This document shows, one piece after another, positions 1 through 64,000 of a stretch of 64,000 bases of DNA. The translations under genes and the position numbers were made by a program. The notes under the pieces were generated by a model that was not told where the DNA came from, searched no databases, and worked only from the letters and a program-made list of their open reading frames with translations. Source of the DNA: Oscillospiraceae bacterium. GTDB lineage: Bacteria; Bacillota; Clostridia; Oscillospirales; Ruminococcaceae. How positions within the stretch are numbered: the first letter of the stretch is position 1; every line of letters begins with the position of its first letter. The stretch is taken from contig JAVBQQ010000013.1 of assembly GCA_031548875.1 (NCBI GenBank), positions 16,227 through 80,226 of the forward strand. The letters run 5' to 3'.

Positions 1-1031
1 CCGCAGTTTGGGAACACGCAGCAGGCGCAGTTCAGGCAGAGGCCGCCGTGGCCCAGCCCGGCCAGGTCTTCAGCCGTAACGGGCAGGCCGGCCATCAGCC
101 GGGGCAGCACCAGGTCAAAGATGGTGCGCTTCGCGTACATCACGCAGCCGGGCAAGCCGCAGATCGGCACGTCCGGTCTTCCGCCCTCCCCCGGCAGGTA
201 CGCCAGCATGAACATGGCCCCCGGCAGCACCGGCGCCCCGTAAGACACCACGCGCGCCCCGGTGTTGCGTATGGCCAGCGGCGTTTTGTCATCGGGGTCC
301 ACGCTCATGCCCCCGGTGCAAAACACAGCTTCCGCCCCCTTGCCAACCAGCGAGAGGATGGCCTCGGTAACAGCGGCGGGGTCGTCGTCGCACAGCACCT
401 GCCCCACCTCTTCGCCAGCGCCAAATTCGGCCAGCTTGTCGCGTATCACGGGGGTAAAGGTGTCCTCTATGCGGCCCTTGAACACCTCGCTGCCGGTGGT
501 GACAATACCGTATTTCTTGGGCTGGTACGGGTGCAGCGCAAGGATGGCGCCCTTGCCGGCAGCGGTCTGCGCGCGCGCCATCTTCTCCTCGGCGATCACC
601 AACGGGATGATGCGCGTGCCGGCCAGATGGTCGCCCTTTTTCACCGGCGAGCCGCTGTGCCGCGTGGCGATCATCATCTCGCCCAGGCTGTTCACCCGGC
701 GCAGTTTTTCCACGTCCACCAGCAGCAGGCCGTCCGCGTCGGCCAGCACCTCTATCTTGCCCTCCTTCACCTCCGAAGGGCACAGGTGCGCGCCGTCGCC
801 GGCGCATATTTTGTACAGGAGGGGCGCCGCGTCGTTCTCGTGCAGCATGCCCTCCTCTTTTTCCCACACGTACAGGTTTTCCTTGCCCAGCCGCAGCAGG
901 TGGGGGATATCCTCTTTCGTAACCACATGCCCCTTGCGGAAGGCCGCGCCCTTGGTCACCCCGCGCACGATCTCGGTCACGTCGTGGCAGAGCACATGCC
1001 CTTCTGCGTCCTCGGTCCTGATCAGTTTCAT
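1..1031 (-). CDS. molybdopterin-binding (MoCF-biosynthesis, MoeA/MogA-like) domain protein; 3' end runs off the window
   Basis: Not in the ORF track because it is open to position 1. Manual reverse translation from ATG (complement of 1031-1029) reads MKLIRTEDAEGHVLCHDVTEIVRGVTKGAAFRKGHVVTKEDIPHLLRLGKENLYVWEKEE...KYGIVTTGSEVFKGRIEDTF...AVFCTGGMSVDPDDKTPLAIRN...ICGLPGCVMYAKRTIFD...GLCLNCACCVFPNCG. The GGMSVDPDD block is the molybdopterin-binding fold signature. The listed ORFs at 48-1193, 262-1056 and 289-867 are antisense or off-frame artefacts. Confidence 0.8.
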   Translation of the reverse strand, partial: MKLIRTEDAEGHVLCHDVTEIVRGVTKGAAFRKGHVVTKEDIPHLLRLGKENLYVWEKEEGMLHENDAAPLLYKICAGDGAHLCPSEVKEGKIEVLADADGLLLVDVEKLRRVNSLGEMMIATRHSGSPVKKGDHLAGTRIIPLVIAEEKMARAQTAAGKGAILALHPYQPKKYGIVTTGSEVFKGRIEDTFTPVIRDKLAEFGAGEEVGQVLCDDDPAAVTEAILSLVGKGAEAVFCTGGMSVDPDDKTPLAIRNTGARVVSYGAPVLPGAMFMLAYLPGEGGRPDVPICGLPGCVMYAKRTIFDLVLPRLMAGLPVTAEDLAGLGHGGLCLNCACCVFPNC

Positions 1032-1295
1032 TCGTCCACCGGTTTTCCTTGTGTAATGCCCCTTTTGGGGGGAGTTGTTTTGAAAAGCCACTCGAGTCAA
1101 ACCATTATACTATACCCCCGCCGTGTTTTTCAAGCCCCAATTTTGCAGTCTCCTCTTTTTCACCATTTTAAGATTTCACTTTGCCGCAAATAATGGTACA
1201 ATGGGGTTTGCGGCGTCGTGGCGTCTTGCAGATCCCCCATCGGCGGAGCTGCTGTCAGCTACGGCCCCCCGCGGGAAACGGACAGGGGAAGGGGG

Positions 1296-2444
1296 ATGCG
1301 GCCCGCTTTGACAAAAGCCTATTTTAAAGAGATGATGGAAGAGATGGGCGCGCGCTGCCTGGACGGCACGGCCTTCGGCGTGGCCGGCCGCCCCAAACCC
1401 GCAGTTGCCCGGCAAACAGCAGCGCAGCAGCTGTCTGAGGACGACGGGTTCGGCAGCTCCCGGAACGTTGCCGGCTACCCTTACAGCCTTGAACTGGATA
1501 CCGGCGCCAGGACGCCCGAGCTCACCTTGCGTCTCGTCGTCTCACAGAGCGCCCGGCCCGCCTGGCTGGCGCTGAAGGAAAAAAACAGCCGGCAGGTGCG
1601 CTGGTTCCACGAACCGGACGAGATGTCCGGCGGCGGGGTGCTGGGCGCGGTGCTGCGCCTGCCCGACGAGTTCTACGCCAAAGCCGCCGTGCACGGTGCG
1701 CTGGCCGACGCCGCGCAGGCGCTGCGGGCCGCCGGCCTTGCGCTGCCCGAGAAATGCCCCCTCTGCCAAAACGGCGGCTGCGATGTGTATGCCCAGCTTG
1801 GCGACGCATTCCGCCCGGCCCACACGGCCTGCCTGCAAACGCGGCTGGCTCTGCCCGAGGAAGACCACGTGACCCCCGTGCGCATACGCGGCAACTATTT
1901 CACCGGCATCCTCGGCGGCCTGCTGGGGGCGCTGGTCGGCGCGCTGCCCAGCTTTGCGCTGGCCATGGGGCAGATGCGCATCAGCGCGCCACTGTATGCG
2001 TTCATCCCCATTCTCTCGGCGCTCCTCTACCGGCTGCTGCGCGGCAAGGCAAGGCGCAACTTTTCGGCCGTGGTGGTGCTGCTGGCCAGCATTGGCACCG
2101 CCTTGCTGCTGGAGCTCATCTGGTACTGGCTTGTACAGGCCGTGGGCACCCAGTTTTCGGTCACCTTCTGGCAGACGAGCGCCCTGTACTTCGAAAACCA
2201 CACCCTGGCCCTCTCCCTCAGCGAGATGTGGGTGTGCCTCGTGGCACTGGCCATCGGGTTCATCCCGGCCGGCGTACTGCTGCGCGGATACGCCCACAGC
2301 CGCACCGAGGGCGGAGAGACCATCCGCGGCGCGGCCTATGTGCGGGCCAGCGCCATGCCCATCCGCCCGCCAGAAGAAACACAAGAACCGCCCGCCCCCG
2401 GCAAGGCGCCCGTCGAGGCCACCTATCTGGGCGCAGGCATCTAG
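1296..2444 (+). CDS. hypothetical membrane protein (soluble N-terminal domain with CPLC...C...HTAC motif, about 5 C-terminal TM segments)
   Basis: ORF 1218..2444. ATG at 1296 is preceded by GGGGAAGGGGG. The C-terminal half is hydrophobic (YFTGILGGLLGALVGALPSFALA..., VVVLLASIGTALLLELIWYWLV...). No family recognised; start uncertain. Confidence 0.55.
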   Translation: MRPALTKAYFKEMMEEMGARCLDGTAFGVAGRPKPAVARQTAAQQLSEDDGFGSSRNVAGYPYSLELDTGARTPELTLRLVVSQSARPAWLALKEKNSRQVRWFHEPDEMSGGGVLGAVLRLPDEFYAKAAVHGALADAAQALRAAGLALPEKCPLCQNGGCDVYAQLGDAFRPAHTACLQTRLALPEEDHVTPVRIRGNYFTGILGGLLGALVGALPSFALAMGQMRISAPLYAFIPILSALLYRLLRGKARRNFSAVVVLLASIGTALLLELIWYWLVQAVGTQFSVTFWQTSALYFENHTLALSLSEMWVCLVALAIGFIPAGVLLRGYAHSRTEGGETIRGAAYVRASAMPIRPPEETQEPPAPGKAPVEATYLGAGI

Positions 2445-2465
2445 GCAAGCAAAGGAGACCACCCC

Positions 2466-3692
2466 ATGGACTATCGACAGGATCCCTCCCAAAACCCTGC
2501 GCCGGGCCCTGCCCCCACACCCGGCCCCAGCCCCGCCAGCAGCAGTTCCGGCTACGGCGCTCCCGCTGCCGGGCGCGTGCCTTACACCGCAAACCCCGCC
2601 CCCAGTCCCATTTATGGCGGATCGCCCGCCCAACCCCAATGGCCCACCGGCGCACCGGGGCCATATACGCCAGCCTGGGCGCCCCCGCCGGCCGCCCAGG
2701 CCCACTCCAAAACCAAACGGCGCCCCCGCTCTCGCGCCATCGAGATCTCACTCATCGCCATTTCGCTGGTCATCGTGGTGCTGCTGGTGGGGGGCATCGC
2801 GGTGCTCCTCTCTGTGGCGGGCAGCCTTGGCAGCGCGTTCACACCCACGGCGTACAGCAACAACCCGCCCTCCAACAGTTTCTCGGTCATCCGCATCGAG
2901 GGCACCATCGCCGACACTGACGGCTCGAACGGCAGCTACAACCACAAGGCCACGCTGGAGCACATCAAAAGCCTTTCCGACAACACGAACAACAAGGGCA
3001 TCCTTTTGTACATGGATACGCCCGGAGGCGGCGTGTACGAGAGCGACGAGGTGTACCGCGCCCTCATGAACTACAAGGAACAGACCAGCCGCCCCGTATA
3101 CGCCTATATGGCCGCCACCTGCGCCTCTGGCGGGTACTACATCTGCATGGCGGCCGATTCCCTCACCGCCAACTACAACACCACCACCGGCTCCATCGGC
3201 GTGTACATCTCCCTCACTGACACAAGCGGCCTGTACGAAAAATTCGGCGTCAAATCGGTGCTGGTGCGCTCGGGCCCCAACAAGGGCGTGGGCACCCCGG
3301 GGGTGGAGATCACCCCCGAACAGCAGGCCGTGTACCAAAGCGCCGTGGACGAAAGCTATGCCCGGTTTGTGAGCCTGGTGGAAAGTGGCCGCGGGATGGA
3401 CGAAAAAACAGTGCTCAAGCTGTCCGACGGCCGCTCCTACACGGCCAGCCAGGCGCTGGACAACAACCTTGTGGACGAACTGGCCGACTGGGACACCGCC
3501 CTCGCCTCCTTCGAGGAGAAGACGGGTGCAAACCCCTTCTACACCGATTTTTCCGGTGCCACCGCCATCAGCAGCCTGCTCAGCAGCATCTCCGACATGC
3601 TGCCCCGCAGCGAGGCGGAGGTGGCCGTGGACTATGTGGAGCAGCTGCCCACCGGCGTGCCGCTGGCCTACGCGCCGGGCCTTGCGGCGTAG
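2466..3692 (+). CDS. sppA: signal peptide peptidase SppA (S49 family, 36K type) with Pro-rich N-terminal extension
   Basis: GILLYMDTPGGGVYESDEVYRALMNYKEQTSRPVYAYMAATCASGGYYICMAADSLTANYNTTTGSIGVY...LVRSGPNKG is typical S49/ClpP-fold SppA. A single TM segment (ISLIAISLVIVVLLVGGIAVLL) follows about 95 Pro/Ala/Gly-rich residues. Confidence 0.85.
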   Translation: MDYRQDPSQNPAPGPAPTPGPSPASSSSGYGAPAAGRVPYTANPAPSPIYGGSPAQPQWPTGAPGPYTPAWAPPPAAQAHSKTKRRPRSRAIEISLIAISLVIVVLLVGGIAVLLSVAGSLGSAFTPTAYSNNPPSNSFSVIRIEGTIADTDGSNGSYNHKATLEHIKSLSDNTNNKGILLYMDTPGGGVYESDEVYRALMNYKEQTSRPVYAYMAATCASGGYYICMAADSLTANYNTTTGSIGVYISLTDTSGLYEKFGVKSVLVRSGPNKGVGTPGVEITPEQQAVYQSAVDESYARFVSLVESGRGMDEKTVLKLSDGRSYTASQALDNNLVDELADWDTALASFEEKTGANPFYTDFSGATAISSLLSSISDMLPRSEAEVAVDYVEQLPTGVPLAYAPGLAA

Positions 3693-3855
3693 GCGCTTGA
3701 TGTTCAAGCCTGGCGAAGCGGATAAGACTGAACTTACAGCTCCCTGTCCGGCGCAAGTGGCGGGTATTTTTATCCGGACCCGATCCAGATCACTAGAATC
3801 CGGACCCCATTGGGCCAGCCGCTCATAAATCACTCATGAAAGGACGCCCCTCTCC

Positions 3856-4473
3856 ATGACCCACATCGGCACCCAAACCATACAAACGCCCCATCTTCTG
3901 CTGCGGCATTTCCGCGAACAAGATGCCCCGGCGATGTTCCAGAACTGGGCCAACGACCCGCGCGTGACCCGGTGGATGCGCTGGGAACCGCACAAAGACG
4001 CGGACGAAACGCGTACCATCCTGCGCGGGTGGGTGCCGGAATATGCCCGGCCAGACTACTACCACTGGTGCATCGCGCTGCGCGAAGGCCCGGCCGGCGA
4101 TTCTGAAATCCCAATCGGCTCCATCGGTGTGCTGCACAGCTTTGAATCGGACGACCCTCACCTGTGGGAGCCCGGTTACTGCATCGGCCTCCCCTGGTGG
4201 AACCACGGCTACACCACCGAGGCGCTCGAAGCTGTACTGGACTATTTCATACAAGGAACCGGCATCGCCGCGGGCGGGCCGGACAAGCTCATCTGCAGCC
4301 ACGCCACAGAAAACCCCGCCAGCGGCCGGGTGATGCAGAAGGCGGGCTTCGTGTACGAGCGCGAGGGCGTCTACCACAGGTTCGACGGCACGCCCGTGCC
4401 CGCCTGCTATTACGTCTATCCCCTGCCGGGGGCAACCCCCGCCACATCCATGGAAGGTGCCCATGAGCGATGA
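3856..4473 (+). CDS. GNAT family N-acetyltransferase (RimJ/RimL-like)
   Basis: TPHLLLRHFREQDAPAMFQNWANDPRVTRWMRWEPH...GYCIGLPWWNHGYTTEALEAVLDYF...NPASGRVMQKAGFVYE is an Acetyltransf_3-type pattern. Confidence 0.8.
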   Translation: MTHIGTQTIQTPHLLLRHFREQDAPAMFQNWANDPRVTRWMRWEPHKDADETRTILRGWVPEYARPDYYHWCIALREGPAGDSEIPIGSIGVLHSFESDDPHLWEPGYCIGLPWWNHGYTTEALEAVLDYFIQGTGIAAGGPDKLICSHATENPASGRVMQKAGFVYEREGVYHRFDGTPVPACYYVYPLPGATPATSMEGAHER

Positions 4474-5842
4474 TCGCGATAACAACCCGGAAGACAAACT
4501 AATCGAGTTCCCGGCCGGCCCGGTCGACTGGGAGGCTGGCGAAGGCGCCCCTGATGAAGGGGACGCCCTGTTCGTTGTGGCCGGCGCCGGCGACGAGCCC
4601 CGCAAAGCCCTGCTGCTGGCGTTGGACACCGGCCGCTACGACGCCGAGCGCAGCCTGCAGGAGCTGGCCGCCCTGGCCGAGGCCGACGGGTGCCAGCCGG
4701 TGGCCGAGGTGCTGCAAAAACGCCGCGCGCCCGACCCCGCCACCGCCCTGGGCGCCGGCCGCCTCGCCGAAGGCAGGCTGCTGGCCCGCAACCTGGGCGC
4801 ACAGCTCGCCATTTACGACGGCGAGCTCTCGGGCAGCCAGCTGCGCAACCTGGAAGAACACCTCGCCGTCCCGGTCATCGACCGCACGATGCTCATCCTG
4901 GACATCTTCGCCCGCCGGGCCACCACCCACGAGGGCAAGCTGCAAACCGAGCTTGCCACCCTGCAATATCGGTTGCCCCGGCTCTCGGGGCTTGGCGCCA
5001 GCCTGTCGCGCCAGGGGGGCGGCGGAGGCGGCGGAGGCGGCGCGCGCCGCGGCGGCGGCGAGACACAGCTGGAATACGACCGGCGGTACATCCGCCGCCG
5101 CATCGCGGTACTGAAAAAACGGCTGGAGACGGTCAGCGCCCGCCGGGGCGAGACCCGCCGCCTGCGCGAGAAGCGGGGGGTGCCGCTCATTGCGCTGGTG
5201 GGCTACACGAACGTGGGCAAATCCAGCCTGCTCAACGCCCTCACCGGCAGCTCCGCCACCGAGGCGGACATGCTGTTCGCCACGCTGGACCCCACCGCCC
5301 GCAGCCTCACGCTGCCCAGCGGGCAGGCTGTCATCCTCATCGATACGGTGGGCTTCGTCTCCCGCCTGCCGCACGAGCTGGTGGACTCCTTCAAAAGCAC
5401 GCTGGAGGAAGCCGTCTACGCCGACCTGCTGGTGAAGGTGTGCGATGCGGCGGATCCCGAATCCACCCAGCAACTGCGCACCACCGATGAAGTACTGGCC
5501 GAACTGGGCGCGCGGGCACCGCAACTGGTGGTGTACAACAAGGCGGACATAGTGCCCGGCTTCCTGCCGTACGACCCCGCCGCCCTGCCCGCGAGCGCCA
5601 AAACAGGCGAGGGCCTGCCCGCCCTGCTGGCCGCCATGGACGAAGCCCTCGCCCACCGCATGCGCCGGCTCTGCCTGTTGCTGCCCTATGAAAAGCTGGC
5701 CCTGGCCGACACGCTGCGCCGCCACGGCCACGTGGACATGGAGGACTTCCGCGCCGAAGGCGTTTACTTCGAAGCCAGTGTGCAGGCCGCCCACGCTCAC
5801 CTGTTCGAAGCGTACCTGTGCATGCCGGCCCCCGAAGCCTGA
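4463..5842 (+). CDS. hflX: GTPase HflX
   Basis: LDIFARRATTHEGKLQTELATLQYRLPRL...GETQLEYDRRYIRRRIAVLKKRLETVSARR...IALVGYTNVGKSSLLNALTG...DTVGFVSRLPHELVDSFKSTLEE. ATG at 4463 follows GGAAGG (the track starts at GTG 4457). Overlaps the GNAT stop. Confidence 0.9.
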   Translation: MSDDRDNNPEDKLIEFPAGPVDWEAGEGAPDEGDALFVVAGAGDEPRKALLLALDTGRYDAERSLQELAALAEADGCQPVAEVLQKRRAPDPATALGAGRLAEGRLLARNLGAQLAIYDGELSGSQLRNLEEHLAVPVIDRTMLILDIFARRATTHEGKLQTELATLQYRLPRLSGLGASLSRQGGGGGGGGGARRGGGETQLEYDRRYIRRRIAVLKKRLETVSARRGETRRLREKRGVPLIALVGYTNVGKSSLLNALTGSSATEADMLFATLDPTARSLTLPSGQAVILIDTVGFVSRLPHELVDSFKSTLEEAVYADLLVKVCDAADPESTQQLRTTDEVLAELGARAPQLVVYNKADIVPGFLPYDPAALPASAKTGEGLPALLAAMDEALAHRMRRLCLLLPYEKLALADTLRRHGHVDMEDFRAEGVYFEASVQAAHAHLFEAYLCMPAPEA

Positions 5843-5964
5843 ACTTGGCACAGCACTTGCCTTTGCACCCATTTTCGCGCTATACTGAAAACAGCAGGAC
5901 AACACGTAAAACCGGACGGGCGGAGTACACCCAACAGGCCTCTGCGCCGAGAAAGGAGCCGGCC

Positions 5965-6294
5965 ATGCAACCCACACAGGTCGTCGTCGCCGTCGTGACC
6001 GGCGCCATCTCCATCGCAGCTTTTGTCATCTGCGGCTTTCAGGCGCGGCAGCGCGGCCCCGTCTTCACGAATACCTGGCTGCTGGGCAACGCCCAGGAGC
6101 GCGAAAAGATCGATAAGCCCGCCGAGTACCGATTGGCACGCAACATCTTTTTTGGCGTCGGCATCGTGTTTGCGCTCTGCTGCGCCATGGTGCTCACCGG
6201 CCGGCAGTGGATCCTGTTCATCATCATCCCCGTCATCGTGGCTCTCGTCGCCTACGTCATCGTGGTGGGCGTGCGCAGCGGCGAGTGGCGCTGA
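5965..6294 (+). CDS. small integral membrane protein (3 predicted TM segments)
   Basis: ATG at 5965 is preceded by GAAAGGAG. Sequence MQPTQVVVAVVTGAISIAAFVICGF...IFFGVGIVFALCCAMVLTG...ILFIIIPVIVALVAYVIVVG. The upstream part of ORF 5818..6294 looks non-coding. Confidence 0.6.
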   Translation: MQPTQVVVAVVTGAISIAAFVICGFQARQRGPVFTNTWLLGNAQEREKIDKPAEYRLARNIFFGVGIVFALCCAMVLTGRQWILFIIIPVIVALVAYVIVVGVRSGEWR

Positions 6295-6310
6295 ATCTGA
6301 AAAAAAAGCG

Positions 6311-6340
6311 GAAGGCCGGGTGCCCATGCACCCGGCCTTC
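6311..6340. terminator. GC-rich hairpin between convergent genes (13-bp stem GAAGGCCGGGTGC/GCACCCGGCCTTC)
   Basis: Perfect 13-bp stem with loop CCAT. It is flanked by an A-run on the + strand, which is a T-run on the - strand, so it works best as the terminator of the minus-strand NfeD/SPFH operon. Confidence 0.7.
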
Positions 6341-6350
6341 TTGCGTCCAG

Positions 6351-7280
6351 CTAACTTTCCCCACCCGCCGCAGGCGTATCCGCCACCATCTCTTTGATGC
6401 TGGATACCAGCCCCGCCAGATTTTGAAGTTCGCTCGGCACGATTAGCTTGGTCGCGCGGCCGTCGGCCACCTTGGCCAGCGCCTCCAAGCTCTTTAGCGT
6501 CAATACCTTCTGAGTCGGGTCGGACGCATTCAGCAGCTTGATCGCATCGGCCACCGCCGTCTGCACGCTCAAGATGGCCTGCGCCTCGCCGTCCGCCTCG
6601 CGGATGCGCTGCTCGCGCACGGCGTCCGCCCGCAGAATGGCGCTCTCCTTTTCGCCCTCGGCCACCAGGATGGCGCTGCGCTTCTCGCCCTCCGCCCGCA
6701 GGATGGCCTCGCGCCGCTGGCGCTCCGCCTTCATCTGCTTCTCCATCGCGTCCTGTATCTCGGACGGCGGTAGGATGTTCTTCAACTCCACCCGGTTCAC
6801 CTTGATGCCCCACTTGTCGGTGGCCTCATCCAGCGTGGCTGTGATCTTGGTGTTGATGATATCCCGGCTTGTGAGCGTGTGATCCAGCTCCATCTCACCA
6901 ATGATGTTGCGCAGCGTGGTGGCCGTCAGATTCTCGATGGCCGAGATGGGGCGCTCCACGCCGTAGGTGTACAGCTTCGCGTCGGTCACCTGGAAGAAGA
7001 CGACCGTGTCGATCTGCATGGTCACGTTGTCCCGCGTGATGACCGGCTGTGGCTTGAAGTCCACCACCTGCTCCTTCAACGATACCTTTTTGGAGATACG
7101 CTCGAAGAAAGGTATCTTGAAATGCAGGCCGGCCTCCCAACTGGCATTGTACACGCCCATGCGCTCGATGACATAGCAGACACTTTGCGAGACGATGCGG
7201 ATGTTGGTGACCACCAGCAAAATGATAATGAGCACGACGACGCCCAGTGCGATATAAGGCGCGATATTTGGTACGTTCAT
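6351..7280 (-). CDS. SPFH/Band 7 (stomatin/slipin-like) membrane protein
   Basis: N-terminal TM, then IVSQSVCYVIERMGVYNASWEAGLHFKIPFFERISKKVSLKEQVVDF...VTMQIDTVVFFQVTD...RDIINTKI...WGIKVNRVELKNILPPSEIQDAMEKQMKAERQRREAIL. Confidence 0.9.
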   Translation of the reverse strand: MNVPNIAPYIALGVVVLIIILLVVTNIRIVSQSVCYVIERMGVYNASWEAGLHFKIPFFERISKKVSLKEQVVDFKPQPVITRDNVTMQIDTVVFFQVTDAKLYTYGVERPISAIENLTATTLRNIIGEMELDHTLTSRDIINTKITATLDEATDKWGIKVNRVELKNILPPSEIQDAMEKQMKAERQRREAILRAEGEKRSAILVAEGEKESAILRADAVREQRIREADGEAQAILSVQTAVADAIKLLNASDPTQKVLTLKSLEALAKVADGRATKLIVPSELQNLAGLVSSIKEMVADTPAAGGES

Positions 7281-7292
7281 ACAAAGCCTCCT

Positions 7293-7772
7293 CTACCCCT
7301 CTTTGTTTTCGGATGTGCTTTCCTCTTTTCCCAAAGGCGCGTCCAGCGGCGATACCAACAGCTTCACGCCCTCGATGCCCTCCACCCGGCACCAGCTTCC
7401 CACCGGCAACACCACGTCGGCCTTGGCCGTCCATTCCAGGCCCTCCAGCTTCACGCGGCCAAACCGGTCAGGCTGCACCTCAGCCACCACCTGTGCCGTT
7501 TTGCCAACATTGGCATCGGCGTTCGTCGGGGTGTGCCGCCCCCGCATAAAACGGCGGGCAAAGGGCCGCAACGCCAGCAGCGCCACGATGCTGACCGCCA
7601 AAAAAACGGCAAACTGTATCACCAACGCACCCGGCGCAAACAACGATACCAAAAATGCCACCAACGCCCCCAGAAAGAACCACACGCTCACCAGCGTGGA
7701 CGTCAGCATCTCCACCACAATGAACAGGACGATGAGTACGATCCAGATGATCTGTACGAGCTCCACAAGCAC
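7293..7772 (-). CDS. NfeD family membrane protein (partner of SPFH)
   Basis: Three to four TM segments, then a C-terminal OB-like tail VGKTAQVVAEVQPDRFGRVKLEGLEWTAKADVVLPVGSWCRVEGIEGVKLLV. Located 12 nt upstream of the SPFH gene in the classic operon order. Confidence 0.85.
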   Translation of the reverse strand: MLVELVQIIWIVLIVLFIVVEMLTSTLVSVWFFLGALVAFLVSLFAPGALVIQFAVFLAVSIVALLALRPFARRFMRGRHTPTNADANVGKTAQVVAEVQPDRFGRVKLEGLEWTAKADVVLPVGSWCRVEGIEGVKLLVSPLDAPLGKEESTSENKEG

Positions 7773-7995
7773 CTCCCCTTCCCTCAGTCTTTAAGGAAAG
7801 TATACCAAACGCCCCGCCAAAACGCAAAACGGCCACCAAACGCAAAACCTCGTCCGACACTCGTTTGAGGACGTCTCCAACGCTCCAGCACCTCATCGCT
7901 CCCCCGGACGCGCCCTTGCACACACACGCTTGCGCCCACACGCAGATTGTGATAAAATATCATGAAAACTGGCGACAGATCATGCGCCATCATAA

Positions 7996-8071
7996 GCTGG
8001 TGTAGCTCAGTTGGTAGAGCAATTGATTTGTAATCAATAGGTCGGGGGTTCAAGTCCGTCCACCAGCTCCA
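7996..8071 (+). tRNA. tRNA-Thr (anticodon UGU), CCA encoded
   Basis: GCTGGTG-TA-GCTC-AGTTGGTA-GAGC-A-ATTGA-TTTGTAA-TCAAT-AGGTC-GGGGG-TTCAAGT-CCGTC-CACCAGC-T-CCA. The acceptor, D and anticodon stems pair perfectly. The T stem has one G-G mismatch (see findings). Confidence 0.9.
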
Positions 8072-8250
8072 CGATGTACCGTTGAAACTGTATGGTTTCG
8101 GCGGTGCTTTTTTGTTGCCTATGGATGCAATGGTCAAGTTTTGGTCAAGTTGCCCACGCAAAAGTCCAGTGCCAGTGAAAGAGACGCATATCAAATTGAT
8201 TTATATCTTTTGACTGTTTCTATTCATCTGACTAAAAAAATTAGCACAAA

Positions 8251-8282
8251 ACTCACTGGATACCGCATGGTATCCAGTGAGT
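8251..8282 (-). terminator. intrinsic terminator of the cotH operon
   Basis: Stem ACTCACTGGATACC/GGTATCCAGTGAGT. On the minus strand it is followed by TTTTGTGCTAATTTTTTT. Lies 40 nt downstream of the cotH stop. Confidence 0.75.
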
Positions 8283-8322
8283 AGTATTGTTGATTCATTG
8301 AAAAAACGTAGATCTCTTGCAT

Positions 8323-10755
8323 CTACTTGCCCACATTCCGCTTCGACGGCTTCACCCACCGTTTGTTTGAATAACGGGCAGCAAAGACGATTGCTCCAAT
8401 CAGCAAGACACCCAAGACGCCATACATGATCCAATCCCCTGCTGTGAGGGCGGTGGTCTGCGTACCCTGTGTCCCAAGGCCCATCGGCATTCCTCCGCCA
8501 CCTGCAAGCCTTTCTGGAAGACCCGCTCCAGTTTGGCCATCACCTGTGCCCTCCGGGGTTTCTCCATCGGCAGCGCCCGAGAACATCTGCCCAAACTGGT
8601 CGATCATCTCATCCGTTACACCCATCTGGCCCAGCTGTTCCCGCATCTCGTCTGTCATGTTTCCGCCCAGAGCTGCGTCCAATGCCCCGTTTGTGTCCGG
8701 AGCGCTGTCCGTTGCATCTGCTTCCTGCCCCGCATCCGGCACCTGATCTGGCGAGCCGGTTTGGTCTGTTGCACCAGCTGTGGCGTTGTTTTCGTCCGTG
8801 GTTTTGTTGCCAAAACCCTTGAAGTCGCCGAAATCGCCCATGGACATCCCGCCACCCATGCCACCGGCCATGCTGCCCAGCGCAGACATGTTGACACCCG
8901 AAGCATCCACCATTTTTGCGGACGCTTCTTTTTGCCCGTCGGTCGTTGCAGGGATGCTGCCCTCCAGCTGCCCCGCAACACTTTCAGCCCGCAGGGTGAC
9001 GAGTTCCTTGAACACGGGGAGCGCTTCTTCATATTCTTCATAGGTGTAGAAGGGGTTCGTGTCGTTTTTCACATACCCATTGATCTTCGCATCCAGTTCG
9101 TCCACTGTCTGCTCAAACTGGCCGCTGTTCACATATCCCTCCACGATATCATTCAGGTATTCATGGTATTTCTGGGCATATTCCTCCACGGCCAGCAGTT
9201 GGCTCACTAGCGGCCGGTCTTCCATGCTCACGCCGCTGACGGGTGTGTCGATGGGGAAATTGACCACCGAGGAGGCATCCCCGCTTTGAAAGCCGCCAAA
9301 GGAGAGGTTATAGTCCCAGGGCAACACCGAGATAACGCCATCCTTCTCCAGCAGATAATAGTTCTGCTGCATGCTGGAGACATAGCTGTCCAGGTTCACC
9401 ACAAAGGTATGGGCGGCAAGGTACCGCAGGATCTCATCTACATCCCAATATTGTTCCAGGTCTTCCCCTTCATTGAGTTTTTGGATGGCCGTGATGACCT
9501 GCTGCTGGTCGTTGTCCGACACCTTGCTGGACACGGCATTGTTAAAGATGGAGCCGTAGCTCGCTGGATCGTCGTCGGTGTAAACAAGGCTTCCCCCGCC
9601 CGACGAGAACATGTCGCCCATACCGCCCATGCCGCCTTCGGGCATCGACATACCTTCAGGCATGGACATGCCTGAAGGGAACTGGCTTGTTTCTTCATCG
9701 GTATCTTCCCCTGCCGGCTGGGCCATGTCTTCGCCCTTGGGTGCGGCATTTGCAGAAGCATCTGCAGAGGGTTGTACGCTTCCTGCTTCCGCGGGAGGCG
9801 TTCCACCCATCGCGCCAGAGGGTTGCCCGTTTCCAGAGCCTTCAGGCAGTTCACCCTCTTCCATGCCATCGGGAGGTTGCATATTTTCAAACCCCTCGGG
9901 TAGGTCACCCTCCTGCATGCCGTCGGGCGGCTGCATGTTTTCGAACCCTTCGGGCATCTGCATGCCCTCTGGGATCTGCATTCCTCCGGCGCTTTCGTCT
10001 GCGCTGCCCTGCGAGGCGCTTGCATCCCCGTTTCCTGCGGCATCTTCGCCGGTGCTGTCACTGGAACTGCTGCTTTGGCTGTTCTGCGCCTGGCGGTCGG
10101 GACGCACCGGCTCAAAATCGCCCGCTTCAAACTGGCTGCGCTCGCCCATGCCCATCTTCACATTGTACAATTCGCCTGTAGTGGCATTGTATACCCGGTC
10201 CAGGAAGGAATCGTCATACCGCTCTAACAGCAGGAACAGCCCATAGGGCTCGCCGTTCACGGTCACCTCGGCATAGTTGTGAAGAGGACTGGGCACTTCC
10301 AGGTATTCCATGACGTCGTAGCTGATGTAATCTTTCATATAGGTGGCATCACCCATCAGGTTGTTCAGGCACATGGTGTCCAGCCCATAAAAGCTCTGTC
10401 CGTCCACATATTTGTTTGGGTTCAGCTGGAGGCTGTACCGGCCGTTACTGCCACCGCTCATAGTCAGGCTGGAGTTGCCCTTGGTGCGGATGCCCACGGT
10501 AGAGAAGCGCTCCCCATTGATGACTAGGTCGGCGGAGATGTATTCTTTGCTCTGGGCGTTGTCCAAAAGACCCTGCCAGTCCTCCGGGTCGGCTTCGATC
10601 TCGATGGTGACCACCTCGTCATTAAACAGGTAGCGTTCATAATCGGTGGCGGCCGCCTGGGCACTGCCCGCCGCAGAGACCATGAATACACTCCCCACGA
10701 GCGCCAGGCCGACGAATACCGCCACGATGACGGAAATAAATCTGCTCTGAATCAT
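8323..10755 (-). CDS. CotH kinase family protein, membrane-anchored at both ends, with a large acidic low-complexity insert
   Basis: N-terminal signal/anchor (FISVIVAVFVGLALVGSVFMVSAAG). CotH core EVVTIEIEADPEDWQGLLDNAQSKEYISADLVINGERFSTVGIRTKGNSSL...MCLNNLMGDATYMKDYISYDVMEY and ...YLAAHTFVVNLDSYVSSMQQNYYLLEKDGVISVLPWDYNLSFGGF. C-terminal TM (IMYGVLGVLLIGAIVFAA). Confidence 0.85.
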   Translation of the reverse strand: MIQSRFISVIVAVFVGLALVGSVFMVSAAGSAQAAATDYERYLFNDEVVTIEIEADPEDWQGLLDNAQSKEYISADLVINGERFSTVGIRTKGNSSLTMSGGSNGRYSLQLNPNKYVDGQSFYGLDTMCLNNLMGDATYMKDYISYDVMEYLEVPSPLHNYAEVTVNGEPYGLFLLLERYDDSFLDRVYNATTGELYNVKMGMGERSQFEAGDFEPVRPDRQAQNSQSSSSSDSTGEDAAGNGDASASQGSADESAGGMQIPEGMQMPEGFENMQPPDGMQEGDLPEGFENMQPPDGMEEGELPEGSGNGQPSGAMGGTPPAEAGSVQPSADASANAAPKGEDMAQPAGEDTDEETSQFPSGMSMPEGMSMPEGGMGGMGDMFSSGGGSLVYTDDDPASYGSIFNNAVSSKVSDNDQQQVITAIQKLNEGEDLEQYWDVDEILRYLAAHTFVVNLDSYVSSMQQNYYLLEKDGVISVLPWDYNLSFGGFQSGDASSVVNFPIDTPVSGVSMEDRPLVSQLLAVEEYAQKYHEYLNDIVEGYVNSGQFEQTVDELDAKINGYVKNDTNPFYTYEEYEEALPVFKELVTLRAESVAGQLEGSIPATTDGQKEASAKMVDASGVNMSALGSMAGGMGGGMSMGDFGDFKGFGNKTTDENNATAGATDQTGSPDQVPDAGQEADATDSAPDTNGALDAALGGNMTDEMREQLGQMGVTDEMIDQFGQMFSGAADGETPEGTGDGQTGAGLPERLAGGGGMPMGLGTQGTQTTALTAGDWIMYGVLGVLLIGAIVFAARYSNKRWVKPSKRNVGK

Positions 10756-10775
10756 AACCTATCTTCCCATCTGCA

Positions 10776-11444
10776 TCACATGTAGTATTCGCCGTTGTAA
10801 CTTACCAGAACGGCATTCTCCACGCCGGCCACAGCCAACATATCGTTCACAAGTTTGGCAGTGTCTTCCTTCAGCCGCACCTCCAGCGTCAGTTCAATGC
10901 CCTCTTTGGAGACGGACTTGCTTTTCATCATGTATTTTTTGGTTTGTGCCCCCACCAGATCCAGGGCGCTTTTTTCCGCTTCATCGCCGCTGCAGTTCAC
11001 GATGAGGACGTAGGGCGTATCTGTTGTTTTCTTGCTGACAAAAACGAACAGGATGATCCCGATGGCGATGGACCCGATGACGGCGAGCGGGATGAGCCCC
11101 ACACCCACAATGATGCCGGAGGTGATGGCCCAGAATAGAAACACCAGGTCCAGCGGTTCCTTGATGACTGTGCGGAAACGGATGATGGACAGGGCGCCTA
11201 CCATGCCCAGCGATGCAATGAGGTTGGACGAGACGGCCAGGATGATGAGGCAGGTAATCATGCCCATGGCGATGAGCGAGATGGCAAAAGAGGGCGAGTA
11301 CATCACGCCGTTGAAGGTTTTCTTGTACACAAAAAAGATAAACAGGCCCAGGGCAAACGAGATGAGCAGGGCCACAACGATGTCGGTGATGGAAATGCTG
11401 GCGGCCTTGCTTAAAAAGCTGAAGTTCAGGATGTTGTCTAGCAC
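10776..11444 (-). CDS. DUF4956 domain-containing membrane protein
   Basis: ITDIVVALLISFALGLFIFFVYKKTFNGVMYSPSFAISLIAMGMITCLIILAVSSNLIASLGMVGALSIIRFRTVIKEPLDLVFLFWAITSGIIVG. The GALSIIRFRT motif and its position between the VTC and CotH genes are typical. Confidence 0.8.
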   Translation of the reverse strand: MLDNILNFSFLSKAASISITDIVVALLISFALGLFIFFVYKKTFNGVMYSPSFAISLIAMGMITCLIILAVSSNLIASLGMVGALSIIRFRTVIKEPLDLVFLFWAITSGIIVGVGLIPLAVIGSIAIGIILFVFVSKKTTDTPYVLIVNCSGDEAEKSALDLVGAQTKKYMMKSKSVSKEGIELTLEVRLKEDTAKLVNDMLAVAGVENAVLVSYNGEYYM

Positions 11445-11500
11445 GGTTAGAATTCCCCTTTCGGTTCTTGTTATTATTCAGACTTTGGTTTCTTCTTTTT

Positions 11501-12181
11501 TCAGGTGACCAAGCGCGAAACAATGTACTTGGAAAATTCCGTCTCCCGCCTGTCCCCGATCTGCACGGCATCCCGCATGATATCCGGCAGGAATTCGTCA
11601 AACTTGATTTCCAGCAGGACGATGTTGGCCGAAGGGATCGTGACGCATTTCGGGTCCAGGAAATCATGCACATGCTCGCTCGTGCGGATGTTCGAGTCGA
11701 TGGTGATGCGTACGTTTCCCGGTTTGTACACATACGCCTCCCGGTGGTAGTCCACAATTGTGCGGGGTCGCAGTTGCTGGGTCACAATCTTTGTGTATAG
11801 CTCGGCCAGCAGTGGATGGCTCGTATCCATCAGCATTCCATAGTCCCCGTTCAGGATGTCCGTGCACTCTGTGGCGCTCAGTTCGACGGTCTCCTTGCCT
11901 ACAAGGCGTTTCAGCTTGCTTTTCTTCTCCAGCCGGATGAAGGAATCATCCTCCTGATAGTACCGGAACCTAAACTTCTCCCGGCGGCTGGCACCCATCA
12001 GCTTCTCCGTGACGGCTTTGTCCCGATAGTTGTCAAAGTACAGGCTGCGCACCATATAGCCGCCAGTGGGGCCGGTATTTTCGTCCGGCTTTGCCAGGTG
12101 CTTCAAACGGCCGCGCAACTGCATCCAATCGCTATAGTTGATGTAATGCTTTAGTTCATGCCTAAATTTTGTTTCATGCAA
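11501..12181 (-). CDS. VTC-domain (polyphosphate polymerase domain) protein
   Basis: HETKFRHELKHYINYSDWMQLRGRLKHL...GGYMVRSLYFDNYRDKAVTEKLMGASRREKFRFRYY...IVLLEIKFDEFLPDIMRDAV. The probable start is TTG (complement of 12181-12179), just after GAGGGGAGAG. The longer track ORF (to 12382) runs back through a terminator hairpin. Confidence 0.75.
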   Translation of the reverse strand: MHETKFRHELKHYINYSDWMQLRGRLKHLAKPDENTGPTGGYMVRSLYFDNYRDKAVTEKLMGASRREKFRFRYYQEDDSFIRLEKKSKLKRLVGKETVELSATECTDILNGDYGMLMDTSHPLLAELYTKIVTQQLRPRTIVDYHREAYVYKPGNVRITIDSNIRTSEHVHDFLDPKCVTIPSANIVLLEIKFDEFLPDIMRDAVQIGDRRETEFSKYIVSRLVT

Positions 12182-12327
12182 ATCTTGTCTCTCCCCTCTA
12201 GGATGGCTGGCGCACATCCGAAAAATGCCAGTTCTATCTGAACGGTTCAAATGGTAGCAAGCCTGCCTTAAAAATAGCTTTAGCCAGTGGTGAAAATTTT
12301 GTGTTTTCTCGGGAGAATCACAGCAAA

Positions 12328-12355
12328 AAGAGGCCATGCATCCGCATGGCCTCTT
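12328..12355 (-). terminator. intrinsic terminator after the histidine kinase gene
   Basis: Stem AAGAGGCCATGC/GCATGGCCTCTT with loop ATCC. On the minus strand it is followed by TTTTTGCTG. Confidence 0.7.
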
Positions 12356-12378
12356 TTCTCGATGAATAGCCGCATCCA

Positions 12379-13659
12379 TCATGCAGTGGGCAGGACCACC
12401 GTGAAGGTAGTTGATTCTCCAAGGGTACTCACCGCCTGGATCTGTCCCTTGTGCTGCTGCACGATGGCCTGCGCGATGGAAAGCCCCAGGCCGTAGTTGT
12501 TTGTTTCCCGCTGCCGGGCATCGTCGCCGCGGTAAAACCGTTCAAAGATATGGGGCAGGTCCCGCGGGGCGATGCCGGCACCAGTATTCTCCACGCGCAG
12601 GTTGGCTTTCCGTCTGTCCGCACGTAGTTGCAGCTTGACCGCCCCGCCGACAGGCGTGTATTGGATGGCATTTTCCAGCAGGATATGCACCAGCCGGCGA
12701 ACATCCTCCCGATCTCCCAACATCGTTACCTCCTCGGCCACTGATGAGGAAAACTGTAGATTTTTTTCGAACATGACAGCCTCCATGGGAAGGATGCAGC
12801 TCTGCACCGTATCCGAAAGGGAAAATCGCTTTCTTTCACGCGACGGTACATCAGAATCGGCTCTCACCAGGGTGAGCAGGCGGGTAGTGAGGTGCTGCAT
12901 ATGTGCAGTTTCCGCCTCGATGTTGCCCAGCCACTCCATCTGGGAGGCAACGCTTTCATCCGGGTGAGACGTGAGAAGCTCTAGATTTGTCTTGATGGCG
13001 GCTACCGGGGTTTTCAGCTCGTGGGAGGAATCTTGTACGAAGCGGCGCTGGTTGTCATATGCCTCTTCAATGGGCGCCACCGATCACTTGGCAAACCACC
13101 GGCTCACAAACCAGATGACCGCCAGCATACATATAAAAACGATTGCAGATACGATGACGAGGTTGACCCGATAAGCCCTCGACTCGCTTGTTTCAATAAA
13201 GGCAATGCGATAGGTGTTGCTGTCACCATCCATGGAAACCCGGTACGTCCAGGTATCCTCCCCCTGGGTGAAATGCCCTGTATACCCATCCTCTACACGC
13301 ACCTGTTCCAGCATAGCGGGCACATCGATTGCCTCCATGTTGAAAAAAGGATTTGACCCGATGGGTGCATAGCTGCCATTTGTGACCCGGACAGCGAAGC
13401 CGGCCTTTGGAATACTCATGTCTGGGTCCAAACCTGCCGGTAATTCTGTAGGGTTCGGTTGCAGGGTAGATATCCCGGCTTCAGGCCAGGGCAGGGCGTT
13501 GTTGTTGGGCAGGGTAAGCAAGGTGTTCAATCCCACATCCAGCTCTCGTTGAGACGTCGAATAGGTGAGTGTGTATACAATGACAAATGCAGCAAGCATC
13601 AGCAAACTGATGACCAGCATGTTCATCCGGATGAACCCGCGCCGCAATTTTTCAAACAT
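12379..13659 (-). pseudogene. sensor histidine kinase interrupted by one in-frame TGA (track ORFs 13084..13659 and 12379..13080)
   Basis: The upstream part is TM1, a periplasmic domain and TM2, ending ...VIWFVSRWFAK. Then comes TGA (complement of 13086-13084), followed in the same frame by SVAPIEEAYDNQRRFVQDSSHELKTPVAAIK (H-box) ... ENTGAGIAPRDLPHIFERFYRGD ... GLGLSIAQAIVQQHKG. Confidence 0.8.
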
Positions 13660-14347
13660 GGTCCTTCTCCAGTTTGTACCCCATGCCGCGGATAGTCACG
13701 ATAGAACAGTCCGAGTGGAGATACTTGAGTTTTTTTCGCAAAAAAGAGATATACACCTCCACATTGTTGTCCTGGGTCTCACTTTCAAACCCCCAGGCGT
13801 TCACAATGATGGCTTGCTTGTCGCAAACGTTGGCAGCGTTCCGCATGAGGCACTCCATCACCAACGCCTCCTTGCGGGACATGGAGACTGTGCGGCCATC
13901 TTGTGTAAACAGCCGCAATTCCGGCACATCCAGGGATGTGTTGCCACAAAAAAGAGCGCCATCGCGGGTTATAGGCTGCCCTTTTCTCCGCGTGATGGAG
14001 CGAAGGCGGGCCATCAGCACCGTTGAAGAGAAGGGCTTAGTGAGATAATCATCGGCCCCTTTGTCCAGCCCTGTCACGACGTTTTCATCCTCGCCAAGGG
14101 CAGTGAGCATCAGAACAGGAGTCGCGACGCCTTGCGCGCGCAGCTGCTCCAACACTTCAAGTCCATTTAACTGGGGCAACATGACATCCAGGATGATTGC
14201 CTCATAACTGCCGGACAGGGCGTAATCCAACCCGTCACGCCCATTGTGCACACATTCCGCTTCATAATTTTTTTCGCGCAGCATTGCCGCCAATGGCAGA
14301 GCCAGATGCTTCTCGTCTTCGATAATCAGGATGCGCAGAGCTATCAC
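13652..14347 (-). CDS. OmpR-family response regulator
   Basis: RILIIEDEKHLALPLAAMLREKNYEAECVHNGRDGLD...ILDVMLPQLNGLEVLEQLR...GADDYLTKPF, plus a winged-helix C-terminus (VYISFLRKKL...IVTIRGMGYKLEKD). Overlaps the kinase start by 8 nt. Confidence 0.9.
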   Translation of the reverse strand: MIALRILIIEDEKHLALPLAAMLREKNYEAECVHNGRDGLDYALSGSYEAIILDVMLPQLNGLEVLEQLRAQGVATPVLMLTALGEDENVVTGLDKGADDYLTKPFSSTVLMARLRSITRRKGQPITRDGALFCGNTSLDVPELRLFTQDGRTVSMSRKEALVMECLMRNAANVCDKQAIIVNAWGFESETQDNNVEVYISFLRKKLKYLHSDCSIVTIRGMGYKLEKDHV

Positions 14348-14779
14348 CGTCCTTAACGCTTCTGGTGCTATTATACCAGAAACATCTTTAGGAAAGCTTA
14401 ATTAGATACGCGTTAGCACTTTGACATAGTGTTTTTACAAACCATACAAACCGTAATTAATTGGTACTGTCCCTATTCATCTGTGCAGGGTTGGTTCACA
14501 AAAGGGGCAGATGGTCCATGCGCAAAGTGCCTTGCCTGTCATGTCTAATAACGCGTCTGCCACTCCGCACGGGAGTGGGCAACTGCCTATGCCCCAACGG
14601 CAAATGCCGTTGGATTGGCCCAGGCCATACGTCCGAAACGTGGTCGCCCTCGGCACCTGCGGCCTATACCGAATGCTTGCGATACGGGTGCAAAGTCCGT
14701 ACGTAACAACAGTTCGGAGGTACAAGTGCCTGTTCCCGGCACGGACAAATCATTTCCAGCCCGGCTTGCTACCGGGCCT

Positions 14780-15418
14780 CCCGCGGGCCAGGTCTGATTT
14801 GTCTACGCCACTCATTGTGCCGCAGGTGGTACGTGCGCACAGCGCCCTGCCTTACGTTCGAGAACGCACCTGCAACAAGGGCGTTACTTGGAAGTCAAGC
14901 AACACCAACGTGTGGCCACCGTCAGCGCCAACGGCAAGGTAAAGGGCATTTGGAACGGCACGGCCACCATCACCGCCACCGCGAAAGACGGCAGCGGCAT
15001 GAAGACCTACTGTAAAATCACCGTGAAGCAGACGTTCATCGCAACCCCGATGGTCACGAAGATGGCCCTCAGCAACACCAAAACCGTTAAAATCACTTGG
15101 ACAAAATCCGCGAAGGCCACCCACTATCAGGTTTACCGTTCGACCAACTCCAACAGCGGGTTTAAGCGCATCGCCACCGTGAAGGGCACGTCGTACACGA
15201 ACAAGAACCTGACCGCAGGCAAGACTTACTACTTCAAGGTTCGCGCGCTCAAGAAGGCCAAAAGCGGCAAGAAAACCTACAGCGGCTACAGCACCGCAAA
15301 GCCCGTCAAGATGAGTGCCGTAAAGCCCCGCAGCACAGCCGTATTATTATCAGGCCGCGCAACCACAGCAACCATACTATGCTTACCAAACCCCTCCCCC
15401 ACTGCCACCAAATGGTAA
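14780..15418 (+). pseudogene. decayed fragment of a Big_2 / fibronectin-III surface protein gene
   Basis: The Big_2 domain is spread over three frames: ...CLTFENAPAT / NKGVTWKSSNTNV / ATVSANGKVKGIWNGTATITATAKDGSGMKTYCKITV. A GT dinucleotide duplication sits at about 14911-14914. One FN3 unit follows (KITWTKSAKATHYQVYRSTNSNSGFKRIATVKGTSYTNKNLTAGKTYYFKVRA). There is no start, signal peptide or anchor; the left boundary is approximate. Confidence 0.6.
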
Positions 15419-15520
15419 GCCGCGCAAAGGCTTAGCGTTTCCCTTGACTACTTCAAAACTATGCGCGGAATTGTTTGGCCTGCATAGGATATAGTGACCA
15501 CAGAACTATATATCATTCCG

Positions 15521-15549
15521 TTGACAAGCCCTTAATCGCATGCTATAAT
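15521..15549 (+). promoter_or_regulatory. consensus sigma70-type promoter (TTGACA, 17 nt, TATAAT)
   Basis: TTGACA at 15521-15526 and TATAAT at 15544-15549, with exactly 17 nt between them, 50 nt upstream of the DUF364 gene. Confidence 0.7.
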
Positions 15550-15586
15550 CCACTCGATATGTTTTTCAAAGAATATCGAGTGGATT
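15547..15586. promoter_or_regulatory. perfect 14-bp inverted repeat (AATCCACTCGATAT, 12 nt, ATATCGAGTGGATT) overlapping the -10 box and the 5' UTR
   Basis: The arms are 15547-15560 and 15573-15586. The left arm overlaps TATAAT and the right arm ends next to the GAGG Shine-Dalgarno of the ATG at 15599. Confidence 0.6.
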
Positions 15587-15598
15587 GTGAGGCTACTC

Positions 15599-16366
15599 AT
15601 GTGGAACTTGTACGACCAGCTCATTGACCCCATCCCCGAGGGTATTGGGGTGGAGTGGTACAACGCCGCCCGTGTGTGGACGGGCGTGGCCACTATTGGC
15701 GGCGTGGGCGTGGCCATGACCGTACACGATACCGGTATGCCGCGCCTTGTAGAGGGTTCAATTACCGGTATGGACCTACGCGCCTTGGCCGGGCTTTCAA
15801 AGTCCTGGCAGATGGTGGAAGCCTCTCTTGGCGTGGCAGCCATCAACGCATGGTATAACACTTGGGACAAAGCCTCCGCATTCCCCGGCTTTCATCCTTT
15901 GGCGTCTAAAAAGGACGACCTGCAAAGCCGCACCGAAAAAAACGCATTCTTCGCCTTTGCCGATGAAATCGCGGGTAAAAAAGTGGCTGTCATCGGGCAC
16001 TTCCCACACATCGAGCAGCAGCTAGCCGATATCTGCGAGTTGTCCATCCTGGAGCGCAACCCCAGCCGGGGCGACTATCCCGACAGCGCTTGTGAGTATA
16101 TACTGCCCCAGCAGGATTATGTCTTCATCACCGGCATGGCGCTCATCAACAAGACGCTGCCGCGTCTGCTGCAAATCTGCCAAACGCCAAAGGTGTCGCT
16201 GGTGGGGCCTTCGGTTCCTCTTGCGCCTGTTTGGAGGGACTACGGTGTAGACAACCTGTCCGGCTTTGTGTGTACCGAGCCGGATGTGGTGGACGAAGCG
16301 CTCCGGCGGGGCGGCCACCAAGAGATTTTCCTGGGCGGCCGCATGGTCAGCATCGACCTCGTCTAA
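15599..16366 (+). CDS. DUF4213/DUF364 domain protein (putative metal-chelate-handling, Rossmann-like)
   Basis: MWNLYDQLIDPIPEGIGVEWYNAARVWTGVATIGGVGVAMT...LAGLSKSWQMVEASLGVAAINAWYN...IAGKKVAVIGHFPHIEQQL...DYVFITGMALINKTLPRLL...VSLVGPSVPLAP. Confidence 0.75.
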   Translation: MWNLYDQLIDPIPEGIGVEWYNAARVWTGVATIGGVGVAMTVHDTGMPRLVEGSITGMDLRALAGLSKSWQMVEASLGVAAINAWYNTWDKASAFPGFHPLASKKDDLQSRTEKNAFFAFADEIAGKKVAVIGHFPHIEQQLADICELSILERNPSRGDYPDSACEYILPQQDYVFITGMALINKTLPRLLQICQTPKVSLVGPSVPLAPVWRDYGVDNLSGFVCTEPDVVDEALRRGGHQEIFLGGRMVSIDLV

Positions 16367-16501
16367 ACCATTCTACCTATTTGCTGCCGTCCGGCAGGCG
16401 CGGCAGTTTTATTACCACAATCGTATTGTTTTATCAAATATATCGAATTGACACTTGGGTACACATTGACATCTATTTCTACTCTTACGTGGGAGGTAAC
16501 A

Positions 16502-17137
16502 ATGCAACAGACCGAAAACAACAAGGCGTACGACTATGACGATATCGCCGAGCATATCTTCAAGTCCATCTATGGGGTGATTGCTGAGCAGATTGTGGCC
16601 CGCACCAGAGTGCATAGCGGCAACCTTGTGGACATTGGCTGCGGCGGCGGGCATCTGGGGTTTGCCGTTTTGCAGCGCACGCAACTGGAGGGATATTTTA
16701 TTGACATCCAGCCCGCGGCGGCGGCCGTTTGCGAAGAGAGAGCAACTGCGCTGGGCCTTGCCCACCGGGCGCACATTACCACCGGCGACGTGCACGCCCT
16801 GCCCTACCCAGACGGCTTTGCACACCTCATCATTAGCCGGGGTTCGATGGGCTTCTGGGGCGAGTACGAGATTGCTTTTGCCGAAATCGGCCGGGTGCTG
16901 GCGCATGGCGGCAGGACCTACATCGGCAGCGGCCTGGGCAACCGGGAGACCCGCCTTGCGATAAACGAGAAGATGAGGGCGCGCGACCCCGACTGGCCTC
17001 ATTCCATCCGCCGCCGCCAGACGCACCTGCCCACCGAAGAATTGCGGCGCATCATCGCGCAGACTGCACCTACGTGCGAACTGACTGTCATCGAAAGCGA
17101 GGACGAGGGACGATGGTTCCTGCTGTCAAAAAGCTAG
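16502..17137 (+). CDS. class I SAM-dependent methyltransferase
   Basis: ATG at 16502 follows GGGAGG. Motif I is LVDIGCGGGHLGFAVL; also ...DVHALPYPDGFAHLIISRGSMGFW...IGRVLAHGGRTYIG. Confidence 0.8.
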   Translation: MQQTENNKAYDYDDIAEHIFKSIYGVIAEQIVARTRVHSGNLVDIGCGGGHLGFAVLQRTQLEGYFIDIQPAAAAVCEERATALGLAHRAHITTGDVHALPYPDGFAHLIISRGSMGFWGEYEIAFAEIGRVLAHGGRTYIGSGLGNRETRLAINEKMRARDPDWPHSIRRRQTHLPTEELRRIIAQTAPTCELTVIESEDEGRWFLLSKS

Positions 17138-17154
17138 AAAACGAACGCGCGCGT

Positions 17155-18189
17155 ATGGGCGAAAGGGTCTCTCCCAGCTTGCGCACACGCCCTTCGCGGC
17201 GGCTGCGCTGGGTGCTCATCATCGCCGTGCCCTTGCTTCTATTCTTGTTCTCCTTTTCCATTGGCAAGTACCCCATCGGCCCGGCCGACCTGCTCTCCAC
17301 CATTTACTATCACTTTACAGACCCCGCCAAGATTGCGGACAGCAACATGGAAACAGCACTGTTCAACATCCGGCTGCCGCGCGTGCTGGCCGCCATGCTG
17401 GTGGGGGCGGGGCTGTCGGTGGCGGGCGCTTCGTACCAGGGTATGTTCAAGAACCCCATCGTTTCGCCCGATATCCTGGGCGCGTCGGCGGGGGCGGGCT
17501 TTGGCGCCGCACTGGGGCTGCTGCTCTCGCTCTCCACAACCGGCATCCAGCTGTGCGCCTTTGCGGGCGGCATCGTAGCAGTTGTGTTCACGGTCGGCAT
17601 CAACAAGGGTGTCTCGCACGACCCACTACTTGGCCTCGTGCTGGGTGGCGTGATGGTAACAAGCCTTTTTTCGGCTTTCACCTCCTACGTGAAGCTTGTG
17701 GCCGACCAAGACGACAAACTGCCCGCCATCACCTTCTGGCTGATGGGCGGCTTCCACTCGATGACCCGGGCAAAGCTTATAAGCATCCTGCTGCCCGTCG
17801 GCGTCTCCATCGCCATCCTGTTCCTGCTGCGCTGGAAGCTGAACGTGTTTTCCTTTGGTGAGGAGGAGGCGCGCACACTGGGTGTCAAGACGCGCAGTGT
17901 GCGGTATCTCGTCATCCTGGCCGCCACGCTCATCACGGCGTCATCGGTGGCCGTGGCCGGCATGGTGGGCTGGGTGGGGCTGGTCATCCCGCATCTGGCG
18001 CGGGTGTTCGTGGGACCCAATTTTCGCCAGCTCATCCCGGCCAGCGCGCTGCTTGGCGCAAGTTACCTGCTCTTGGTGGACGACATCGCCCGCAACGCCT
18101 GGGTGGTGGAGATTCCCATCGGCATCCTCATGGCGGTTGTGGGTGTGCCGGTATTCCTGCTCATTTATAGGGCAAACGCGCGGAGGTGA
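17155..18189 (+). CDS. FecCD/BtuC-family ABC importer permease
   Basis: RLRWVLIIAVPLLLFLFSFSIGKYPIG...NIRLPRVLAAMLVGAGLSVAGASYQGMFKNPIVSPDILGASAGAGFGA...GEEEARTLGVKTRSVRYLVILAATLITASSVAVAGMVGWVGLVIPHLAR. The start could also be ATG 17113. Confidence 0.85.
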   Translation: MGERVSPSLRTRPSRRLRWVLIIAVPLLLFLFSFSIGKYPIGPADLLSTIYYHFTDPAKIADSNMETALFNIRLPRVLAAMLVGAGLSVAGASYQGMFKNPIVSPDILGASAGAGFGAALGLLLSLSTTGIQLCAFAGGIVAVVFTVGINKGVSHDPLLGLVLGGVMVTSLFSAFTSYVKLVADQDDKLPAITFWLMGGFHSMTRAKLISILLPVGVSIAILFLLRWKLNVFSFGEEEARTLGVKTRSVRYLVILAATLITASSVAVAGMVGWVGLVIPHLARVFVGPNFRQLIPASALLGASYLLLVDDIARNAWVVEIPIGILMAVVGVPVFLLIYRANARR

Positions 18190-19073
18190 AATGGATGCTA
18201 CAGGTGTGTGGTTTGCGTGCCGGATATGGCCGAGGCGACATCCTGAAGGATGTGAACGTCTCAATGGACAGCGGCGACTTTTTATGTGTTCTGGGCGCCA
18301 ACGGCTGCGGCAAAACAACGCTTCTCAAAACCATCCTGGGCATCCTGCGCCCCACGGCGGGGCAGGTGCTGCTGGATGGCGAAGACATCCACAAGATGGA
18401 CGTAAAACAGCTGGCCCGGCAGATTGCCTATATCCCCCAAGCGCACGTTCCGCCCTTCCCGTTCACCGTGCGCGACGTGGTGCTCATGGGCCGCACACCC
18501 TTCCTGGGGCATCTGGCCATGCCCCGGGAGAGCGACCGAAAGCTTGTAGACGATATCCTTGAAATGCTGGGTATCGGCTGGATGGCCGACCACAGCTACA
18601 CCGCCCTCAGCGGCGGGCAGCGCCAGATGGTCGTCGTTGCGCGGGCGCTGGCCCAACAGCCGCGCCTGCTGGTAATGGACGAACCCACTGCCAGCCTCGA
18701 CTTTGGCAACCAGTATGTCGTGCTCAGCCAGATGGTGCAGCTGTCCAAAACCGGCATCAGCGTCATCATGGTGACGCACGACCCCAGCCACGCCTTCTTC
18801 TGCGCCAACCGCGTGCTGGCCATGAAGGACGGCCGGGTGCTGGACGAGGGCACCCCGCGCGAGGTGATTGTGGAGGCGGCGATGGAAGAAATCTACCAGA
18901 CGCCGGTGAAGATTGCAGACATTGCTCTTTCGGATGAAACCAGCGCCTCTATCTGCGTGCCGCTGCATGCCTGCGCAGGTGAAAGCACCTGTGCATCCGA
19001 CATAGCCCGTCACAACCCCATTCCTTTCCCGCACTTTGCGGAAAAATATACCCAACAAGGAGATGCACAATGA
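18186..19073 (+). CDS. ABC importer ATP-binding protein (FepC/FecE-like) with a Cys/His-containing C-terminal tail
   Basis: Walker A LGANGCGKTTLLK, signature LSGGQRQMVVVARAL, Walker B LLVMDEPTASLD. GTGA overlap with the permease stop. An extra tail of about 45 aa reads ...SASICVPLHACAGESTCASDIARHNPIPFPHF. Confidence 0.85.
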   Translation: MKWMLQVCGLRAGYGRGDILKDVNVSMDSGDFLCVLGANGCGKTTLLKTILGILRPTAGQVLLDGEDIHKMDVKQLARQIAYIPQAHVPPFPFTVRDVVLMGRTPFLGHLAMPRESDRKLVDDILEMLGIGWMADHSYTALSGGQRQMVVVARALAQQPRLLVMDEPTASLDFGNQYVVLSQMVQLSKTGISVIMVTHDPSHAFFCANRVLAMKDGRVLDEGTPREVIVEAAMEEIYQTPVKIADIALSDETSASICVPLHACAGESTCASDIARHNPIPFPHFAEKYTQQGDAQ

Positions 19074-20233
19074 AAAAACTTGCCCGTTCCCTCTCGCTCG
19101 CACTGGCTGCCGTGGTGGCATTGGCCTCACTCGCGGCCTGTTCCGGCCAGTCGGCCGGCAGTTCCGGTTCTGCCGTCCCATCCGGCGCGCCTTCTTCCTC
19201 GGCCGCTTCGCCGGCGTCCGCCTCCGAAACAGCCGACACTTCCACAATCACCGACCATGCGGGCCGCACCGTCACAATCCCCTCGCCCGCGAACCTTTCC
19301 AAGGTGTATGTGTCCAGCCCCATCGGGTTCATCTTCCTGTACACGCTGGATTTTGAAAAGCTGGCCGGCACACCCATGCAGTTTTCCGACCAGGAACTGA
19401 CCTATCTGAACCCAGCCTGCGCCGACATGCCCTATCTGGGCGGCCAGCAGATGGGCGGGGAACTGAACAAGGAAGCCATCATCGAGGCGGGCACACAGGT
19501 GTTCTTCTCCATGGGCCCGTCAAAGCCCAGTGAGACGGACATCTCCTCCGCGGACGAACTACAGGAGCAGTTGGGCATCCCGGTCGTAGTGGTGGACACC
19601 AGCATGGATAACATCACCGAGGCGTACACGTTTATGGGCGGGCTGCTTGGCAAAGAAGACCGCGCCGCCGAACTTGCCGCCTACTGCACATCGGTGTTCG
19701 ACGACGTGGTGGCCAAGGTGGCGGATATCCCCGATGAGGACAGGGTCAGCGTGTATTACGCCGAGGGCGAGGACGGACTGTCTACCGAGCCGGAGACATC
19801 CTCCCACGCGGCAGCGCTGGGGTACGCCGGTGCAGTGAACGTGGCCGACGTGGAAGCTACGCCGGGCAGCGGCATGTCGCCGGTGTCACTGGAGCAGATA
19901 CTCGCCTGGAACCCGGACGTCATCATCAGCTGGGGCGCCCAGCGGGGCGGCGCGTATGATACCATCCGCGAAAACGCCGACTGGGCCAGCATTGCCGCCG
20001 TGCAAACCGGCCGGGTGTATGCCATGCCCAACACCCCCTTCAGCTGGATGGACCGTCCCCCTTCGGTGAACCGCTTTTTGGGCATCCAGTGGCTGGCAAA
20101 CCTCCTGTACCCCGAGGTGTACGATGTGGACATGGTGGAGGTGACTACCGAGTTCTACAAGCTGTTCTACTCGGTGGAGCTGACCGAGCAGCAGGCCAAA
20201 GACCTGCTAGATGACGCTGGAGGCGCGGGCTGA
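19070..20233 (+). CDS. ABC importer substrate-binding lipoprotein (siderophore/cobalamin/haem-type periplasmic binding fold)
   Basis: Lipobox LASLAACSG followed by a Ser/Ala-rich linker. Also ...ILAWNPDVIISWGAQRGG...WASIAAVQTGRVYAMPNTPFSWMDRPPSVNRFLGIQWLANLLYPE. ATGA overlap with the ATPase stop. Confidence 0.8.
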   Translation: MKKLARSLSLALAAVVALASLAACSGQSAGSSGSAVPSGAPSSSAASPASASETADTSTITDHAGRTVTIPSPANLSKVYVSSPIGFIFLYTLDFEKLAGTPMQFSDQELTYLNPACADMPYLGGQQMGGELNKEAIIEAGTQVFFSMGPSKPSETDISSADELQEQLGIPVVVVDTSMDNITEAYTFMGGLLGKEDRAAELAAYCTSVFDDVVAKVADIPDEDRVSVYYAEGEDGLSTEPETSSHAAALGYAGAVNVADVEATPGSGMSPVSLEQILAWNPDVIISWGAQRGGAYDTIRENADWASIAAVQTGRVYAMPNTPFSWMDRPPSVNRFLGIQWLANLLYPEVYDVDMVEVTTEFYKLFYSVELTEQQAKDLLDDAGGAG

Positions 20234-20363
20234 ACAGCTTGCGACTGACTGCCTCCTCTCTGCCGCAAAACAAGCGCCGGGCCGCCCTATCCGGGCGGTC
20301 CGCTATATTTTACGCATCCTGCATTCGGCTTAAAATAGCCCTGCCAAAAAGGAGAGACGAACC

Positions 20364-21596
20364 ATGCAACTCATCGACCTGCCCAGCTTCGAAGACCTGC
20401 CCTCCCGCGAGGAGATGCTTGCTCGGGTCACCTCGCTATGGAACCCGCAGCGCCCCACCGAGGTCATCCCGGTGGAGGAGGCGCTGGGGCGCATCCCTGC
20501 GGCGGATGTATATGCCCGCGTGAACCTGCCGGTGGTGCGCGCCAGCGTGCGCGACGGCATAGCCGTTCCGTCAAGCCGTTTTGCACAGGGCGCGCCGGAC
20601 ACCTCCGGTTGGAAGCTGGGCGTAGATTTTGTACGCGCAGACACGGGCGACGATTTTGACGATGACTACGACGCGGTAATTATGATAGAAGACGTGAACC
20701 TGAGTGTGGACGGCAGCCTGCGCATCCACAAAGGTATAGACGTAACACCCGGTATGAACACGCGCGGGGCCGGCAGCACCGTGCGCGAGGGCGAGCGCCT
20801 TGTGCAAAAACACCTGCCGCTGCGCCCCAAAGACCTCGCCGGGCTTGTCATGGGCGGCGTGGGGGTCATCGAGGTGCTCAAAAAGCCGGTGGTGGCGTTC
20901 ATCCCCAGCGGCAGCGAACTGATTGCCCCCGGCACACCTGTGGCCCGGGGCAAGAACATCGACACAAACAGCCTGCTGGTGCGCGAGACGCTGCACGAGT
21001 TGGGCGTGCAGCCGCTTTGCCTGCCCATTGTGCCCGACGAAGAGGCGCCCATGGAGCGCGCACTGGATGAGGCGCTGGCGGCGGCCGATCTAATAATCCT
21101 GAACGGCGGTTCCTCCAAGGGCAGCGAAGACTGCGGCGCCCGCCTTTTGCACCGCAAGGGGCAGGTGCTCTGCCACGGCGTAGCCGCCGCGCCGGGAAAG
21201 CCCCTGTGCGCCGCGATTGTCGGCGGCAAACCTGTCATCAACCTGCCCGGGCCGTTCATGGCCGCTTACCACGGGCTGGAGTGGTGCATCAATTCCCTGG
21301 TGGCGTATTACCTCTGCCAGCCCCCGCGCCAGCGCCCCACCCTCACCGCCACCCTAACCGAAGAGCTGCAGGGTTCAGACACCGTGTCTTTCCTCGCCAT
21401 CGTGGAAGTAACACGCAAAGCGGACGGCAGCGGATATTGGGCCACGCCCTTCAGCTTCCGGAACATTCCCACCAGCCGCACCATCGCCTCCAACGCCCAG
21501 TATATGACGAAAATCGGCGAGGTGCTGCCTAAGGGAGCGGACATCGAAGTGCAGTTACTGCGCGGGGTGGAGCATATTCCTGTCGCCGGCATGTAA
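20364..21596 (+). CDS. moeA: molybdopterin molybdenumtransferase MoeA-like protein
   Basis: VIPVEEALGRIPAADVYARVNLPVVRASVRDGIAV...AFIPSGSELIAPG...GKNIDTNSLLVRETLHELG...DLIILNGGSSKGSEDCGARLL...HGVAAAPGKPLCAAIVGGKPVINLPGPFMAA. RBS AAAAAGGAGAG. Confidence 0.8.
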   Translation: MQLIDLPSFEDLPSREEMLARVTSLWNPQRPTEVIPVEEALGRIPAADVYARVNLPVVRASVRDGIAVPSSRFAQGAPDTSGWKLGVDFVRADTGDDFDDDYDAVIMIEDVNLSVDGSLRIHKGIDVTPGMNTRGAGSTVREGERLVQKHLPLRPKDLAGLVMGGVGVIEVLKKPVVAFIPSGSELIAPGTPVARGKNIDTNSLLVRETLHELGVQPLCLPIVPDEEAPMERALDEALAAADLIILNGGSSKGSEDCGARLLHRKGQVLCHGVAAAPGKPLCAAIVGGKPVINLPGPFMAAYHGLEWCINSLVAYYLCQPPRQRPTLTATLTEELQGSDTVSFLAIVEVTRKADGSGYWATPFSFRNIPTSRTIASNAQYMTKIGEVLPKGADIEVQLLRGVEHIPVAGM

Positions 21597-21783
21597 TTGA
21601 GCCATCTATTTCAACCCTCATATATTTGTGCAGATGCAGCTATTCTAAGATATAATGCCTCAATCTGGCAACGGTATCATCCTTTGCCGTTTATATTCAA
21701 CAATACAAACAGGCTCATCCACGCGATACGTTCAATAAGGCAATATTTTATTGTTAGAACGTTTGATTATTCTTATTTCATCA

Positions 21784-21829
21784 CCCCACAAAAGTCGGGG
21801 GAAAAACCGGAGCCGGTCCACCAGCTCCA
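21784..21829 (+). repeat. tRNA-Thr-3'-end-like structured motif, copy 1
   Basis: CCCCACAAAAGTCGGGGGAAAAACCGGAGCCGGTCCACCAGCTCCA. The last 14 nt are identical to tRNA-Thr positions 8058-8071, and GTCGGGGG is identical to 8041-8048. Confidence 0.85.
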
Positions 21830-22263
21830 AAATAGCGCGATAAATCATTTGATTTGTTGCGCTATTTCGTGTTGAACCACCGACTTTTATGTGGCCATTC
21901 TCTGCTTCCTGTTTGTCGTCGCCCCCACTCATTAAACCATCAATGGTGCCTTTTCTTTGCACTTAACTCAAAAATGCTCTTCTCGGGGGACTCCCGCTCT
22001 GAAACTGTGCGCGGTATTGCATTGTCGGCGTTGGATATAGTGAATATCATTATGTGATAATTGACGATGGGTTAGGCGGCATTTGAAGTGATACCAATTG
22101 TAGAATATAGAAAATGAGAATCTGAAGGGCAGGCAAAAATCAAAACTCACACGTTTAAAACAAGGCAAATGGACAATATTGGCGCACGCTTAAGGATAAA
22201 AACATTCACCGCTGTCGCGGCTACACCGGCAGACCGTAATATCGCACTGTCCACCCGCTGCCC

Positions 22264-24798
22264 TTACTCCATCACCCCAAGCTCCCTCGCCCGTGCCACT
22301 GCCTCGGCTGCGCTGGCGGCGCCCAGTTTGCCGTAGGCCAGGCGGATGTGGGACTTCACGGTGTTGAGGCTGAGGCCGGTTTTCGTGATGATATCCTCCC
22401 GCCTGTATCCCTGCGCCAACAGTTGCAAAATGTGCTTTTGCTGCTTCGAGAGCTTCACCGGCTTTGTCGAAAGTCCCGCCGTGATGCCCGCGCGCTGCCT
22501 TCCCAAGGCGTAGGCTGCCAGGTACACACTGCTCACATAGAACCGGTCCAAGGCGCCCGCATAATCCGGGCGCTCTATTTTTGCCAGCACTTTTTTCAGC
22601 ACCGGTGCCACCGCGGTGCCCTCGTCCGCAATCACCCGCACAAAGCCGCGCGGCTGCAGTTCCAGTAGGACGGCCTCCATAGTTTCCTGCGCCTCCTGCT
22701 TTTGGCCGCCTGCCCATTGCAGCGCCGCCAGTAGCGCCGCGGCCTCGGCGGCATCCAGCGGGCGGTTAAACTCCTGGCCCAGCCGGCGCAGCCTTGCGGC
22801 AAGGTCTTTCGCCTTATCTACTTCGCCCAGCACGGAAAGGGCGCGTGCTGTGGTGAAATACTGGTACAGCCGGTGGGGCGCAAGACGCGGGCTATCTGTA
22901 ACAAAATAGTGGGCCAGCCATTCCCGCGCGGCATCCTCGTCACAGTCCCATAGCTTTATGCGGGCGGCGAAGGCGAGGAAGTTCGGGCGCAAAAACTGCG
23001 CCTCATCATCCACAAAACGCCCGGCCTCTTCCAGTACGTCCGTAAGCTCCGCGGCATTGCCTAGCGCCAGGTGTGCTGCCGCCAGGTGCATGTACGCCGC
23101 AAATCTCATCTCCTTGGCTGTATGCAGACCCAACAGCGCCACACCGGCCTCGGCCTCGGTCAGCGCCTCGGCGGGTTTGTCCTGCTCCAGCGCAAGGCCT
23201 GCGCTGATGTCGTGCATGATCATCTTGTAGTGGCTTTTCAGCAGCTTGCCAAAGGTTTTTTTCAGCTTGGCGTACAGGCTCTTGTCGGTCAGTTCATTAA
23301 AATCCCGGCAGCTCCGGTGCACAAAGGGCATTTGCAAGCTCATGGACGCCGCGCGCAGGGAATCCCCCTTTACGCTGATGGGCGGCAGCAAAGCCGCCTG
23401 GGCAATCTGCTTGGCAAAAGGGGTGCGATAGTCCATGGCGATGAGGGAGAAGGCCACTTCCCCGAATTTAGGGTACCGCAATAGAATAACAGGCAGGTTT
23501 TTGCGCAGCAGGTCTTCGTTTTTTTCAAAGCCCGCCGCGTCGCCGGTCAAAAACGCCACCCACACGCAGGAGATATACAGCACCGGGCATTTCTCACACA
23601 GCGCCTCTATGGACGGGGAGGTAAAAAAAGCCTGTGAGGTGTCGAGGTATTCGTCGATAGAAAACCCCCGGTTTTCCATGAACTCATACAAGGTGTCCAT
23701 GATGGTCTTGGTGTCGCCGCTGGCATAAGAGTAATGCCGGGAGACCAGATGCTCGTTTTGGGCCATATAGTGCCTGGCCGCCGCGCGCCAGGTTTGGGTG
23801 TGGTCCGCCGCCAGATATTCTGGCTGGGTTCGCAAAAAGTCCAAAAACAGGTGGTGGTAGCGGTACACGCCGTCCTCCACGCGGGCCACAAATGCATTTT
23901 GGGCGCGCAGGTCTTCCAGCAGTTCGCCCGCGTCTTTTCTACCGGTGACGGCGGCGCACAGCGGCACCGGCATCTCGTCCAGCGCGGCGGACGCCAGCAG
24001 AAAGGCCCTTAGGCCGTCGTCCCACTCGGCCCAGATGTGCCGCGTGATGTAACACTCGAGCACCTGGCCGCCAGTGCCGTCGGGCGTTGGCCCGGCGCTG
24101 TGGGCCAGCGCGTTCACCCCGATGGCCCAGCCGCCCGTAAAATCCAGCGCCGCCTGCGCCTCCTCTTGCGAGAGCCCGCGCCCCAGCGCCGCGAAATAGT
24201 CCGCGATCTCCGCCCCGGTGAAGGCAAGTTCTTTTGGCCCCAGCACCGCGGCCTGCCCGGCCTGCACAAGGTCTGCAAAAGTGTCGCCTGGCTCGGTGCG
24301 GCTCAACACAAGGGTGACGAAGGAATGGGGCAGCCGCCGCAGGATGAGCGGCAGGCTTTTCAGCAGCGCCAGGTTTGTGACGGCGTGGAAATCGTCCAGC
24401 ACTAGGGCGTACTCCCGCCCGTCTTGCCAAAACTCGGCCAGCAGGTTCACAGTATGCTCCACCGGGGCGGACGCAAAGGCCGGGCTGTGCAAAATGACCG
24501 CCATGCGCGGGTTGTCCGGCTGGGCGGCCAAGATGCCGGTGCAGAACATGCGGTAAAACACCGATGGGGAATCGTCCAGCGCGTCCAGCCCCACCCACAC
24601 CGGCTGGCGGCCCGCCTGCCGCAGCCACAAAAGGGCCGTCACGGTTTTGCCAAAGCCCGCGGGCGCGCACAAAAAGGCCAGGCGTGTTTTGGCCCCCTGG
24701 CCCAGGCGTGCCAACAGCGCGGTGCGCGGTGCGCAAACCCCCGGCAGCGGTCCGGGCGTGTACTTGTTGTTTTGGATGTTTGGCGTTTGCATGGGCAC
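22264..24798 (-). CDS. MalT-like STAND ATPase / LuxR-family transcriptional regulator
   Basis: N-terminal P-loop FLCAPAGFGKTVTALLW and Walker B-like YALVLDDFH. Long helical/TPR-like middle region. C-terminal LuxR HTH: LSKQQKHILQLLAQGYRREDIITKTGLSLNTVKSHIRLAYGKLG. Confidence 0.85.
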   Translation of the reverse strand: MPMQTPNIQNNKYTPGPLPGVCAPRTALLARLGQGAKTRLAFLCAPAGFGKTVTALLWLRQAGRQPVWVGLDALDDSPSVFYRMFCTGILAAQPDNPRMAVILHSPAFASAPVEHTVNLLAEFWQDGREYALVLDDFHAVTNLALLKSLPLILRRLPHSFVTLVLSRTEPGDTFADLVQAGQAAVLGPKELAFTGAEIADYFAALGRGLSQEEAQAALDFTGGWAIGVNALAHSAGPTPDGTGGQVLECYITRHIWAEWDDGLRAFLLASAALDEMPVPLCAAVTGRKDAGELLEDLRAQNAFVARVEDGVYRYHHLFLDFLRTQPEYLAADHTQTWRAAARHYMAQNEHLVSRHYSYASGDTKTIMDTLYEFMENRGFSIDEYLDTSQAFFTSPSIEALCEKCPVLYISCVWVAFLTGDAAGFEKNEDLLRKNLPVILLRYPKFGEVAFSLIAMDYRTPFAKQIAQAALLPPISVKGDSLRAASMSLQMPFVHRSCRDFNELTDKSLYAKLKKTFGKLLKSHYKMIMHDISAGLALEQDKPAEALTEAEAGVALLGLHTAKEMRFAAYMHLAAAHLALGNAAELTDVLEEAGRFVDDEAQFLRPNFLAFAARIKLWDCDEDAAREWLAHYFVTDSPRLAPHRLYQYFTTARALSVLGEVDKAKDLAARLRRLGQEFNRPLDAAEAAALLAALQWAGGQKQEAQETMEAVLLELQPRGFVRVIADEGTAVAPVLKKVLAKIERPDYAGALDRFYVSSVYLAAYALGRQRAGITAGLSTKPVKLSKQQKHILQLLAQGYRREDIITKTGLSLNTVKSHIRLAYGKLGAASAAEAVARARELGVME

Positions 24799-25065
24799 CT
24801 CGCTTTCTTGTGTTCAGTATAGCGGGCGCGGATGGCGGATACAAGGCAAAAATATTTTTGAAACCTCACCCCTGGGCGATTTTGCTTTTTAGTGAGTACT
24901 GCTACAATGGTAGGAAATTGGGTGGTTGTACCCCCGCTGCCCGCTCTGACAGATTGCAGGCAAACACAAACTAGAACAACTTTGTTCAGGTGGGTTCTGT
25001 AAACAACCAATCTATTTAGAAATTCATCAAGAGAAGGTCACCGACCGGAAAGAGGCAAAAACCAC

Positions 25066-25725
25066 ATGGAAAACGAGAAGAAAGTCGGACGGATTGAACT
25101 GATTATTGCGATTTTTCTGGGAATTACGGCGGTGCTCACTTCCTGGGCAGCCTGGCAGGCTTCGTTGTACGGCGGCGTGCAGGCCACAAAATACACGCAG
25201 AGCACGGCCACCATTGGCGAGGCAAACTCTCTGTACAACGAAGCTGCGCAGTATCTGGCACAAGACATGAGTGTGTGGAACAATATTTCAGAACTGCGCA
25301 TCGAGATGGAGTTTGCAACTGAAAACGGGGATGCGGAAACAGTAGAAAAGAGCGAATGGAAGCTGGATCAAATCATGGCCGACAATGTGGGCGAAAAATT
25401 TGCCGAGGCTATAGACTGGGCCGACGCACAGACCGAATATGCTTCGCCATTCGACAATGAAGAATTCATAAACAGCTATTATGAAGAGGCGAACGCCCTA
25501 TACGACGAAGGCAAAAATATGATGAAGGAGGGGGAGAAAGCCAATTCACAAGGCGACCGGTTGGGCCTTGTTACAGTTGTATATGCCGTTGTGCTGTTCC
25601 TGCTGGGCATCGCGGCGAGCTTTAAGGTGTTGCGAACCAAGTACATCTTGTTGGGTGTTTCATGCGCCGGGTTTGTCTTTGCCACGGTCATCCTGTGTAC
25701 CGTTCCGGTGCTGTTCTCTGTTTAG
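25066..25725 (+). CDS. DUF4337-like membrane protein (TM, long helical domain, two C-terminal TMs)
   Basis: RIELIIAIFLGITAVLTSWAAWQASLYGGVQATKYTQSTATIGEANSLYNEAAQ...LGLVTVVYAVVLFLLGIAASF...ILLGVSCAGFVFATVILCTV. Family assignment is from memory of the architecture. Confidence 0.6.
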   Translation: MENEKKVGRIELIIAIFLGITAVLTSWAAWQASLYGGVQATKYTQSTATIGEANSLYNEAAQYLAQDMSVWNNISELRIEMEFATENGDAETVEKSEWKLDQIMADNVGEKFAEAIDWADAQTEYASPFDNEEFINSYYEEANALYDEGKNMMKEGEKANSQGDRLGLVTVVYAVVLFLLGIAASFKVLRTKYILLGVSCAGFVFATVILCTVPVLFSV

Positions 25726-25782
25726 CTGATGGGTAACCTGTAAGATCCATGTACCAAAATTTAGATTGGAGGCGCGAAAACA

Positions 25783-26154
25783 ATGAAGGCGAATTTTAAT
25801 GGTGAAGTGTGGACAATTCCAACACCAAGGCCTTACAAGGCGGACGAACTCTATGAACTGATCACCACAAAAGGGAACTTTGGCGGTGTGCAGCCCGAGC
25901 TGAAAAAAGTGCTGGGGATGAAGACCATCAATTTCCCCGGCGCAGGTGGTTTCTATAACGCGGTGGGCGTCACCAAGAAAAGCATCAGTATTTCGCAGTT
26001 TAAAGAGTCCGGCAAAGGGCTGTTGAAAAGCTTTGCCATCGATGCCGTCACCGATGGGTTTGGTTCGCTGCTGAACATTGAGGGCGGCTCCAATGCGCCC
26101 GTTATGAAGGCGATTGCCGAAGAGATCGAACGCCTGGTGGATGAGAATCAATAG
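25783..26154 (+). CDS. hypothetical small soluble protein (123 aa)
   Basis: Good RBS (GGAGG). The stop lies 4 nt before the C11 peptidase start. No family recognised. Confidence 0.55.
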   Translation: MKANFNGEVWTIPTPRPYKADELYELITTKGNFGGVQPELKKVLGMKTINFPGAGGFYNAVGVTKKSISISQFKESGKGLLKSFAIDAVTDGFGSLLNIEGGSNAPVMKAIAEEIERLVDENQ

Positions 26155-26158
26155 ACAT

Positions 26159-28093
26159 ATGATGAAACGATATCGATTGGCACGCCTAGCGGTCGTTTTG
26201 CTGTTCGCATTTTCCGGGTTGTTCTCCGGGTGCAGTGAAGATACAGACACCTACAGTGGCGACCCGGTACAACCCGCGGACAACTCGAGGGAAACATGGT
26301 CTGTATTCCTGTACCTCTGCGGCACCGATCTGGAATCTGACGGCGGCTTTGCCACAGACAACCTGAACGAGCTGCTTTCGGTGCACTACACGGGCGGCGT
26401 GGATATCTATGTGCAAACCGGCGGCACGGCACAGTGGTCAAATGATTTCGTCGACCCGGGCAAGACCCAGCGCTTCCACGTGCAGGATGGCGAGACGCAG
26501 CTTGTGGATGAACAAGCACTTTCCAGCATGGGCGATCCAGATACCTTGCAAGATTTTCTCTCCTGGGGCGTGAACAATTACCCCGCGGACAAGATGGGCG
26601 TCATCTTTTGGAACCACGGTGGCGGAACACTCTCCGGTGCGGAGTTCGACGAACTGTTCGACAACGACAGCCTGACACTGGACGAACTGCAAGCGGCGTT
26701 TGGGGGTGCGCAGGAAGAGACGGGTGGCATGTTCGAATTTATCGGCTTCGACACCTGCCTGATGGCGACAGTTGAGACGGCCAACCTGCTCGCGCCCTAC
26801 GCGAACTACCTGGTCGCATCAGAGGAAACAGAACCGGGCGGCGGATGGGATTATACGAGCTGGGCGCAATATCTCTCAGACAGTCCCGGTGCCTCGGGAG
26901 CCGACCTTGGCAGGGTAATCTGCGACAGCTTCTATGAAAAATGTGCATCTTTGGACGAAGAGGCCATGGCCACTCTCTCGGTTGTAGACTTTTCCAAACT
27001 GGCACCGCTGGTGTCCGCGTTCGATGACATTTCACAGGACCTGGCAGCAAACGTAGACAAGCCCGAATATTTTGCGGGCATCTCCCGCGGGGCGGCGCGC
27101 TCGGAAAGCTACGGCGGAGATACGCCGGGTGAGGGCTACACAAACCAGGTAGATTTGGGGCATCTGGTTTCCAATATCGCAGATGTACTGCCTGACGGGT
27201 CGGCGACTACGTTGCTTTCCGCATTGGATGATGCCGTGGTCTACCAGGTGAACGGCGAGAACCGGCAAAACGCAACAGGCCTTTCCTTGTTTTTCCCCAT
27301 GACGGTGGCGGGAGACGAAGAAAACCTTGAAAAGTATGATGCGATAACCGCCAGCAGGGCATACACGTCGTTTGTGGACCAGTCCCTGTCAAACGGGCAG
27401 GATGCGGCACAGCAGGAAGATTTTGTCTCTTCTGCCACCGAACCTTATATAGACGACGACGGTATCTATTCGATGGATATCAGCCCGGAATCGATGGTGA
27501 ATGTGCAGGATGTCACATTTTCATTGTATCTGCGGGAGGGCGGGCAGTACTTGTATCTTGGCAGCGACAATGACCTCTATGTGGACTGGGATACCGGCCA
27601 TGTGGAGGACAACTTCCGCGGCGTATGGCCCACGCTGGATGGCTATTATGTTTCGTTCAACATGGTGGACAGTACAGACGAGTACATCGTCTATTCCATC
27701 CCGATATTGCTGAACGGAACACAGACCAACCTGCGCGCAACCTGGACGTGGGATGAGCCTGATTCGGAGGAAAACGCAGGTGGCCGGTTCACCGTTCTGG
27801 GAACGTGGACGGGCGTGGATATGCAAACGGGCATGGCCGAACGGGAGATAATTCCCGTCAAAGACGGAGATAGTATCATTCCGCTGTTTTATGTGTACGA
27901 CGACAAGGGCACCGAAGAGATTGTGGAGGGCGATGAGATTATCGCCAGCGGCAGCCTGCTGCTGGAAGAGCAGGAACTCTTTGCAGGCGAATACTGGTAT
28001 GCCTTCAACATCATCGACGTATATGGCAATGAAACGACGACCGATTACGCGGTGATTACAGTGGATGATGTGGGCGAGATGACGATAGAATAG
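26159..28093 (+). CDS. clostripain-family (peptidase C11) cysteine protease lipoprotein with C-terminal beta-rich domain
   Basis: Lipobox LFSGCSED after MMKRYRLARLAVVLLFAFSG. WSVFLYLCGTDLESDGG..., catalytic His context GVIFWNHGGG and catalytic Cys context FEFIGFDTCLMATVETANLLAPYANYLVASEETEPGGGWDY. Confidence 0.85.
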   Translation: MMKRYRLARLAVVLLFAFSGLFSGCSEDTDTYSGDPVQPADNSRETWSVFLYLCGTDLESDGGFATDNLNELLSVHYTGGVDIYVQTGGTAQWSNDFVDPGKTQRFHVQDGETQLVDEQALSSMGDPDTLQDFLSWGVNNYPADKMGVIFWNHGGGTLSGAEFDELFDNDSLTLDELQAAFGGAQEETGGMFEFIGFDTCLMATVETANLLAPYANYLVASEETEPGGGWDYTSWAQYLSDSPGASGADLGRVICDSFYEKCASLDEEAMATLSVVDFSKLAPLVSAFDDISQDLAANVDKPEYFAGISRGAARSESYGGDTPGEGYTNQVDLGHLVSNIADVLPDGSATTLLSALDDAVVYQVNGENRQNATGLSLFFPMTVAGDEENLEKYDAITASRAYTSFVDQSLSNGQDAAQQEDFVSSATEPYIDDDGIYSMDISPESMVNVQDVTFSLYLREGGQYLYLGSDNDLYVDWDTGHVEDNFRGVWPTLDGYYVSFNMVDSTDEYIVYSIPILLNGTQTNLRATWTWDEPDSEENAGGRFTVLGTWTGVDMQTGMAEREIIPVKDGDSIIPLFYVYDDKGTEEIVEGDEIIASGSLLLEEQELFAGEYWYAFNIIDVYGNETTTDYAVITVDDVGEMTIE

Positions 28094-28148
28094 TGGGTTT
28101 CAATTTGGTGAAAGCCAAAATATTATTGTAAGAAAGTAGGAATGATTT

Positions 28149-28415
28149 ATGGCGGCGTTGATTATTGGTATTATTGCATTGGTACTGGATATCCTTGGGT
28201 TTTTCGGTGTTCCGGGCGTTGCATTTGTTGGCTTTATAATGGGTATTATTGCCTGGGTGATAGGCAGTAAAGCCCTGAAAGCAAACCCGGGCGATGGCAA
28301 AGCCAAAGCTGGAAAGATTTTGGGCATGGTGGTTACCATACTTGGCATCATCAGCATCATTGTCAGCATCCTGCTCATTGTGGGTGTTATCGGGGCGATT
28401 GGACTGATGGCTTGA
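28149..28415 (+). CDS. small membrane protein (DUF4190-like, about 3-4 TM)
   Basis: MAALIIGIIALVLDILGFFGVPGVAFVGFIMGIIAWVIGSKALKANPGDGKAKAGKILGMVVTILGIISIIVSILLIVGVIGAIGLMA. Confidence 0.6.
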   Translation: MAALIIGIIALVLDILGFFGVPGVAFVGFIMGIIAWVIGSKALKANPGDGKAKAGKILGMVVTILGIISIIVSILLIVGVIGAIGLMA

Positions 28416-28428
28416 TGGAATAAGTTGA

Positions 28429-28459
28429 GCAGCGCAAGGGGATTACCCCTTGCGCTGCT
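28429..28459 (+). terminator. hairpin terminator after the small membrane protein gene
   Basis: Stem GCAGCGCAAGGGG/CCCCTTGCGCTGC with loop ATTA. The downstream T-run is weak (ATACGTTTG). Confidence 0.55.
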
Positions 28460-28718
28460 ATACGTTTGTCCTACAAAACACTTTGGCGACGCTACCTCTT
28501 TGTTTACTGCACTAAACCGAATCCAGCCTTCCCGCCAAACAGTAAGTACACTTTGTGATCCCACAACTTATTATTGCGGTTCGGCCACAAAATACAAGAA
28601 GCACATTTGGCCTACCATTGCTATCCGACAAAAGCATACACAAGATGCAAAGCATTATCGTTCAATGCCTGATAGGCAAATATATTGCTTTTTATCGTAT
28701 TTTACTTGTCCTTTTTCT

Positions 28719-28765
28719 CCCTCACAAAAGTCGGGGGAAAAACCGGAGCCGGTCCACCAGCTCCA
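28719..28765 (+). repeat. tRNA-Thr-3'-end-like structured motif, copy 2
   Basis: CCCTCACAAAAGTCGGGGGAAAAACCGGAGCCGGTCCACCAGCTCCA, identical to copy 1 from CACAAAAG onward. Confidence 0.85.
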
Positions 28766-29147
28766 TCTAATGCCAACAATAAAGCTGTCATGCGATTTTT
28801 TCACAATTCATCGCTTTATTGTTAGCTTTTTATTGGGATTTTTCACTTCGCACCGCGGGCTGTCATCGGCGTCCATTTGCGAACTGAACCTGCAGGGATA
28901 GCTTTGTCAAAGAACTTGGCGCTGAATAATGGCAATCATATTTGCAGCGTTCAGTTTTCTTTTTCAACCTCTATAGATCTACGGCAGAGATCAATCCGAA
29001 CAATGCACAATAGACAATCACTGATTTTATGTTATATGGAATGCCACTAAGTATAACAACCAAATTATCGTCAATCGTAATTATTATTCAATCAACTCTA
29101 CTGGCGGCACACACGAAAACATATCACGGAATATACGATGAAAAAGA

Positions 29148-29396
29148 GTGGTCACGTTCTTCATGGCCCTTGCACTGTGTGCCACCACGCTAGTGAGTGT
29201 ACTGCTCGCGGCGACAGGTGTGGGCGCGGCCAGCGCAGCTTCCGCGGATAACCAACCCGCATCCCAGTATTTCGGCGTGAGCGCCGACGCCATCGTGGCG
29301 GAACTGTCGGCCCACGAGGGCGACGGGTACTACCTGGAGACACCGTATCGGGACATCAACACTAGTTTTACAGATGCCCAAAATAGATTGCTTTGA
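29148..29396 (+). pseudogene. N-terminal fragment of a secreted protein (signal peptide plus about 50 aa), probably a remnant
   Basis: VVTFFMALALCATTLVSVLLAATGVGAASA, then SADNQPASQYFGVSADAIVAELSAHEGDGYYLETPY..., then stop. An upstream ATGAAAAAG is one nucleotide out of frame. Confidence 0.3.
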
Positions 29397-29562
29397 GGTG
29401 ATGAATGAAGTTCTTGCAAGCCGGGCGGCTTTCGCGACCCGGTTTTCCTATGCGACCGTGCGAAAACCTCGCGTGCACATTGTGCCCTGCCGTCAACTTA
29501 CGCTTTGTGCTATAATAAACCCATTGAAAAGAACGTCTATTTCCCGGAAAGGCGGCTTCACA

Positions 29563-31080
29563 ATGACCATCACCCTCTGCATGTTGCTGGACATGCTGAT
29601 GTACAAATACCCCGGGATGGGAATTGGAAACTACCACTCCTGCCCGGTGAACGGCGTGAAGGTGCTGCCTGCCCATCCGGAAGATTTTGCCGCGGGCTTC
29701 CTGTACGTGGGTGGAGAGGATGGCCGGGTGGTGCTGCGCTGTGGCGAGGGGCAGGATGTGCGCATCGAGACGGATCTGTCCTTTGACCGGGTGTTCAACG
29801 AACTGCAGGACGATTACTCCACTCTGCGGGATTGGGACATGCACATGCACCTTGCGCTCATACAGGATGGTTCTGTGCAGGATCTCATCGATTTAAGCCT
29901 GCCCATATTGCAGAACCCCCTTACATTTTTGGACCCCAGCTTCAAGCTGGTGGCGTATACGAAGGATGTTTCTACGCCCGCCAAGATATTCCACGATATC
30001 TTGAAATATGGCTGTCTGCCCGCCAAGACCGTGGAGATGTATGAGCGCACCGGCTTTTTCTCCACACTGCTGGAAGCAGGCGGGGAACAATTTTCGCGTA
30101 CTGCGCCCAGCTACATCTCGGTCATCCATGCCATCCAGTTGGATGGCAGTGTGGCGGGTTATCTTTCCATGCCCTGCACAGGCCGCTACTATACCGAGGG
30201 CGAGGCAGAGTTGTTCGAGGTGCTGTGCGAGAATGTGAAGGCCTATCTGACTAGTGAATTGAAAAACCAAACGGTGAGCCGGTACATGTACGAATACCTG
30301 CTTGCCGATCTGCTGGATGCGAAAGAGATGGACAACAGCAACCTTTCTGAACGGGCGCGGTATATCGGCCTGCCGTTGAAAAGCCAGTTTCGCCTTCTGA
30401 AGGTCTTTCGTGCAAAACACGACCCCCTGCTGCTAGAATTTCACGTGCGGAAACTGGCTGACATGCTGCCGACAGATCGCGTGTTTGTGCACAAAAAGGA
30501 GCCCTACATCCTGCTGGATTCCCGCCGCAAATACGCCTCGCCCGAAGAACATCTTGTCCACGCGCTGGGTGTGTTGGAGCCTTTTCTGGATAAGGAGAAC
30601 ATCTATTGCGGTGTCAGCCGCCCGTTTGAGAAGCTGGCCGACATCCGATACGCAAGCGCCGAGGCGGATGCCGCCATTCACCTTGGCCTGCGGGTGGAGA
30701 AACTGGAAACGCTGCGTAAGTTGGGCATTGAAACGGTGCCACCCCAGCCAGGTGTGTTCCAGTATGAGGGCTATGCCCTGCACCATATGGTGGAAGCTTG
30801 CAGCCGGGACATCCCTCTGGAGCGGTTGTGCTTTTTGCCACTTTTACGGCTGGTTCGTGCCGACCGCAAGGACAAGACCAACCACACACAGGTGCTGCAT
30901 GCTTATCTGCGCGCCGAACGGCGCGTGTCTAAGGCTGCCGAGACGCTGCATATGCACCGCAACAACGTTGTGTATCGCATCGAAAAAATCGAAGACATGC
31001 TGCACATCAGCCTGGGGGAGGAGCAGACCCGTCGCCAGCTGGAACTGTCCTTCGTGATTCTTGAACTGATGGAACTGTAG
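29563..31080 (+). CDS. PucR-family transcriptional regulator
   Basis: C-terminal PucR HTH: AAETLHMHRNNVVYRIEKIEDMLHISLGEEQTRRQLELSFVILEL. ATG at 29563 (MTITLCMLLDMLM...) is the likely start; the upstream part of the track ORF looks non-coding. Confidence 0.8.
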   Translation: MTITLCMLLDMLMYKYPGMGIGNYHSCPVNGVKVLPAHPEDFAAGFLYVGGEDGRVVLRCGEGQDVRIETDLSFDRVFNELQDDYSTLRDWDMHMHLALIQDGSVQDLIDLSLPILQNPLTFLDPSFKLVAYTKDVSTPAKIFHDILKYGCLPAKTVEMYERTGFFSTLLEAGGEQFSRTAPSYISVIHAIQLDGSVAGYLSMPCTGRYYTEGEAELFEVLCENVKAYLTSELKNQTVSRYMYEYLLADLLDAKEMDNSNLSERARYIGLPLKSQFRLLKVFRAKHDPLLLEFHVRKLADMLPTDRVFVHKKEPYILLDSRRKYASPEEHLVHALGVLEPFLDKENIYCGVSRPFEKLADIRYASAEADAAIHLGLRVEKLETLRKLGIETVPPQPGVFQYEGYALHHMVEACSRDIPLERLCFLPLLRLVRADRKDKTNHTQVLHAYLRAERRVSKAAETLHMHRNNVVYRIEKIEDMLHISLGEEQTRRQLELSFVILELMEL

Positions 31081-31123
31081 GTAGTACTGGTTTTGCCCCG
31101 TTCCTAATAGGCCAGGCCACCCC

Positions 31124-31152
31124 GACCCTTGCGATAGGCAGGGGTTTTTTAT
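31124..31152 (+). terminator. intrinsic terminator after the PucR gene
   Basis: Stem CCCTTGC/GCAGGGG followed by TTTTTTATTTGTTTTT. Confidence 0.6.
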
Positions 31153-31361
31153 TTGTTTTTCTTGCAAAGGAGAAAACGGATACTATCGTCATGTATTCGA
31201 AAATAATCGCAGATAATCCCTCTTTTTGTCCGCAGCATAATGCACAATGAGAACGCTGTGTTCGCCACACAGGATGTTGAGAAATGCAATTGTTCCTTCG
31301 TCCTGCAATCCGTACAATAAAGTTGCCGTTATTTGAATACCAGCGATAAGGAGGGACACAG

Positions 31362-31589
31362 GTGAACAAGATCATCATCAATCGGGAGCTGTGCAACAGC
31401 TGCAAGATCTGCTTCAAGTCCTGCTTTGTGGACGTCATCAAGTGGGACGACGAAACGAAGAAACCCATCGAAGCGTACCCCGAAGACTGTGTGCAGTGCA
31501 TGTTCTGCGAGATCAACTGCCCCCAGTACGCGGTGAAGGTGGTGGAGGACTACAAGAGCTACAACTTCCCCAAAGACAGCCTGCTGTGA
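31362..31589 (+). CDS. 2x[4Fe-4S] ferredoxin-domain protein
   Basis: GTG start after AGGAGGGA. Two cluster motifs: CNSCKICFKSC and CVQCMFCEINCP. Confidence 0.8.
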   Translation: MNKIIINRELCNSCKICFKSCFVDVIKWDDETKKPIEAYPEDCVQCMFCEINCPQYAVKVVEDYKSYNFPKDSLL

Positions 31590-31635
31590 GGAACCGGGGC
31601 GGCATGTGTGCACGCCCCAGAAAGGATGATTAAGT

Positions 31636-33375
31636 ATGGCACAAAACAAGAGTTGCGACGTGCTGGTGGTGGGCGGCAGCCTGGCGGGCCTGGCCGCGGC
31701 CATCACCGCCAAGGAATCGGACCCCGCGCTGGATGTGTTGGTGGCTGAAAAATATACCACCGGCTACGCCGGCAAGGCCAACCGCGGCGCCGGCATCATG
31801 TGCATGCGGGGAGACTACACGACCGAGCAGTTCATGGAGTACCAGATCTCCCGCATCGGCAAATACTTGAACGACCAGGACGCCTTGCGCCAGTATGCGG
31901 ACAACCTGAACGCAGGCGTGGAGGCGTTGGACAAATGGTCCGGCGGGAAGTTTGACAAAAATCCGGACGGTTCCCTCAAAACCCTCAAATGGCGCAGCCA
32001 GATCACCGGCGAGGACGCAAACGGCAAGCGCACCTTCAACGAGGATAACGAGTACCCCTGGACGCTGGCCGCCATTGAGCTGGACTACCTTCCCAATGTG
32101 CGCAAGTATGCCACCAAGCTGGGCGTGAAATTCATCGATCGGGTGGGCATCGTGGATCTGTTGCTGGACAGCGGGAAGATCAGCGGCGCCGTAGGCTATG
32201 ACATCGACTCGGGCGAGCAGATCGTGTTCAGCGCCAAGGCCGTAGTGCTGGCCTGCGGCTGCCAAAACTACCGCATCATGCCCATGTGGAGCCCCGGGCG
32301 CGGCGAGGGCGTTGCCGCCGCCTGGCGCGCGGGCGCGAAGCTTGCCAACGGCGAGTTCGGCTCCTTCTACAACTGGGTATCGCCCTGGAACTTTGAATCC
32401 AACATGGGTGTGGAGTACGCGCTGTACAACGACAAGGGCGAAAACGTGGGTCTGCAACACACGAAGGAGCCCCACCCGGACATCGACCAGGATAGCCTGG
32501 CCGAATGGTACAAACAGGTGCGGGCAGGCAACGGCCCCATGCACTACCATGTGCAGGAGAATATCCTGATGCCCTACCTCACCTCGGTGCTGGCTTCCGA
32601 CGCGTATTATGACCGCCCCTATGCCGACCGCTTCTGGGGCTACCTTTTCTTCAACGCCTTCTCCCAGCAGCCCACCGATGAGGTGGTCCCCGGCCTGATC
32701 GCCGAATACGGCCCGGTGCAGGTGGATCTGAACATGGCCACCAACGTGCCCGGCCTGTACGCCGCCGGCGATATCTGCTACGGCGGCACCCGCGGCTTCG
32801 GCGCGGTGCCGGTATCGCCCGGGCGCATCCGGGGCGCGGGGCTCGCCTTCGCCACCTATTCGGGCCGCATGGCGGGCCCGGCCGTGGCAAAATATGCGGG
32901 GGGCACCACACAGGGCACTATCTTCGACGCGCAGGTGCAGGAGATCGACGAGCGGTTCACTTCGCCGGCCAAACGTGCCAAAAGCGCGGACAGCATGACC
33001 GTGAACGAGTTTGTATCCGAGATCCAAGAGGTGGTGGAGCCGCTGGGCAACAGCCTCTACCGCAGCGAGGAGCGCATGCAGAAGGCGCTGGCCCGCGTGC
33101 TGGAACTGAAGGCGATGAAGGACAGGGTCGTCGCAAAAGACCCGCACCACCTGTTCGGATGCAATGAGGTCGAGGCCATGTTACTGTGCGCCGAGATGTT
33201 CTTCCGGGTATCCCTTGAGCGCAAGGAAAGCATCGGCTGGTTCCTGCGGGAGGACTGCCCCGAACCCTCGGGCAAACTGCAATGGTATGTGGTGGAAAAC
33301 AAGGGCGATGGTGAGCCTGTCATCAAAATGGAAGACGTGCCGCTGGCAAGCTACGCGTATAAACCCAGCGTGTGA
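31636..33375 (+). CDS. FAD-binding flavoprotein oxidoreductase (fumarate reductase / succinate dehydrogenase flavoprotein-like, FAD_binding_2)
   Basis: CDVLVVGGSLAGLAAAITAKE (dinucleotide-binding motif) ... GKANRGAGIM ... VPGLYAAGDICYGG. Paired with the upstream small ferredoxin. Confidence 0.8.
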   Translation: MAQNKSCDVLVVGGSLAGLAAAITAKESDPALDVLVAEKYTTGYAGKANRGAGIMCMRGDYTTEQFMEYQISRIGKYLNDQDALRQYADNLNAGVEALDKWSGGKFDKNPDGSLKTLKWRSQITGEDANGKRTFNEDNEYPWTLAAIELDYLPNVRKYATKLGVKFIDRVGIVDLLLDSGKISGAVGYDIDSGEQIVFSAKAVVLACGCQNYRIMPMWSPGRGEGVAAAWRAGAKLANGEFGSFYNWVSPWNFESNMGVEYALYNDKGENVGLQHTKEPHPDIDQDSLAEWYKQVRAGNGPMHYHVQENILMPYLTSVLASDAYYDRPYADRFWGYLFFNAFSQQPTDEVVPGLIAEYGPVQVDLNMATNVPGLYAAGDICYGGTRGFGAVPVSPGRIRGAGLAFATYSGRMAGPAVAKYAGGTTQGTIFDAQVQEIDERFTSPAKRAKSADSMTVNEFVSEIQEVVEPLGNSLYRSEERMQKALARVLELKAMKDRVVAKDPHHLFGCNEVEAMLLCAEMFFRVSLERKESIGWFLREDCPEPSGKLQWYVVENKGDGEPVIKMEDVPLASYAYKPSV

Positions 33376-33392
33376 GAGGAGGAAAGACAACA

Positions 33393-34232
33393 ATGGCTGA
33401 AAATCTGAGACCCCTGCGGCCGGACCAGGAAGCCCTGCCGTATGCAAAATACTACTACCGCGATGTGGCTCCCCCAAATCCTAAGCTCATTGCCGAGCTG
33501 AACAAGGGGCCAATGGACCCGGACAAGGCCCTGCCCCTGGATGATATCAACCAGATACTGGATCCCGGCTATCACGAGGTGGAGACCGGCTACTGCGTGC
33601 TGCCCAGCGGCATGGGTTACCTGTGCGTGAACAACGCGTTCCCCGGTGTCACCATCGAGATGCTGCGCTGGTGGTTCGCATGGCATGCTGCGGGCGGCAA
33701 CCTGCGCTACCAGATCTGGTATCCGCCAAGGCACTCGGCCATCGCCGTGGCCGACCAGGACAAACGCAAGATCCTCGACCCGAACGTGCCGCTGAAAGAC
33801 AAGTACGTGGACGTGAGCCACTTCGTGGTGGAGGATATTGGCGGCGGCGATGAGGACATCGTCATCCACTTCATGCGGCCGGAGAATATGGGCTTCGACA
33901 AGGCGAAGTTTGAAGCATCGCCCACCGTTGAGGTGTTCGGCGGCTACGGCGTGACCGAGTCGCACCAACGTTTAGGCAACAAGGCGCCCGCCGTGATGAT
34001 GCACACGGTGCGGGAGATCGAGGGTGGCATGGAGTTCCGCACCCGCTTTTACATGGGCGCGCGCATCGTGGATGGCAAGCCCCGCTGCGTGCTGCCGCCG
34101 GGCGTACAGCTGCCGGTACAGGTGCCTATGGGTCTCGCCTACCACAACGTAGAGGAGTATTCGAATCTCGCGTCCTTCCTACCCGAGATTTATGCAGAGT
34201 TTGGAGACAAACCGCTGGATTATGAAGGATGA
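33393..34232 (+). CDS. DAPG hydrolase (PhlG) / phloretin hydrolase family C-C bond hydrolase
   Basis: PMDPDKALPLDDINQILDPGYHEVETGYCVLPSGMGYLCVNNAFPGVTIEMLRWWFAWHAAGGNLRYQIWYPPRHSAIAV...VVEDIGGG...MMHTVREIEGGMEFRTRFYMG...GLAYHNVEEYSNLASFLPEIY. The WWFxWH...RYxIWxP block is recalled from PhlG-family sequences. Confidence 0.7.
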   Translation: MAENLRPLRPDQEALPYAKYYYRDVAPPNPKLIAELNKGPMDPDKALPLDDINQILDPGYHEVETGYCVLPSGMGYLCVNNAFPGVTIEMLRWWFAWHAAGGNLRYQIWYPPRHSAIAVADQDKRKILDPNVPLKDKYVDVSHFVVEDIGGGDEDIVIHFMRPENMGFDKAKFEASPTVEVFGGYGVTESHQRLGNKAPAVMMHTVREIEGGMEFRTRFYMGARIVDGKPRCVLPPGVQLPVQVPMGLAYHNVEEYSNLASFLPEIYAEFGDKPLDYEG

Positions 34233-34363
34233 TTTTTGGCAGTGCCAACCATCTTTCCTGCTGGGCCAGGGCCCTGTTCACCTTGGGTGAATAGGGCCTT
34301 TGCCCACAGGTGCCAGTCGAATGATCAATCCGATAAAAAATCACAAACATCAGGAGGAAGACT

Positions 34364-35917
34364 ATGAAGGCAATCAAAACCGATGTCGCGATCATGGGCA
34401 GTGGCGTCGCCGGAATGGGGGCTGCCTACAAGCTGGCAAATGCCGGCCTGAAGGTGGACGTATTCGAAAAATACCCCACCCAGGGCGGTGCCGTTTCCAA
34501 CTGCCCCATGTGTTTCTGCTCCACCCCCGATACCCCGGAGGCCCAGAAACGCGCCTTTGAGGTGTTGGCCCGTTTCTCCAACTACACCGCCAACCTGGGT
34601 CTTGTTTCCAAGGTGGTCAAGTATTCCTCCGAGCTGCCCGACCTAATTCTGGAGAAGCTGAATATCAAGGCGCCTTTCGTGGTCGAGCGGCCGCCCGCCG
34701 ACTACGGCAACCAGCGCGGCTATACGATGGGCCACGCCAACGGGCTGGACGTGGGCGACATCTACTTCATCGAGGGCCGCGGCGAGGGCCACGCCATGGC
34801 CCTGGCGCTGTTGCGGCTGCGCCTCATGCTGGAAAAACAGGGCGTGGAATTCCACTTCTCCACCCCCATCAAAAGCATCATCCGGGGTGCGGACGGCGTC
34901 GTCACCGGCGCCATCGCCTGCGAGAGGGACAACGAGAAGGAAGAGACCCAGATCGAATGCAAGGCGCTCATCGTCGCTTCCGGCGGCATCACCGGCAACA
35001 TCCCCATGATGAAAGAGCTGGGCGTCCTCAACACGAAATATGAGGAGTACTACAAGGACGGCTATCTCGTCAACATCACCTTCCCCGACAGCTGCCAGGA
35101 TGGCGACGGGCAGAAGGCCGTGTGGGAGATTGGCGGCAAGAAGGGCGGCATTGTCATCAGCGCCGACCCACAGGTGCCGAATCCCGGCGTCCGTGTGGGC
35201 CCCAACACGCCCTGGCTGGCCGCCAACCAGACCAAGATCATCACCGAGCAGCCGTATCTGCGCGTCAACGAGCTGGGTAGGCGCTTCATCAACGAGGAGA
35301 TGTGCAACAACCACTCCGCCATGTCCTCCGCCGCCGCGCTGAACGCCCCCGACATGGCCTTCTATATGATCTTTGACGAGGATACCGCGGGGCACCTGTC
35401 CGAGGGCGTGGAGGACGGCTACGTCTACTTCATCTTCAAGGACATGAAGGTAGAGAACATACGCGGGCAGATGGACGAGGCCATCGCCAAGGGCAACAAG
35501 CACATGTGCCACTTCGATTCGATCCATGAGGTCTGCGAATACATGGGCATCGACGAAGAGGGCCTTAAAAAAACCATCGATAGGTACAACCATGCCGCCG
35601 AGATCGGCTATGACGAGGACTTCAAGACCGATCCCAAGTACATCCGCCCCGTGCGCGAGGAGAGCGGCCACATCTACTGCTACCGCATCCTCCCTGGCGG
35701 CTACGACACCCTGGGTGGCCTTATCATCGACGAGAACGCCAATGTGCTCGACGCAAACAACATGCCCATTGAGGGCCTGTATGCCGCCGGCGACATGACG
35801 GCCGGCAGCCTGTACGGCGATGCCCCCTCCAACGCCGGCGGTACCGTGTATGGTTCCATGCCCATCGGCATGATTGCGGGCGACGCTGCCGCTATTTATG
35901 TGAAGGGAGAGAACTGA
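34364..35917 (+). CDS. FAD-dependent oxidoreductase (flavocytochrome-c-type fumarate reductase / ene-reductase-like, FAD_binding_2)
   Basis: TDVAIMGSGVAGMGAAYKLANAGLKVDVFEK...ALIVASGGITGN...GGLIIDENANVLDANNMPIEGLYAAGDMTAGSLYG. Confidence 0.8.
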   Translation: MKAIKTDVAIMGSGVAGMGAAYKLANAGLKVDVFEKYPTQGGAVSNCPMCFCSTPDTPEAQKRAFEVLARFSNYTANLGLVSKVVKYSSELPDLILEKLNIKAPFVVERPPADYGNQRGYTMGHANGLDVGDIYFIEGRGEGHAMALALLRLRLMLEKQGVEFHFSTPIKSIIRGADGVVTGAIACERDNEKEETQIECKALIVASGGITGNIPMMKELGVLNTKYEEYYKDGYLVNITFPDSCQDGDGQKAVWEIGGKKGGIVISADPQVPNPGVRVGPNTPWLAANQTKIITEQPYLRVNELGRRFINEEMCNNHSAMSSAAALNAPDMAFYMIFDEDTAGHLSEGVEDGYVYFIFKDMKVENIRGQMDEAIAKGNKHMCHFDSIHEVCEYMGIDEEGLKKTIDRYNHAAEIGYDEDFKTDPKYIRPVREESGHIYCYRILPGGYDTLGGLIIDENANVLDANNMPIEGLYAAGDMTAGSLYGDAPSNAGGTVYGSMPIGMIAGDAAAIYVKGEN

Positions 35918-35919
35918 CT

Positions 35920-36111
35920 ATGAAAATCAAGCTGTCTGAGTATTGCATCCGCTGCGGCATCTGTGAGGACCTCTATCCCGACCTCTACAAGAGGAACTAC
36001 GAGACGCACAGCATGGATGTTTTGTATGATGATATCCCAGAGACGCAGCAGGAAAGAGCTGAGGCGTCCGCCAGGGACTGCGCCGTCGCAGCCATCCAGG
36101 TGGAAAAATAA
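35920..36111 (+). CDS. small single-cluster ferredoxin
   Basis: CIRCGICEDLYP...CAVAAIQVE (three Cys plus one). The start lies 2 nt after the flavoprotein stop. Confidence 0.65.
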   Translation: MKIKLSEYCIRCGICEDLYPDLYKRNYETHSMDVLYDDIPETQQERAEASARDCAVAAIQVEK

Positions 36112-36260
36112 CAACAAGGTTCCACAAGAGGCTACCGCTGCGCGACAAACCACGACCATCTATTGCTACTTTGGTGCAAAGAAATGATAGCATCGTTTTT
36201 AACTATGATATGCTTGTTTTGTTCCGAATGCGCATGACAGCCATTTTGTAAGCATTACAC

Positions 36261-36745
36261 ATTTTACCCACGACCGATTTTAACGTCGATGTGATGTTGA
36301 AATCGGTCGCTTCTTTTTTGCGCGGAGCGCTGGCGACATCGATGCGCTCAATGAGCAAGTGAATGGCCTTGTCGTCGGCTGCATTTTTCAGCGCTTCCAG
36401 CCAGGTGTAGATTTGGTCCGTCGTGTAATCCTTGGGCGGCTGGGCATCGCGCAGGCCGGCCATCTCGTCCAGCAGGCGCTGCATCTCTTTCCCTATATTC
36501 GCCACCACCTCAGCCGGCAGGTCCGGGTTTGTCATGTTGTGCATCAGGCCGTCGTATTCCTTCTGCTTGCGCGCCACTTCCCTGTCCCGCGCCTTTTAGA
36601 ACTCTGCCAGGTCATTGTTTGAGGCACCCTGGTACTTCTTCAATGCCTCGTGGATGGCCTTCTGCACAGCGGGCGAAAGCAGCTCTTTCAGGTACCGGGT
36701 CGCCGCTTTGTCCACAGCCTCCATCTTTACCACCGGCGCGCCGCA
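36261..36745 (-). repeat. recombinase-3'-end repeat, copy 1 (homologous to 45680-46174)
   Basis: By-eye alignment shows about three dozen substitutions and one 10-nt indel over about 485 nt. Confidence 0.8.
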
Positions 36746-36865
36746 ATGCTGCATGCAGCGGTAGTAGATGTACTCGTGCCCCTTGCGCTTGGATATATGC
36801 GCATGCATCTTGCTGCCGCACTCACAATACACCAGCCCGCTGCACAGATAGCTGCGCTTATCCAT
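36261..36865 (-). pseudogene. large serine recombinase, C-terminal fragment only, with TAA nonsense codon
   Basis: DKRSYLCSGLVYCECGSKMHAHISKRKGHEYIYYRCMQHCGAPVVKMEAVDKAATRYLKELLSPAVQKAIHEALKKYQGASNNDLAEF, then stop (complement of 36598-36596), then KARDREVARKQKEYDGLMHNM...ERIDVASAPRKKEATDFNITSTLKSVVGK. The resolvase catalytic domain is absent. Confidence 0.8.
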
Positions 36866-37400
36866 ACCGGCCGTAGTTGCAGGCCAGTTCGATGATCCGG
36901 CTACGCAATTCGTCTTCATCCGCACGGTTTACCTGTTGGTATCGCGCCACCTGTTGGCTAATCTGTATCGCCCGGCACGCGCGGCGTTGGCTCACCAGGT
37001 ACTTTTCCTGCACCCGTTGCATCACCAACCGCCGTTTGGCCGGTCGGCGCATATATGCGCATGAAGTTTCCCTCCGCCACATCCTTCAGTATGGCGTTGT
37101 CCAAGCTCAAATCCGCCACCAGTTTCTTCAGCCTGGCGTTCTCTTTCTCAAGTTCACGGTATTTACGCGCTTCAGATATATTCATGCCACCGTATTTCTT
37201 CCGCCAGTGGGAGTAGGTCTGCTCGCTCACCCCGATTTGGCGTACCGCCTCCCCGATGGTTTTCCTTGCCCGCATAAAACTTCTACCTCGCGCAATTTTA
37301 TGATGACCTGTTCCGTTGTGTGGTTCACTTTTTCCATTCTGCACACCTTCCTTTATGGTGGAGAAAGAAGGGCACCGCAATTACCACCATCCGTATTTAA
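36863..37400 (-). mobile_element. IS3-family insertion sequence fragment (frameshifted orfA plus first ~70 codons of orfB)
   Basis: orfA reads MEKVNHTTEQVIIKLREVEVLCGQG(frameshift)KTIGEAVRQIGVSEQTYSHWRKKYGGMNISEARKYRELEKENARLKKLVADLSLDNAILKDVAEGNF. The orfB frame reads ...AKRRLVMQRVQEKYLVSQRRACRAIQISQQVARYQQVNRADEDELRSRIIELACNYGRYG and stops abruptly at the junction with the recombinase fragment. The right boundary is not defined. Confidence 0.75.
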
Positions 37401-37416
37401 ATATCCTCAATATCTG

Positions 37417-37728
37417 TCAACAGTAGGTGTTATTGACAAAAAAAGAGAAAAAAAGTTGACCAAACAAATCAATCAAATGCGATGCGATTCGGTCAGGAAT
37501 GACTTGATACATGGAAGAACGGATACCATATGATGCGAGCATAGTGAAAAAAGCGCTAGCATTACTGATGTAGGACTGGATGCAGGCTTCATCGTCACAG
37601 ATGGCCATCAGATGTTCCAGATTGTAAAAATCCGCTTCATACGCCCGGCAAAGGGCCAGACAGGAGGGTTTGCTTTCCGATGAGAAATTGGATTGACAGA
37701 ATTGTTTGTGCGGGTACAATGTAAGCAT
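37417..37728 (-). CDS. hypothetical protein (103 aa, A/T-rich, possibly a remnant)
   Basis: Open frame only. Its composition differs from neighbouring genes and no family is recognised. Confidence 0.25.
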   Translation of the reverse strand: MLTLYPHKQFCQSNFSSESKPSCLALCRAYEADFYNLEHLMAICDDEACIQSYISNASAFFTMLASYGIRSSMYQVIPDRIASHLIDLFGQLFFSFFVNNTYC

Positions 37729-37799
37729 GTGCCCTCACAGTGCCATTTGTGTACATTGTGGCGAAAAAACGAGAGGGGCATGCCGAACAAGGAGGGCTT

Positions 37800-39736
37800 A
37801 TGCAGCGCGGCAAAAAAGACCTGCTCTACCTTCTCATCCCGCTTGCCGTTGTGACGGCGCTCCTTGCGCTATGGTATTCGAATATCACCACCCAAAGCAC
37901 CGATGTGGTTAGCGAGACCGCAGAGTGGAACCTGTCCGCTCTGCCTTTTGAGGATTCCAATTACCGCCTGTGCGGCCCGGTGGAATATATTCCGAACGCA
38001 CTTTTAACGCCCGAAGAATTTGCGCAGCGGGAAGATGACATCGTACTTGGAAACGCCTTCGAAACCGCCCAGTATGCCACCAGCCGTTTTTATATCATCG
38101 TGCCGGACGGGTACTACACCCTTGCCCGGCGCAGCCCGGATTTTTCCGAACGCCTTTTTATTAATGGAGAATGGGTGTTGGACGTTGGCCAGCCCGGCAA
38201 CTCGAGGGAGACGATGGTCCCCAACACCGGCAGGATCCTGCTCACCGTCACCCCCAAAGATGGCGTCATCGAGGTGGTGCAGCAGTCTTCCAACTTTGTC
38301 CACAGGGAAAGCAGTTCCCACGATGGCTGGCACTTTGGGCCGCCCTCGTTGCTGCGCGCGTCCCTCCCGCTGGAATACTGGGAGAACATCCAGATGGGTG
38401 CCTTTCTCGCGCTCTTCTTCATCCATAGTATCCTGTTTTTGCTATTGCCCACCTTCCGCGCCAACCTCTACTTTGCCCTCTTCTGCCTCACCTGGTTTTT
38501 GCGCACCGGCGTCACGGGCACAAAGGTGTTCACTGTAATGTTCCCCTGGCTACCTTGGGTGGCGAAGTTCCGCATCGAGTACCTCGCCTTCCCCCTCACG
38601 GCAGTGTTCATGGTTGCACTTTTGAACGCTATGTTCCCGGGCATATTGGCGCGGTGGTTCCGCTGGGCGGTGTATGGGGTGTCGGCGGTGGTTGCCGGGT
38701 TGTTTGTATTTGCAGATACCCTGTTCATGAGCTACGCCCTGCTCTGGTGCGAGGCGGTATACATCCCCGCCATCCTCTATATCGTCGTGCGCTTTGCCAT
38801 GAAGCTTCGCAGGGTGCGGCAGGAGCAGGTCGTCTTCCTCTTTGGGGTGGGGCTGTTCCTCCTGGCCGCGGTGCACGACATGTTTTACTTTAACGGCATG
38901 CCCATTTTGCTGGATGAGGAGCTCGCGCCCCTTTCCATGCTGGTGTTCACCTTTTGCGAGGCCGTGGCCATCTTCATTGCCACCCTGCGGCAGGTGGAGG
39001 AGGCAAAAGCGCAGGAGCGGCGCCTGGCCCTGGAAAATGCCGCGCTGGACCGGGCCGGCCGCCTGCGCGAAAGCATGATGGCAACGGTGAGCCACGAGAT
39101 GCGCACCCCCCTCACCGTTATGAGCGTGTACGCCCAGATGGCGCGGGAGAACCTGCACGAGATCGGTGTGGACGAGGAGACCACTGCCGATCTTGCCATG
39201 ATGCGGGACGAATCGAAGCGGCTGGCAGAGATGGTGAACGGCCTGCTGGAACTGGCGCCGGAGCAGGACTACAGACAGGCGCGCGCGTTTTTTGATATCC
39301 CGCCGCTGGTGGGGCAGCTGGCGCGCCTGTGCGCCCCCACGCTGGCCAAAAACAATAACCGGCTGGAGGCAGACCTGCCCCAGGACCTGCCCCCTGTTTA
39401 CGGCCACGCGGGCGAATGCACTCAGATTTTGTGGAACCTTCTGGACAACGCCGCCCGCCACACAAAAAACGGCGTCGTCACGGTGCGCGCAGGGGTACGG
39501 CAGGGGGCCGTTGCCGTCACGGTGGCCAACACCGGCGGCGCCATCCCGCCAGAGCTGCTATCCACCATTTTTGAGCGCCGTGTTACCGGCAGCGAGGAGG
39601 GCACCGGCCTAGGGCTTGCCATCTGCCGGGAAATCGTGGAGGCCCACGGGGGCACCATCGGCATAGAAAGCAGCGAGGAAACGGGTACGGCGGTCACATT
39701 CACCCTGCCAACAGGGAAAAAAAGGGGGAAGGGTAA
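37800..39736 (+). CDS. sensor histidine kinase with large extracytoplasmic domain and about 7 TM segments (7TMR-DISM-like); the annotated end assumes an indel in an A7G5 tract
   Basis: ATG at 37800 follows AAGGAGGG. H-box MMATVSHEMRTPLTVM and HATPase WNLLDNAARHT...VANTGGAIPPELLSTIFERRVTGS...GTGLGLAICREIVEAHGGTIGIESSEETGTAVTFTLP. As sequenced, the frame stays open to 40520, running through the response-regulator gene. Confidence 0.75.
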
Positions 39737-39741
39737 CCCAG

Positions 39742-40443
39742 GTGAAAAAAGACGACAAAGCAGTCATCCTGCTCGTAGAGGACAACCCGGCTATACAGGA
39801 GGCAAACAAACGGATATTGGAAAGGGCAGGCTACAACCTGATGGTGGCCGACACACTGGCCGCCGCGCGCGCGGCGATACAGGAAACGCTGCCGGATGCG
39901 ATCGTGCTGGACATCCTGATGCCGGACGGCAACGGACGGGATTTCATCGCCGAGATACGCAAGGTGACGACCGCACCGGTATTGCTGCTGACCTGCCTTA
40001 CGGAGAAGGACGAGAAGCTGCAGGGCCTGCGCGCCGGCGGCGACGACTACATCACAAAGCCCTACGATATCGACGAGCTGCGCGAGCGCGTGGCCGCCTT
40101 TTTGCGCCGGGATGCCCTTGTGCGCAGCAGCGCGGGACAGGACGTCACTTTCGGCCCGCTGGCGCTCAACCTACCCGCCCGCCGGGCGTACATGGCCGGC
40201 AAGGACCTGCAGCTGCTTGGCAAGGAGTTCGACATCCTGCATCAGCTTGCCTGCAGCGCCGGCCGTCCTCTAAGCGCAAAATCCCTGTACGAAGCGGCCT
40301 GGGAGCAGCCCTTCGCCGGCGGCGGCAGCGCGGTGTGGACGCAGATATCCCGCCTGAAACGGAAGATGGCGGAGAACGGCGGCGGCATCCAGATTATCAC
40401 CCTGCGGGGAGAGGGGTACCAATTGGAAATGGCCGGGCCGTAG
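39742..40443 (+). CDS. OmpR-family response regulator
   Basis: GTG start. AVILLVEDNPAIQEANKRILERAGYNLMVADTLAAAR...DAIVLDILMPDGNGRDFIAEIR...GGDDYITKPYDIDEL, plus a winged helix (...VWTQISRLKRKMAE...IITLRGEGYQLEM). Confidence 0.85.
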   Translation: MKKDDKAVILLVEDNPAIQEANKRILERAGYNLMVADTLAAARAAIQETLPDAIVLDILMPDGNGRDFIAEIRKVTTAPVLLLTCLTEKDEKLQGLRAGGDDYITKPYDIDELRERVAAFLRRDALVRSSAGQDVTFGPLALNLPARRAYMAGKDLQLLGKEFDILHQLACSAGRPLSAKSLYEAAWEQPFAGGGSAVWTQISRLKRKMAENGGGIQIITLRGEGYQLEMAGP

Positions 40444-40590
40444 GCAGGATCCGGCAGAGAAAGCAAAACCGCCTTACATTTCTGCAAGGTTCACGCGCAA
40501 ACGCTAAAAAACCAGTATAATAAAAAAGCAAGAACAAATTTCGCAGCCCGCCCGCGTCCCATCGTATTCGTGTGAACGGAGGAAACGAGG

Positions 40591-43500
40591 ATGAAATATC
40601 TGGCGAAGTGTTTTGCGCTTTTTTTGGCCCTGATGATGTTGGTGAGCTTTGTGCCGCTCTCTGCGCTGGCGGCCGAGGCGGCGCCGGGTGCAGGCAGCCA
40701 GACAGCGGCCGACAGCGCCCCTGCGGCTGACGGCGGAGAGGATGCCGCAGCTTCCGGGACGGAGGAGGATGCGGCGGCACCCCAGCCGGGTGACCTGTCG
40801 GACGATTCCTCTGACGGTGTAGTCGACGGCGATGAGCCGATCGGGCCGGAAGACGAACCGGGAGATGTCTCCAACAGCGAGCCCGCCGGTGAGCCGGAAA
40901 GTGCAAGCACCCAGCCGGAACCCCCCGCGGCGGCAGCGCAGGGCGCTTCGGGCAGCATACCTGTGCAGCCGAACACAGCTAAAAACGACCCGGACAAGGA
41001 ACTTGCCACCCCGGCCGGAGACGAGGACCTTGTGCGGCCGGCCGGCACTTACGCGGTGGAGAACGATTTAGATAGCGGCGCGGGCAGCCTGCGCGCGGCG
41101 TTGACCGCGGCGATAGCCAGCACGGACGCATCGAGCACGATCACGATCCCGCTGAGCCTTTCCAACCAGGTTTCGACGGAGATATCCCTGAACTCCCCCC
41201 TGCCGGATATCCCGAGCGGCAAGAGCATCACAGTCACTTCGCCGGCGACGGATCCCCAATTGTGCATCATTGCGCGGGCGGGCAGTACCGTTACCGGCAA
41301 CACTTTCAATGTTGCGGCCGGGGGCAGTTTGCAGCTTTCGAACATGGAACTGGAGGATCTCACGGATACGGGCATGAAGTCCTCACTGGCAAGCAGCATG
41401 GGCACGTTCACGGCAACCAACGTGAACTTCGTGGGCGGTGGCAGGCAGACGCAGTTTACGATATATGGCGGTGGCCTGGATGTGAGCGGGGGTACCGCCA
41501 CGCTGACAAAGGTGCTTTTTATGGGCAACTGCGCCCAGGATGGCGGCGGCCTTGCTGTGCGTGGCACGGCAAGCGTGACGGTGAAATCGGGCGAGTTTGA
41601 CGCGAACGCAGCCATTTCTAGCAACGGAAGAGGCTCCGGCGGCGGCATCTACTTGGCTGCCACGGCCACACTGAACCTGGGCAGCGCGGGCAACACCGTA
41701 CAGATCCGGTGCAACAGGGCCGGCCTGGACGGCGGCGGCCTGTACAGCGAGGGCGGCAACCTTACCTTTGCCGGGAACGTGATTGTTGGCGGCGAGGACC
41801 CCGGCGTGGCGCCTTATACCTCCCCAAACGCCGGCGATGGCAACGAAGCCAAATATGACGGCGGCGGCATCTGCCTGAGGTATGGCGAAACCGATACCAC
41901 TTCAAAGTATATCAAGGGCGTCACCATTCAGAACAACCGTGCCGGCTGGAACGGCGGCGGTGTGTATGTATATGGGAAGGTGCTACTGTCTTTTCAGGCA
42001 GGCACACGGATCCTGGACAACAAGGCCCTGGGCACCGCTACTGCCTCCGTGGGCAACGGTGGCGGCATCTACTGCGCCGCTGCCGGTACGGGGGGCATAT
42101 ACACCTCATTGGGGAGTATTGACGGGGCGGCGGTGACCCTGGCGGGCAACCGGGCCGCGAGGGATGGAGGCGGCATCTGGCAGAATGCCGGGACCATGAA
42201 TATTGGGGCAACCGCAGTTATTGGCGGTGCAAATGCAGGCGCGGGCACCAGCGCCGACCCCGGCGACGGCAACGTGGCGGCCGGGTTTGGCGGCGGTGTG
42301 TACAACGCGACCACGAATATCTTTGATATGAATGGGACGGTGAAAAACAACGTGGCCGCGCGTGGGGGCGGGGTCTATATCCCCAGCTCGACCTTCATGC
42401 GGTCGATAGATGCAACCATCGAAGGGAACAAGGCGACCTCCTTGGCGCAGGCGACACCCGGCGTTGAATTTACGAGCACCACGCAGCTTTACCTCAGCGG
42501 CACCACCGTGATTGACAGCTTGTACTGTGCGAAATCCCTGGCAAGTTCTCTTGCCATCTTGCCGGAAGGTCTTTCCGCCGGAGCGCGCATCGTGGTGCAG
42601 GGCAGCGATACGGCGGGGCAGATGGTTTCCGGCGTGGTGGTGGCCAACAAGCCAAGTGGTACGCTGACCGAGGCGGAGGCCGCCTGCTTTGTGAGCGCGG
42701 ACGGCGAGCTGCACGCTTTGGCAAGCGGCCAGAACGTGGTGTGGGATAGGTCTTGGTTGATTGCAACGCCGGTGATGACACTGCAGAGCGCGGCGCATGA
42801 CAGCATACAGGTGAGCTGGAACGCGGTGGCAGGCGCGGACGGGTATGAGATCGAAAACGCGACGTCCAGCAGTGGCCCGTTTACACCTGTGCGGACGGTG
42901 ACGGACGGGAGTACCTCCTGGACGCATACGGGGCTTACCACAGCGCGAAACCAGTTTTACCGCATGCGCGCGTATACGCTGGTGAATGGCGCAAAGCAGT
43001 ACAGCGCCTACACCGCCGAGCAATATACAATGCCCCTGCCTGCCGCGCCGTCTGTAAGCGCAACAGGCCGCAGCCCGGCGGATATTTATCTGGAATGGAC
43101 GGCGGCAGCGGGCGCCGGCAGCTACACCGTGGAAAGGGCAACTTCGCAGGCGGGGCCGTGGACCGAGGTGAAAGCGCCGTATCCAAGCGATACGAACCTG
43201 GTATACCGGGATACAGGGCTCACCCCGAGCAGCACCTATTACTATCGCGTGTGTGCCGTTGCGTATCAGGGGTCAATCACCGTTCCCGGGCCGTACTCGG
43301 CAATCGTGAGTGCGAAGGCAGGGATTGGCACCCCGGCGAATTTTAAGCTGACGAAAGAGAACCCGTACCAGTTTGCACTTTCGTGGAACAGTGTTCCTTG
43401 GGCCAACGGGTATGAGTTGTGGCGCGCCACCCAGAGCAGCGGGCCGTATACGGTGGTGGTGAGCAGGTACATGAGTATGTATACCGACTACGACCTTGTG

Positions 43501-44733
43501 GACGGCCAGGTGTATTACTACCGCATGCGCGCCTATGAGAACGTGAGCGGGACAACGTATTACAGCGGCTATACGCCGGTGGTGAGCAATAAAGCCGGAA
43601 TGGCGGCGCCGGGGAGCATGGCGGCAACGGCCGTCCATCCGGATGACGTGAAGCTTAGCTGGGGCGCCGTGGCAGGTGCAGAGCTCTACAATGTGGAGCG
43701 CGCAACGGCTGCAAGCGGGCCGTGGGTGGTGGCCGCGGATTCTCTCACAGACCGGACATACACAGACACGAATCTTACTTCGGGCACGACTTACTACTAT
43801 CGTGTGCGTGGCAAAATGTGGCAGAACAGCGCAGCCGCATATGCATACGGCCCATACAGCGCCGTCGTATCGGCGCGCCCCGTTTTTGCGGCGCCGGCGG
43901 GCCTTGCCGTGAGCACCACGGCCACAAGCGCAAAGCTTACCTGGAAAGCCGTTGCAGCGGCCTGGGGGTATGAGGTCTGGCGCTCGACCACCAGCAGCAC
44001 GAGCGGGTTTGAGCAGATCGAGTATATACAAAACAAAGCGACGACGTCCTATACGGACACGGGACTTGCCGCGGGCAAAACCTATTACTACCGTGTGCGG
44101 GCCTGGCGGTGGAGGGGCGGGGAGGAGATATTCAGCTTAAACAGTGCTATAACGGCAAGAACGCTGCCGGCAAAGCCGGGGAGCTTTAAGGCGGCAAGCG
44201 CTTCGTACAACAGTGTCAAGCTTACCTGGAGCAAGCCGGCGGGGGCCTCGGGCTATGAGGTGCAGCGGGCCACCGGCAGCGGCAGCTACAAGACGGTGAA
44301 GACGATTACGAGCGGCAGCACTCTCAGCTACAAAAACGGCAGCCTGAAGACCGGCACGAGCTACAAGTTCCGCGTGCGGGCCTATCGGCTGGTGGGCGGT
44401 GTGAAAAAGTACGGCGCGTACACGGCTGCCAAGACGGCGAAGCCCGTACCCGCGAAGGTGGCAGGCGCAAAAGCCACGGCGGGCAGCAAGAAGGTGGCGC
44501 TGAGCTGGAAGGCCGTGAGCGGCGCAAGCGGGTACGAGGTGAGGCGCGCGACGTCAAAAGGAGGAACCTACAAGACCGTGAAGACGGTCAAGGGTGGCAA
44601 GACGGTCAAGTTTACGAACGCGAAACTGACCCCGGGGAAGAAGTACTATTATAAAGTGCGGGCATACCGCACGGTGAACGGCAAGAAGGTATACGGCGCC
44701 TATTCCACCGTGGTGAGCGCAAAGGCGCTATAG
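40591..44733 (+). CDS. 1380-aa secreted surface protein: acidic linker, Pmp-type parallel beta-helix repeats, then about 10 tandem fibronectin-III domains
   Basis: Signal peptide MKYLAKCFALFLALMMLVSFVPLSALA. Repeated GGG(I/L/V)(Y/W/A) beta-helix turns (GGGLDVSGG, DGGGLAV, GGGIYLAA, DGGGLYSEGG, NGGGVYVYG, NGGGIYCAA, DGGGIWQNAG, GGGVYNAT, GGGVYIPS). FN3 units have W..V.GA.GYE(V/I).RAT...GP...V...T.YTDTGLT.G.TYYYRVRA. Confidence 0.85.
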   Translation: MKYLAKCFALFLALMMLVSFVPLSALAAEAAPGAGSQTAADSAPAADGGEDAAASGTEEDAAAPQPGDLSDDSSDGVVDGDEPIGPEDEPGDVSNSEPAGEPESASTQPEPPAAAAQGASGSIPVQPNTAKNDPDKELATPAGDEDLVRPAGTYAVENDLDSGAGSLRAALTAAIASTDASSTITIPLSLSNQVSTEISLNSPLPDIPSGKSITVTSPATDPQLCIIARAGSTVTGNTFNVAAGGSLQLSNMELEDLTDTGMKSSLASSMGTFTATNVNFVGGGRQTQFTIYGGGLDVSGGTATLTKVLFMGNCAQDGGGLAVRGTASVTVKSGEFDANAAISSNGRGSGGGIYLAATATLNLGSAGNTVQIRCNRAGLDGGGLYSEGGNLTFAGNVIVGGEDPGVAPYTSPNAGDGNEAKYDGGGICLRYGETDTTSKYIKGVTIQNNRAGWNGGGVYVYGKVLLSFQAGTRILDNKALGTATASVGNGGGIYCAAAGTGGIYTSLGSIDGAAVTLAGNRAARDGGGIWQNAGTMNIGATAVIGGANAGAGTSADPGDGNVAAGFGGGVYNATTNIFDMNGTVKNNVAARGGGVYIPSSTFMRSIDATIEGNKATSLAQATPGVEFTSTTQLYLSGTTVIDSLYCAKSLASSLAILPEGLSAGARIVVQGSDTAGQMVSGVVVANKPSGTLTEAEAACFVSADGELHALASGQNVVWDRSWLIATPVMTLQSAAHDSIQVSWNAVAGADGYEIENATSSSGPFTPVRTVTDGSTSWTHTGLTTARNQFYRMRAYTLVNGAKQYSAYTAEQYTMPLPAAPSVSATGRSPADIYLEWTAAAGAGSYTVERATSQAGPWTEVKAPYPSDTNLVYRDTGLTPSSTYYYRVCAVAYQGSITVPGPYSAIVSAKAGIGTPANFKLTKENPYQFALSWNSVPWANGYELWRATQSSGPYTVVVSRYMSMYTDYDLVDGQVYYYRMRAYENVSGTTYYSGYTPVVSNKAGMAAPGSMAATAVHPDDVKLSWGAVAGAELYNVERATAASGPWVVAADSLTDRTYTDTNLTSGTTYYYRVRGKMWQNSAAAYAYGPYSAVVSARPVFAAPAGLAVSTTATSAKLTWKAVAAAWGYEVWRSTTSSTSGFEQIEYIQNKATTSYTDTGLAAGKTYYYRVRAWRWRGGEEIFSLNSAITARTLPAKPGSFKAASASYNSVKLTWSKPAGASGYEVQRATGSGSYKTVKTITSGSTLSYKNGSLKTGTSYKFRVRAYRLVGGVKKYGAYTAAKTAKPVPAKVAGAKATAGSKKVALSWKAVSGASGYEVRRATSKGGTYKTVKTVKGGKTVKFTNAKLTPGKKYYYKVRAYRTVNGKKVYGAYSTVVSAKAL

Positions 44734-44790
44734 GGCGGAAGGGAAGAGGATTCTCCTTGGGCCAAGATAAGAGAACTTAAAAGCGCGAGT

Positions 44791-45250
44791 TCAATACCAT
44801 GCGCCGGGTCTACGCCGAGCTTGTCGTAAAGAGCCGGGAGGATCTGTCCAAAGTGATATTCGGCTTATCCAACGCAACAACACTTTGGGCTCTGTTTTTG
44901 CTTCGCCCAAGCCCGTGATAATGCTATCTAGCCGTAATCCCAAATTACGCTTTAGCGCATAATCATTTTGAATCGATTCAATTAATTCTTCCAAAATTGA
45001 AGGGACATATTTGGGGTAATACCTATCAAGAGTTTGTTGGGTATCTAAGATGTCATAGATTCTCTTGGCTTCGAAGCATAGGGTCGAGGAATTATGCATT
45101 GGTAGTTTATATGTGTCCGGCGTATTTGAGTTGAGCGTTTTTTCAGTTACTTGGAAAAACAAGAACAATCATTCCATGTTTGAATCGCATTTCCAATGCT
45201 TTGGCACTCTATTAACCACAATTACGCCTCCATCATGCACACTACTAAAA
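44791..45250 (-). pseudogene. A/T-rich gene remnant of unknown family (in-frame TGA, foreign GC-rich tail)
   Basis: The reverse frame reads ...VHDGGVIVVNRVPKHWKCDSNME, then stop, then LFLFFQVTEKTLNSNTPDTYKLPMHNSSTLCFEAKRIYDILDTQQTLDRYYPKYVPSILEELIESIQNDYALKRNLGLRLDSII..., and runs into a GC-rich nonsense tail. Confidence 0.35.
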
Positions 45251-45632
45251 CACTATAGCACGATGATGCGCATCATAGAATAGTATTCTCAATATTTACT
45301 CTAGTCTTCCCAACAAGCAAATAAGTTCATACTCTCTTACCGCATATATCCATCCATCGGGACAAACAATACTTATAAAGTCCAGTTCTTCTTTTGGCGA
45401 TTTAAAACCTGTAAATGGTATCTGATATGAAGAAAACTACTCTTTGGCATCACGTTGTACATCCAAATCGGGCATATAAACATCTATACATTTTGCTTTT
45501 GGCTTTTTCCCTGTCGAATACAAATACACTTTAATCACCTCCATAGACTGCTCCTTATTAGTCATGGTGTTTCCGGGGTGCATTTCTATGCACTCATTTT
45601 GTATCATATACTGTCGTTATTTCTTTGTCTCT

Positions 45633-45680
45633 CCCCCCACAATAGTGGGGGGAATAACCGGAGCCGCTCCACCAGCTCCA
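45633..45680 (+). repeat. tRNA-Thr-3'-end-like structured motif, copy 3 (diverged)
   Basis: CCCCCCACAATAGTGGGGGGAATAACCGGAGCCGCTCCACCAGCTCCA. It directly abuts the 3' end of the serine recombinase pseudogene. Confidence 0.8.
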
Positions 45681-46174
45681 TTTTACCCACAACCGATTTT
45701 AACGTCGATGTGATGTTAAAATCGGTCACTTCTTTTTTGCGCGGAGCGCTGGCGACATCGATGCGCTCGATAAGCAGATGGATGGCTTTGTCATCGGCTG
45801 CGTTTTTCAGCGCCTCGAGTCAGGTGTAGATTTGGTCGGTCGTGTAATCCTTAGGCGGCTGGGCATCGCGCAGGCCGGCCATCTCGTCCAGCAGGCGCTG
45901 CATCTCTTTCCCCATATTCGCCACCACCTCAGCAGGCAGGTTCGGGTTTGTCATGTTGTGCATCAGGCCATCGTATTCCTTCTGCTTGCGCTCCACTTCT
46001 CTGTTCCGCGCCTTGTAGAACTCTGTCAGGTCATTGTTTGAGGCACCCTGGTACTTCTTCAGCGCATTGTGGATGGCTTTCTGCACATCGGGCGAGAGCA
46101 ACTCTTTAAGGTACCGCAAGGTGCCGCGTCGCCGCTTTGTCCACAGCTTCCATCTTCACCACCGGCGCGCCGCA
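45680..46174 (-). repeat. recombinase-3'-end repeat, copy 2 (homologous to 36261-36745)
   Basis: Same alignment, same orientation. Homology begins at ATTTTACCCAC and ends at GGCGCGCCGCA in both copies. Confidence 0.8.
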
Positions 46175-46481
46175 GTTCGGAAAGCGACCACATCAGCGTC
46201 CGCATGATTTTGGCTTCTGTCGAATTGCCGAAGTCCTGCGCGACGGCAATCAACTCCACGCCTTTGTCATTCCGCTTCTTGTCCAACGAGACATGCTCGT
46301 CGAGACTGCGGGCTACGCGATCATACTTGTGGATGAGGATGGTGTCAAAATGTCCCATGTCCGTGTCCTTGAGCATGCGTCGGTAGTTCTGGCGGGACAG
46401 TGTCTTAGAGCCCCGGCCACTCACAGCCTCGTCAATGTACTCCTGTCGTAGGTATTCTCCTACGTCAGGGAGATTCTGCAA
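45680..46481 (-). pseudogene. large serine recombinase remnant (5'-truncated, internal deletion, 10-nt insertion)
   Basis: The resolvase-domain fragment EYLRQEYIDEAVSGRGSKTLSRQNYRRMLKDTDMGHFDTILIHKYDRVARSLDEHVSLDKKRNDKGVELIAVAQDFGNSTEAKIMRTLMWSLSE lacks the catalytic-Ser region. It is fused out of frame at about 46174 to the C-terminal part (...YLKELLSPDVQKAIHNALKKYQGASNNDLTEFYKARNREVERKQKEYDGLMHNM...). Confidence 0.8.
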
Positions 46482-46523
46482 TCTCTATTTCAGGGGTTCA
46501 CCCCAGGGATTCTTCACATAAAA

Positions 46524-46558
46524 CCAGCGGCAACCAGCTTTCAACTGGTTGCCGCTGG
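46524..46558 (-). terminator. intrinsic terminator (perfect 14-bp stem)
   Basis: CCAGCGGCAACCAG-CTTTCAA-CTGGTTGCCGCTGG. On the minus strand it is followed by TTTTATGTG. Lies just downstream of the 56-aa ORF. Confidence 0.8.
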
Positions 46559-46564
46559 TTTGTG

Positions 46565-46735
46565 TTACTGGAAGATCGCACCCAGTATAAACTCGTAGAT
46601 GTCGTCGTCTGCAACCTGCACAACCGGCCGCATAAAGTCCGCCCACGATTTGTCTATCCCGGGGTTGCTCTCCAAAAACTCTTCGATCGTCTTTGTATAT
46701 TTGACAGGTTCTTTCTTCTCATCCATGAGTGTCAT
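46565..46735 (-). CDS. small hypothetical protein (56 aa), coupled to the URO-D-like gene
   Basis: Not in the track because it is under 60 aa. MTLMDEKKEPVKYTKTIEEFLESNPGIDKSWADFMRPVVQVADDDIYEFILGAIFQ. The ATG lies 9 nt after the upstream stop, preceded by AAAGGGGGA, and a terminator follows. Confidence 0.5.
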   Translation of the reverse strand: MTLMDEKKEPVKYTKTIEEFLESNPGIDKSWADFMRPVVQVADDDIYEFILGAIFQ

Positions 46736-46744
46736 TCCCCCTTT

Positions 46745-47902
46745 TCAGTAGTTGGTGTTCACATGCAGCCATTCCAGCACGGCCTGCAGCTTATTGGCGT
46801 CCACCGAGGTAAAATCCATGATGTTCTTGTTCAGGTGGAAATAGAACCGGCCACCTGGCGCGCAGGTATCCACCAGGCGCTTCACCTCATCAATGCACTC
46901 TTCCTTGCTCTTCGTCATCGTGATGGAGGGGTCGAAGAAGCCGCAGATGACGTGATCTTTGCCCACCACCCTCTTGATGAGCTCATAGTCGCCATATTCA
47001 AACCGCATATTGGTGGTGGACGGAAGCTTCGCCAGATACTCCGCATAGCGGGTCCAGTCCTGCTCGCAGAAGAGGTGGAAGTACACGTCCTTTTCGTTGC
47101 AGGTGGAGATGAGCTGCTCCATGGTTGGCCAGAACAGTTCTTCGAAGGTCTTGGTGCTGATGTACGGGGCCAGGTGCAGCGGCATAAAGGTGAACACACC
47201 CGGCTGCACTCTCGTGTGCAGGGCCTTCTTCAGCATCAGCGGCAGGATGGCTTCCACGGCCGCCTTCACCTTGTCCGGCATCCGGCGCACGTCCATGTTG
47301 ATCTGCTTGAAGCCGCGCAGCTGGTCGGAGAGATAGTCGAACGGCGCCTCGCAGGGCGCGTTGGTAATAAAGCCGGGTGCGTAGCCGTATTTGTCGATCA
47401 GACGCCCGTACACCCCAAACTGGTTCGCGTTGTACCAGTTGAAGCTATCGATGGCCTGGGCCAGCGTGATGCTCTGGCTGGTGGCGTTCCCGGTCATGTT
47501 GGCGCACACCCTGGGCAGGAAGCGCTCCACGATGGTGTTGTAGGGGTCGGCGATGAAATCGTCGTAATCCTCGGCGTACATCGTCTCAATCTCGGGATGC
47601 TGGATGGCGCCGTTCGAGGCCAGTATCCAGTTTTTCGCGCCCAAGATCTGGTAGGTGCCCGCAAAGCGCACGTTTTCAATGGGCAGTGCATCAAAGTAAA
47701 AATCCTTGCATACAGCGTCGTATGCCTGTTCCATCAGGGCCATGTCGTAGTGGGCGCGGCGCAGGTCCAGCCCCGCATACTGGCAACAAGCCTCCAGCGT
47801 GATGGCGCCCCACACGAACACCCGCTTGGGGATCTTTCCCGCAATCGTGTCTTCCCGAATCTTCAGCCGCTCCTGCTGCAACTCCTGTACCTGTGTTGTC
47901 AT
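46745..47902 (-). CDS. uroporphyrinogen decarboxylase (URO-D)-family protein (decarboxylase / MtaA-CmuA-like methyltransferase fold)
   Basis: MTTQVQELQQERLKIREDTIAGKIPKRVFVWGAITLEACCQYAGLDLRRAHYD...FTFMPLHLAPYISTKTFEELFWPTMEQLI...VICGFFDPSITMTKSKEECIDEVKRLVDTCAPGGRFYFHLNKNI. The internal ATG at 47902 is preferred over the track start. The 505-aa + strand ORF here is antisense. Confidence 0.7.
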   Translation of the reverse strand: MTTQVQELQQERLKIREDTIAGKIPKRVFVWGAITLEACCQYAGLDLRRAHYDMALMEQAYDAVCKDFYFDALPIENVRFAGTYQILGAKNWILASNGAIQHPEIETMYAEDYDDFIADPYNTIVERFLPRVCANMTGNATSQSITLAQAIDSFNWYNANQFGVYGRLIDKYGYAPGFITNAPCEAPFDYLSDQLRGFKQINMDVRRMPDKVKAAVEAILPLMLKKALHTRVQPGVFTFMPLHLAPYISTKTFEELFWPTMEQLISTCNEKDVYFHLFCEQDWTRYAEYLAKLPSTTNMRFEYGDYELIKRVVGKDHVICGFFDPSITMTKSKEECIDEVKRLVDTCAPGGRFYFHLNKNIMDFTSVDANKLQAVLEWLHVNTNY

Positions 47903-48449
47903 CCAATCACCTGCTTTACCATTTTTCTTTGTGCCAGACAAAAGGTCCACCAAAAGATGTGCCAAAACCAAAACTGTACGCCACTCATAGCCAAAACGGA
48001 TAGGGTTATGCAAAAACTGCATAGATGGCTTTCAAGCAGCCGGCAAAACCATTATTGTTGTTGTTTCGATATTTATTGACACGTTTTTGCCTGTTATAGG
48101 GTCTATGATAGCACACTATCACAATGAGCGACAGATGGTAGAACTGACAATCTTTGACAAATTAAATTGACTAAATCGCCTAATTTTGAATATTTTGAGA
48201 AAATGATATTGTGTAAATTGACTGCTTGAGGTAGAATGAAACGAAATCGGAATATCTTCCGGATGAGTGGCGCTTCTGCCCGATAGTTTTTCGATGTTAT
48301 GATATAAATCATCCATATGTTTGCCGCTGGAAAGCACTCTGTGCAGACGAAAACAAAAGATACAGCGCAGTAATTGATTTCAGTCACCCGATGAGCATCC
48401 ACAGAACTTATGCTATCGAATGCGTTTTGTCCGCAAGGGAGGAACAGAT

Positions 48450-49202
48450 TTGGGCGTGGTATTTTCGGCCGAGGACATCGCCATCTCTTTTGGCAGCAAT
48501 CAGGTTTTGAGATCGGTCAACTTTGAGCTGGGCGAGAGCGAGGTCCTCGGCGTCATCGGCCCAAACGGGGCCGGAAAAACCGTCATGCTCAACGTGATCA
48601 CCGGTATGCTAAAGCCGGACCACGGGCGGCTTCTCTTCGACGGGCGGGATATCTCGAAGGAGGGCGTTGTGGAACGCGCCCGCATGGGCTTTGGCCGCAC
48701 TTTCCAGATCCCCCGTTCTTTTGCGAATATGACCGCCTACGAGAACAGCCTTGTGGGGGCCGTTTTTGGGAACGCACAGTCAGAGCAGGCCGCCTGCGGC
48801 CGTGTGTGCGAGATCTTGGAGATGATCGGCCTCTCCCAAAAGCGGCTGGATTTCGCCGGCAAGCTCAGCCTGCTGGACCGCAAGCGCCTGGAGATCGGCA
48901 TGGCGCTTGCATCGGGCCCCAAGGTGCTGCTTTTTGACGAGGTGGCGGGCGGCCTCACCGAGTCCGAGGTGGCGGAGATCCTCAAGATCGTGGCTCAGAT
49001 CAAGGCATCGGGCGTCAGCATCATCTGGATCGAGCATGTGCTGCAAACCATGCTGCATGGCACCGACCGCGTGATGCTGCTGGCAGAGGGGCGGAACGTC
49101 GTTTGCGGCCTGCCGGATGAAGTGATGGCTTCCAAAGAGGTGGAGGAAGCATACTTGGGTGTGGCCGGCAAGGCCCCCACCAGAAGGAAGAAAAAAATAT
49201 GA
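48450..49202 (+). CDS. branched-chain-amino-acid-type (HAAT family) ABC transporter ATP-binding protein, LivG-like
   Basis: Walker A GPNGAGKTVMLNVITG, then ...LSLLDRKRLEIGMALASGPKVLLFDEVAGGL. TTG at 48450 lies 7 nt after AAGGGAGG (the track starts at ATG 48420). Confidence 0.8.
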   Translation: MGVVFSAEDIAISFGSNQVLRSVNFELGESEVLGVIGPNGAGKTVMLNVITGMLKPDHGRLLFDGRDISKEGVVERARMGFGRTFQIPRSFANMTAYENSLVGAVFGNAQSEQAACGRVCEILEMIGLSQKRLDFAGKLSLLDRKRLEIGMALASGPKVLLFDEVAGGLTESEVAEILKIVAQIKASGVSIIWIEHVLQTMLHGTDRVMLLAEGRNVVCGLPDEVMASKEVEEAYLGVAGKAPTRRKKKI

Positions 49203-49927
49203 GCGAAAACACGCTGTTGACAGTTGAGGACCTGAACGTCTTTTATGGCGATTTCCAGGCGCTGCATAACATTTCCATGCAATTCCCCAAAGGGGCCATC
49301 ATCTCCATCATCGGCTCCAACGGGGCGGGCAAGTCCACCCTGCTGAACGCCGTGATGGGCGTGAACAAACCAAAAACCGGCAAGGTTACCTTCGAGGGCG
49401 AGGACATCACCGGCCTGCGCACCAGCAAGATCGTGAGTCGCGGCATCTCCATGTCGCCCGAGGGCAGCAGTGTTTTCGAGGACATGAGCGTGTACGAAAA
49501 CCTGGTGCTGGGGGCCTACCTGCCCGGGCCGCGCAAAAAGCGGGACGCGCTGTTGGGCCATGTGTACGAGCTGTTCCCCGCGCTGAAGGAGAAGGCAAAC
49601 CAGCTGGCCACCTTCCTCTCGGGCGGGCAGCGGCAGATGCTGGCCATCGCGCGGGCGCTGATGAGCGAGCCGAAGCTGCTCATCTGCGACGAGATCTCCC
49701 TCGGCCTTGCGCCTGTTGTGGTGAACGATATCTACAACCGCATCATCGACGTGAATGAGTCGGGCGTGACGGTGGTGCTGGTGGAACAGGAAGTAAAGCG
49801 CAGCCTCGACTATTCGGATTACAGCTATGTGCTGGTAAAGGGGCAGGTGGTCATGGGCGGCCCCTCGGACGAACTGGATGAAAACGAAGTGAAAGACGCA
49901 TACTTCGGCATCAACAAATACGCGTAG
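49199..49927 (+). CDS. HAAT-family ABC transporter ATP-binding protein, LivF-like
   Basis: GSNGAGKSTLLNAVMG...LSGGQRQMLAIARALMSEPKLLICDEISLGLAP. ATGA overlap with the upstream gene. Confidence 0.85.
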   Translation: MSENTLLTVEDLNVFYGDFQALHNISMQFPKGAIISIIGSNGAGKSTLLNAVMGVNKPKTGKVTFEGEDITGLRTSKIVSRGISMSPEGSSVFEDMSVYENLVLGAYLPGPRKKRDALLGHVYELFPALKEKANQLATFLSGGQRQMLAIARALMSEPKLLICDEISLGLAPVVVNDIYNRIIDVNESGVTVVLVEQEVKRSLDYSDYSYVLVKGQVVMGGPSDELDENEVKDAYFGINKYA

Positions 49928-49939
49928 GGAAGAGGCATT

Positions 49940-50812
49940 ATGGAGCTATTCGTTCAGTCTTTGGTATCCGGCATCCTGCTGGGCGGGCTGTATGCCGCCA
50001 TCGGTGTGGGCCTGTCGCTCGTGTTCGGCATCATGGGCCTCACCAACATTGCCCACGGCAGCCTCATGATCCTCTCCTCCTTCTTCATCATGATCTTCGC
50101 GCGGCAGTTCGGGGGCAGCATCCTCCTCGCCTTCCTCATCACCCTCGTCGTCATGGTGCTCATCGGCGCGGGGCTACAGGGCGTCCTCGTCAACCGCGTG
50201 CTCAGCAAGGGGGCGGAGCCTGCGCTGCTCGTCACCTTCGGCGTCGCCATCATCGTGCAGAACATCCTGCAGCTCATCTTCGGGGCCGATTTTGAATCCA
50301 TCCCCAGCCCCCTGGCCAGCGTGAACGTGGTGAACACGAAGTGGGTGGTCATCTCGGGCGAGTACCTGCTCAACTTTGCCATCTCCGCCGCGGTGATTCT
50401 GGTGCTGCATTTCGTCATCCGCAAAACGTTGTTCGGACGGTCCATCCGCGCAGCCGCCAGCAATGTGGTGGCAGCCGAGATGATGGGTATCAACACGAAC
50501 AAAACATACATCTACACCATGTGCCTGGCGCTGGCCACCGGCAGCGTGGGCGGCCTGCTGGTGGGGCAGACCTTCGGCTTCTATTCCTACTCCGGCATGT
50601 CCTACCTCATCATCGCTTTCGGCGTGGTGGTCATCGGCGGCATGGGCAGCATCTTGGGCACCCTGCTGGGCGGCGTCATCCTGGGCGTGGCGCAGCTGAT
50701 GGGCGCATACTTCTTTGGCGGCGGTGTGCAGATCCTTGTGGGGTACCTGACGCTGCTGGTGCTCCTGACCTTGCGACCGCGCGGCATCCTGGCAAATATG
50801 ACACGGAAATAG
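49940..50812 (+). CDS. HAAT-family ABC transporter permease, LivH-like
   Basis: MELFVQSLVSGILLGGLYAAIGVGLSLVFGIMGLTNIAHGSLMIL...RAAASNVVAAEMMGINTNK...VVIGGMGSILGTLLGGVILGV. Confidence 0.85.
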   Translation: MELFVQSLVSGILLGGLYAAIGVGLSLVFGIMGLTNIAHGSLMILSSFFIMIFARQFGGSILLAFLITLVVMVLIGAGLQGVLVNRVLSKGAEPALLVTFGVAIIVQNILQLIFGADFESIPSPLASVNVVNTKWVVISGEYLLNFAISAAVILVLHFVIRKTLFGRSIRAAASNVVAAEMMGINTNKTYIYTMCLALATGSVGGLLVGQTFGFYSYSGMSYLIIAFGVVVIGGMGSILGTLLGGVILGVAQLMGAYFFGGGVQILVGYLTLLVLLTLRPRGILANMTRK

Positions 50813-50822
50813 GAGAGAGAGT

Positions 50823-51842
50823 ATGGCGCCGAAACGCACACTGCACACAGCCCTCGGCTCGAACAACAAGCTCATCAGCGTAAAATCGGGCATCATCCTG
50901 GTCATCATCATCGCGCTGGCGCTGCTGCCGCTCTATGGCACAGATTACGCCATCAGCATCGGCCTGCTCATCTTTGCCTACATCTCGCTTGGCGAGATGT
51001 GGAACCTGCTGGCGGGGTATTCGGGCCTTGTTTCTCTGGGCCAGCAGGCCTTCATCGGCATTGGCGCTTACACGCTGGCGAAGGTGACCACCGGGTACGG
51101 CCTGCCCATCTTCTGGAGCTTTTTTATCGCCGTGGGCATCGCTTTGGTCTTCGCCCTCGTCATCTCCTTCCCCATCTTCAAGCTCAGCGGGGTGTACTTC
51201 ACCATCGGCACCTGGATCGTCTCCGAATCTCTGCTGGTCTTCTTCCGCAACTGGCAGTTCGTCAACTTCGACGCGGGCTACAACGTCACTGCCGCTTATC
51301 GCATCCCAATGAGCACGCTGTACCTGGGTTCCCTTGCCCTGGGCATCGGGTCGGTCGTCATCGTCTTTGTGGTACTGCGCAGTAAGATGGGGCTGGCGCT
51401 GATGGCCATGCGCGACAATGAGAGCGCCGCCGAGGTGCGGGGGGTGCGTCTCTACCGCACAAAGCTCGTCTGCTTCCTCATCGCTTCGGCTTACACCGCC
51501 CTCACCGGCGTCGTACTGTACCTGAACATCGCCTATGTGAAACCCGGCGCCACCTTTGGCATCGACTGGGCGGTCTCCATGGTATTCATTGTGGTCATCG
51601 GCGGCATCGGCACCATCGAGGGGCCCATCATTGGCGCCGTGATCTATGTGATCCTGCGGCAGTTCCTGTACAACTTCCCTGGCATCAGCATGATCATTCT
51701 GGGCGCCGTTGCCGTGGCCGTCATCATGCTGGCGCCCAAGGGTATCATGGGCGCGCTGCACGGCAAATTCGGGTTTGAGCTCTTTTCTGTCAGAAGGACG
51801 ATCGACACGCCTGCAAAAGGGCAGGCGGCCGGCACCGGCTGA
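50823..51842 (+). CDS. HAAT-family ABC transporter permease, LivM-like
   Basis: ISLGEMWNLLAGYSGLVSLGQQAFIGIGAYT...LALMAMRDNESAAEVRGVRLYRTKL...VVIGGIGTIEGPIIGAVIYVIL. Confidence 0.85.
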   Translation: MAPKRTLHTALGSNNKLISVKSGIILVIIIALALLPLYGTDYAISIGLLIFAYISLGEMWNLLAGYSGLVSLGQQAFIGIGAYTLAKVTTGYGLPIFWSFFIAVGIALVFALVISFPIFKLSGVYFTIGTWIVSESLLVFFRNWQFVNFDAGYNVTAAYRIPMSTLYLGSLALGIGSVVIVFVVLRSKMGLALMAMRDNESAAEVRGVRLYRTKLVCFLIASAYTALTGVVLYLNIAYVKPGATFGIDWAVSMVFIVVIGGIGTIEGPIIGAVIYVILRQFLYNFPGISMIILGAVAVAVIMLAPKGIMGALHGKFGFELFSVRRTIDTPAKGQAAGTG

Positions 51843-51903
51843 CAGAAACGGGTAAAATAGATCGCATGCCAAACAAAGTACGCTTAAAAACAGGAGGAAA
51901 ACG

Positions 51904-53244
51904 ATGAAAAAGAAACGCTTGTTGGCACTTGCTTTGTCTGTTGCGTTTGTCTTTGTGCTGGTCGCGTGCAGCGGCTCCGGCGGTGGGAACGGCGGCGGAA
52001 CCAGCGGTGGTGGCACTGGCAGCGGCGCCGCCAGCACCAGCACCGCCACCGGCGGCAGTGGCGGTGGCGGCTCGGGCGCGGACGAGATCCTCATTGGCTT
52101 CGCCGCCCCCCTCACCGGCCCCATGGCCATCTTCATGGCCCCCACGCCCTGGGTGGAAGAGCTTTGCCTGGATGCGATCAACAACCAGAACGGCGGCATC
52201 GAGATCGACGGAAAAAAGATCCCCATCCGCGTGATCTACGCCGACACGGAGAGCGACTCCAACAAGGCCGTGGAAGCCGCCACGAAGCTGGTGACCGAGG
52301 ACAAGGTGGATATTCTTGTGGGCGGCTGGACCCCCATACAGACCAACACTGTCTCGGCCGTGGGCGAGCGCTACCAGATCCCCACCTTCACCTTTGGCGC
52401 ACCGGAGGAATCCTGGCTGGAGGGCGGCCCCTACGAGTGGGCCACCGGCATGCAGTTCAACTATGACCTGATGGCCATTGACGTACTGAACATGTGGAAC
52501 AAGGTGGACACGAACAAGAAGATCGGCTTCGTGTTCGACACCGACGTGGACGGCACCGTGGGCCGCGACGTGTACACCCGCCTTGTGGAAGGCACCGATT
52601 ATGAAGTGTTCGACCCGGGCCCCTACACGATTGGCACCACGGACTTCACCAGCCTCATCAGCAAGCTAAAAGATGCCGACTGCGACATCATCACCGCCGA
52701 CATGATCACCCCCGACTTCACCACCTTCTGGAAACAGTGCCACCAGTACGGCTATGTGCCCAAGGTGTGCACCATCAACAAGGGCATGCACTACGAGGCC
52801 GACGTGGAGAACCTGGGCAGCGGCACCGGCAATGGGCTCACCTTCTCCGCCCTGTGGGACAAAAACTATCCCTTTGCCTCCCCGCTGCTGGGCATGAGCT
52901 GCACCGAAGTGGCCGACAAGTATGAAGAGGAGAACGGCGGGTTCTACCCCTACTCCATCGGCTACGATATCGCTATGTATGACGTGCTTTACGACGCGCT
53001 GAACCGCGCCGGTTCGCTGGACAAAGAAACCCTCATGCAGGCTCTTCTGGACACGAAGGTCGAGACCGTGTTCGGCTCGCTGGAGTTCAACGAGAACCGT
53101 TGCATGCAGGTGCCGGCCATTGGCACCCAGTGGGTGCCCAGCGACAACCCCAACTACGAGTTCGAGAAGGTGGTCGTCGCGTCGGACACCTTCCCCGCCA
53201 TCCCCGCCTTTGACGCTTTTGCCATCCCGGACACGACACAGTAA
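51904..53244 (+). CDS. ABC transporter substrate-binding lipoprotein (LivJ/K-type, type 1 periplasmic binding fold) with long Gly/Ser linker
   Basis: Lipobox LVACSGSGGG plus a Gly/Ser/Thr linker of about 45 aa. Also ILIGFAAPLTGPMAIF...IRVIYADTESDSNKAVEAATKLVTEDKVDILVGGWTP. Confidence 0.8.
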   Translation: MKKKRLLALALSVAFVFVLVACSGSGGGNGGGTSGGGTGSGAASTSTATGGSGGGGSGADEILIGFAAPLTGPMAIFMAPTPWVEELCLDAINNQNGGIEIDGKKIPIRVIYADTESDSNKAVEAATKLVTEDKVDILVGGWTPIQTNTVSAVGERYQIPTFTFGAPEESWLEGGPYEWATGMQFNYDLMAIDVLNMWNKVDTNKKIGFVFDTDVDGTVGRDVYTRLVEGTDYEVFDPGPYTIGTTDFTSLISKLKDADCDIITADMITPDFTTFWKQCHQYGYVPKVCTINKGMHYEADVENLGSGTGNGLTFSALWDKNYPFASPLLGMSCTEVADKYEEENGGFYPYSIGYDIAMYDVLYDALNRAGSLDKETLMQALLDTKVETVFGSLEFNENRCMQVPAIGTQWVPSDNPNYEFEKVVVASDTFPAIPAFDAFAIPDTTQ

Positions 53245-53273
53245 TAAACGCAGCATCTGATTTTTTCCACAAA

Positions 53274-53307
53274 AGAGCCGGCCCTTTTTGAGGGCCGGCT
53301 CTTTTTG
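53274..53307 (+). terminator. intrinsic terminator after the ABC operon
   Basis: AGAGCCGGCCC-TTTTTGA-GGGCCGGCTCT followed by TTTTT. Confidence 0.8.
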
Positions 53308-53437
53308 GTAAATTTTCGTCTTTCCCGTGGGATGTTTCTTTATCAAAACTGCTTGCAGGACGACTATATTTAAGGTACACTAATGGCACTTGAAACTGCG
53401 GTCTACATCGAAAACAGCACTGCGTGGGGGCATGCGC

Positions 53438-54340
53438 ATGAACATCAGCCAGATCCGGTACTTCATCACTGTGGCGGACCATCTCAGCTTTACCAAGGCG
53501 GCAGACAAGCTTTCCATCTCCCAGCCCTCTCTCAGCCGGCAGATCCTGCTGATGGAAAAGGAGCTGGGCATGAGCCTGCTGAACCGGGCCGGGCGGGAGA
53601 TCCATCTCACAGCCGGCGGCGCCGTGCTGTACGAGGGTCTGCGGAAACTGTATACCGACTACGAGACCCTGCTTGCCCGGGCCGAGCAAGCGCAGGCGGG
53701 CTATTCCGGCACGCTGGAGGTGGGGGTGCTGGACGGAATGCGCGTGGGGGACTTCATGCCCCCCATCCTGCGCCATTTCCGCGCACACTATCCCCACATC
53801 GAGATCACCCTGCACCGCGGCACCTTCGACACACTGCTAGAGGAATTGTACAGCACCCGGCTGGATGTGATCTTCTCCGTGCAGTTCAATGTGATCGGGC
53901 GGGACCAACTGCAGTTCGAGGTTGTGAAGGAATCCCGCGACTTCATCCTCTTCAATAAGATCCACCCCCACGCCGGCCGCACCGACCTTACCTTAAAAGA
54001 TTTCAAGGGCGACACCTTCGTGATGATCTCGCCAAAAGACAATGCCCGTTCGTCCGAACTGGTGTTTGAGGCCTGCCAGAAGGAGGGGTTCGTACCCACC
54101 GTGGTATACGCTCCCACCCTGCAGGACATGATGCTCTGGATCGAAGCGGGCGTGGGCGTCGCCATCCTGGACACCACCAACATGTTGCTGAACAATGAGA
54201 ACGTTGCCGCCGTGCCGCTGGAAAGCCACTGGAGCCCCTCCATGGTGGCGGCGTGGTACAAGCAGAACCGCAACTCCGCCATCCCCCTGTTTATGGATGT
54301 GCTGCGGGAGACCATGAGGAACAAAGCCGGCACGATATGA
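53438..54340 (+). CDS. LysR-family transcriptional regulator
   Basis: MNISQIRYFITVADHLSFTKAADKLSISQPSLSRQILLMEKELGMSLLNR (LysR HTH) plus a substrate-binding domain. Confidence 0.85.
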   Translation: MNISQIRYFITVADHLSFTKAADKLSISQPSLSRQILLMEKELGMSLLNRAGREIHLTAGGAVLYEGLRKLYTDYETLLARAEQAQAGYSGTLEVGVLDGMRVGDFMPPILRHFRAHYPHIEITLHRGTFDTLLEELYSTRLDVIFSVQFNVIGRDQLQFEVVKESRDFILFNKIHPHAGRTDLTLKDFKGDTFVMISPKDNARSSELVFEACQKEGFVPTVVYAPTLQDMMLWIEAGVGVAILDTTNMLLNNENVAAVPLESHWSPSMVAAWYKQNRNSAIPLFMDVLRETMRNKAGTI

Positions 54341-54580
54341 GCGTGTGAAAGAGGACCTGCTTTACCAAGCGGGTCCTCTTTGCTGTAGTTGAGCTCGTAT
54401 TAATATGGCACACGTATTTTCTTGCTTCAACAGGGAACTCAATCTTCAATCAGCTCCATATTTGTGGTGTGCGCCCCGTCAAGCGGACAGTGAAAGAACA
54501 GAAAGATTTCATGCTGCGGCGGATTACCTGTCTTTCAGTCTTTTCAAGATGAAATGTTGTTTATTCTTCACCGCTACTGT

Positions 54581-55552
54581 TCAAAGATTTATGAGTTTTT
54601 CAATCTCCTCAATCACGCGCACAGCTTCCCGCGCCTGCTCTGCGGTTACCGGCGGGGTTTCGTTGTTGCGAACAGCATCAATAAAAGCCTGCAGTTCCCA
54701 ATACATATCACCATGGGGCACACCTGACATATCTTCAGGCTGGTAATGGATATCGTTGTAAAACTGGCCTTTCCCCACGATCGTGGCGATGGACTCAATC
54801 CCGTTTAAATTTGCTTCCAACATGCCCTTTTCGCCTAGGATTGTGACAGATGCGTCGCTCACGAGCGGACGCTCATTCGGGATCACCCAATGGTTTTCCA
54901 TCACGCCCACCGCGCCGCTTTCAAATTCCAGGATACTCGCCACATAATCCCAGTTGTTTGTAAAGGGCTTGTTTCCAAAGGCATGCACCCGTTTCACACG
55001 ATCGCCGGTCAACCACAGGATCATATCAATATCATGTATGCCCAAAAACCACGTAATGGACGAACGGGGACTGATGCGGTCGCGAATAAACGCCGGGTTG
55101 GAGCGTTTGGCCGAAATGGAGATGACCTTGCCCAATTCCCCTGCCTGCAGCATCTTTTTGAACGGGATCAGCCGCGGGTCAAAACGCAATGTGTGGCCCA
55201 CCATCAGATAAGTGGAATCCGGCCGCGCCGCAATAATCTCATCACATTTTTGCACCGAGGTTTCCAAGGGTTTTTCTGTTAGCACCTTCACCTTGTTCTG
55301 GAATGCCTTGAGGATGAACTCCTTGTGCATGTCATCCGGCGTGCAAACGCTTACGGCCTGGATATCCTGCCGCATAAGCTCTTCCAGCGTCTGGTAGCAG
55401 GGAACGCCCAGGGTGTTTGCCGCGGCTTCGCCCCGGCCCTGGTCGGGCTCCACAAGGCCCACCAGCTGCACCTGTGGAAGCGCTTTGTAAATCTTGGCAT
55501 GGGTCACTCCCATCACACCCATACCCACGACACCAACGCGAATCGTATCCAT
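54581..55552 (-). CDS. Gfo/Idh/MocA-family NAD(P)-dependent oxidoreductase
   Basis: IRVGVVGMGVMGVTHAKIYKALPQVQLVGLVEPD...AVSVCTPDDMHKEFILKAFQNKVKVLTEKPL... Confidence 0.85.
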   Translation of the reverse strand: MDTIRVGVVGMGVMGVTHAKIYKALPQVQLVGLVEPDQGRGEAAANTLGVPCYQTLEELMRQDIQAVSVCTPDDMHKEFILKAFQNKVKVLTEKPLETSVQKCDEIIAARPDSTYLMVGHTLRFDPRLIPFKKMLQAGELGKVISISAKRSNPAFIRDRISPRSSITWFLGIHDIDMILWLTGDRVKRVHAFGNKPFTNNWDYVASILEFESGAVGVMENHWVIPNERPLVSDASVTILGEKGMLEANLNGIESIATIVGKGQFYNDIHYQPEDMSGVPHGDMYWELQAFIDAVRNNETPPVTAEQAREAVRVIEEIEKLINL

Positions 55553-55567
55553 TCCAATCCTCCTATT

Positions 55568-56413
55568 TTAGCCTTTCAAAGCTCCCTGGGACATGCCCCG
55601 CGCAAAATTCTTTTGTACAAGGATCCCAAATACGATCATGGGCAGCATGATGATGGTTCCCGCAGCCGAAAGCATCCCCCACTCGGTACCCCGGAAGGTC
55701 ATAAAGGATGTGACGGCCACCGGAAGAGTCTGGGTGGCCCTGTTGCACAGGATCAGCGCAAACAAAAACTCATTCCAGGCGATGATCATGCAGTAGATCG
55801 CCGTCGAGGTGAGCCCACCCTTTGCCACCGGCAGCATGATGCGGAAAAACGCCTGGCGTTCATTGCAGCCATCCAAAAACGCCGATTCGCGCAGGTCGCT
55901 GGGCACATCCTCGAAAAAAGCGGGCATGATCCAGATCACGATGGGCAGTGTCATCAGCACGTACATCAGGATAATCGGGATCCGGGTCTGCAAAAGTTCC
56001 AGGTTCATAAAGATGATGTACATGGGCAACACGGACGCGATGGGTGGCATAACGCGCGCCGAAAGGAAAAAAAGTGAATAGCGCTTTTTGTTTTTGAACC
56101 TGAGTTTTGCGATCGCATAGGAAGCGGGCACCCCCAGCACCATGCTGATGGCGACAGACACGGTCGTGGCAATCACGCTGTTGAGGATATACTGGAAAAA
56201 ATCCCCGTTGCGCAGAACTTTCAAATAGTTGTCCAGCGTGGGCGTAAAGAAAAATTTGGGCGGCATGGCAAAGGCATCTACACCGGTCTTGAACGATGTG
56301 GTGATCAGCCAGATATAGGGGTACACGAAAAAAGCGGTAATCACGATCAGAATGACGAAGAACAAAATCCGCCGAACCAGTTTCAGGGTATGTATGCTAG
56401 ACATGCGCAACAA
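55568..56413 (-). CDS. carbohydrate (CUT1) ABC transporter permease, MalG-like
   Basis: Six TM segments. The EAA-loop region reads PSDLRESAFLDGCNERQAFFRIMLPVAKGGL. Confidence 0.85.
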   Translation of the reverse strand: MLRMSSIHTLKLVRRILFFVILIVITAFFVYPYIWLITTSFKTGVDAFAMPPKFFFTPTLDNYLKVLRNGDFFQYILNSVIATTVSVAISMVLGVPASYAIAKLRFKNKKRYSLFFLSARVMPPIASVLPMYIIFMNLELLQTRIPIILMYVLMTLPIVIWIMPAFFEDVPSDLRESAFLDGCNERQAFFRIMLPVAKGGLTSTAIYCMIIAWNEFLFALILCNRATQTLPVAVTSFMTFRGTEWGMLSAAGTIIMLPMIVFGILVQKNFARGMSQGALKG

Positions 56414-56432
56414 CCTCCGGCACGAAGTGGCA

Positions 56433-57305
56433 TCAGGTTTTCAGTTTTTCCTGCATCCGCTTGATGACGATGCTCAGGATGATGGTGACGACAACGGCAA
56501 ACAGCAGCACGATCGCCGTGGCGTAGCCGATGCGGAAATAATTGAACCCCACAAGATATGAGTACATGGTGATGGTCTCGGTGGCCCCCGCCGGCCCCCC
56601 TTTGGTCATGACATAGATCACATCGAACGCTTTGAGCAGGTCAATGCCGCGCAGGGCGCAAACGACAAAGATCGTGTTCTTCAGCATGGGCAGCTTGATG
56701 GAGCGTATGATGTTCCACTCATTGGCTCCTTCTACGCGCGCCGCTTCATACAGCTCGCTGTTGACGCCGTCCAGGGCTGCGGTGAACATCAGGATCATGA
56801 ACGGCGTCCACTGCCAGATGTCCACGAAGACGGTACACAGGAACGCCCCCGTCATATTTCCCAACCAGTCGTGCGGGTAGCCGCCAAGCAACCAGTTGAT
56901 CATCCCGTTCAACGGGTCGAAGAACACCCGCCAGATCAGGCCGGCTACAACCGGTGTCATAAACATGGGGATGATGATCATGCTCTTGAAGAAAGAGCGC
57001 CCCAAAAACTGCCGGTCCAGCATCATGGAGATGGCCAGGCCCAAAAATGTTTCCATGGCCAGGGCCAGCACAAAAAACAGCACCGTTACCCGCAGCGCAT
57101 TCCAGACGCGTGGGTCTTTCAACATGCTGATATAGTTCCCAAGGCCAATGAAGGTAAACTTTCCGCCATCATGTAGCAGGTGCACGTCATTCAGGGAGAT
57201 GAACACCGAGAACAACATGGGTGCCACCATGATGACCAGCATCGCAACCAGAGCCGGAAGGACAAACATCCGCAGGGTCCTGCCCGAAGTGTTTCGTCTT
57301 TGCAT
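56433..57305 (-). CDS. carbohydrate (CUT1) ABC transporter permease, MalF-like
   Basis: DGVNSELYEAARVEGANEWNIIRSIKLPMLKNTI (EAA loop) and multiple TM segments. Confidence 0.85.
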   Translation of the reverse strand: MQRRNTSGRTLRMFVLPALVAMLVIMVAPMLFSVFISLNDVHLLHDGGKFTFIGLGNYISMLKDPRVWNALRVTVLFFVLALAMETFLGLAISMMLDRQFLGRSFFKSMIIIPMFMTPVVAGLIWRVFFDPLNGMINWLLGGYPHDWLGNMTGAFLCTVFVDIWQWTPFMILMFTAALDGVNSELYEAARVEGANEWNIIRSIKLPMLKNTIFVVCALRGIDLLKAFDVIYVMTKGGPAGATETITMYSYLVGFNYFRIGYATAIVLLFAVVVTIILSIVIKRMQEKLKT

Positions 57306-57440
57306 GGGATCTCTCCGTCTTCCATCGCTTGCTTTGTATGCCGGGCCGCACAGAACTGTGCGACCCGGCTTACATAGATGGTAATACTACAAATTCGCGT
57401 ATCGCGCATTTCCAGGCGCAGCAGCTTGTGCCCGAGCCAG

Positions 57441-58808
57441 CTATTTCCCCAAGACGTTCGTATTGATATCGGCAGTGGCCTCGGTCATCACGGTTGCGGC
57501 GTCTTTGTTGCCAACCATAATTTCAGATAGCGCGGTGCCGATCTTTTCGATCACTTCGTTAGCATCGGCGTTTGTGGGCATGTAGTCCGGGCTGCCGTTC
57601 TCGATAGCGGCCAGCATGGCCTCTTTGAACGCCCCGTATTTGGTGTTAAAGATATCCGAATCCATCGCGGCAAGAGACGTAACGCTGCAGTGCGGTTCAA
57701 TCTCTAGTCCCCGGATCTGCTGCTCCTTGTTGCTTGCCCAGGAGGCGAACAGGAAGGCCGCTTCGGGGTTGGCGCTCGCCTTGTTGATCATGAGGGAGTG
57801 GACGGCCAGCGCACTGGTGCCCTGCGGGTCCACGCCGGGGGCAAGCGGGGTGGAAATATAGCCGACCTTGCCAACCACCTGCGATTCGTTGGGGTCTTCA
57901 TTGTACGCCCCGTTGGTCGTTGCGTCCAGTGTGATGGCGGTGGACCCGTTGGTGAATGCAAGGCGGTTTTCATCCCACCCGAAATTTGCCACGCCCGGAG
58001 GGCCGTAATCGTTCAGGATATCCGCAAAGAACTGGGCAGCTTCTATCGCCTCCGGGCTGTCGGTCATCAAACGCCCGTCCTCATTAAACCACTCCCCGCC
58101 AAACGCGTGCAGGAAGCTGGACCAGATAAACACCGCCTGTACGCCTTTCTGGGCGCGCATGGTGATGCCATAGGTCTCCCCGTTGCTCGCCTCTTTCACG
58201 GCCTTGGCAGCATCCATCAAATCAGCCATGGTCTGGGGCGGCTGGATATCATATTGTTCGAAAAGATCCTGACGGTACATCAGGAAGGTGCTTTCCCCGT
58301 ACATCGGGAATCCATATAGAGCGTCCTCGTATTTGCAGGTGTTCAGGTACCCCTCCACAAAATCGTCGAGGTCCACATACTTGTTCAGGTCGGGGTTTTG
58401 GACAAACTCGTCCAAACTCCAAAGATATCCGTTGCTGGCAAAGCTGGAAAGATAGGTGTTGTAGCTGAAGATGATGTCATAAGAAGGATCTTTGTTGCTC
58501 AGCGTCAAAAGGCTTTTGGGCACCAGTTCATCATACGGCACCACTTCCAGTTCCACCTTCATGCCGGTCATCTCTTCAAACTCGGGCACCATCTCCTGCA
58601 ACGCATAGGTGGATGGATGCCCCTGCATCATGGCGCGGATGGTGACACCCTCATAAGATGCGGGCGCGTCGCTGCCCGGCATGGATGCCGAGCCGCCGGC
58701 GCTGCTGCCGGGGCTGGTTGTGGCGCCATTTCCTCCACAGGCAGCGAACATCCCCATCACAAGCACCAACGCTAGAACCATACTGTAAAAACGCAGATTT
58801 CTTTTCAT
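57441..58808 (-). CDS. extracellular solute-binding lipoprotein (family 1 sugar ABC binding protein)
   Basis: Lipobox MFAACGGNG plus a Ser/Gly linker. Typical SBP_bac_1 length and pattern (DIIFSYNTYLSSFASNGYLWSLDEF...). Confidence 0.8.
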   Translation of the reverse strand: MKRNLRFYSMVLALVLVMGMFAACGGNGATTSPGSSAGGSASMPGSDAPASYEGVTIRAMMQGHPSTYALQEMVPEFEEMTGMKVELEVVPYDELVPKSLLTLSNKDPSYDIIFSYNTYLSSFASNGYLWSLDEFVQNPDLNKYVDLDDFVEGYLNTCKYEDALYGFPMYGESTFLMYRQDLFEQYDIQPPQTMADLMDAAKAVKEASNGETYGITMRAQKGVQAVFIWSSFLHAFGGEWFNEDGRLMTDSPEAIEAAQFFADILNDYGPPGVANFGWDENRLAFTNGSTAITLDATTNGAYNEDPNESQVVGKVGYISTPLAPGVDPQGTSALAVHSLMINKASANPEAAFLFASWASNKEQQIRGLEIEPHCSVTSLAAMDSDIFNTKYGAFKEAMLAAIENGSPDYMPTNADANEVIEKIGTALSEIMVGNKDAATVMTEATADINTNVLGK

Positions 58809-58823
58809 CTTCCTCTCCTCCGT

Positions 58824-60185
58824 TTACAAACCTTTCACATGGATAAATTTTTCTTTTGGTACCGGTGGTTCTTCTTCTCCCAGATACACATTTTGGGCGC
58901 GTAGCCCCTGTTGCAATGCTTGGATGTCGAGTTCCCGCGGCATCACGTCCTGCTGTATGCTCAGGGCGGCGGCAGTTCCCGCCGCCTGCCCCATGGCCAT
59001 ACAGGCCGCCATGATGCGTACGGATGTCTGGGCGCTCACATTGGCCGAGATACAGCGTCCCGCGACCAACAGTGCATCCGCGCCGACCGGAACCAGGCAC
59101 CGGTACGGGATCCCATAAGCGTGGCCGGGGATCAACCAGTGCAGCTCACACCCGGCCCCATCAGGGTTGTGCACATCGATGCCATATCCGTTTACGCAGA
59201 TATTGTCCGGGAACTGCCGGTAGGACAGAACATCTTCTTCCGTAAGCGTGTATTCGCCTTCGATACGCCGGGTGTCCTGCACCCCAACGGTGGAAGCAAT
59301 CTTGGTCAGGCGGGCATGCTCGGCGCCGGGCAGTTCCGTGTGCAGGTATTCCAAAATCTGCGGAATCTGCCGGCGGCATTGGATCTCGGCCTTTGTCAGG
59401 TCTTCCGCGCACAATCCGTTCACATTGGTCGTGCGTGTCATCTCGGCGCGAAACTCCCCCCTGGCCATCGTGGGGAACAAATTCACTGCGCCCATCGCCA
59501 AGCTGTTGTCCCAGCGGTGGGTGCGAACGTCATCCGCTACACCTCCAATGCAAAACATCGTTGTCATCGGCATCGTGACCCCGTCCTTCTCCCGCCCCAC
59601 CTGGAACGGTACGCCGGCACGGGCTGCCACATCAGCATCGCCGGTTGCGTCCACAACACGGCGGGCCAATATGGCCTGCCGCCCACCCTTGTTTTCGATC
59701 ACAACGCCAATCACCCGCCCATCCTCAAGCAGGGTGTCCGCAATATAGGTGTGGTACAAAACCTCCACACCGTGTGCCTCCATCAACTCGTCGGCAACGA
59801 TTTTGAAGCATTCGGGATCGAAGATGTTCAGATTGGTGTCCGGCTCGTGGCGGTGGTTGTGGAACCCCGGCCTCTCCCGGGAAAAATCCGACGCCCGGAT
59901 GGCGGCACCTCTTTGCTCCATGCGGGCGAACAACTCTTCCCACGCGCCTTTTATGATCTGCCGCCCGCCCGTGTAGGCGCTCATGGACATAAAGGACGTG
60001 ATGAGGCCCATGGTTGCAAGGCCGCCCAGGCAGCCAAATTTTTCAACCAACAGCACACTTGCCCCACTGTTTGCCGCCCCGATAGCGGCGCCGATGCCTG
60101 CGGTGCCACCGCCACACACCAGCACATCCGTCGTGTGTGTAACCGGGATCTGCCTTGCAGGTTCAAAAATGGTCTGTGTAGACAT
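58824..60185 (-). CDS. FAD-dependent oxidoreductase (FAD_oxidored-type, glycan-locus-associated family)
   Basis: ATG (complement of 60185-60183) follows GGAGGAGGG. TDVLVCGGGTAGIGAAIGAANSGASVLLVEKFGCLGG...VVDATGDADVAARAG... Confidence 0.75.
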   Translation of the reverse strand: MSTQTIFEPARQIPVTHTTDVLVCGGGTAGIGAAIGAANSGASVLLVEKFGCLGGLATMGLITSFMSMSAYTGGRQIIKGAWEELFARMEQRGAAIRASDFSRERPGFHNHRHEPDTNLNIFDPECFKIVADELMEAHGVEVLYHTYIADTLLEDGRVIGVVIENKGGRQAILARRVVDATGDADVAARAGVPFQVGREKDGVTMPMTTMFCIGGVADDVRTHRWDNSLAMGAVNLFPTMARGEFRAEMTRTTNVNGLCAEDLTKAEIQCRRQIPQILEYLHTELPGAEHARLTKIASTVGVQDTRRIEGEYTLTEEDVLSYRQFPDNICVNGYGIDVHNPDGAGCELHWLIPGHAYGIPYRCLVPVGADALLVAGRCISANVSAQTSVRIMAACMAMGQAAGTAAALSIQQDVMPRELDIQALQQGLRAQNVYLGEEEPPVPKEKFIHVKGL

Positions 60186-60206
60186 TACGCCCTCCTCCGG
60201 CTGCAG

Positions 60207-60222
60207 TTTCACAATTGTGAAA
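60207..60222. promoter_or_regulatory. perfect 16-bp palindrome TTTCACAATTGTGAAA (candidate operator)
   Basis: Read directly. Lies 22 nt upstream of the start of the minus-strand FAD-oxidoreductase/ABC/Gfo operon, in the divergent intergenic region shared with nanE. Confidence 0.5.
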
Positions 60223-60488
60223 ATTATTTTCAATTCTCTTTTTGGGCAAACAGCATTTAGCCGCACAAATGGAAAATTAATTAATATTCGCAATTATGTA
60301 TATTTTCTATTGTCGTATTTAATTTGCAGTTACTTTGCCACACAGCGGGTTTTGGATTCCCCTTGAGTATAGCATCGAAAAATCTAAAAATCAACAAAAA
60401 GAGAAAATTTCTTTTTTATTGATTTTTGACGCAATATGCGTTACAATATGCACACAATAGTTGCCATGCCAGGCGGAGGGATTATGCA

Positions 60489-61202
60489 ATGAATCCTCAA
60501 AAAGAAAAAATTTTCCGATCAATTCAAGGCGGTCTTATCGTATCCTGCCAGGCTTTGCCCAATGAACCGCTCCACGGGTCCGAGATCATGGCGCGTATGG
60601 CGGTTGCCGCGCAAGCCGGTGGGGCGGTAGGTATCCGGGCCAACTCGGTGCCGGATATCATCGCCATCAAAAAAGCCGTACAACTGCCCGTCATCGCTTT
60701 AATCAAACGGGTGTACCCGGACAGCGAGGTGTATATCACGCCCACGCAGAAAGAGGTGGACGAGGTCGCCCAGTGTACACCTGAGATCATCGCCATTGAT
60801 GCAACCCACCGCCCCCGTCCAAACGGCGCTGTTCTTTTGGACATTTTGAAAAGCAGCAAAGAAAAATATCCGGATACGATTTTTCTAGCCGACTGCGCGA
60901 CATTGCAGGAAGCACTCGCCGCCCAGGAAATGGGGTTTGATTGCGTGAGCACTACGCTGAGCGGATACACATCCTACACGGCGGGTATTACCCCTCCAGA
61001 TTTTGTTACGCTGCGGGAAATATGCATACAACTGCACGTCCCCGTCTTTGCCGAGGGTGGGATCTGGACCGTGGAAGACATGTTGAGCGTATTCAGGCAG
61101 GGAATCCACGCCTGTGTGATCGGCACCGCCATCACGCGCCCTAAAGAGATCACACAGCATTTTGTGAACGCCCTGACTGCCGGAGGGAGAGATACAGAAT
61201 GA
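60489..61202 (+). CDS. nanE: N-acetylmannosamine-6-phosphate 2-epimerase
   Basis: IQGGLIVSCQALPNEPLHGSEIMARMAVAAQAGGAVGIRANSVPDIIAIKKAVQLPVIALIKRVY...IIAIDATHRPRPNG...FLADCATLQEALAAQEMGFDCVSTTLSGYT...VFAEGGIWTVED. Confidence 0.85.
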   Translation: MNPQKEKIFRSIQGGLIVSCQALPNEPLHGSEIMARMAVAAQAGGAVGIRANSVPDIIAIKKAVQLPVIALIKRVYPDSEVYITPTQKEVDEVAQCTPEIIAIDATHRPRPNGAVLLDILKSSKEKYPDTIFLADCATLQEALAAQEMGFDCVSTTLSGYTSYTAGITPPDFVTLREICIQLHVPVFAEGGIWTVEDMLSVFRQGIHACVIGTAITRPKEITQHFVNALTAGGRDTE

Positions 61203-62089
61203 ACATCGCCCTTTTGGACATCGGCGGCACAGAGATCAAGTATGGCATGGGCTACTCGGAAGAAACAATCCCTTCCCTTGCTGTCACCCGAGCCCCCTCC
61301 AGGGCCGGGGATGGCGCCGAACCATTGCAGGCACAGCTACTGGAACTGCTAAAGGATATGTCGCCATTTGACCGCATCGGCATATCTACATCGGGGCAGG
61401 TGAATCCGCACAGCGGCGTCATCCTGTTTGCAACGGACGCGTTCCCCCGCTATGCAGGGACAAACCTGAAACAGCTGTGCGAAAGCGAGTTCGGCGTACC
61501 CGCATTCATCCAAAACGATGTGAATTGCGCGGCAATCGCGGAGATGCAGTTGGGAGCGGGCAGTCAGTTTGGCGATTTTCTATATCTAACCTATGGCACG
61601 GGTATCGGCGGCGCTTACGTGCACAACACAGAGCTGGTGCTGGGCAGCTCTTTTTCCGCCGGGGAATACGGACACATCATTACGCACGCGGGCGGGGCGG
61701 CATGTGCCTGCGGAAACAAGGGTTGCTATGAAGCATACGCTTCTACAAGAGTGCTGATGGAACAATTGCGCCGGGCCACGAGCGAGGAGGTCACGGGTAA
61801 AACGCTGCCCCGCGCGATGGAAGGTTCCCCACTCGTGAAACAGGTCTTCGAAAACTGGTTGTGCGAAGTACTTGCCGGGCTTGTATCGTTGGTGCATGCA
61901 TATAACCCCGCCGCTGTCTTGCTGGGCGGAGGCATCATGGAGAACGGCTGGCTTGTGGAAAGGATCACACAAGAACTCGCAGCGTGTCTCATCCGTAGTT
62001 TTGCGCATGTGCAGGTGTTGCCTGCTACTTTTGGAAACACGGCCGGGCTCGTAGGCGCTTTCCAAATTGCAAAATATGACATATACTAG
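61199..62089 (+). CDS. nanK: ROK-family sugar kinase, likely N-acetylmannosamine kinase
   Basis: MNIALLDIGGTEIKYG... and the ROK zinc motif GHIITHAGGAACACGNKGCYEAYAS. ATGA overlap with nanE. Confidence 0.7.
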   Translation: MNIALLDIGGTEIKYGMGYSEETIPSLAVTRAPSRAGDGAEPLQAQLLELLKDMSPFDRIGISTSGQVNPHSGVILFATDAFPRYAGTNLKQLCESEFGVPAFIQNDVNCAAIAEMQLGAGSQFGDFLYLTYGTGIGGAYVHNTELVLGSSFSAGEYGHIITHAGGAACACGNKGCYEAYASTRVLMEQLRRATSEEVTGKTLPRAMEGSPLVKQVFENWLCEVLAGLVSLVHAYNPAAVLLGGGIMENGWLVERITQELAACLIRSFAHVQVLPATFGNTAGLVGAFQIAKYDIY

Positions 62090-62116
62090 AATAAAACCGT
62101 GAGAGTAGGCGATGTT

Positions 62117-62968
62117 ATGGTTGATATTTTGGCATTGATCCAGGAAAAATATACGTTTTTTACGAAAGCGGAGCGCAAGGTGGCTGATTGCGTTTTGAAG
62201 GATGCGCATACAGTCCTGAAACTATCTATTACAGATTTCGCCGACCAATGCGGTGTGGGCGACACGACGGTTTTTCGTTTTTGCCGCTCGCTGAAACTGC
62301 CGGGATACCAGGCTTTCAAGATGGCCCTGGCGCAGTCTTTGAGCCGGGCCGAATCCATGGAGATCATGCTGTCTGAAGAAGTGCAGCGCACCGACGACCT
62401 GGAAACCATCAGCCAAAAGCTGATGCGCGCGCACGTTTCCATCCTGCAGCAGACCTATGCAGAGCTGGACTATGGGGCTGTTCAAACGGCAGTCGGGTAT
62501 CTGCGCAATGCCAGAAATATTTATTTTTTTGGAATTGGCTCCTCCTGGGCCACGGCAGTGGAAGCATATGGGCGGTTTTCGCGCGTTTTGCCCAATATTG
62601 TGTGCCCCATGGATGCCCACATGCAGGCGATGACCGCCGCACTATTATGCGAAGAGGATGTAGCCATCGCTTTTTCGCACTCGGGGGCCACCAAGGACAC
62701 GATCGACATCCTGCGCTCAGCCTTTGAGCAGGGGGCAAAAACGGTGTGTATGACACGCAACCCCAGATCGCCCATCACTCAATACGCAAGTGTAGTCCTT
62801 CACTGCGCGGCGGATGAAGGGCCCTTTCAGGGTGGCTCTTTTTCAGTAAAGTTTTCCCAGCTCTACCTGATTGATATCTTGTATACTGCTTTTTTCAAGG
62901 AAGAATACAAACTGTGCGGACAAAACAAGAGCAAAACGACCCAGGCCATTTCGCCCAAACTTCTGTAG
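62117..62968 (+). CDS. MurR/RpiR-family transcriptional regulator (HTH plus SIS domain)
   Basis: ILALIQEKYTFFTKAERKVADCVLKDAHTVLKLSITDFADQCGVGDTTVFRFCRSLKLPGYQAFK, plus SIS (IYFFGIGSSWATAVEAYGRF...AIAFSHSGATKDTI). Confidence 0.85.
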   Translation: MVDILALIQEKYTFFTKAERKVADCVLKDAHTVLKLSITDFADQCGVGDTTVFRFCRSLKLPGYQAFKMALAQSLSRAESMEIMLSEEVQRTDDLETISQKLMRAHVSILQQTYAELDYGAVQTAVGYLRNARNIYFFGIGSSWATAVEAYGRFSRVLPNIVCPMDAHMQAMTAALLCEEDVAIAFSHSGATKDTIDILRSAFEQGAKTVCMTRNPRSPITQYASVVLHCAADEGPFQGGSFSVKFSQLYLIDILYTAFFKEEYKLCGQNKSKTTQAISPKLL

Positions 62969-62980
62969 CGTTTTGTTCCT

Positions 62981-64000
62981 TTGCGAAAAGGCCCCGAGGA
63001 GGAAACCGCAATCGTCCTGCAAAATGGAACGGTTTTTATCGACGGTCGGTTAAAATGCGCGGATGTCGCATTTGAAAACGGCGTGATCACACAGATATCC
63101 GAGCCCGGAACGATCCATACAGAAGCCGTGATGGACGTTGACGGGCATTTTGTGTTGCCGGGTTTTGTGGATATCCACAGCCACGGCGCTTTAGGCCACG
63201 ACTTTTGCGATGCCGGTCCCGCCGGATTGGAGGCATTGTTGGCCTACTACGGAAACATTGGCGTCACAAGCGTCCTGCTCACCACCATGTCTCTTTCCGA
63301 ATTAGCGTTGCTGCAAACGATAGAAGCCGCAGCGCCGCTGTTTGAGCAGGATAGCTATGGAGCCGTGTTGAGGGGTGTCTACCTGGAAGGGCCCTTTTTG
63401 AACCCCAAAAAGGCTGGGGCGCAAGATCCCCGGCAGATGGTCGCCCCCGATATTGAACTGTTCGAACGTTTGCAGACAGCAGCAAATGCCCACATACGCA
63501 TTGTCAGCGTCGCTCCCGAAATGCCGGGTGGACTTGCCTTCATCCAGCAAGCTGCCAAAAGCTGCACCGTATCGTTGGCGCACACGGCTGCGAACGATGA
63601 AGAAGCCCGTTGTGCGTTTAACGCCGGGGGCAGCCACGTGACGCATCTGCTCAATGCCATGGAGCCGTTTGCCAGCCGCGCGCCGGGCGTTTTGGCCGCA
63701 GCGTGCGAAAGAGCCGAACACGTAGAGGTCATTAGCGACGGGCTGCACCTGCACCCTGCGGTTGTCAAGGCGCTGTTTCGTTGGTTCGGGGCAGGCCGAA
63801 TTTGTCTGATCAGCGATTCCATGCGCGCCACCGGCATGCCCGACGGCATATATGATCTGGGCGGCCAGCAGGTGGCCGTGTGCGGGGGCCGGGCTTCTTT
63901 GGCCGGCGAACCGAAAACCATCGCGGGCAGCGTGGTTTCATTGCCCGACATGTGCCGTCGCGCCATCCAGTTTGGCGTCCCCTTTGAACACGCCATCCTT
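62981..64000 (+). CDS. nagA: N-acetylglucosamine-6-phosphate deacetylase, 3' end runs off the window; start codon uncertain
   Basis: Not in the track because it is open to the window end. Manual translation gives ...IVLQNGTVFIDGRLKCADVAFENGVITQI...DVDGHFVLPGFVDIHSHGALGHDF...LEGPFLNPKKAGAQ...VSLAHTAANDEEA...GGSHVTHLLNAM...ISDGLHLHP...LISDSMRATGMPDG. Confidence 0.8.
   Translation, partial: MRKGPEEETAIVLQNGTVFIDGRLKCADVAFENGVITQISEPGTIHTEAVMDVDGHFVLPGFVDIHSHGALGHDFCDAGPAGLEALLAYYGNIGVTSVLLTTMSLSELALLQTIEAAAPLFEQDSYGAVLRGVYLEGPFLNPKKAGAQDPRQMVAPDIELFERLQTAANAHIRIVSVAPEMPGGLAFIQQAAKSCTVSLAHTAANDEEARCAFNAGGSHVTHLLNAMEPFASRAPGVLAAACERAEHVEVISDGLHLHPAVVKALFRWFGAGRICLISDSMRATGMPDGIYDLGGQQVAVCGGRASLAGEPKTIAGSVVSLPDMCRRAIQFGVPFEHAIL

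Follow-up and report, generated by a model that had tools for sequence, protein, structure and literature searches.

The stretch of DNA analysed here (64,000 nucleotides, hereafter the window) carries a tRNA-Thr(UGU) gene, three downstream copies of a 46-nt motif that ends in the last 14 nt of this tRNA, and two serine-recombinase remnants on the opposite strand. The features considered below are as follows.

7996..8071, + strand: tRNA-Thr(UGU) gene (anticodon TGT), the attB-bearing target (ARAGORN; Rfam tRNA, 69 bits)
8041..8080, + strand: inferred 40-bp attB (attP-type dyad centre at tRNA 65/66; +5 bp outer-motif shift)
8076..8117, + strand: intrinsic terminator of tRNA-Thr, a 14-bp stem then TTTTTTGTTG (terminator scan; fold -20.2 kcal/mol, z -4.9)
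21784..21829, + strand: motif copy 1, read as an attR-type junction (sequence comparison, half-site alignment)
21830..21867, + strand: perfect hairpin with a 17-bp stem directly after the CCA of copy 1 (fold -21.6 kcal/mol, z -6.3)
21877..21894, + strand: inverted outer motif CCACCGACTTTTATGTGG (15/18 match to the P-arm hairpin motif, opposite strand)
28719..28765, + strand: motif copy 2, read as an attR-type junction, with P half-site at 28730-28754 (sequence comparison)
28772..28826, + strand: flank of copy 2 that looks like a tRNA terminator (B'), a hairpin then TTTTTATTG (fold -16.3 kcal/mol, z -4.0)
36260..36859, - strand: remnant 1 of a large serine recombinase (LSR) pseudogene, with zinc-ribbon, coiled-coil and C-terminal regions (tblastn, 62.5% identity, E 2e-83)
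36960..37500, - strand: IS3-type transposase fragments (six-frame translation; Pfam HTH_Tnp_1, E 5.8e-12)
45604..46481, - strand: LSR pseudogene remnant 2 (ORF reading, tblastn, Pfam)
45633..45680, + strand: motif copy 3, read as an attP-type (P-core-P') junction, with P half-site at 45645-45669 (sequence comparison, dyad)

Motif copies downstream of tRNA-Thr

The tRNA gene and the copies of its 3' end lie where a sequence-only reading of this DNA had placed them, as seen by ARAGORN, Rfam and a pattern search with 100 shuffles. The last 14 nt of tRNA-Thr (GTCCACCAGCTCCA) are found exactly at 8058, 21816 and 28752 and with one mismatch at 45667; with up to 2 mismatches allowed, the window holds 8 matches to this 14-mer against 0.57 expected, and 8 were reached in 0/100 shuffles. 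Every recurring copy (21816, 28752 and 45667) has the same left arm of ~32 nt before it, which is confined to the three motif copies as the reading had described, and similarity among the tRNA and the copies ends exactly after ...GCTCCA in all four. The copies are direct, on the tRNA strand, and share only ~48 nt; identity to copy 1 (21784) is 45/46 for copy 2 (from 28720) and 42/46 for copy 3 (from 45635), and no further copy of the 46-nt motif was found on either strand of the 64-kb window. Copies 1 and 2 are identical across 41 nt, which suggests young or related events.

Copy 1 is made up of an outer hairpin strand, a 25-bp P half-site (21794-21818) and an inner 11 nt identical to the tRNA (21819-29). 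Its minus strand encodes ELVDRLRFFPRLLWG..., and the tail ORF of copy 2 is shortened by TGG>TGA. The strong hairpins directly after the CCA at 8072, 21830 and 28766 parallel the tRNA terminator at attR of the related element L047 (see below), and the one at 21830-21867 looks either like a tRNA terminator (B') or like an inserted palindrome of 41 nt. Matches like the one at 21877-21894 would be expected by chance ~0.04 times in the window (our own estimate); it includes CCACCGAC, an 8-mer also present in the P' arm of locus L109, and may be what is left of a P' half-site.

Serine-recombinase remnants and related elements

No intact integrase was found within the window, in agreement with the earlier reading, and both dead serine-recombinase copies that it had noticed are present. 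Remnant 1 corresponds to aa 284-483 of the LSR at a related locus, L053, and its Zn_ribbon_recom match (24.5 bits) is slightly under the cutoff of 25.3. Its P' end begins at CA followed by TTTTACCCACG; on the left side the P arm is gone, as is most of the core, and the remnant is truncated by the IS3-type transposase fragments. Remnant 2, which abuts copy 3, comprises a resolvase-domain fragment at 46176-46481 (Pfam Resolvase, E 2.7e-13) and a C-terminal part at 45604-46119 with one in-frame stop, aa ~130-320 being missing. Its ORF keeps one frame across copy 3 (core and left arm), with the tail ...SVVGKM followed by ELVERLRLFPPLLWGERQRNNDSI and a stop codon. The two remnants share ~90% DNA identity, and their similarity begins exactly at the CCA end. 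They are 60-65% identical to the L053 LSR; neither a close (>65% identity) intact relative of the window LSR nor a second Thr-type attP was found in database searches.

L053 is the nearest informative relative. Its flanking genes (S49, GNAT, HflX, SPFH and NfeD) are syntenic with the window, and its LSR is an intact protein of 494 aa with Resolvase, Recombinase and Zn_ribbon domains, whose gene ends antisense inside the syntenic tRNA-Thr(TGT). In the expected orientation and 7.9 kb from there, L053 carries the motif in diverged form (CCCCCACAAAATTCGGGGGGAACATATAACTGCTCTACCAGATCCA), followed by core genes; this relic reads CT instead of CC where the crossover is placed and differs at one further position of the supposedly tRNA-derived part. 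Similar arrangements occur at other tRNA genes. L047 and L089 are ~8-kb elements between 12-14-nt direct repeats of a tRNA-Met 3' end, with the LSR stop codon within the T-loop and the tRNA terminator at attR, L049 has the same layout at tRNA-Pro, and ~36/60 loci in IMG/VR have a tRNA-Met beginning where the LSR ends. In attP-state contigs lacking the tRNA, the LSR ORF continues through the core into a conserved tail with the motif (F/L)-P-x-(I/L)-L-(F/W). Besides the integrase, the intact small relatives L047, L089 and L109 (~8 kb) encode a CI-like HTH regulator and an AAA_25 primase/helicase-like gene, and L047 also gives a weak capsid-like match. In Clostridia, the LSR elements occur as small satellite-like islands and as prophages of 30-50 kb.

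Proposed attachment site

We consider it probable that the 46-nt motif forms one side of the att site used by a family of LSR elements that insert into the 3' end of a tRNA gene, here tRNA-Thr(UGU). The left arm of the motif, which had not been recognised as any described att site or repeat family, is the P half-site of the LSR attP and also codes for the C-terminal tail of the same LSR. The observations behind this reading are ORF continuity, homologous architecture elsewhere and half-site geometry.

In the proposed mechanism, the LSR gene would end across its own attP, and the motif minus strand would represent the last ~16 LSR codons of the non-integrated state, ELV(D/E)RLR(F/L)FP(R/P)LLWG. 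As DNA, the motif would provide a 25-bp P half-site with an inner motif GGAGCCGG and an outer motif GTCGGGGG, followed by the crossover, which we infer at the CC of tRNA positions 65/66, and then by 11 nt identical to tRNA 66-76 that would restore the tRNA upon insertion. The tRNA would contribute a B half-site of 20 bp, with GTCGGGGG and the T-loop 5 bp closer to the centre. Integration would then set the LSR gene antisense against the tRNA (attL) and leave P-core-(tRNA terminator) at the far end (attR).

The best dyad centre falls at tRNA 65/66 in 6/6 attP reconstructions; single dyads score 13-15/25, not above the best shuffled scores, and only the coincidence of centre positions is informative. 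Sliding the outer part of the P half-site along that of the B half-site gives the best agreement at +5 (copy 1, 10/13; copy 3, 9/13; ≤7 at every other shift), the outer motif being 5 bp nearer the centre in the tRNA attB half-site than in the P arm, and the half-sites measure 25 bp (P) and 20 bp (B). Rutherford et al. 2013 described these LSR half-site lengths (attP 25 bp, attB 20 bp) together with the 5-bp outer shift in attB (PMC3783163), and the agreement of the window geometry with this rule supports the attP/attB reading. The B' flanks show no outer motif that could be recognised. In the inferred attB, the B half-site would be 8041-8060 (GTCGGGGGTTCAAGTCCGTC, 20 bp) and the B' half-site 8061-8080, with the centre between C8060 and C8061, i.e., tRNA positions 65 and 66. 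Because its own intrinsic terminator sits 3' of the tRNA, tRNA-Thr at present looks like an empty attB.

The copies had already been taken for att relics of elements targeting the tRNA-Thr 3' end, and copy 3 for an internal junction of two adjacent elements, and our results bear out both points. Copies 1 and 2 may be read as attR-type scars; copy 3, because it runs straight on into P' and the LSR body, as an attP-type junction of two adjacent decayed elements; and 36260 as an orphan P'+LSR end, a fourth junction. Against this model, 36259/36260 keeps only the core CA before P', which a 65/66 crossover does not account for. In addition, no P' or LSR remnant was found beside the tRNA or, at the protein level, right of copies 1 and 2, and the distances of 13.7 and 20.7 kb that separate the attR scars from a seemingly empty attB are therefore unaccounted for.

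Origin of the segments between the copies

The sequence-only reading had proposed that three whole elements (8072-21829, 21830-28765 and 28766-45680) accreted serially at tRNA-Thr and are now immobile, the copies being their right ends. A tandem array is partly borne out by the att relics and the attP-like junction at copy 3, but the three segments lack LSR-side ends and mobile-element genes, and we regard accretion of three whole elements as possible, though doubtful. The copies are all direct, copy 1 may be attP-like too (the inverted outer motif lies 47 nt past its CCA, beyond the 41-nt palindrome), and accretion at tRNA genes is seen in the LSR element family (L109, L067, L070 and L110). 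It would also suit the fall in GC at the tRNA that the earlier reading had noted (64% for 1-7995, 55-58% to the right) and the CotH of the first segment, which is 52-58% identical to its nearest homologs versus 87-89% for the neighbouring SPFH gene. However, GC and tetranucleotide composition, suggested as a check on each segment, change in a single step, at the tRNA; no step accompanies the motif copies, and GC stays low up to 64 kb. The relatives retrieved for comparing the presence of the segments are too distant or have no tRNA at this place. Moreover, P' and the LSR would have to abut the tRNA directly, where its own terminator is found instead, and there are no LSR traces at 8072-8322, 21830-22263 or 28766-29147; neither of the first two segments begins with a P'/LSR end. 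The gene content is that of ordinary metabolism and regulation, with no mobile-element genes found in the proposed segments, and the third is composite, as the P'+LSR junction at 36260 divides it. LSRs normally do not recombine attP with attL or attR (PMC3783163), so that serial insertion would require attB to be regenerated each time. Nor does an array end at 45680 as had been proposed, because an LSR remnant starts at 45681.

Alternatively, copies 1 and 2 could have been made at other tRNA-Thr copies or loci and moved with their right flanks by chromosomal rearrangement, either homologous recombination between related LSR elements or deletions removing the partner tRNA and most of the element, and the genes between the scars would be ordinary chromosome. 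This origin, which we judge unlikely, would fit the ordinary genes and lack of compositional steps in the segments as well as the three different terminator-like flanks, each after a tRNA-Thr 3' end. Substrates are on hand (the two ~90% identical LSR remnants and the IS3 fragment), and the place of tRNA-Thr beside NfeD is not conserved, the gene being absent there in L046, L052, L054 and L055. Yet the window contains no tRNA fragments besides the 14-mers, several independent deletions would be required, each sparing the ~50-nt P arm, and the identity of copies 1 and 2 points to young or related events.

The motif folds well, its minus strand forming an 8-10-bp hairpin then TTTTT that was called a terminator by the scan, and a second hairpin, CCCCAC/GTCGGGG, has one compensatory change in copy 3; nevertheless, a generic dispersed repeat (which the earlier reading had set against its own proposal), a terminator cassette or a small structured RNA such as a tRNA-like 3' module, unrelated to recombination, is highly improbable, given that Rfam matches only tRNA, that the motif with its left arm is absent from 185,579 GTDB species representatives, IMG/VR and JGI metagenomes, that the hairpin is the att-site dyad and the LSR ORF reads the motif in frame, and that the same element end lies at the expected distance from the intact LSR of L053.

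Comparison with known systems

With the motif read as an LSR attachment site, the system resembles large serine integrases of temperate phages (Listeria A118/LI, Bxb1, phiC31 and SPbeta) in its Resolvase, Recombinase, zinc-ribbon and coiled-coil parts, its pseudo-palindromic attP with half-sites of 25 bp (20 bp in attB), the zinc-ribbon-domain outer motif placed 5 bp centreward in attB (PMC3783163), and the integrase gene at the element end, adjoining attP. It differs in its target, a tRNA 3' end that is rebuilt by an 11-12-nt stretch in attP; according to reviews, tRNA 3' ends are targets of tyrosine integrases, and serine recombinases use sites within genes, which they disrupt (PMC5704250, PMC9262239), and the main text of an LSR survey does not mention tRNA (PMC10083194). 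Another difference is that the LSR ORF crosses attP, and the LSR C-terminus is therefore altered by integration.

SSV1-type archaeal integrases are tyrosine recombinases whose int gene is partitioned by integration into a tRNA gene. They share with the present system an attP within the integrase gene and a tRNA-gene target, but their split falls in the body of int and is inactivating, whereas the serine recombinase here exchanges no more than its last ~16-30 codons. ICESt1/ICESt3-type accretion (CIMEs) involves tyrosine integrases able to use attL or attR; the window is similar in having integrase-less DNA between direct repeats of the att core and an internal attP-like junction (copy 3), but LSRs normally cannot use attL/attR, and the window segments lack element-side left ends. 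The gene set of L047, L089 and L109 is like that of phage satellites or PICI-like islands, although the integrase is a large serine recombinase; unlike these three, the window copies have lost all satellite-type genes.

Integration-dependent immunity in mycobacteriophages BPs, Brujita and Charlie (clusters G, N and P) is similar in that attP lies inside the 3' end of an element ORF, attB overlaps a tRNA gene, and the C-terminus is replaced with a new stop codon from host DNA (PMC9262239). In those phages a tyrosine integrase splits the repressor gene, and the tail that is lost is an ssrA-like degradation tag; in the present system it is the serine integrase's own gene that is split, with the conserved tail motif in the lost part.

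As a leftover att site, the motif would not represent a new type of repeat; the region would instead carry the scars of several old insertions that are now dead, and the window may record at least three or four separate events of integration and decay near tRNA-Thr.

Repeated tRNA 3' ends and remnants of a large serine recombinase

The features on which the analysis of the window rests are as follows (LSR, large serine recombinase):

7996-8071, plus strand, tRNA-Thr(TGT)
21784-21829, plus strand, motif copy 1 (left arm and tRNA 3' end)
28719-28765, plus strand, motif copy 2
45633-45680, plus strand, motif copy 3
36260-36859, minus strand, LSR remnant 1 (zinc ribbon, coiled coil and C-terminus), its upstream part cut off by IS3-type transposase fragments
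36960-37500, minus strand, remains of an IS3-family transposase (OrfA with HTH_Tnp_1, OrfB start), which lie immediately upstream of LSR remnant 1 and truncate it
45604-46481, minus strand, LSR remnant 2, a pseudogene right of copy 3 (C-terminal part 45604-46119, resolvase-domain fragment 46176-46481)

The tRNA-Thr gene ends in 14 nt (GTCCACCAGCTCCA) that are repeated without change at 21816 and 28752; a further copy at 45667 has one mismatch, and all are on the same strand. With up to two mismatches allowed, the 14-mer has eight matches in the window as compared with 0.57 expected, a count reached in none of the shuffles. A further stretch of about 32 nt to the left is common to the three downstream copies (45/46 and 42/46 positions shared with the copy at 21784), similarity is limited to about 48 nt, and all four sequences diverge exactly past ...GCTCCA. 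The repeat described in the sequence-only reading was recovered as written, 14-mer and left arm alike. No more motif copies were found on either strand of the window, and an Rfam scan of the window returned the tRNA only. By our own cloverleaf reading, the T-stem of this tRNA-Thr (8044-8062) contains a G51-G63 mismatch (GGGGG/CCGTC); the same T-stem sequence is present in the tRNA of L053, a syntenic relative (L053 9085-9160), and position 63 is C in copy 3 and in the diverged motif copy of L053. A perfect palindrome with a 14-bp stem (8251-8282), scored as a terminator on both strands, is found between the terminator of the tRNA and the CotH stop codon.

The reading frame of LSR remnant 2 crosses the 14-mer and the left arm unshifted (...TSTLKSVVGKM/ELVERLRLFPPLLWGERQRNNDSI-stop), and the motif is thus the 3' end of a recombinase gene. 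The left arm, in which no described att site or repeat family had been recognised before, is identified by this frame continuity as the end of an LSR gene, and is also read as the P half-site of its attP. Same-frame translation gives ELVDRLRFFPRLLWGDE... for copy 1 and ELVDRLRFFPRLL-stop for copy 2, and of the four nucleotides that differ between copies 1 and 3, three are in third codon positions (p about 0.1, our own estimate), a bias that is no more than suggestive. The two remnants share ~90% DNA identity, with an alignment that begins exactly at CA/TTTTACCCAC, the tRNA-CCA boundary. An LSR gene (Resolvase, Recombinase and zinc-ribbon/coiled-coil) is expected at the element end beside its site, and the two remnants adjoin the junctions at 36260 and 45680. 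Both are pseudogenes: as had been proposed from the sequence, the recombinases in the window are dead and no intact integrase is present, so that what is seen are relics and not a working system. An in-frame stop interrupts remnant 2 at 45820-45822 (IYT-stop-LEAL), where remnant 1 encodes Trp (IYTWLEAL), and remnant 1 carries a stop of its own (...LAEF-stop-KARD). Degraded LSR coding sequence right of copy 1 was considered and dropped, its Smith-Waterman score against shuffles not being significant.

Geometry of the putative att sites

Six attP sequences were reconstructed (window copy 3, a window hybrid, L053, and the tRNA-Met-related loci L047, L050 and L051), and in 6/6 of them, from two subfamilies, the dyad is best centred between tRNA positions 65 and 66. 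Individual dyad scores (13-15 of 25) lie within shuffled maxima, and the informative part is the coincidence of the centre across the two subfamilies. About the inferred centre the motif reads GTCGGGGG-N9-GGAGCCGG-TC/CA-CCAGCTCC-N6/7-CCCAC(A/G)AC, and the distance from the centre to the start of GTCGGGGG is 25 nt in the motif as compared with 20 nt in the tRNA. Sliding the outer portion of the half-site of the tRNA along the P arm gave a sharp peak of matches at +5 (10/13 in copy 1, 9/13 in copy 3). The peak lies at +5 or +6 in the Met subfamily (at +5, 7/13 in L047 and 6/13 in L089) and at +4 in the L053 relic, the diverged and 1 nt shorter motif copy at the far end of the L053 element. The Listeria LI integrase has an attP half-site of 25 bp, and the zinc-ribbon-domain (ZD) motif of its attB lies 5 bp nearer the centre (PMC3783163). 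The putative attB half-site described here is likewise 5 bp shorter, with its outer (ZD) motif shifted 5 bp inward. This outer motif is the tRNA T-arm (antisense TTGAACC...), which offers a simple reason why the clade could switch from one tRNA species to another. What the scan called a terminator, a hairpin on the minus strand with TTTTT after it, is the att dyad itself, and this dyad with its T-run forms a terminator-like hairpin within the LSR ORF. The L053 relic has CT at the inferred crossover, where CC would be expected, and the B' flanks show no outer motif.

A crossover at the CCA end was also entertained, since all breaks of similarity fall there and the junction at 36259 would be explained. 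We rejected it as the main model, since dyad symmetry is lacking at that point and the outer motifs would sit 30-35 bp from the centre; the 36259 junction is left unexplained by the preferred crossover between positions 65 and 66. We infer the crossover position, as well as all mechanistic steps beyond the sequence architecture. With domain content, dyad and 5-bp shift either in agreement or compatible, the window system is probably of the serine-integrase attP/attB type.

The same architecture in related loci

Homologues of the LSR C-terminus end in ...STLKSVLGEIGCGGRI-stop, and in one of them the ending is ...GRGDRIRTCDLLVPNQ..., a translation of antisense tRNA. In L047 the LSR terminates antisense within tRNA-Met, with its stop codon in the T-loop, and a 14-nt direct repeat 8,346 bp away bounds a small element with HTH regulators and an AAA_25 gene, the order at the distal junction being tRNA-terminator hairpin, core and P arm. 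An L047-like arrangement is found at tRNA-Pro in L049. The LSR ORF of L050 and L051, which have no tRNA, continues through the tRNA-like core into a tail, a read-through configuration corresponding to the attP state. Among related IMG/VR loci, tRNA-Met begins exactly at the LSR end in about 36/60.

The most telling case is the related genome L053, in which the gene order S49 peptidase, GNAT, HflX, SPFH and NfeD is that of the window at 1.5-7.8 kb. An intact 494-aa LSR that has the three Pfam domains and shares 60-65% identity with the window remnants runs antisense into the syntenic tRNA-Thr(TGT) (...SVVGKL/ELVDGLEPPTC-stop), and a diverged motif copy lies 7.9 kb away in the predicted orientation, with a terminator-like flank behind it and then HPr and PtsI, both core genes. 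The ~7.9-kb element (L053 1161-9160) contains, in addition to the intact LSR, a tyrosine-integrase-like gene (3561-4559), a Big_2 protein and an HTH regulator, and its distal core differs from the tRNA at three positions.

Four IMG/VR loci show a further arrangement. In L109 (10045-11452) the LSR adjoins the 3' half of a tRNA-Thr, followed by an island with a 404-aa tyrosine integrase; in L067, L070 and L110 (11413-20200) a partial tRNA-Met lies beside the LSR and the full tRNA-Met 8.7 kb further. Here a second island has displaced the LSR element from its tRNA: accretion does take place within this LSR family. Scans of IMG/VR and the JGI metagenomes with the Thr-type P arm and with tRNA plus P' gave no matches, and no close active relative of the window LSR was found in the homologue, IMG/VR and JGI metagenome searches.

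An integrase C-terminus that depends on integration

In these elements attP lies inside the 3' end of the LSR ORF, and the C-terminus of the protein therefore depends on the integration state. The window tail at the attP-type junction reads ELVERLRLFPPLLWG..., as compared with ELVDGLEPPTC-stop at attL of L053, and tails of the Met subfamily read GCGGxQHxLPxILF... in the attP state versus GCGSWI-stop when integrated. Thirteen distinct Met-type P arms from IMG/VR encode GCGGxQHx(L/F)PxILF(R/K)(Y/F); the conserved tail is seen in L062, L064, L089, L090, L097, L100, L103, L112 and L115, and also on L047, L050 and L051. Variation in this tail is found chiefly at third codon positions (entropy 1.08 versus 0.70 and 0.48), which argues that it is a conserved, translated peptide. 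The same nucleotides double as the P half-site and are thus a dual-coded stretch. The motif (F/L)-P-x-(I/L)-L-(F/W) is shared by the window tail, in which it lies equally far from the CCA boundary. Because the ORF crosses attP, this peptide exists only in the non-integrated form, and integration swaps in residues encoded by antisense tRNA. Such a tail swap could act as a built-in sensor of the integration state that tunes integrase stability or directionality.

History of the segments beside tRNA-Thr

The junctions of the window are listed below.

Junctions in the window and their apparent type
8071, tRNA and, behind it, its own terminator with a 14-bp stem; resembles an empty attB
21829, P-core followed by a strong hairpin from CCA or just past it; attR type, L047-like
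28765, P-core followed by a strong hairpin from CCA or just past it; attR type, L047-like
36259/60, unrelated DNA, CA, then P' and LSR remnant 1; orphan P' end
45680, P-core-P' and LSR remnant 2; attP type, internal junction of two adjacent elements

The 14-nt repeats expected as distal borders are present, invariably with an LSR P arm. One left and one right end per unit are found at 45680 (P-core-P') and possibly at 21829, but not at the tRNA, 28765 or 36259. The tandem array of three units proposed in the sequence-only reading is right in kind, but the units themselves fail: the first and second are without the P'/LSR left end that they must have, and neither LSR nor tRNA debris was found there; the third is split at 36260, with an LSR remnant that begins past 45680.

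That three segments were literally accreted one after another at tRNA-Thr seems rather unlikely to us, despite the internal junction at 45680 and the displaced elements in IMG/VR. LSRs normally do not recombine attP with attL or attR (PMC3783163), and repeated insertion at a single tRNA therefore requires that attB be restored. The flank of copy 1 offers a hint of how this might happen. After its CCA there is a 41-nt palindromic stretch and then, 47 nt past the CCA, an inverted outer motif of the P arm, CCACCGACTTTTATGTGG (21877-21894), which agrees with the outer motif at 15/18 positions (~0.04 such matches expected in the window) and within which CCACCGAC is an 8-mer shared with L109, where it lies in the P' arm of a tRNA-Thr-type LSR. 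Copy 1 may originally have been of attP type, with the hairpin separating the old P' from the tRNA. Rearrangements or deletions could instead have moved scars made at other tRNA-Thr copies, and this we consider unlikely. Just left of the orphan P' end, the sequence at 36230-36262 (GACAGCCATTTTGTAAGCATTACA/CATTTTACCC) holds a second CCATTTT, 17 nt upstream of the similar CCA/TTTT boundary.

A lower GC content right after the tRNA had been noted from the sequence, and GC content does fall from 64% for 1-7995 to 54.5-58% in every block to the right, including 45.7-64 kb. There is a single GC step at the tRNA, the lower value lasts to the window end, and GC and tetranucleotide profiles computed per segment have no borders at the motif copies, contrary to what discrete segments would predict. 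Either the right-hand 56 kb are all accessory DNA or the left 8 kb are unusually GC-rich. The intervening genes comprise a CotH/VTC/DUF4956 cluster with a two-component system (8323-14347), an iron-type ABC transporter and MoeA, a MalT-like regulator and C11 peptidase, PucR with flavoproteins, and a histidine kinase with a 1,380-aa fn3 protein; phage, conjugation and integrase genes are absent among them, and gene content at 46-64 kb is equally ordinary. CotH is only 52-58% identical to its nearest homologues, as compared with 87-89% for the neighboring SPFH, which at most suggests accessory status; the CotH homologue search gave no usable synteny. The retrieved relatives are at most 89% identical in SPFH, most of them without a tRNA at this position, and tRNA-Thr is absent beside NfeD in L046, L052, L054 and L055.

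Two other explanations were dismissed. A tyrosine-integrase genomic island finds no Phage_integrase match among the window ORFs scanned. A REP/MITE-like dispersed intergenic repeat would recur at many unrelated loci, but the 45 matches to GGAGCCGNTCCACCAGCTCCA in GTDB representatives are coding look-alikes: every one falls within a gene of a high-GC organism, reads LELVxRL on the complementary strand and is without the left arm. The motif has 0 matches in IMG/VR and the JGI metagenomes.

Implications for serine integrases and their tRNA targets

Reviews have assigned tRNA 3' ends to tyrosine integrases, and to serine recombinases sites within genes, where insertion disrupts the gene and the repeats are very short (PMC5704250, PMC9262239); tRNA is unmentioned in the main text of a large LSR survey (PMC10083194). 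We found no description in the open-access literature of serine integrases targeting tRNA 3' ends, or of the present clade. Unlike textbook serine integrases, the elements described here target a tRNA 3' end, which they rebuild, and have attP within the integrase ORF. The zinc-ribbon domain of the clade would read conserved T-arm DNA (TTGAACC...), which attP would mimic 5 bp further out, and inner LSR contacts would read the acceptor stem, making retargeting between tRNA-Met, -Pro and -Thr possible. In the window, hairpin insertions directly after the tRNA may have turned occupied sites back into usable attB, which would permit serial capture of elements. That a tRNA-3'-end-specialised LSR clade, a tail sensing the integration state and attB sites restored by hairpins belong together is a reading we offer tentatively, as possible rather than probable.

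An unexplained "structured repeat" in the window thus turns into ordinary biology, the scars of dead integrative elements beside a tRNA-Thr site that looks empty and reusable. The serine-integrase clade that left them is abundant in public data, as seen for the tRNA-Met arrangement, and departs from the usual rule for tRNA 3' ends. Since its attP and attB can be read straight from sequence, it is useful for the discovery of integrase tools. The state-dependent C-terminus is a testable regulatory idea, for which the nearest parallel is integration-dependent immunity in mycobacteriophages, where attP lies in the repressor gene of tyrosine-integrase phages (PMC9262239).

Follow-up and report, generated by a model that had tools for sequence, protein, structure and literature searches.

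A VTC, DUF4956 and CotH gene set standing apart from pel genes beside an OmpR-type two-component system in an Oscillospiraceae bacterium

The operon described here is an ordinary member of an already published, widely conserved gene set. In this set a VTC-domain protein and a DUF4956 membrane protein form an obligate pair, sometimes fused, and the third gene almost always encodes an exported, membrane-tethered protein, either CotH or Cthe_2159 (79 of 80 loci). In the window (the whole stretch of 64,000 nucleotides that was analysed) the genes form a minus-strand array in the order OmpR-type regulator, histidine kinase, strong terminator, VTC, DUF4956 and an 810-aa CotH. All five genes lie on the minus strand where the first-pass annotation had placed them, and the domain identities given there for CotH, VTC and DUF4956 were confirmed by a Pfam search.

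In 79 of 80 Bacillota species, the VTC gene lies immediately ahead of DUF4956; 66 loci have CotH as the third gene, and 13 have Cthe_2159, a member of a carbohydrate-binding beta-helix family. Among relatives, VTC is found directly upstream of DUF4956 in 31 of 37 matches. Genuine in-frame fusions exist in both orders, VTC then DUF4956 in P0252 and DUF4956 then VTC in the P0134 lineage, where P0134 adjoins a 1061-aa CotH; these natural fusions imply that both termini of DUF4956 are cytoplasmic. A hydrophobic segment is present at the N-terminus of all 55 complete CotH partners, and 44 of the 55 have a C-terminal TM helix. A second module in the genome under study is of the Cthe_2159 type, and its Cthe_2159 protein has a lipoprotein signal. 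Another VTC-DUF4956 pair that is closely related and likewise has Cthe_2159 in third place occurs in an archaeal gene context. The co-conservation of the trio is strong, but its core is the VTC-DUF4956 pair, and CotH as the exported third gene can be exchanged for Cthe_2159.

The trio was described before at Gram-positive pel loci as cotH/polyphosphate-polymerase-domain/DUF4956 accessory genes (Whitfield et al. 2020, PMC7112168; mBio 2025, PMC12345266). In streptococci, clostridia and bifidobacteria it directly borders the pel operons for exopolysaccharide, and it adjoins a glycosyltransferase in the NELoc-2 locus of C. perfringens. In S. intermedius (SIR_1592-1594) aggregation was lowered by deletion of the DUF4956 or the CotH homologue, and no effect was reported for deletion of the VTC homologue; the phenotype was Pel-dependent, Pel was still produced in all four mutants, and the authors proposed that the polyphosphate remains cytoplasmic (PMC12345266). 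The same paper states that the trio is not found outside pel loci. Contrary to this, it stands outside pel loci in the window, in L. phytofermentans and in 66 of the 80 loci, and no polysaccharide genes flank the operon in the window or in L. phytofermentans. The pel-locus trio shares the three families and the predicted topology: CotH is secreted, the VTC-like tunnel enzyme stays in the cytoplasm, and the membrane protein is MgtC-like and carries an ACT domain. It differs from the operon described here in that the latter has the gene order VTC, DUF4956, CotH, lacks nearby pel or other polysaccharide genes, has a dedicated OmpR-type two-component system, and encodes a CotH with a C-terminal anchor and a long low-complexity insert where the pel type has an FN3 domain. 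The view that the physiological role has not been worked out agrees with the literature searched.

The VTC-domain protein (11501..12181, minus strand; Pfam VTC 1.6e-40) is a Vtc4-like triphosphate-tunnel protein of 226 aa. Its long ORF (11501-12382) reads across the terminator, and translation likely starts at TTG 12181, 9 nt 3' of a GGGGAG ribosome-binding site, with ATG 12217 as the alternative. Neither a TM segment nor a signal sequence was found in the protein. The profile matches the Vtc4 catalytic domain 3G3Q with 1.6e-17, and in the profile alignment the conserved R/K/Y positions map onto Vtc4 R196, K200, R264, R266, E279, K281, K294, Y359, R361 and R373; the C-terminal motifs E191-x-K193 and S217-K218 are candidate counterparts of Vtc4 E426 and S457/K458. 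The catalytic residues that could be checked, matching Vtc4 K200, R264, R266, K281, Y359 and R361, are present. The AF2 model (pLDDT 95) has 3G3R as its top Foldseek match (E 5e-14, TM 0.75), and triphosphatases and CYTH cyclases rank well behind (3e-9 or weaker). The protein is a cytoplasmic enzyme, and in structure it comes closest to the tunnel-shaped catalytic domain of Vtc4, the polyphosphate polymerase of yeast. The yeast VTC complex (Vtc4/Vtc3/Vtc1; 3G3Q, 3G3R, 7YTJ, 8I6V) shares the tunnel fold and alignable triphosphate-binding residues, and in both systems a soluble catalytic domain has an obligatory membrane-protein partner. However, the yeast complex has a three-helix VTC membrane domain and an SPX sensor, whereas the bacterial enzyme is a separate protein with neither SPX nor membrane domains, and its module has the MgtC-like DUF4956 instead. 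No enzymatic test of any bacterial VTC-domain protein is reported in the literature searched. The genome, which is 85% complete, has a two-domain PPK2, but PPK1 and PPX were not found in it.

DUF4956 (10776..11444, minus strand) is a membrane protein of 222 aa that scores 34.1 bits in Pfam against a cut-off of 30.6 and is 66-83% identical to the best 119 of 8000 homologues. Its AF2 model (pLDDT 80) has five hydrophobic helices at aa 19-136 and a C-terminal ACT-like domain at aa 144-215. The sequence matches MgtC/SapB weakly (E 1.6e-4), and the top Foldseek match is the C-terminal domain of M. tuberculosis MgtC, 2LQJ. The model thus presents DUF4956 as an MgtC-like protein with a membrane domain and an ACT-like cytoplasmic domain, the same arrangement as in the MgtC/SapB/YhiD family. 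Unlike that family, to which its sequence similarity is far under the threshold (21 bits vs 214), DUF4956 is always paired with VTC and bears an invariant motif of its own, GALS-I/V-RFR, with the basic R89-F90-R91 at nt 11172-11180. No pore was seen in the monomer model. MgtC proteins are known to regulate ATP synthase and phosphate signalling (PhoR) and are not known as channels.

The CotH-family kinase (8323..10755, minus strand; 810 aa) matches Pfam CotH with 2.7e-58, in parts on either side of a low-complexity insert. The N-terminus is hydrophobic and contains an AQA motif (signal or anchor, aa 1-34); it is followed by the N-lobe (~aa 40-205), a variable acidic Gly/Met/Pro-rich insert (~aa 205-388, nt 9592-10143) and the C-lobe, and a C-terminal TM helix (~aa 775-797, nt 8365-8433) precedes a basic tail. 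The N-terminal anchor and C-terminal TM segment noted at first pass were thus both recovered, and the kinase is placed outside the membrane. When the protein is aligned with CotH of B. cereus (5JD9), D456 (nt 9388-9390) is the Asp of the catalytic loop and D481 (nt 9313-9315) the Asp that binds metal. They correspond to B. subtilis D228 and D251, and 51 operon-linked CotH proteins conserve both. Bacillus spore-coat CotH shares the kinase fold family and these aspartates, but the protein described here is exported, membrane-anchored, about twice as long and has the variable insert between its lobes. Its gene neighbours are VTC and DUF4956, whereas the Bacillus gene lies with cotG and cotB. Bacillus CotH is made in the mother cell and has no signal sequence.

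Upstream of the operon lie an OmpR-family response regulator (13652..14347, minus strand; Pfam Response_reg 1.1e-25, Trans_reg_C 1.4e-17) and a histidine kinase (12379..13659, minus strand) with HisKA and HATPase_c in its C-terminal part. An in-frame TGA (13084..13086), which the first-pass annotation does not mention, falls after the second TM helix and before the DHp domain. It divides the kinase into an N-terminal part with TM1, a sensor region and TM2 (13087..13659) and a C-terminal part with DHp/HisKA and HATPase_c (12379..13083). The extracytoplasmic sensor region of ~130 aa has no Pfam match. At the TGA position intact relatives carry Q, W, R and several other residues, and a full-length alignment with an intact orthologue gives 49% identity over 449 columns. 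The regulator and both kinase halves are otherwise undamaged, and the TGA could reflect a variant of the assembly or the strain. In NCBIfam, PnpS and PhoR types are among the kinase's best matches, though far under their cut-offs. Behind the kinase lies an intrinsic terminator with a hairpin at ~12325-12358 and a U tract (12321..12358, minus strand; fold dG -29 kcal/mol, z -7.2). The proposed coupling to the two-component system therefore holds for adjacency but not for co-transcription; it would be regulatory, and the sensor kinase is broken.

In 39 of 80 loci a regulator and a kinase lie no more than 7 kb away. The neighbouring regulators belong to a lineage dedicated to VTC-DUF4956 modules, 37-63% identical at ~32 loci. 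A direct repeat, CTAAAG-N5-TTTAAGG with 11-bp spacing (12266..12283, minus strand), lies 85-102 nt upstream of the VTC start and is a candidate binding site of the OmpR-type regulator. The genome contains it just once. In G014, which has a 63% identical regulator, 17 of the repeat's 18 bases are matched upstream of VTC. Of 73 loci, 10 have a TWAAG-N6-TWAAG pattern upstream of VTC, compared to 2 on the reverse strand.

At its other end, the CotH stop lies 251 nt from a tRNA-Thr gene (anticodon TGT; 7996..8071, plus strand; ARAGORN). Between them are two terminators; a terminator hairpin beyond the stop (8251..8282, minus strand) has a 14-bp stem and bidirectional capacity. A frameshifted Big_2/FN3 fragment adjoins the operon. 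The horizontal acquisition suggested at first pass is partly supported. The last 14 nt of the tRNA gene (GTCCACCAGCTCCA) are directly repeated (repeat family D3) at 21816..21829 and 28752..28765 (plus strand), each time within a copy of a 46-nt repeat. Further, the module is patchy across the genus (of 23 genomes, 7 have CotH and 15 have VTC), its closest orthologue lies at a different locus, and the DUF4956 tree departs from taxonomy. Against this, there is no integrase, and the stretch of low GC and the interval bounded by the repeats do not match in position. The GC contrast of the operon (0.53-0.57) to the left flank (0.643) and the genome (0.614) is modest, since the remaining window (30-64 kb) is also low with 0.568.

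Our preferred reading, held tentatively, is a mobile, self-contained envelope module in which a phosphate chain made by VTC is relayed via DUF4956 to the tethered outer partner under two-component control. VTC would dock on the cytoplasmic face of DUF4956 and build the chain from ATP; DUF4956 would relay the chain, or a chain-dependent signal, to the outer face, where the tethered partner would use or bind it. CotH would phosphorylate proteins or glycans at the surface, in an ATP-free compartment, and the OmpR-type regulator would set transcription via the TTAAG-type direct repeat upstream of VTC. Since a nonsense codon interrupts the cognate sensor kinase, induction is probably impaired in this genome. 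The topology fits the membrane machine first suggested, with VTC in the cytoplasm, DUF4956 in the membrane and CotH outside, and we infer that exported polyphosphate would feed the outside kinase. In favour are the identities of VTC and CotH, the close pairing of VTC with DUF4956, the exported third gene, the DUF4956 fold, the regulator lineage with its candidate operator, and a genome in which neither PPK1 nor PPX was found. Against it speak the S. intermedius VTC-homologue deletion with no reported effect, the monomer model of DUF4956 with no pore, the role of MgtC proteins as regulators, and the different membrane domain and SPX sensor of the yeast complex. We know of no CotH-fold kinase that uses polyphosphate. 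Next in credibility, and itself doubtful, is cytoplasmic phosphate, magnesium or energy homeostasis: the polyphosphate would stay inside, DUF4956 would be an MgtC-like membrane regulator whose ACT domain senses a metabolite, nothing would cross the membrane, and the exported third protein would be co-regulated in the same stress response and use any outside donor. The likeness of DUF4956 to MgtC in sequence and C-terminal fold, the ties of that family to ATP synthase and PhoR, the distant PnpS/PhoR matches of the kinase and the preference of the S. intermedius authors for cytoplasmic polyphosphate all point this way, and as PPK1 was not found in the 85%-complete genome VTC could be the polyphosphate synthase of the cell. 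Left unexplained are the export and tethering of the third protein in 79 of 80 loci and the alternation of two unrelated exported folds at one position.

We consider it unlikely that the target of CotH is an exopolysaccharide, wall polymer or matrix protein, phosphorylated from a non-polyphosphate donor, with VTC and DUF4956 regulating or energising this indirectly. The contiguity with pel operons, the glycosyltransferase at NELoc-2, the altered Pel-dependent aggregation of the CotH- and DUF4956-homologue mutants and the carbohydrate-binding family of Cthe_2159 argue for it; yet polysaccharide genes do not flank the operon in the window or in L. phytofermentans, beside the trio, most of the 80 loci have either a two-component system or no recognisable gene, and Pel was made in all four mutants. 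That the operon is horizontally acquired island cargo, no longer functional, with the kinase nonsense codon as the onset of loss, is improbable: the TGA, the frameshifted neighbour, the tRNA-end repeats without integrase and the patchiness in the genus would fit, but VTC, DUF4956 and CotH are intact with every conserved catalytic or invariant residue kept, damage to the two-component genes is confined to the TGA, and this codon may be a variant. A spore-coat kinase as in Bacillus, with the operon serving sporulation, is very improbable, although the protein is a CotH family member and Spo0A is present. The spore-surface role raised at first pass is unlikely because CotH carries a signal sequence and a membrane anchor; an N-terminal hydrophobic segment is found in all 55 complete operon-linked homologues, most with a C-terminal anchor, in difference to Bacillus CotH. 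The trio also occurs in non-sporulating streptococci and bifidobacteria, the related pair with Cthe_2159 occurs in an archaeal context, and SpoIVA was not found in the genome (85% complete).

What is new in this member of a known gene set is that the trio stands alone, away from pel genes, that it is accompanied by a dedicated sensor-regulator lineage, and that a conserved direct repeat lies upstream of VTC.

Pfam searches and open reading frames recovered, on the minus strand at 8323-14347, the five-gene order that the first-pass annotation had read there: an OmpR-type response regulator (13652-14347), a histidine kinase core (HisKA and HATPase_c), a VTC-domain protein (Pfam VTC, 1.6e-40), a DUF4956 membrane protein (34 bits, barely over the cut-off) and an 810-aa CotH protein (Pfam CotH, 2.7e-58, matched in two stretches). 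A terminator with a 14-bp stem (8251-8282) sits between the CotH stop codon and tRNA-Thr(TGT), which lies on the plus strand at 7996-8071. The hairpin after the kinase gene was computed to be a strong terminator (dG -29 kcal/mol, z -7.2), so that transcription of the two-component genes is separate from that of the VTC operon. Scanning for promoter consensus sequences gave no more sites than in shuffled sequence. A 176-aa reading frame (14888-15418) in the gap that separates the regulator from the DUF364 operon has a partial Big_2 and one FN3 domain, lacks a signal sequence and a proper start, and looks like a gene fragment.

For the VTC protein, the TTG at 12181 is the likely start codon, as judged from a comparison with relatives and a GGGGAG ribosome-binding site, and gives 226 aa; the longer reading frame is too long, since it crosses the kinase terminator. 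The AF2 model was confident (pLDDT 95) and has the closed beta-barrel tunnel fold, nearest to Vtc4. The best Foldseek matches were 3G3R, 3G3Q and chain E of 8I6V (E 5e-14 to 5e-13, TM 0.72-0.75), with the triphosphatase YgiF (2.7e-9) and CYTH enzymes far behind these Vtc4 structures. NCBIfam holds no model for the VTC, DUF4956 or CotH protein of the operon, and a phmmer search of PDB sequences with the VTC protein gave no match; Vtc4 was reached by profiles only. A profile of the relatives' VTC proteins matched the catalytic domain of yeast Vtc4 (1.6e-17), and Vtc4 residues R196, K200, R264, R266, E279, K281, K294, Y359, R361 and R373 were aligned with invariant or nearly invariant residues. 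According to the cryo-EM study of the yeast VTC complex, triphosphate is coordinated by K200, R264, R266, K281, R361, K458, S457 and Y359, and E426 is a manganese ligand. At the positions of K200, R264, R266, K281, Y359 and R361 the profile has K, R, R, K, Y and R; the catalytic residues on which the earlier reading of this domain depended are therefore present as far as the triphosphate ligands of Vtc4 can be aligned.

The same cryo-EM study singles out K458, which is absent from the inactive Vtc2 and Vtc3 and marks off the active Vtc4. The last strands of the bacterial proteins carry an invariant E191-x-K193 and S217-K218-Y219, and judged by motif order these may be equivalent to Vtc4 E426 and S457/K458, respectively. 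A profile of the C-terminal 72 VTC residues searched against the PDB returned chance matches only, e.g., SecA. The 226-aa protein is a single domain without a covalent SPX sensor or VTC membrane domain, and its partner is DUF4956. In the organism's own genome, an assembly of 85% completeness, neither PPK1 (PF02503) nor Ppx-GppA (PF02541) was found, and one two-domain PPK2 is encoded (open frame of 558 aa, contig C57:9845-11311). This inventory is compatible with VTC as a polyphosphate source but proves nothing.

VTC domains also occur in other settings. A divergent class (G003:C11:26714-27328, G022:C19:32528-33145 and G012:C78:383-985 in relatives' genomes, 74-86 bits) is 24-26% identical to the window VTC in the two members compared and has no DUF4956, CotH or Cthe_2159 gene nearby. 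Some VTC-domain proteins of about 400-500 aa (P0273, P0292), one of them labelled Burkholderiales, have a long basic N-terminal extension, which looks disordered and is Pro/Arg-rich in one case; these proteins lack a membrane segment.

The CotH protein was matched by phmmer to B. cereus CotH 5JD9 (5e-8), and its D456 and D481 align with two 5JD9 aspartates that are 23 residues apart. These are the counterparts of B. subtilis D228 and D251, whose substitution yields an inactive kinase, so here too the catalytic residues that the first-pass assignment called for are in place. Both aspartates, together with the N-x-D-S-Y and P-W-D-Y-N motifs around them, are kept in 90% or more of 51 CotH proteins linked to such operons. 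The protein carries a signal sequence and a membrane anchor, which argue against a location in the spore coat; an N-terminal hydrophobic segment is found in all 55 complete CotH partners and a C-terminal membrane helix in 44 of them. Between the lobes, at aa ~205-388, lies a variable, acidic, Gly/Met/Pro-rich insert. Similar Gly/Met/Pro/Asp/Glu-rich low-complexity stretches, with M-P and P-P-D-G units, occur in this CotH insert (9592-10143; e.g., FENMQPPDGMQEG) and in a Cthe_2159 beta-helix protein on another contig of the same genome (C31:3003-5138; e.g., GEMPTPPDGWGENGGMPTPPGDGG), and may serve as a wall-spanning linker or cation-binding region.

In the DUF4956 model (pLDDT 80) five hydrophobic helices precede a beta-alpha domain at the C-terminus, for which Foldseek returned the C-terminal domain of M. 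tuberculosis MgtC first (2LQJ, TM 0.64, target-normalised), followed by ACT-like folds. Both halves of the MgtC/SapB type, a hydrophobic N-terminal domain and an ACT-like C-terminal domain, are thus seen in the model. The NCBIfam MgtC/SapB match is weak but collinear, NF007431 reaching 21.3 bits against a cut-off of 214. One source labels DUF4956 homologues YhiD, and the MgtC assignment was likewise made for the S. intermedius homologue (PMC12345266). Conservation is highest on the third helix, in the motif G-A-L-S-I/V-R-F-R.

Genuine in-frame fusions of VTC and DUF4956 exist in both orders, VTC then DUF4956 in the protein P0252 and DUF4956 then VTC in the lineage of P0134, which lies directly downstream of a 1061-aa CotH gene, indicating that the two domains work together. 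Since VTC needs cytoplasmic ATP, the fusions imply that the N- and C-termini of DUF4956 should both lie on the cytoplasmic side. This calls for an even number of passes, so that one of the five helices, perhaps that with the RFR motif, would not cross the membrane fully. Several other composite proteins were left out of the count: P0182 and P0184, apparent DUF4956-CotH fusions, are deletion products, as the end of DUF4956 is joined to about residue 170 of CotH, P0149 is a frameshift artefact, and P0165 and P0166, with fragments of all three domains on contigs of ~2.3-2.5 kb, are probably artefacts. A further set of metagenome proteins (P0206, P0244, P0246, P0345) includes DUF4956 fused to VanZ by our own Pfam scan and, by precomputed Pfam labels only, to Acyl_transf_3, PF07907 and VanW with G5; most of these come from short contigs, and artefacts of gene calling may be among them.

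Gene neighbourhoods were compared in two surveys. The first covered 41 genomes from the genus, family and order of the window organism; for 31 of its 37 VTC matches DUF4956 lies immediately 3' of VTC on the same strand, and the next gene is CotH in 9 cases and a Cthe_2159 beta-helix gene in 20. The second survey took one genome per species and 80 Bacillota loci picked on DUF4956 similarity alone. VTC precedes DUF4956 at 79 of these, and the third gene is CotH at 66, Cthe_2159 at 13 and absent at one, which bears out the earlier claim that the VTC, DUF4956 and CotH genes form a recurrent neighbourhood. From these counts the conserved unit is the VTC-DUF4956 pair with a third protein that is exported and tethered and has either of two unrelated folds, and the fusions in both orders further back VTC and DUF4956 as its obligate core. 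The genome studied carries both kinds of module. Its second one (C31:1514-5138) encodes a VTC protein of 236 aa, a DUF4956 protein of ~222 aa and a Cthe_2159 beta-helix lipoprotein of 711 aa. The contig begins, ahead of this module, with the 3' part of a histidine kinase gene, and a regulator on contig C92, 43% identical to that of the window, may serve this second module. The window copy is one of very many. In Lachnoclostridium phytofermentans ISDg, a tractable organism for experiments, VTC, DUF4956 (70% identical to the window protein), CotH, regulator and kinase genes stand in a row; no polysaccharide genes are near this unit, and the regulator pair differs from that of the window in lying downstream and in being of a different lineage.

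In Gram-positive pel loci the trio has been reported as a set of accessory genes (PMC7112168; PMC12345266). It is also listed in the table for C. perfringens NELoc-2, which names the VTC and CotH genes and gives the DUF4956 position the annotation of a tubulin/FtsZ-like membrane protein. It was also stated that this arrangement is not found outside pel loci (PMC12345266), which the present loci contradict. In pel loci the trio is contiguous with pelDEA(DA)FG, whereas the window trio has no such contiguity, and Pfam searches of the neighbours at 6-33 kb gave no pel or glycosyltransferase genes. The loci show a free-standing regulated module and not a pel accessory; it can be called mobile to the extent that a horizontal origin is partly supported. 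By sequence, the window locus joins an already known gene set, whose role is a predicted one.

A regulator and kinase are encoded within 7 kb at 39 of the 80 Bacillota loci. Roughly 32 of these neighbouring regulators share 37-63% identity with the window regulator; the other OmpR-type regulators of its own genome are at most 33% identical, except the one at 43%. Upstream of VTC, at 12266-12283, lies CTAAAG-N5-TTTAAGG, a single copy in the genome, and the same 18-mer with one change is found upstream of VTC in a genus relative whose regulator is 63% identical (G014). This repeat is a candidate binding site of the regulator. The motif TWAAG-N6-TWAAG occurs upstream of VTC at 10 of 73 loci versus 2 on the opposite strand, with 0.6 expected from random windows, a generous control because intergenic DNA is AT-rich.

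In the window copy the regulator is intact but its sensor is broken. The reading frame of the kinase runs into a TGA at 13084-13086 (WFAK-stop-SVAPIEE), past the second membrane helix but short of the DHp domain; when this codon is read through, the protein aligns over its full length with an intact same-genus orthologue at 49% identity. At this position the uninterrupted kinases of relatives carry Q, W, R or one of several other residues, and TGA can be reached from TGG or CGA by a single transition. Selenocysteine and an alternative genetic code were set aside, as the codon falls in a linker, at a position of low conservation.

Horizontal acquisition, previously proposed from the position next to the tRNA and the lower GC content, held up in part. 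The last 14 nt of tRNA-Thr (8058-8071) are repeated at 21816-21829 and 28752-28765, so that a tRNA with a direct repeat of its 3' end, as used to recognise islands, is found here. Each 14-mer closes a 46-nt direct repeat (21784-21829 and 28720-28765, 98% identical); these flank a 6.9-kb block with a MalT/LuxR-type regulator, a membrane protein and a C11 clostripain-family peptidase. Synteny within the genus holds up to SPFH-NfeD, in one genome up to the tRNA, and then breaks. The closest orthologous operon (VTC 64%, DUF4956 78%, CotH 58% identical) is at an unrelated locus without a tRNA. In a quick DUF4956 tree of 225 columns the families are intermixed, and the well-supported group of the window protein also takes in L. 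phytofermentans, a bin of Clostridiaceae and a contig that carries the label Bathyarchaeota. Against acquisition stand the lack of any integrase or recombinase gene among the open reading frames scanned with Pfam at 6-33 kb of the window, and a modest GC contrast. GC content is 0.53-0.57 in the operon, 0.54 over 8072-14347 and 0.568 in the rest of the window. The stretch at 16448-21596 (0.62) lies in the same repeat-bounded interval as the low-GC 8072-14347, and the low-GC stretch appears out of register with that interval. After the rest of the window had been measured, GC content was rejected as weak proof of transfer.

Metagenome contigs labelled Bathyarchaeota (L040:8302-11628 from JGI 3300027904; also L041 and L042) carry a VTC-DUF4956-Cthe_2159 operon with a DUF4956 protein 68% identical to that of the window. 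Its archaeal-type neighbours, Hjc resolvase and Ribo_biogen_C, suggest transfer between domains.

With the identities and topology of the proteins, the obligate VTC-DUF4956 pairing and the export of the third gene product shown, a mechanism can be outlined. VTC would produce a phosphate chain at the membrane, DUF4956 would carry this chain, or a signal dependent on it, outside, and the tethered partner would use or bind what arrives there. We put this order of synthesis, conveyance and use forward tentatively and consider it possible, though rather doubtful. That CotH takes its phosphate from polyphosphate appears improbable. Much the same slim chance is given to a complete prokaryotic VTC-type machine, in which VTC-DUF4956 would make and export polyphosphate, the CotH kinase would use it and Cthe_2159 would bind the polyanion.

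The main rival is that VTC and an MgtC-like regulator serve cytoplasmic phosphate and energy homeostasis, which agrees with the resemblance of DUF4956 to MgtC but leaves the exported third gene unexplained. The only genetic data on the trio come from S. intermedius, where loss of the DUF4956 or CotH homologue leads to less aggregation and loss of the VTC homologue does not (PMC12345266); these deletions speak against a simple linear pathway. If chain synthesis by VTC and conveyance by DUF4956 to a tethered partner is the true mechanism, the module would be the first equivalent, in a prokaryote, of the polyphosphate polymerase-translocase of eukaryotes, and would explain how a phosphoryl donor reaches an extracytoplasmic kinase. 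A machine exporting polyphosphate would, if real, allow phosphoryl chemistry outside the cell without ATP, in bacteria and some archaea.

Follow-up and report, generated by a model that had tools for sequence, protein, structure and literature searches.

A ferredoxin–flavoprotein–hydrolase module in an uncultured gut-type anaerobe: a candidate reduce-then-hydrolyse system for phloroglucinol-type aryl ketones

Introduction

The 64,000-nucleotide stretch of Oscillospiraceae DNA analysed here (the window), from an uncultured gut-type anaerobe, encodes a PhlG/Phy-family hydrolase together with two uncharacterised reductases, both of them paired with a dedicated small ferredoxin. What do two flavoproteins do beside such a hydrolase, and do all of these genes serve one pathway? 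Judging function from gene context, we give about an even chance (probability roughly 0.5) that the locus is a cytoplasmic system that reduces and then hydrolyses phloroglucinol-type aryl ketones, most likely flavonoids of the flavanone/chalcone type. Genome comparison suggests that, when bacteria break down flavonoids, the known reductase step has a ferredoxin-driven and undescribed alternative; our literature search found no published description of a reductase of the Fd75–FlavoA type.

Organization of the locus

The six open reading frames are all on the + strand and, like the terminator, lie where the initial annotation had put them. The first (29563-31080) encodes a 505-residue PucR-family transcriptional regulator (HTH_30, 5.4e-14; GGDEF_2, 1.3e-06); its frame can be extended to a start at 29374, and the 505-residue start is the one used in the public annotation of the identical contig L090. 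An intrinsic-terminator-like hairpin with a T-run (31124-31146, + strand; 9 pairs, 5 of them G-C, tail TTTTATTTGT) stands 3' of the regulator gene. The 215-nt leader holds a perfect palindrome, CTGTGT-N5-ACACAG (31256-31272, no strand), which is, speculatively, a candidate operator. It is the sole match in the window when up to one mismatch is allowed (chance expectation 0.08; at least one match in 8 of 100 shuffles), and among the other loci it was found only in L090, from the same genome. In eight other loci, all Bacillota, a PucR-type gene stands no more than 6 kb from the conserved genes described below; one of these, in a Flavonifractor sp. MAG (L009), is a 39%-identical homologue. The 505-residue regulator is probably an inducer of at least the first of the two modules.

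From Fd75 through Fd63, the gaps between the genes are 46, 17, 131, and 2 nt, the last placing the Fd63 start 2 nt past the FlavoB stop; the 17 nt between FlavoA and Hyd agree with the earlier remark that gaps are very small and that the first flavoprotein gene closely precedes the hydrolase gene. A hairpin scan detected no terminator between Hyd and FlavoB. A second terminator-like hairpin with a T-run (36271-36309, + strand; 18 pairs, tail CTTCTTTTTT) probably marks the 3' limit of the transcription unit, and the boundary directly downstream of the cluster is formed by recombinase and transposase gene fragments recognised by profile matches (36203-37533, - strand; Zn_ribbon_recom, 1.2e-07, at 36596-36925; HTH_Tnp_1, 7.3e-12, at 36958-37380). 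The cluster is two modules joined together, Fd75–FlavoA–Hyd (module 1, the trio) and FlavoB–Fd63 (module 2). It had been described as a single pathway cluster from PucR to the last ferredoxin, a description that fails because FlavoB–Fd63 mostly stand alone elsewhere with their own LysR or PucR regulator.

Features of Fd75, FlavoA, and the hydrolase

Fd75 (31362-31589) is a 75-residue 2x[4Fe-4S] ferredoxin (Fer4_7, 8.4e-09; Fer4, 2.2e-08) with two CxxCxxCxxxC motifs; it starts with GTG behind an AGGAGG ribosome-binding site and its match to the 132-position aprB model is confined to the N-terminal half of that model. FlavoA (31636-33375) is a 579-residue FAD flavoprotein (FAD_binding_2, 2.4e-22; Succ_DH_flav_C, 2.9e-08), and every one of its NCBIfam matches is far under the cut-off, for example 55 bits versus 642 for aprA. 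In Foldseek, its AF2 model (pLDDT 87.9) resembles FrdA, SdhA, and the alpha subunits of PAPS and APS reductases, with TM values of 0.71-0.78 and identities of at most 23%. The His for covalent FAD attachment is replaced by Ala, H232 of FrdA by Tyr, and H355 by Ile, and R390 is kept. The FAD of FlavoA is predicted to be non-covalent; AprA also binds its FAD non-covalently. None of the FlavoA homologues carries a functional name, the public annotation being 'succinate dehydrogenase/fumarate reductase flavoprotein subunit'. We propose that FlavoA is an SdhA/FrdA/AprA-like, ferredoxin-dependent reductase with Fd75 as its electron-input subunit. Its earlier assignment to the soluble fumarate-reductase type is replaced by this one, which includes a dedicated iron-sulfur partner. 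The fumarate-binding residues are missing from both flavoproteins, in accord with the view that neither is a fumarate reductase.

Judged by sequence, the 279-residue Hyd (33393-34232), whose gene is preceded by GAGGAGG, is a PhlG/Phy-family zinc C–C hydrolase. Its DAPG_hydrolase match (5.5e-70) spans positions 4-223 of the 223-position profile, so that the family membership first assigned to it extends over the full length, and the WWFAWH and RYQIWYP blocks are present. All four zinc ligands, which had been named as a check, are kept; of 115 family sequences, all have E147, H114, and E255, and 114 have H251. Placed relative to the two named enzymes, as had also been suggested, Hyd scores nearer phloretin hydrolase (Mycobacterium abscessus, 1.8e-40) than PhlG (2.8e-29) in phmmer against the PDB, and reaches 112 bits against the NCBIfam PhlG equivalog model with its cut-off of 600 bits; hydrolases with a FlavoA partner form one clade. 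The M. abscessus phloretin hydrolase (PDB 5XE5) and P. fluorescens PhlG (PDB 3HWP) belong like Hyd to the PF18089 fold family and agree with it in the four zinc ligands and in the WWFxWH block, but they are only distant in sequence, and neither is known to have the flavoprotein partner that defines the Hyd clade.

Conservation and neighbors of the trio

The trio recurs in 35 of the 69 species-level loci with enough flank, in Bacillota, Actinomycetota, and Desulfobacterota, and its arrangement in the window is no chance juxtaposition. A FlavoA homologue lies directly upstream of 16 of the 17 hydrolases that are at least 54% identical to the window's Hyd and have at least 2 kb upstream; 32 of the 34 loci with FlavoA before the hydrolase and enough upstream sequence also have an Fd75 homologue; and the hydrolase stands directly downstream of 24 of 26 metagenomic FlavoA homologues (at least 50% identity). 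Such co-conservation across three phyla fits the reduce-then-cleave logic of the initial annotation. Its expectation that the genes would be conserved together is borne out for the first ferredoxin and flavoprotein with the hydrolase, but not for five genes as one unit.

In the mechanism that we propose, Fd75 would take electrons from a low-potential pool in the cell and, by way of its two [4Fe-4S] clusters, hand them on to FlavoA with its non-covalent FAD. FlavoA would use them to convert a ring-opened flavanone, in its enone (chalcone or quinone-methide) form, into a dihydrochalcone. For a flavanone or a chalcone, the reduction of a quinone methide or an enone would be fitting chemistry. Precedents are the E. 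lenta benzyl ether reductase Ber, described as fumarate-reductase-like, and Fcr, an enzyme that likewise cleaves a benzyl ether. The zinc hydrolase would cut the aryl–carbonyl C–C bond, giving phloroglucinol and an arylpropionic acid. FlavoB–Fd63 would be a second, separately evolving ferredoxin-linked reductase, whose substrate is probably related but different. The gene order is compatible both with a reductase that precedes the hydrolase in the pathway and with one that follows it.

In an Actinomycetes MAG (L004), the order is FMN_red, Chalcone_N, ferredoxin, FlavoA, hydrolase, regulator, SDR, 3HCDH, and Cyclase, the last being the Pfam family of the third phloroglucinol-pathway-type gene. 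For the FMN_red protein there is a match to F. plautii FLR (PDB 7D38; 3.2e-91) and for the Chalcone_N protein one to E. ramulus CHI (5.6e-56); no OYE-type gene (Fcr) was called within 8 kb. The FLR–CHI–trio order is also found in L017, L018, and L084; in L011, FLR and CHI homologues are downstream of the hydrolase, and Desulfobacterota (L078-L080) show CHI, an FLR-like gene, and a distant trio. The full phloroglucinol-pathway-type set (SDR, 3HCDH, and Cyclase) stands beside the trio in one locus (L004/L019), and SDR and 3HCDH homologues also occur in L078 and L080. The window's 64 kb holds no CHI, FLR, Fcr, or phloroglucinol-pathway homologues, and most gut Bacillota loci likewise have no CHI or FLR adjoining the trio. 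The neighbors contradict the earlier opinion that a flavonoid is an improbable substrate; they suggest that it is the enzyme that differs from known flavonoid degradation, and not necessarily the substrate.

Of 50 hydrolase copies without an adjoining flavoprotein, 11 are followed directly by an Fcr-like FadH homologue (the Clostridium-type order Hyd–Fcr–FLR); of the 16 loci with a close FlavoA, none has one in that place. This contrast is only modestly significant. The window has no FadH-like ORF. FlavoA and an Fcr-like gene occur together in one operon in L017, with a distant FlavoA in L078-L080, and within 10 kb in L012, L018, and L084, so FlavoA is not simply a replacement for Fcr.

FlavoB and Fd63

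FlavoB (34364-35917) is a 517-residue FAD flavoprotein that matches FAD_binding_2 over its whole length (4.1e-35). Its N-terminus opens directly in the FAD-binding motif, so there is no obvious signal peptide, FMN-binding domain, or cytochrome domain. The best NCBIfam match is vinyl phenol reductase VprA (171 bits versus a cut-off of 600), UrdA is among the PDB matches, and the substrate-binding His and Arg of Fcc3 are replaced by Tyr and Ser. Many homologues exist at 66-91% identity, none of them functionally named. We propose that FlavoB is a second reductase, of a soluble-fumarate-reductase/KstD/VprA-like type. The 63-residue [4Fe-4S] ferredoxin Fd63 (35920-36111; Fer4_13, 3.9e-09) has four Cys and hence one cluster. 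It is the constant partner of FlavoB, a Fer4_13 gene following the FlavoB homologue in L094, L095-097, L178/179, and L180/181. Elsewhere the pair usually comes without any hydrolase; one adjoins only sometimes, as do hydrolases of the PhlG/Phy family beside FlavoB homologues in L002 and L095-097.

Alternative readings of the locus

The same logic might serve other substrates, with the trio processing non-flavonoid acylphloroglucinol, beta-triketone, or polyketide-type compounds such as bacterial polyketides, hop acids, curcuminoid-like diketones, or isoflavanone-derived O-desmethylangolensin-type ketones, which is close to what the initial annotation proposed and which we regard as unlikely. 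Ruminiclostridium josui points to such acylphloroglucinol-like substrates: Fd, FlavoA (62%), and Hyd (49%) lie there in a tightly packed polyketide synthase operon, the FlavoA and Hyd genes overlapping by 4 nt (a gap of 17 nt in the window), with an MFS transporter and an acyl-AMP ligase–ACP gene upstream and two KS-AT-ACP polyketide synthases downstream. PhlG, too, acts on a bacterial polyketide (phl cluster), and CHI and FLR do not adjoin the trio in the window or in most gut Bacillota loci. However, the polyketide-linked case was found just once, the informative Actinomycetota neighbors (L004, L011, L017, L018, and L084) and those of the distant Desulfobacterota version are of the FLR/CHI kind, and Hyd scores nearer phloretin hydrolase. 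Less probable again is that Fd75–FlavoA acts after the hydrolase, as a ferredoxin-dependent dearomatising reductase of its phenolic product (for instance phloroglucinol, or resorcinol from O-desmethylangolensin-type ketones), analogous to resorcinol reductase. That enzyme, known from biochemistry, is described as ferredoxin-dependent (mBio paper, Clostridium scatologenes), and a narrow literature search found no gene assigned to it. More distant Fd–FlavoA-like pairs precede hydrolases as varied as the Cyclase family, alpha/beta hydrolases, and Amidohydro_2, which suggests a general reductase–hydrolase pairing, and there is no PGR-type gene near the trio in the window. Against this, the phloroglucinol-pathway-type genes beside the trio in L004/L019, and the SDR and 3HCDH homologues in L078 and L080, would make a second phloroglucinol reductase redundant there, and the L004 order fits FLR, CHI, reductase, and hydrolase.

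A stronger contender, at somewhat under even odds, is that module 1 alone is tied to the hydrolase, and that FlavoB–Fd63 is unrelated, independently regulated, and landed here by rearrangement, serving another dietary substrate, for example of the vinylphenol or hydroxycinnamate type; vinyl phenol reductase is the best family match. L094, L178/179, and L180/181 have the pair by itself, accompanied by a divergent LysR or PucR regulator; a Eubacterium sp. MAG carries the trio (L021) and FlavoB–Fd63 (L178) on separate contigs; and in the closest relative, L002, a FlavoB-like pair lies upstream of the trio with identities of only 43% and 40%. With 131 nt between Hyd and FlavoB, and with mobile-element remnants just beyond the cluster, the two modules may have come together by chance. 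On the other side, Anaerovoracaceae contigs have homologues of FlavoB (74%) and Fd63 (62%) immediately after a hydrolase of the PhlG/Phy family, distant FlavoB-like proteins (27-32%) flank hydrolases in Clostridium scatologenes, L020/L089, and several other Clostridium-type loci, and the hairpin scan found no terminator that would separate Hyd from FlavoB. That both flavoproteins are ordinary fumarate reductases, succinate dehydrogenases, or L-aspartate oxidases and their clustering meaningless is scarcely credible. Pfam and NCBIfam do place both in FAD_binding_2 and fumarate-reductase-like families, and the public names agree, but all the NCBIfam scores fall far short of their cut-offs (133 versus 587, for example), the substrate-binding His is replaced in both, FlavoB has lost the Arg and FlavoA the covalent-FAD His, there is no SdhB/FrdB-type partner, and in three phyla the hydrolase is a conserved direct neighbor.

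Comparison with known systems

The two-step logic proposed for module 1 is that of Fcr (EnoR) and Phy of Eubacterium ramulus, Flavonifractor plautii, and Clostridium ljungdahlii, in which reductive opening or enone reduction gives a dihydrochalcone and hydrolytic C–C cleavage then gives phloroglucinol. Phy and Hyd belong to one hydrolase family, and homologues of the neighbors of Fcr and Phy (FLR, CHI, and phloroglucinol-pathway enzymes) adjoin the trio in other genomes. The step proposed for FlavoA is that of the OYE-type Fcr/EnoR in E. ramulus and F. plautii, but the proteins are not homologous. Fcr, which cleaves a benzyl ether, is an NADH-dependent OYE/FadH-type protein of ~660 residues with FMN, FAD, and [4Fe-4S], whereas the locus has two FAD proteins, an SdhA/AprA-like one accompanied by a separate 2x[4Fe-4S] ferredoxin and a soluble-fumarate-reductase-like one accompanied by a single-cluster ferredoxin.

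In the case of the AprBA-type APS/PAPS reductase heterodimers and complex II, the flavoprotein fold is like that of FlavoA, and, as in the trio, a small iron-sulfur protein is encoded directly upstream of the flavoprotein. The proposed transfer from Fd75 to FlavoA would mirror the way in which AprB, FrdB, and SdhB serve their flavoprotein subunits. Compared with both systems, FlavoA is remote in sequence and has lost the dicarboxylate-binding His residues; Fd75 is a bare ferredoxin and not an SdhB/FrdB-type subunit as in complex II, and the genomic partner of FlavoA is a C–C hydrolase instead of the sulfur metabolism of AprBA.

FlavoB is a full-length FAD_binding_2 protein of the same general type as Ber of E. 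lenta (a fumarate-reductase-like benzyl ether reductase), VprA of Lactobacillus, and UrdA, Ber being likened to it by its published description. It differs from the VprA/UrdA/Ber group in its substrate-binding residues and in having a dedicated Fer4_13 ferredoxin.

Organization of the gene cluster

The initial annotation described six genes in a row on the + strand, and both the genes and their order were confirmed by ORFs and Pfam domains. The first gene (29563-31080, +) encodes a regulator with the C-terminal HTH_30 domain (52.2 bits, cut-off 27) and the GGDEF-like middle domain (GGDEF_2, 29.1 bits, cut-off 24.5) of the PucR/CdaR family, and a hairpin with a T-run lies 3' of it at 31124-31146. 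The next three genes, which we call module 1 or the trio, encode a 75-aa 2x[4Fe-4S] ferredoxin with two CxxCxxCxxxC motifs (Fd75; 31362-31589, +), a 579-aa flavoprotein with FAD_binding_2 and Succ_DH_flav_C domains (FlavoA; 31636-33375, +), and a 279-aa hydrolase of the DAPG_hydrolase family (Hyd; 33393-34232, +; Pfam 5.5e-70). Module 2 follows with a 517-aa FAD_binding_2 flavoprotein (FlavoB; 34364-35917, +) and a 63-aa Fer4_13 ferredoxin with four cysteines (Fd63; 35920-36111, +), 3' of which stands a second hairpin with a T-run (36271-36309). The gaps among the five genes 3' of the regulator are 46, 17, 131, and 2 nt, and every gene of the cluster is preceded by a Shine-Dalgarno-like sequence.

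No riboswitch or other Rfam element was found in the 215-nt leader. A perfect palindrome, CTGTGTTCGCCACACAG, is located at 31256-31272, approximately 90 nt 5' of the Fd75 gene; it occurs once in the window, is not conserved in the other loci, and is a possible candidate operator. A weak, sub-threshold match to ctRNA_pGA1 at 28414-28479 on the - strand (31.5 bits against a gathering score of 45; E 0.0037) is probably due to chance. The G+C content falls to 48% at 28001-30000, just 5' of the cluster, and fragments of a serine-recombinase-type protein (Zn_ribbon_recom) and a transposase (HTH_Tnp_1) lie directly 3' of it at 36203-37533; both features are consistent with acquisition or rearrangement by mobile elements. 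The same gene set is present, identical, on a public Logan contig of the same genome and on one NCBI contig. The nearest species-level genome is a MAG named 'Eubacteriales bacterium', whose hydrolase is 78% identical to Hyd; in the Hyd homologue search, the best listed match, at 82%, was the cluster representative P0001, and the identical sequence lies inside that cluster.

Hyd is a new member of the PhlG/Phy family

Membership of Hyd in the family of the diacetylphloroglucinol hydrolase PhlG and the phloretin hydrolase Phy, as proposed from the sequence, was borne out by a full-length match to PF18089 (235.8 bits, cut-off 22.7; profile positions 4-223 of 223) and by the presence of all four zinc-ligand residues in an alignment to PhlG. 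His114, Glu147, His251, and Glu255 of Hyd align with the PhlG zinc ligands His129, Glu160, His270, and Glu274, a numbering that agrees with an 8-residue tag offset in 3HWP_A. These residues are invariant in an alignment of 28 sequences and occur in 115, 115, 114, and 115 of 115 family sequences, respectively, PhlG and the Mycobacterium abscessus Phy included. The best solved relatives of Hyd are the M. abscessus phloretin hydrolase (1.8e-40) and PhlG (2.8e-29), the former being nearer in sequence. We rejected Hyd as an orthologue of PhlG, as it scores 111.7 bits against the NCBIfam equivalog cut-off of 600 (NF047887). Hyd is approximately 50% identical to a Clostridium-type clade whose members adjoin genes resembling Fcr (EnoR), the OYE-type flavanone-cleaving reductase, and FLR, the flavone reductase.

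FlavoA and Fd75 resemble AprBA in architecture

FlavoA has the overall fold of FrdA and SdhA (Pfam; Foldseek). Its predicted model (pLDDT 87.9) superposes with TM scores of 0.71-0.78 on the alpha subunits of fumarate reductase, succinate dehydrogenase, and APS and PAPS reductases, the score of 0.78 being that to E. coli FrdA, at identities of 23% or less. In the alignment, FrdA His44, the site of covalent FAD attachment, is replaced by Ala; among the dicarboxylate-binding residues, His232 is replaced by Tyr245 and His355 by Ile, and Arg390 alone is conserved, with Arg287 falling in the unaligned capping domain. The best NCBIfam score was 133 bits against a cut-off of 587, and no curated family cut-off was approached. 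The Fe-S protein that adjoins FlavoA is the 75-aa ferredoxin rather than a partner of the SdhB/FrdB type. With binding residues lost in each, we rejected FlavoA, and likewise FlavoB, as a true fumarate reductase or aspartate oxidase. Both flavoproteins begin at the FAD-binding motif, hence without an obvious signal peptide, and are read as cytoplasmic; a respiratory, exported reductase was rejected because this motif lies at the extreme N-terminus of both.

FlavoA with its adjacent 2x[4Fe-4S] protein is similar in architecture and fold to the APS reductase AprBA, but the curated scores of that enzyme were not reached (aprA, 54.8 against 641.75 bits; aprB, 21.3 against 135.65 bits), and Fd75 covers only positions 5-68 of the 132 positions in the aprB model. 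None of the best 120 of 175 FlavoA homologues carries a functional name.

Module 1 is conserved as a unit

A hydrolase profile was run against one genome for each GTDB species, which gave 80 loci; their ORFs were then searched with the window proteins, and adjacency was counted by stop-codon distances. A FlavoA homologue stands immediately 5' of the hydrolase in 35 of the 69 loci with sufficient flank, and 32 of the 34 FlavoA-hydrolase loci with room for a ferredoxin gene also have a homologue of Fd75. Where the hydrolase is at least 54% identical to Hyd, FlavoA is found 5' in 16 of 17 loci, and the 17th has a FlavoB-like protein at that position. Conversely, in metagenome contigs, the PhlG/Phy-family hydrolase gene follows immediately 3' for 24 of 26 FlavoA homologues of at least 50% identity; in the other two, its place is taken by a hydrolase of the CocE/NonD type. 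The genes of module 1 are thus kept together across genomes, as the initial annotation required of the cluster, and they are very probably coupled in function. The carriers of the trio include Lachnospiraceae, Eubacterium spp., Emergencia timonensis, a Flavonifractor sp., and Ruminiclostridium josui in the Bacillota, and, beyond this phylum, Desulfobacterota and Actinomycetota (Thermoleophilia, Gaiellales). The hydrolases partnered with a close FlavoA form one clade in a neighbour-joining tree that includes PhlG and the M. abscessus Phy, sister to the Clostridium-type clade whose partners are other reductases.

More distant pairs of a ferredoxin and a FlavoA-like protein, at 35-43% identity, are followed by Cyclase-family, alpha/beta, or Amidohydro_2 hydrolases. 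These sites, together with those of the two close homologues with the CocE/NonD type, are L128 6727-7659, L143 4085-6045, L147 3831-6101, L123 5996-7711, and L125 6081-7823. They suggest a general theme of a reductase plus a hydrolase, a set that may include dearomatising reductases of the resorcinol type.

Module 2 is usually found alone

FlavoB is of the soluble fumarate-reductase/KstD type, with many homologues at 66-91% identity, none of the 114 listed bearing a functional name. Its best curated match is the vinyl phenol reductase VprA, but the score of 171.3 bits is far below the equivalog cut-off of 600 (NF053717). It scores 119.8 bits against TIGR01813 (cut-off 285), and the substrate-binding His (HxTMGG) and Arg (ANRLGG) of the Shewanella flavocytochrome Fcc3 align with Tyr and Ser in FlavoB, which sets it apart from flavocytochrome c3 and the soluble fumarate reductases.

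A Fer4_13 ferredoxin gene lies 3' of FlavoB in every locus examined. The pair is mostly found by itself, next to a divergent LysR or PucR regulator (L094, L178/179, L180/181), and one Eubacterium sp. MAG has the trio (L021) and the FlavoB-Fd63 pair (L178) on different contigs. Conservation of the five genes as one unit accordingly held for module 1 and did not extend to module 2. As module 2 is separate elsewhere, we regard the cluster in the window as a composite, in which one hydrolase is common to two reductase modules. Associations with a hydrolase do occur: Anaerovoracaceae contigs carry a divergent PucR gene, a 270-aa PhlG/Phy-family hydrolase, FlavoB (74%), and Fd63 (62%); L002, the closest relative of the window, has a FlavoB-like gene and a ferredoxin gene 5' of the trio; and genes for distant FlavoB-like proteins adjoin the hydrolase in the Clostridium-type loci L035, L044, L050, and L051. 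In Clostridium scatologenes (L087, CP009933.1, 6770-14633) and in L089 (2650-8849), distant FlavoB-like proteins (~30%) flank the hydrolase together with two large NADH/Fe-S flavoproteins. We put the chance that module 2 is involved with the hydrolase at slightly better than even.

The large flavoproteins of L087 and L089 are of the Fer2_4, NADH-G_4Fe-4S_3, Pyr_redox_2, and Complex1_51K types, and this set may feed electrons into the same step as an NADH-linked or bifurcating module. C. scatologenes also has an FLR-like FMN_red gene near phloroglucinol-pathway genes.

Pathway context in other genomes

The context of the trio is most complete on L004, a locus of an Actinomycetes MAG that represents the same region as L019. 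In it, genes for demethylase-like B12-binding and URO-D proteins, FMN_red, and Chalcone_N are followed by the ferredoxin, FlavoA, the hydrolase, a regulator, SDR, 3HCDH, Cyclase, and AhtL-like molybdoenzymes. The FMN_red protein matches the F. plautii FLR structure 7D38 (3.2e-91), and the Chalcone_N protein matches the chalcone isomerase (CHI) of E. ramulus (5.6e-56). We presume SDR, 3HCDH, and Cyclase to be the family types of phloroglucinol reductase, hydroxyacyl dehydrogenase, and dihydrophloroglucinol cyclohydrolase; the best solved relatives of the SDR protein are generic sugar dehydrogenases, so that the assignment of these three to the phloroglucinol pathway is drawn from context. The order FMN_red, Chalcone_N, Fd-FlavoA, hydrolase follows the canonical route from flavone through flavanone, chalcone, and dihydrochalcone to phloroglucinol, and, judged by this gene order, Fd-FlavoA occupies the position of the reductase step. 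No OYE-type gene call fell within 8 kb. L017, L018, and L084 repeat the FLR-CHI-trio order; L011 has FLR and CHI homologues 3' of the hydrolase; and in the Desulfobacterota loci L078-L080, CHI and an FLR-like gene accompany a distant version of the trio.

With E. coli FadH as the BLASTP probe for Fcr-type reductases, no Fcr-like ORF was found in the window, whereas ORFs of 654-690 aa were found in many related loci. Such a gene lies immediately 3' of the hydrolase in 11 of the 50 hydrolase copies without either flavoprotein, all 11 being Hyd-Fcr-FLR arrangements of Clostridium spp., and in none of the 16 loci that have a FlavoA close in sequence. An OYE-type gene is nevertheless present within 10 kb in 4 of these 16 loci, and in L017 a single operon combines the three types of reductase, so the replacement of Fcr by FlavoA is not clean; the idea that FlavoA simply takes the place of Fcr everywhere is weakened by such loci carrying both.

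Some Thermoleophilia MAGs have up to three PhlG/Phy-family paralogues around a CHI homologue (Fd-FlavoA-Hyd, CHI, Hyd, and a further Hyd), at approximately 6300-12600 in each of L024, L025, L030, L032, L037, L048, L056, L060, and L085. The paralogues are spread over separate clades of the hydrolase tree, and one of them could be the orphan alphitonin-cleaving enzyme.

Proposed mechanism and alternatives

In the reading that we prefer, to which we give a probability of about 0.5, the flavoprotein acts before the hydrolase on a substrate of the flavonoid type. Fd75 would pass electrons to FlavoA, as AprB, FrdB, and SdhB do for their flavoproteins; FlavoA would reduce a flavanone or chalcone, in its enone or quinone-methide form, to the dihydrochalcone; and Hyd would cleave the latter to phloroglucinol and an arylpropionate. 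FlavoB-Fd63 would probably reduce a related substrate. A precedent is Ber, a benzyl ether reductase from E. lenta, a fumarate-reductase-like enzyme that acts on this kind of substrate.

The gene orders in L004 and its like speak for this flavonoid route, but homologues of CHI, FLR, Fcr, and the phloroglucinol-pathway enzymes are all absent from the 64-kb window, and the trio of R. josui favours a broader range of acylphloroglucinol or polyketide substrates. In this organism (L091, JAGE01000001.1, 4880-18730; also L092), the ferredoxin, FlavoA (62%), and hydrolase (49%) genes lie inside one tightly packed operon, with an MFS transporter and an acyl-AMP ligase-ACP gene 5' of the trio and two KS-AT-ACP polyketide synthases and a LytTR regulator 3' of it. 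The context is biosynthetic, not catabolic, and the organism is cultured. FlavoA as a dearomatising reductase of phenols, like the ferredoxin-dependent resorcinol reductase to which no gene is assigned, would also fit the distant Fd-FlavoA-like pairs, which precede hydrolases of other families. Gene order alone does not fix the order of the reactions. A further reading, which we consider unlikely, is that Fd-FlavoA founds an unrecognised AprBA-like class of ferredoxin-dependent ene/aryl reductases, paired with PhlG/Phy-type, Cyclase-type, alpha/beta, or Amidohydro_2 hydrolases in a general anaerobic reduce-then-hydrolyse strategy for phenolic ketones and phenols, with the long-sought resorcinol reductase among its distant relatives. 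If so, the two modules in the window would give one hydrolase two substrate classes or enantiomers, such as flavanones and the isoflavanones of the O-desmethylangolensin route.

Full-text literature searches turned up no paper that connects hydrolases of the Phy family with FAD_binding_2 flavoproteins. In a review of August 2026, FLR, Fcr, CHI, and Phy are still the only enzymes listed for the pathway, and electron delivery to FLR is given as unknown. The family of Hyd is itself known; its ferredoxin-linked reductase partners are uncharacterised.

Which phenolic acids the host receives is decided by how bacteria break down dietary flavonoids, and in peat and sediment this breakdown affects the amount of polyphenol carbon released. 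One enzyme, the OYE-type Fcr, is currently known for the ring-opening/enone-reduction step, and surveys for Fcr homologues would miss organisms using another. With a conserved trio in Bacillota of the gut, Actinomycetota of soil, and Desulfobacterota, more organisms would be predicted to degrade flavonoids, and the reduction would be linked to the ferredoxin pool instead of NADH. The trio would also bring biocatalysis an ene-reductase of a new kind, and it offers concrete candidates for reactions still orphan, O-desmethylangolensin formation and resorcinol reduction among them. These proposals are testable since some carriers are cultured, namely R. josui and E. timonensis, and C. scatologenes for the FlavoB-like type.

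Other genes in the window

A 7TMR-DISM histidine kinase and an OmpR-type response regulator are encoded at 37740-40443. The longest ORF of the kinase (926 aa) extends beyond the kinase domains and overlaps the response-regulator gene in another frame, an extension that is probably an artefact of high G+C. The next gene, at 40591-44733, encodes a 1380-aa fn3-rich protein of the secreted type. A URO-D-family protein (4.7e-10) is encoded at 46745-48022 on the - strand; pairs of URO-D and B12-binding proteins, which look like parts of an O-demethylase, are encoded beside the trio in several Actinomycetota loci and close to FlavoB in L094.
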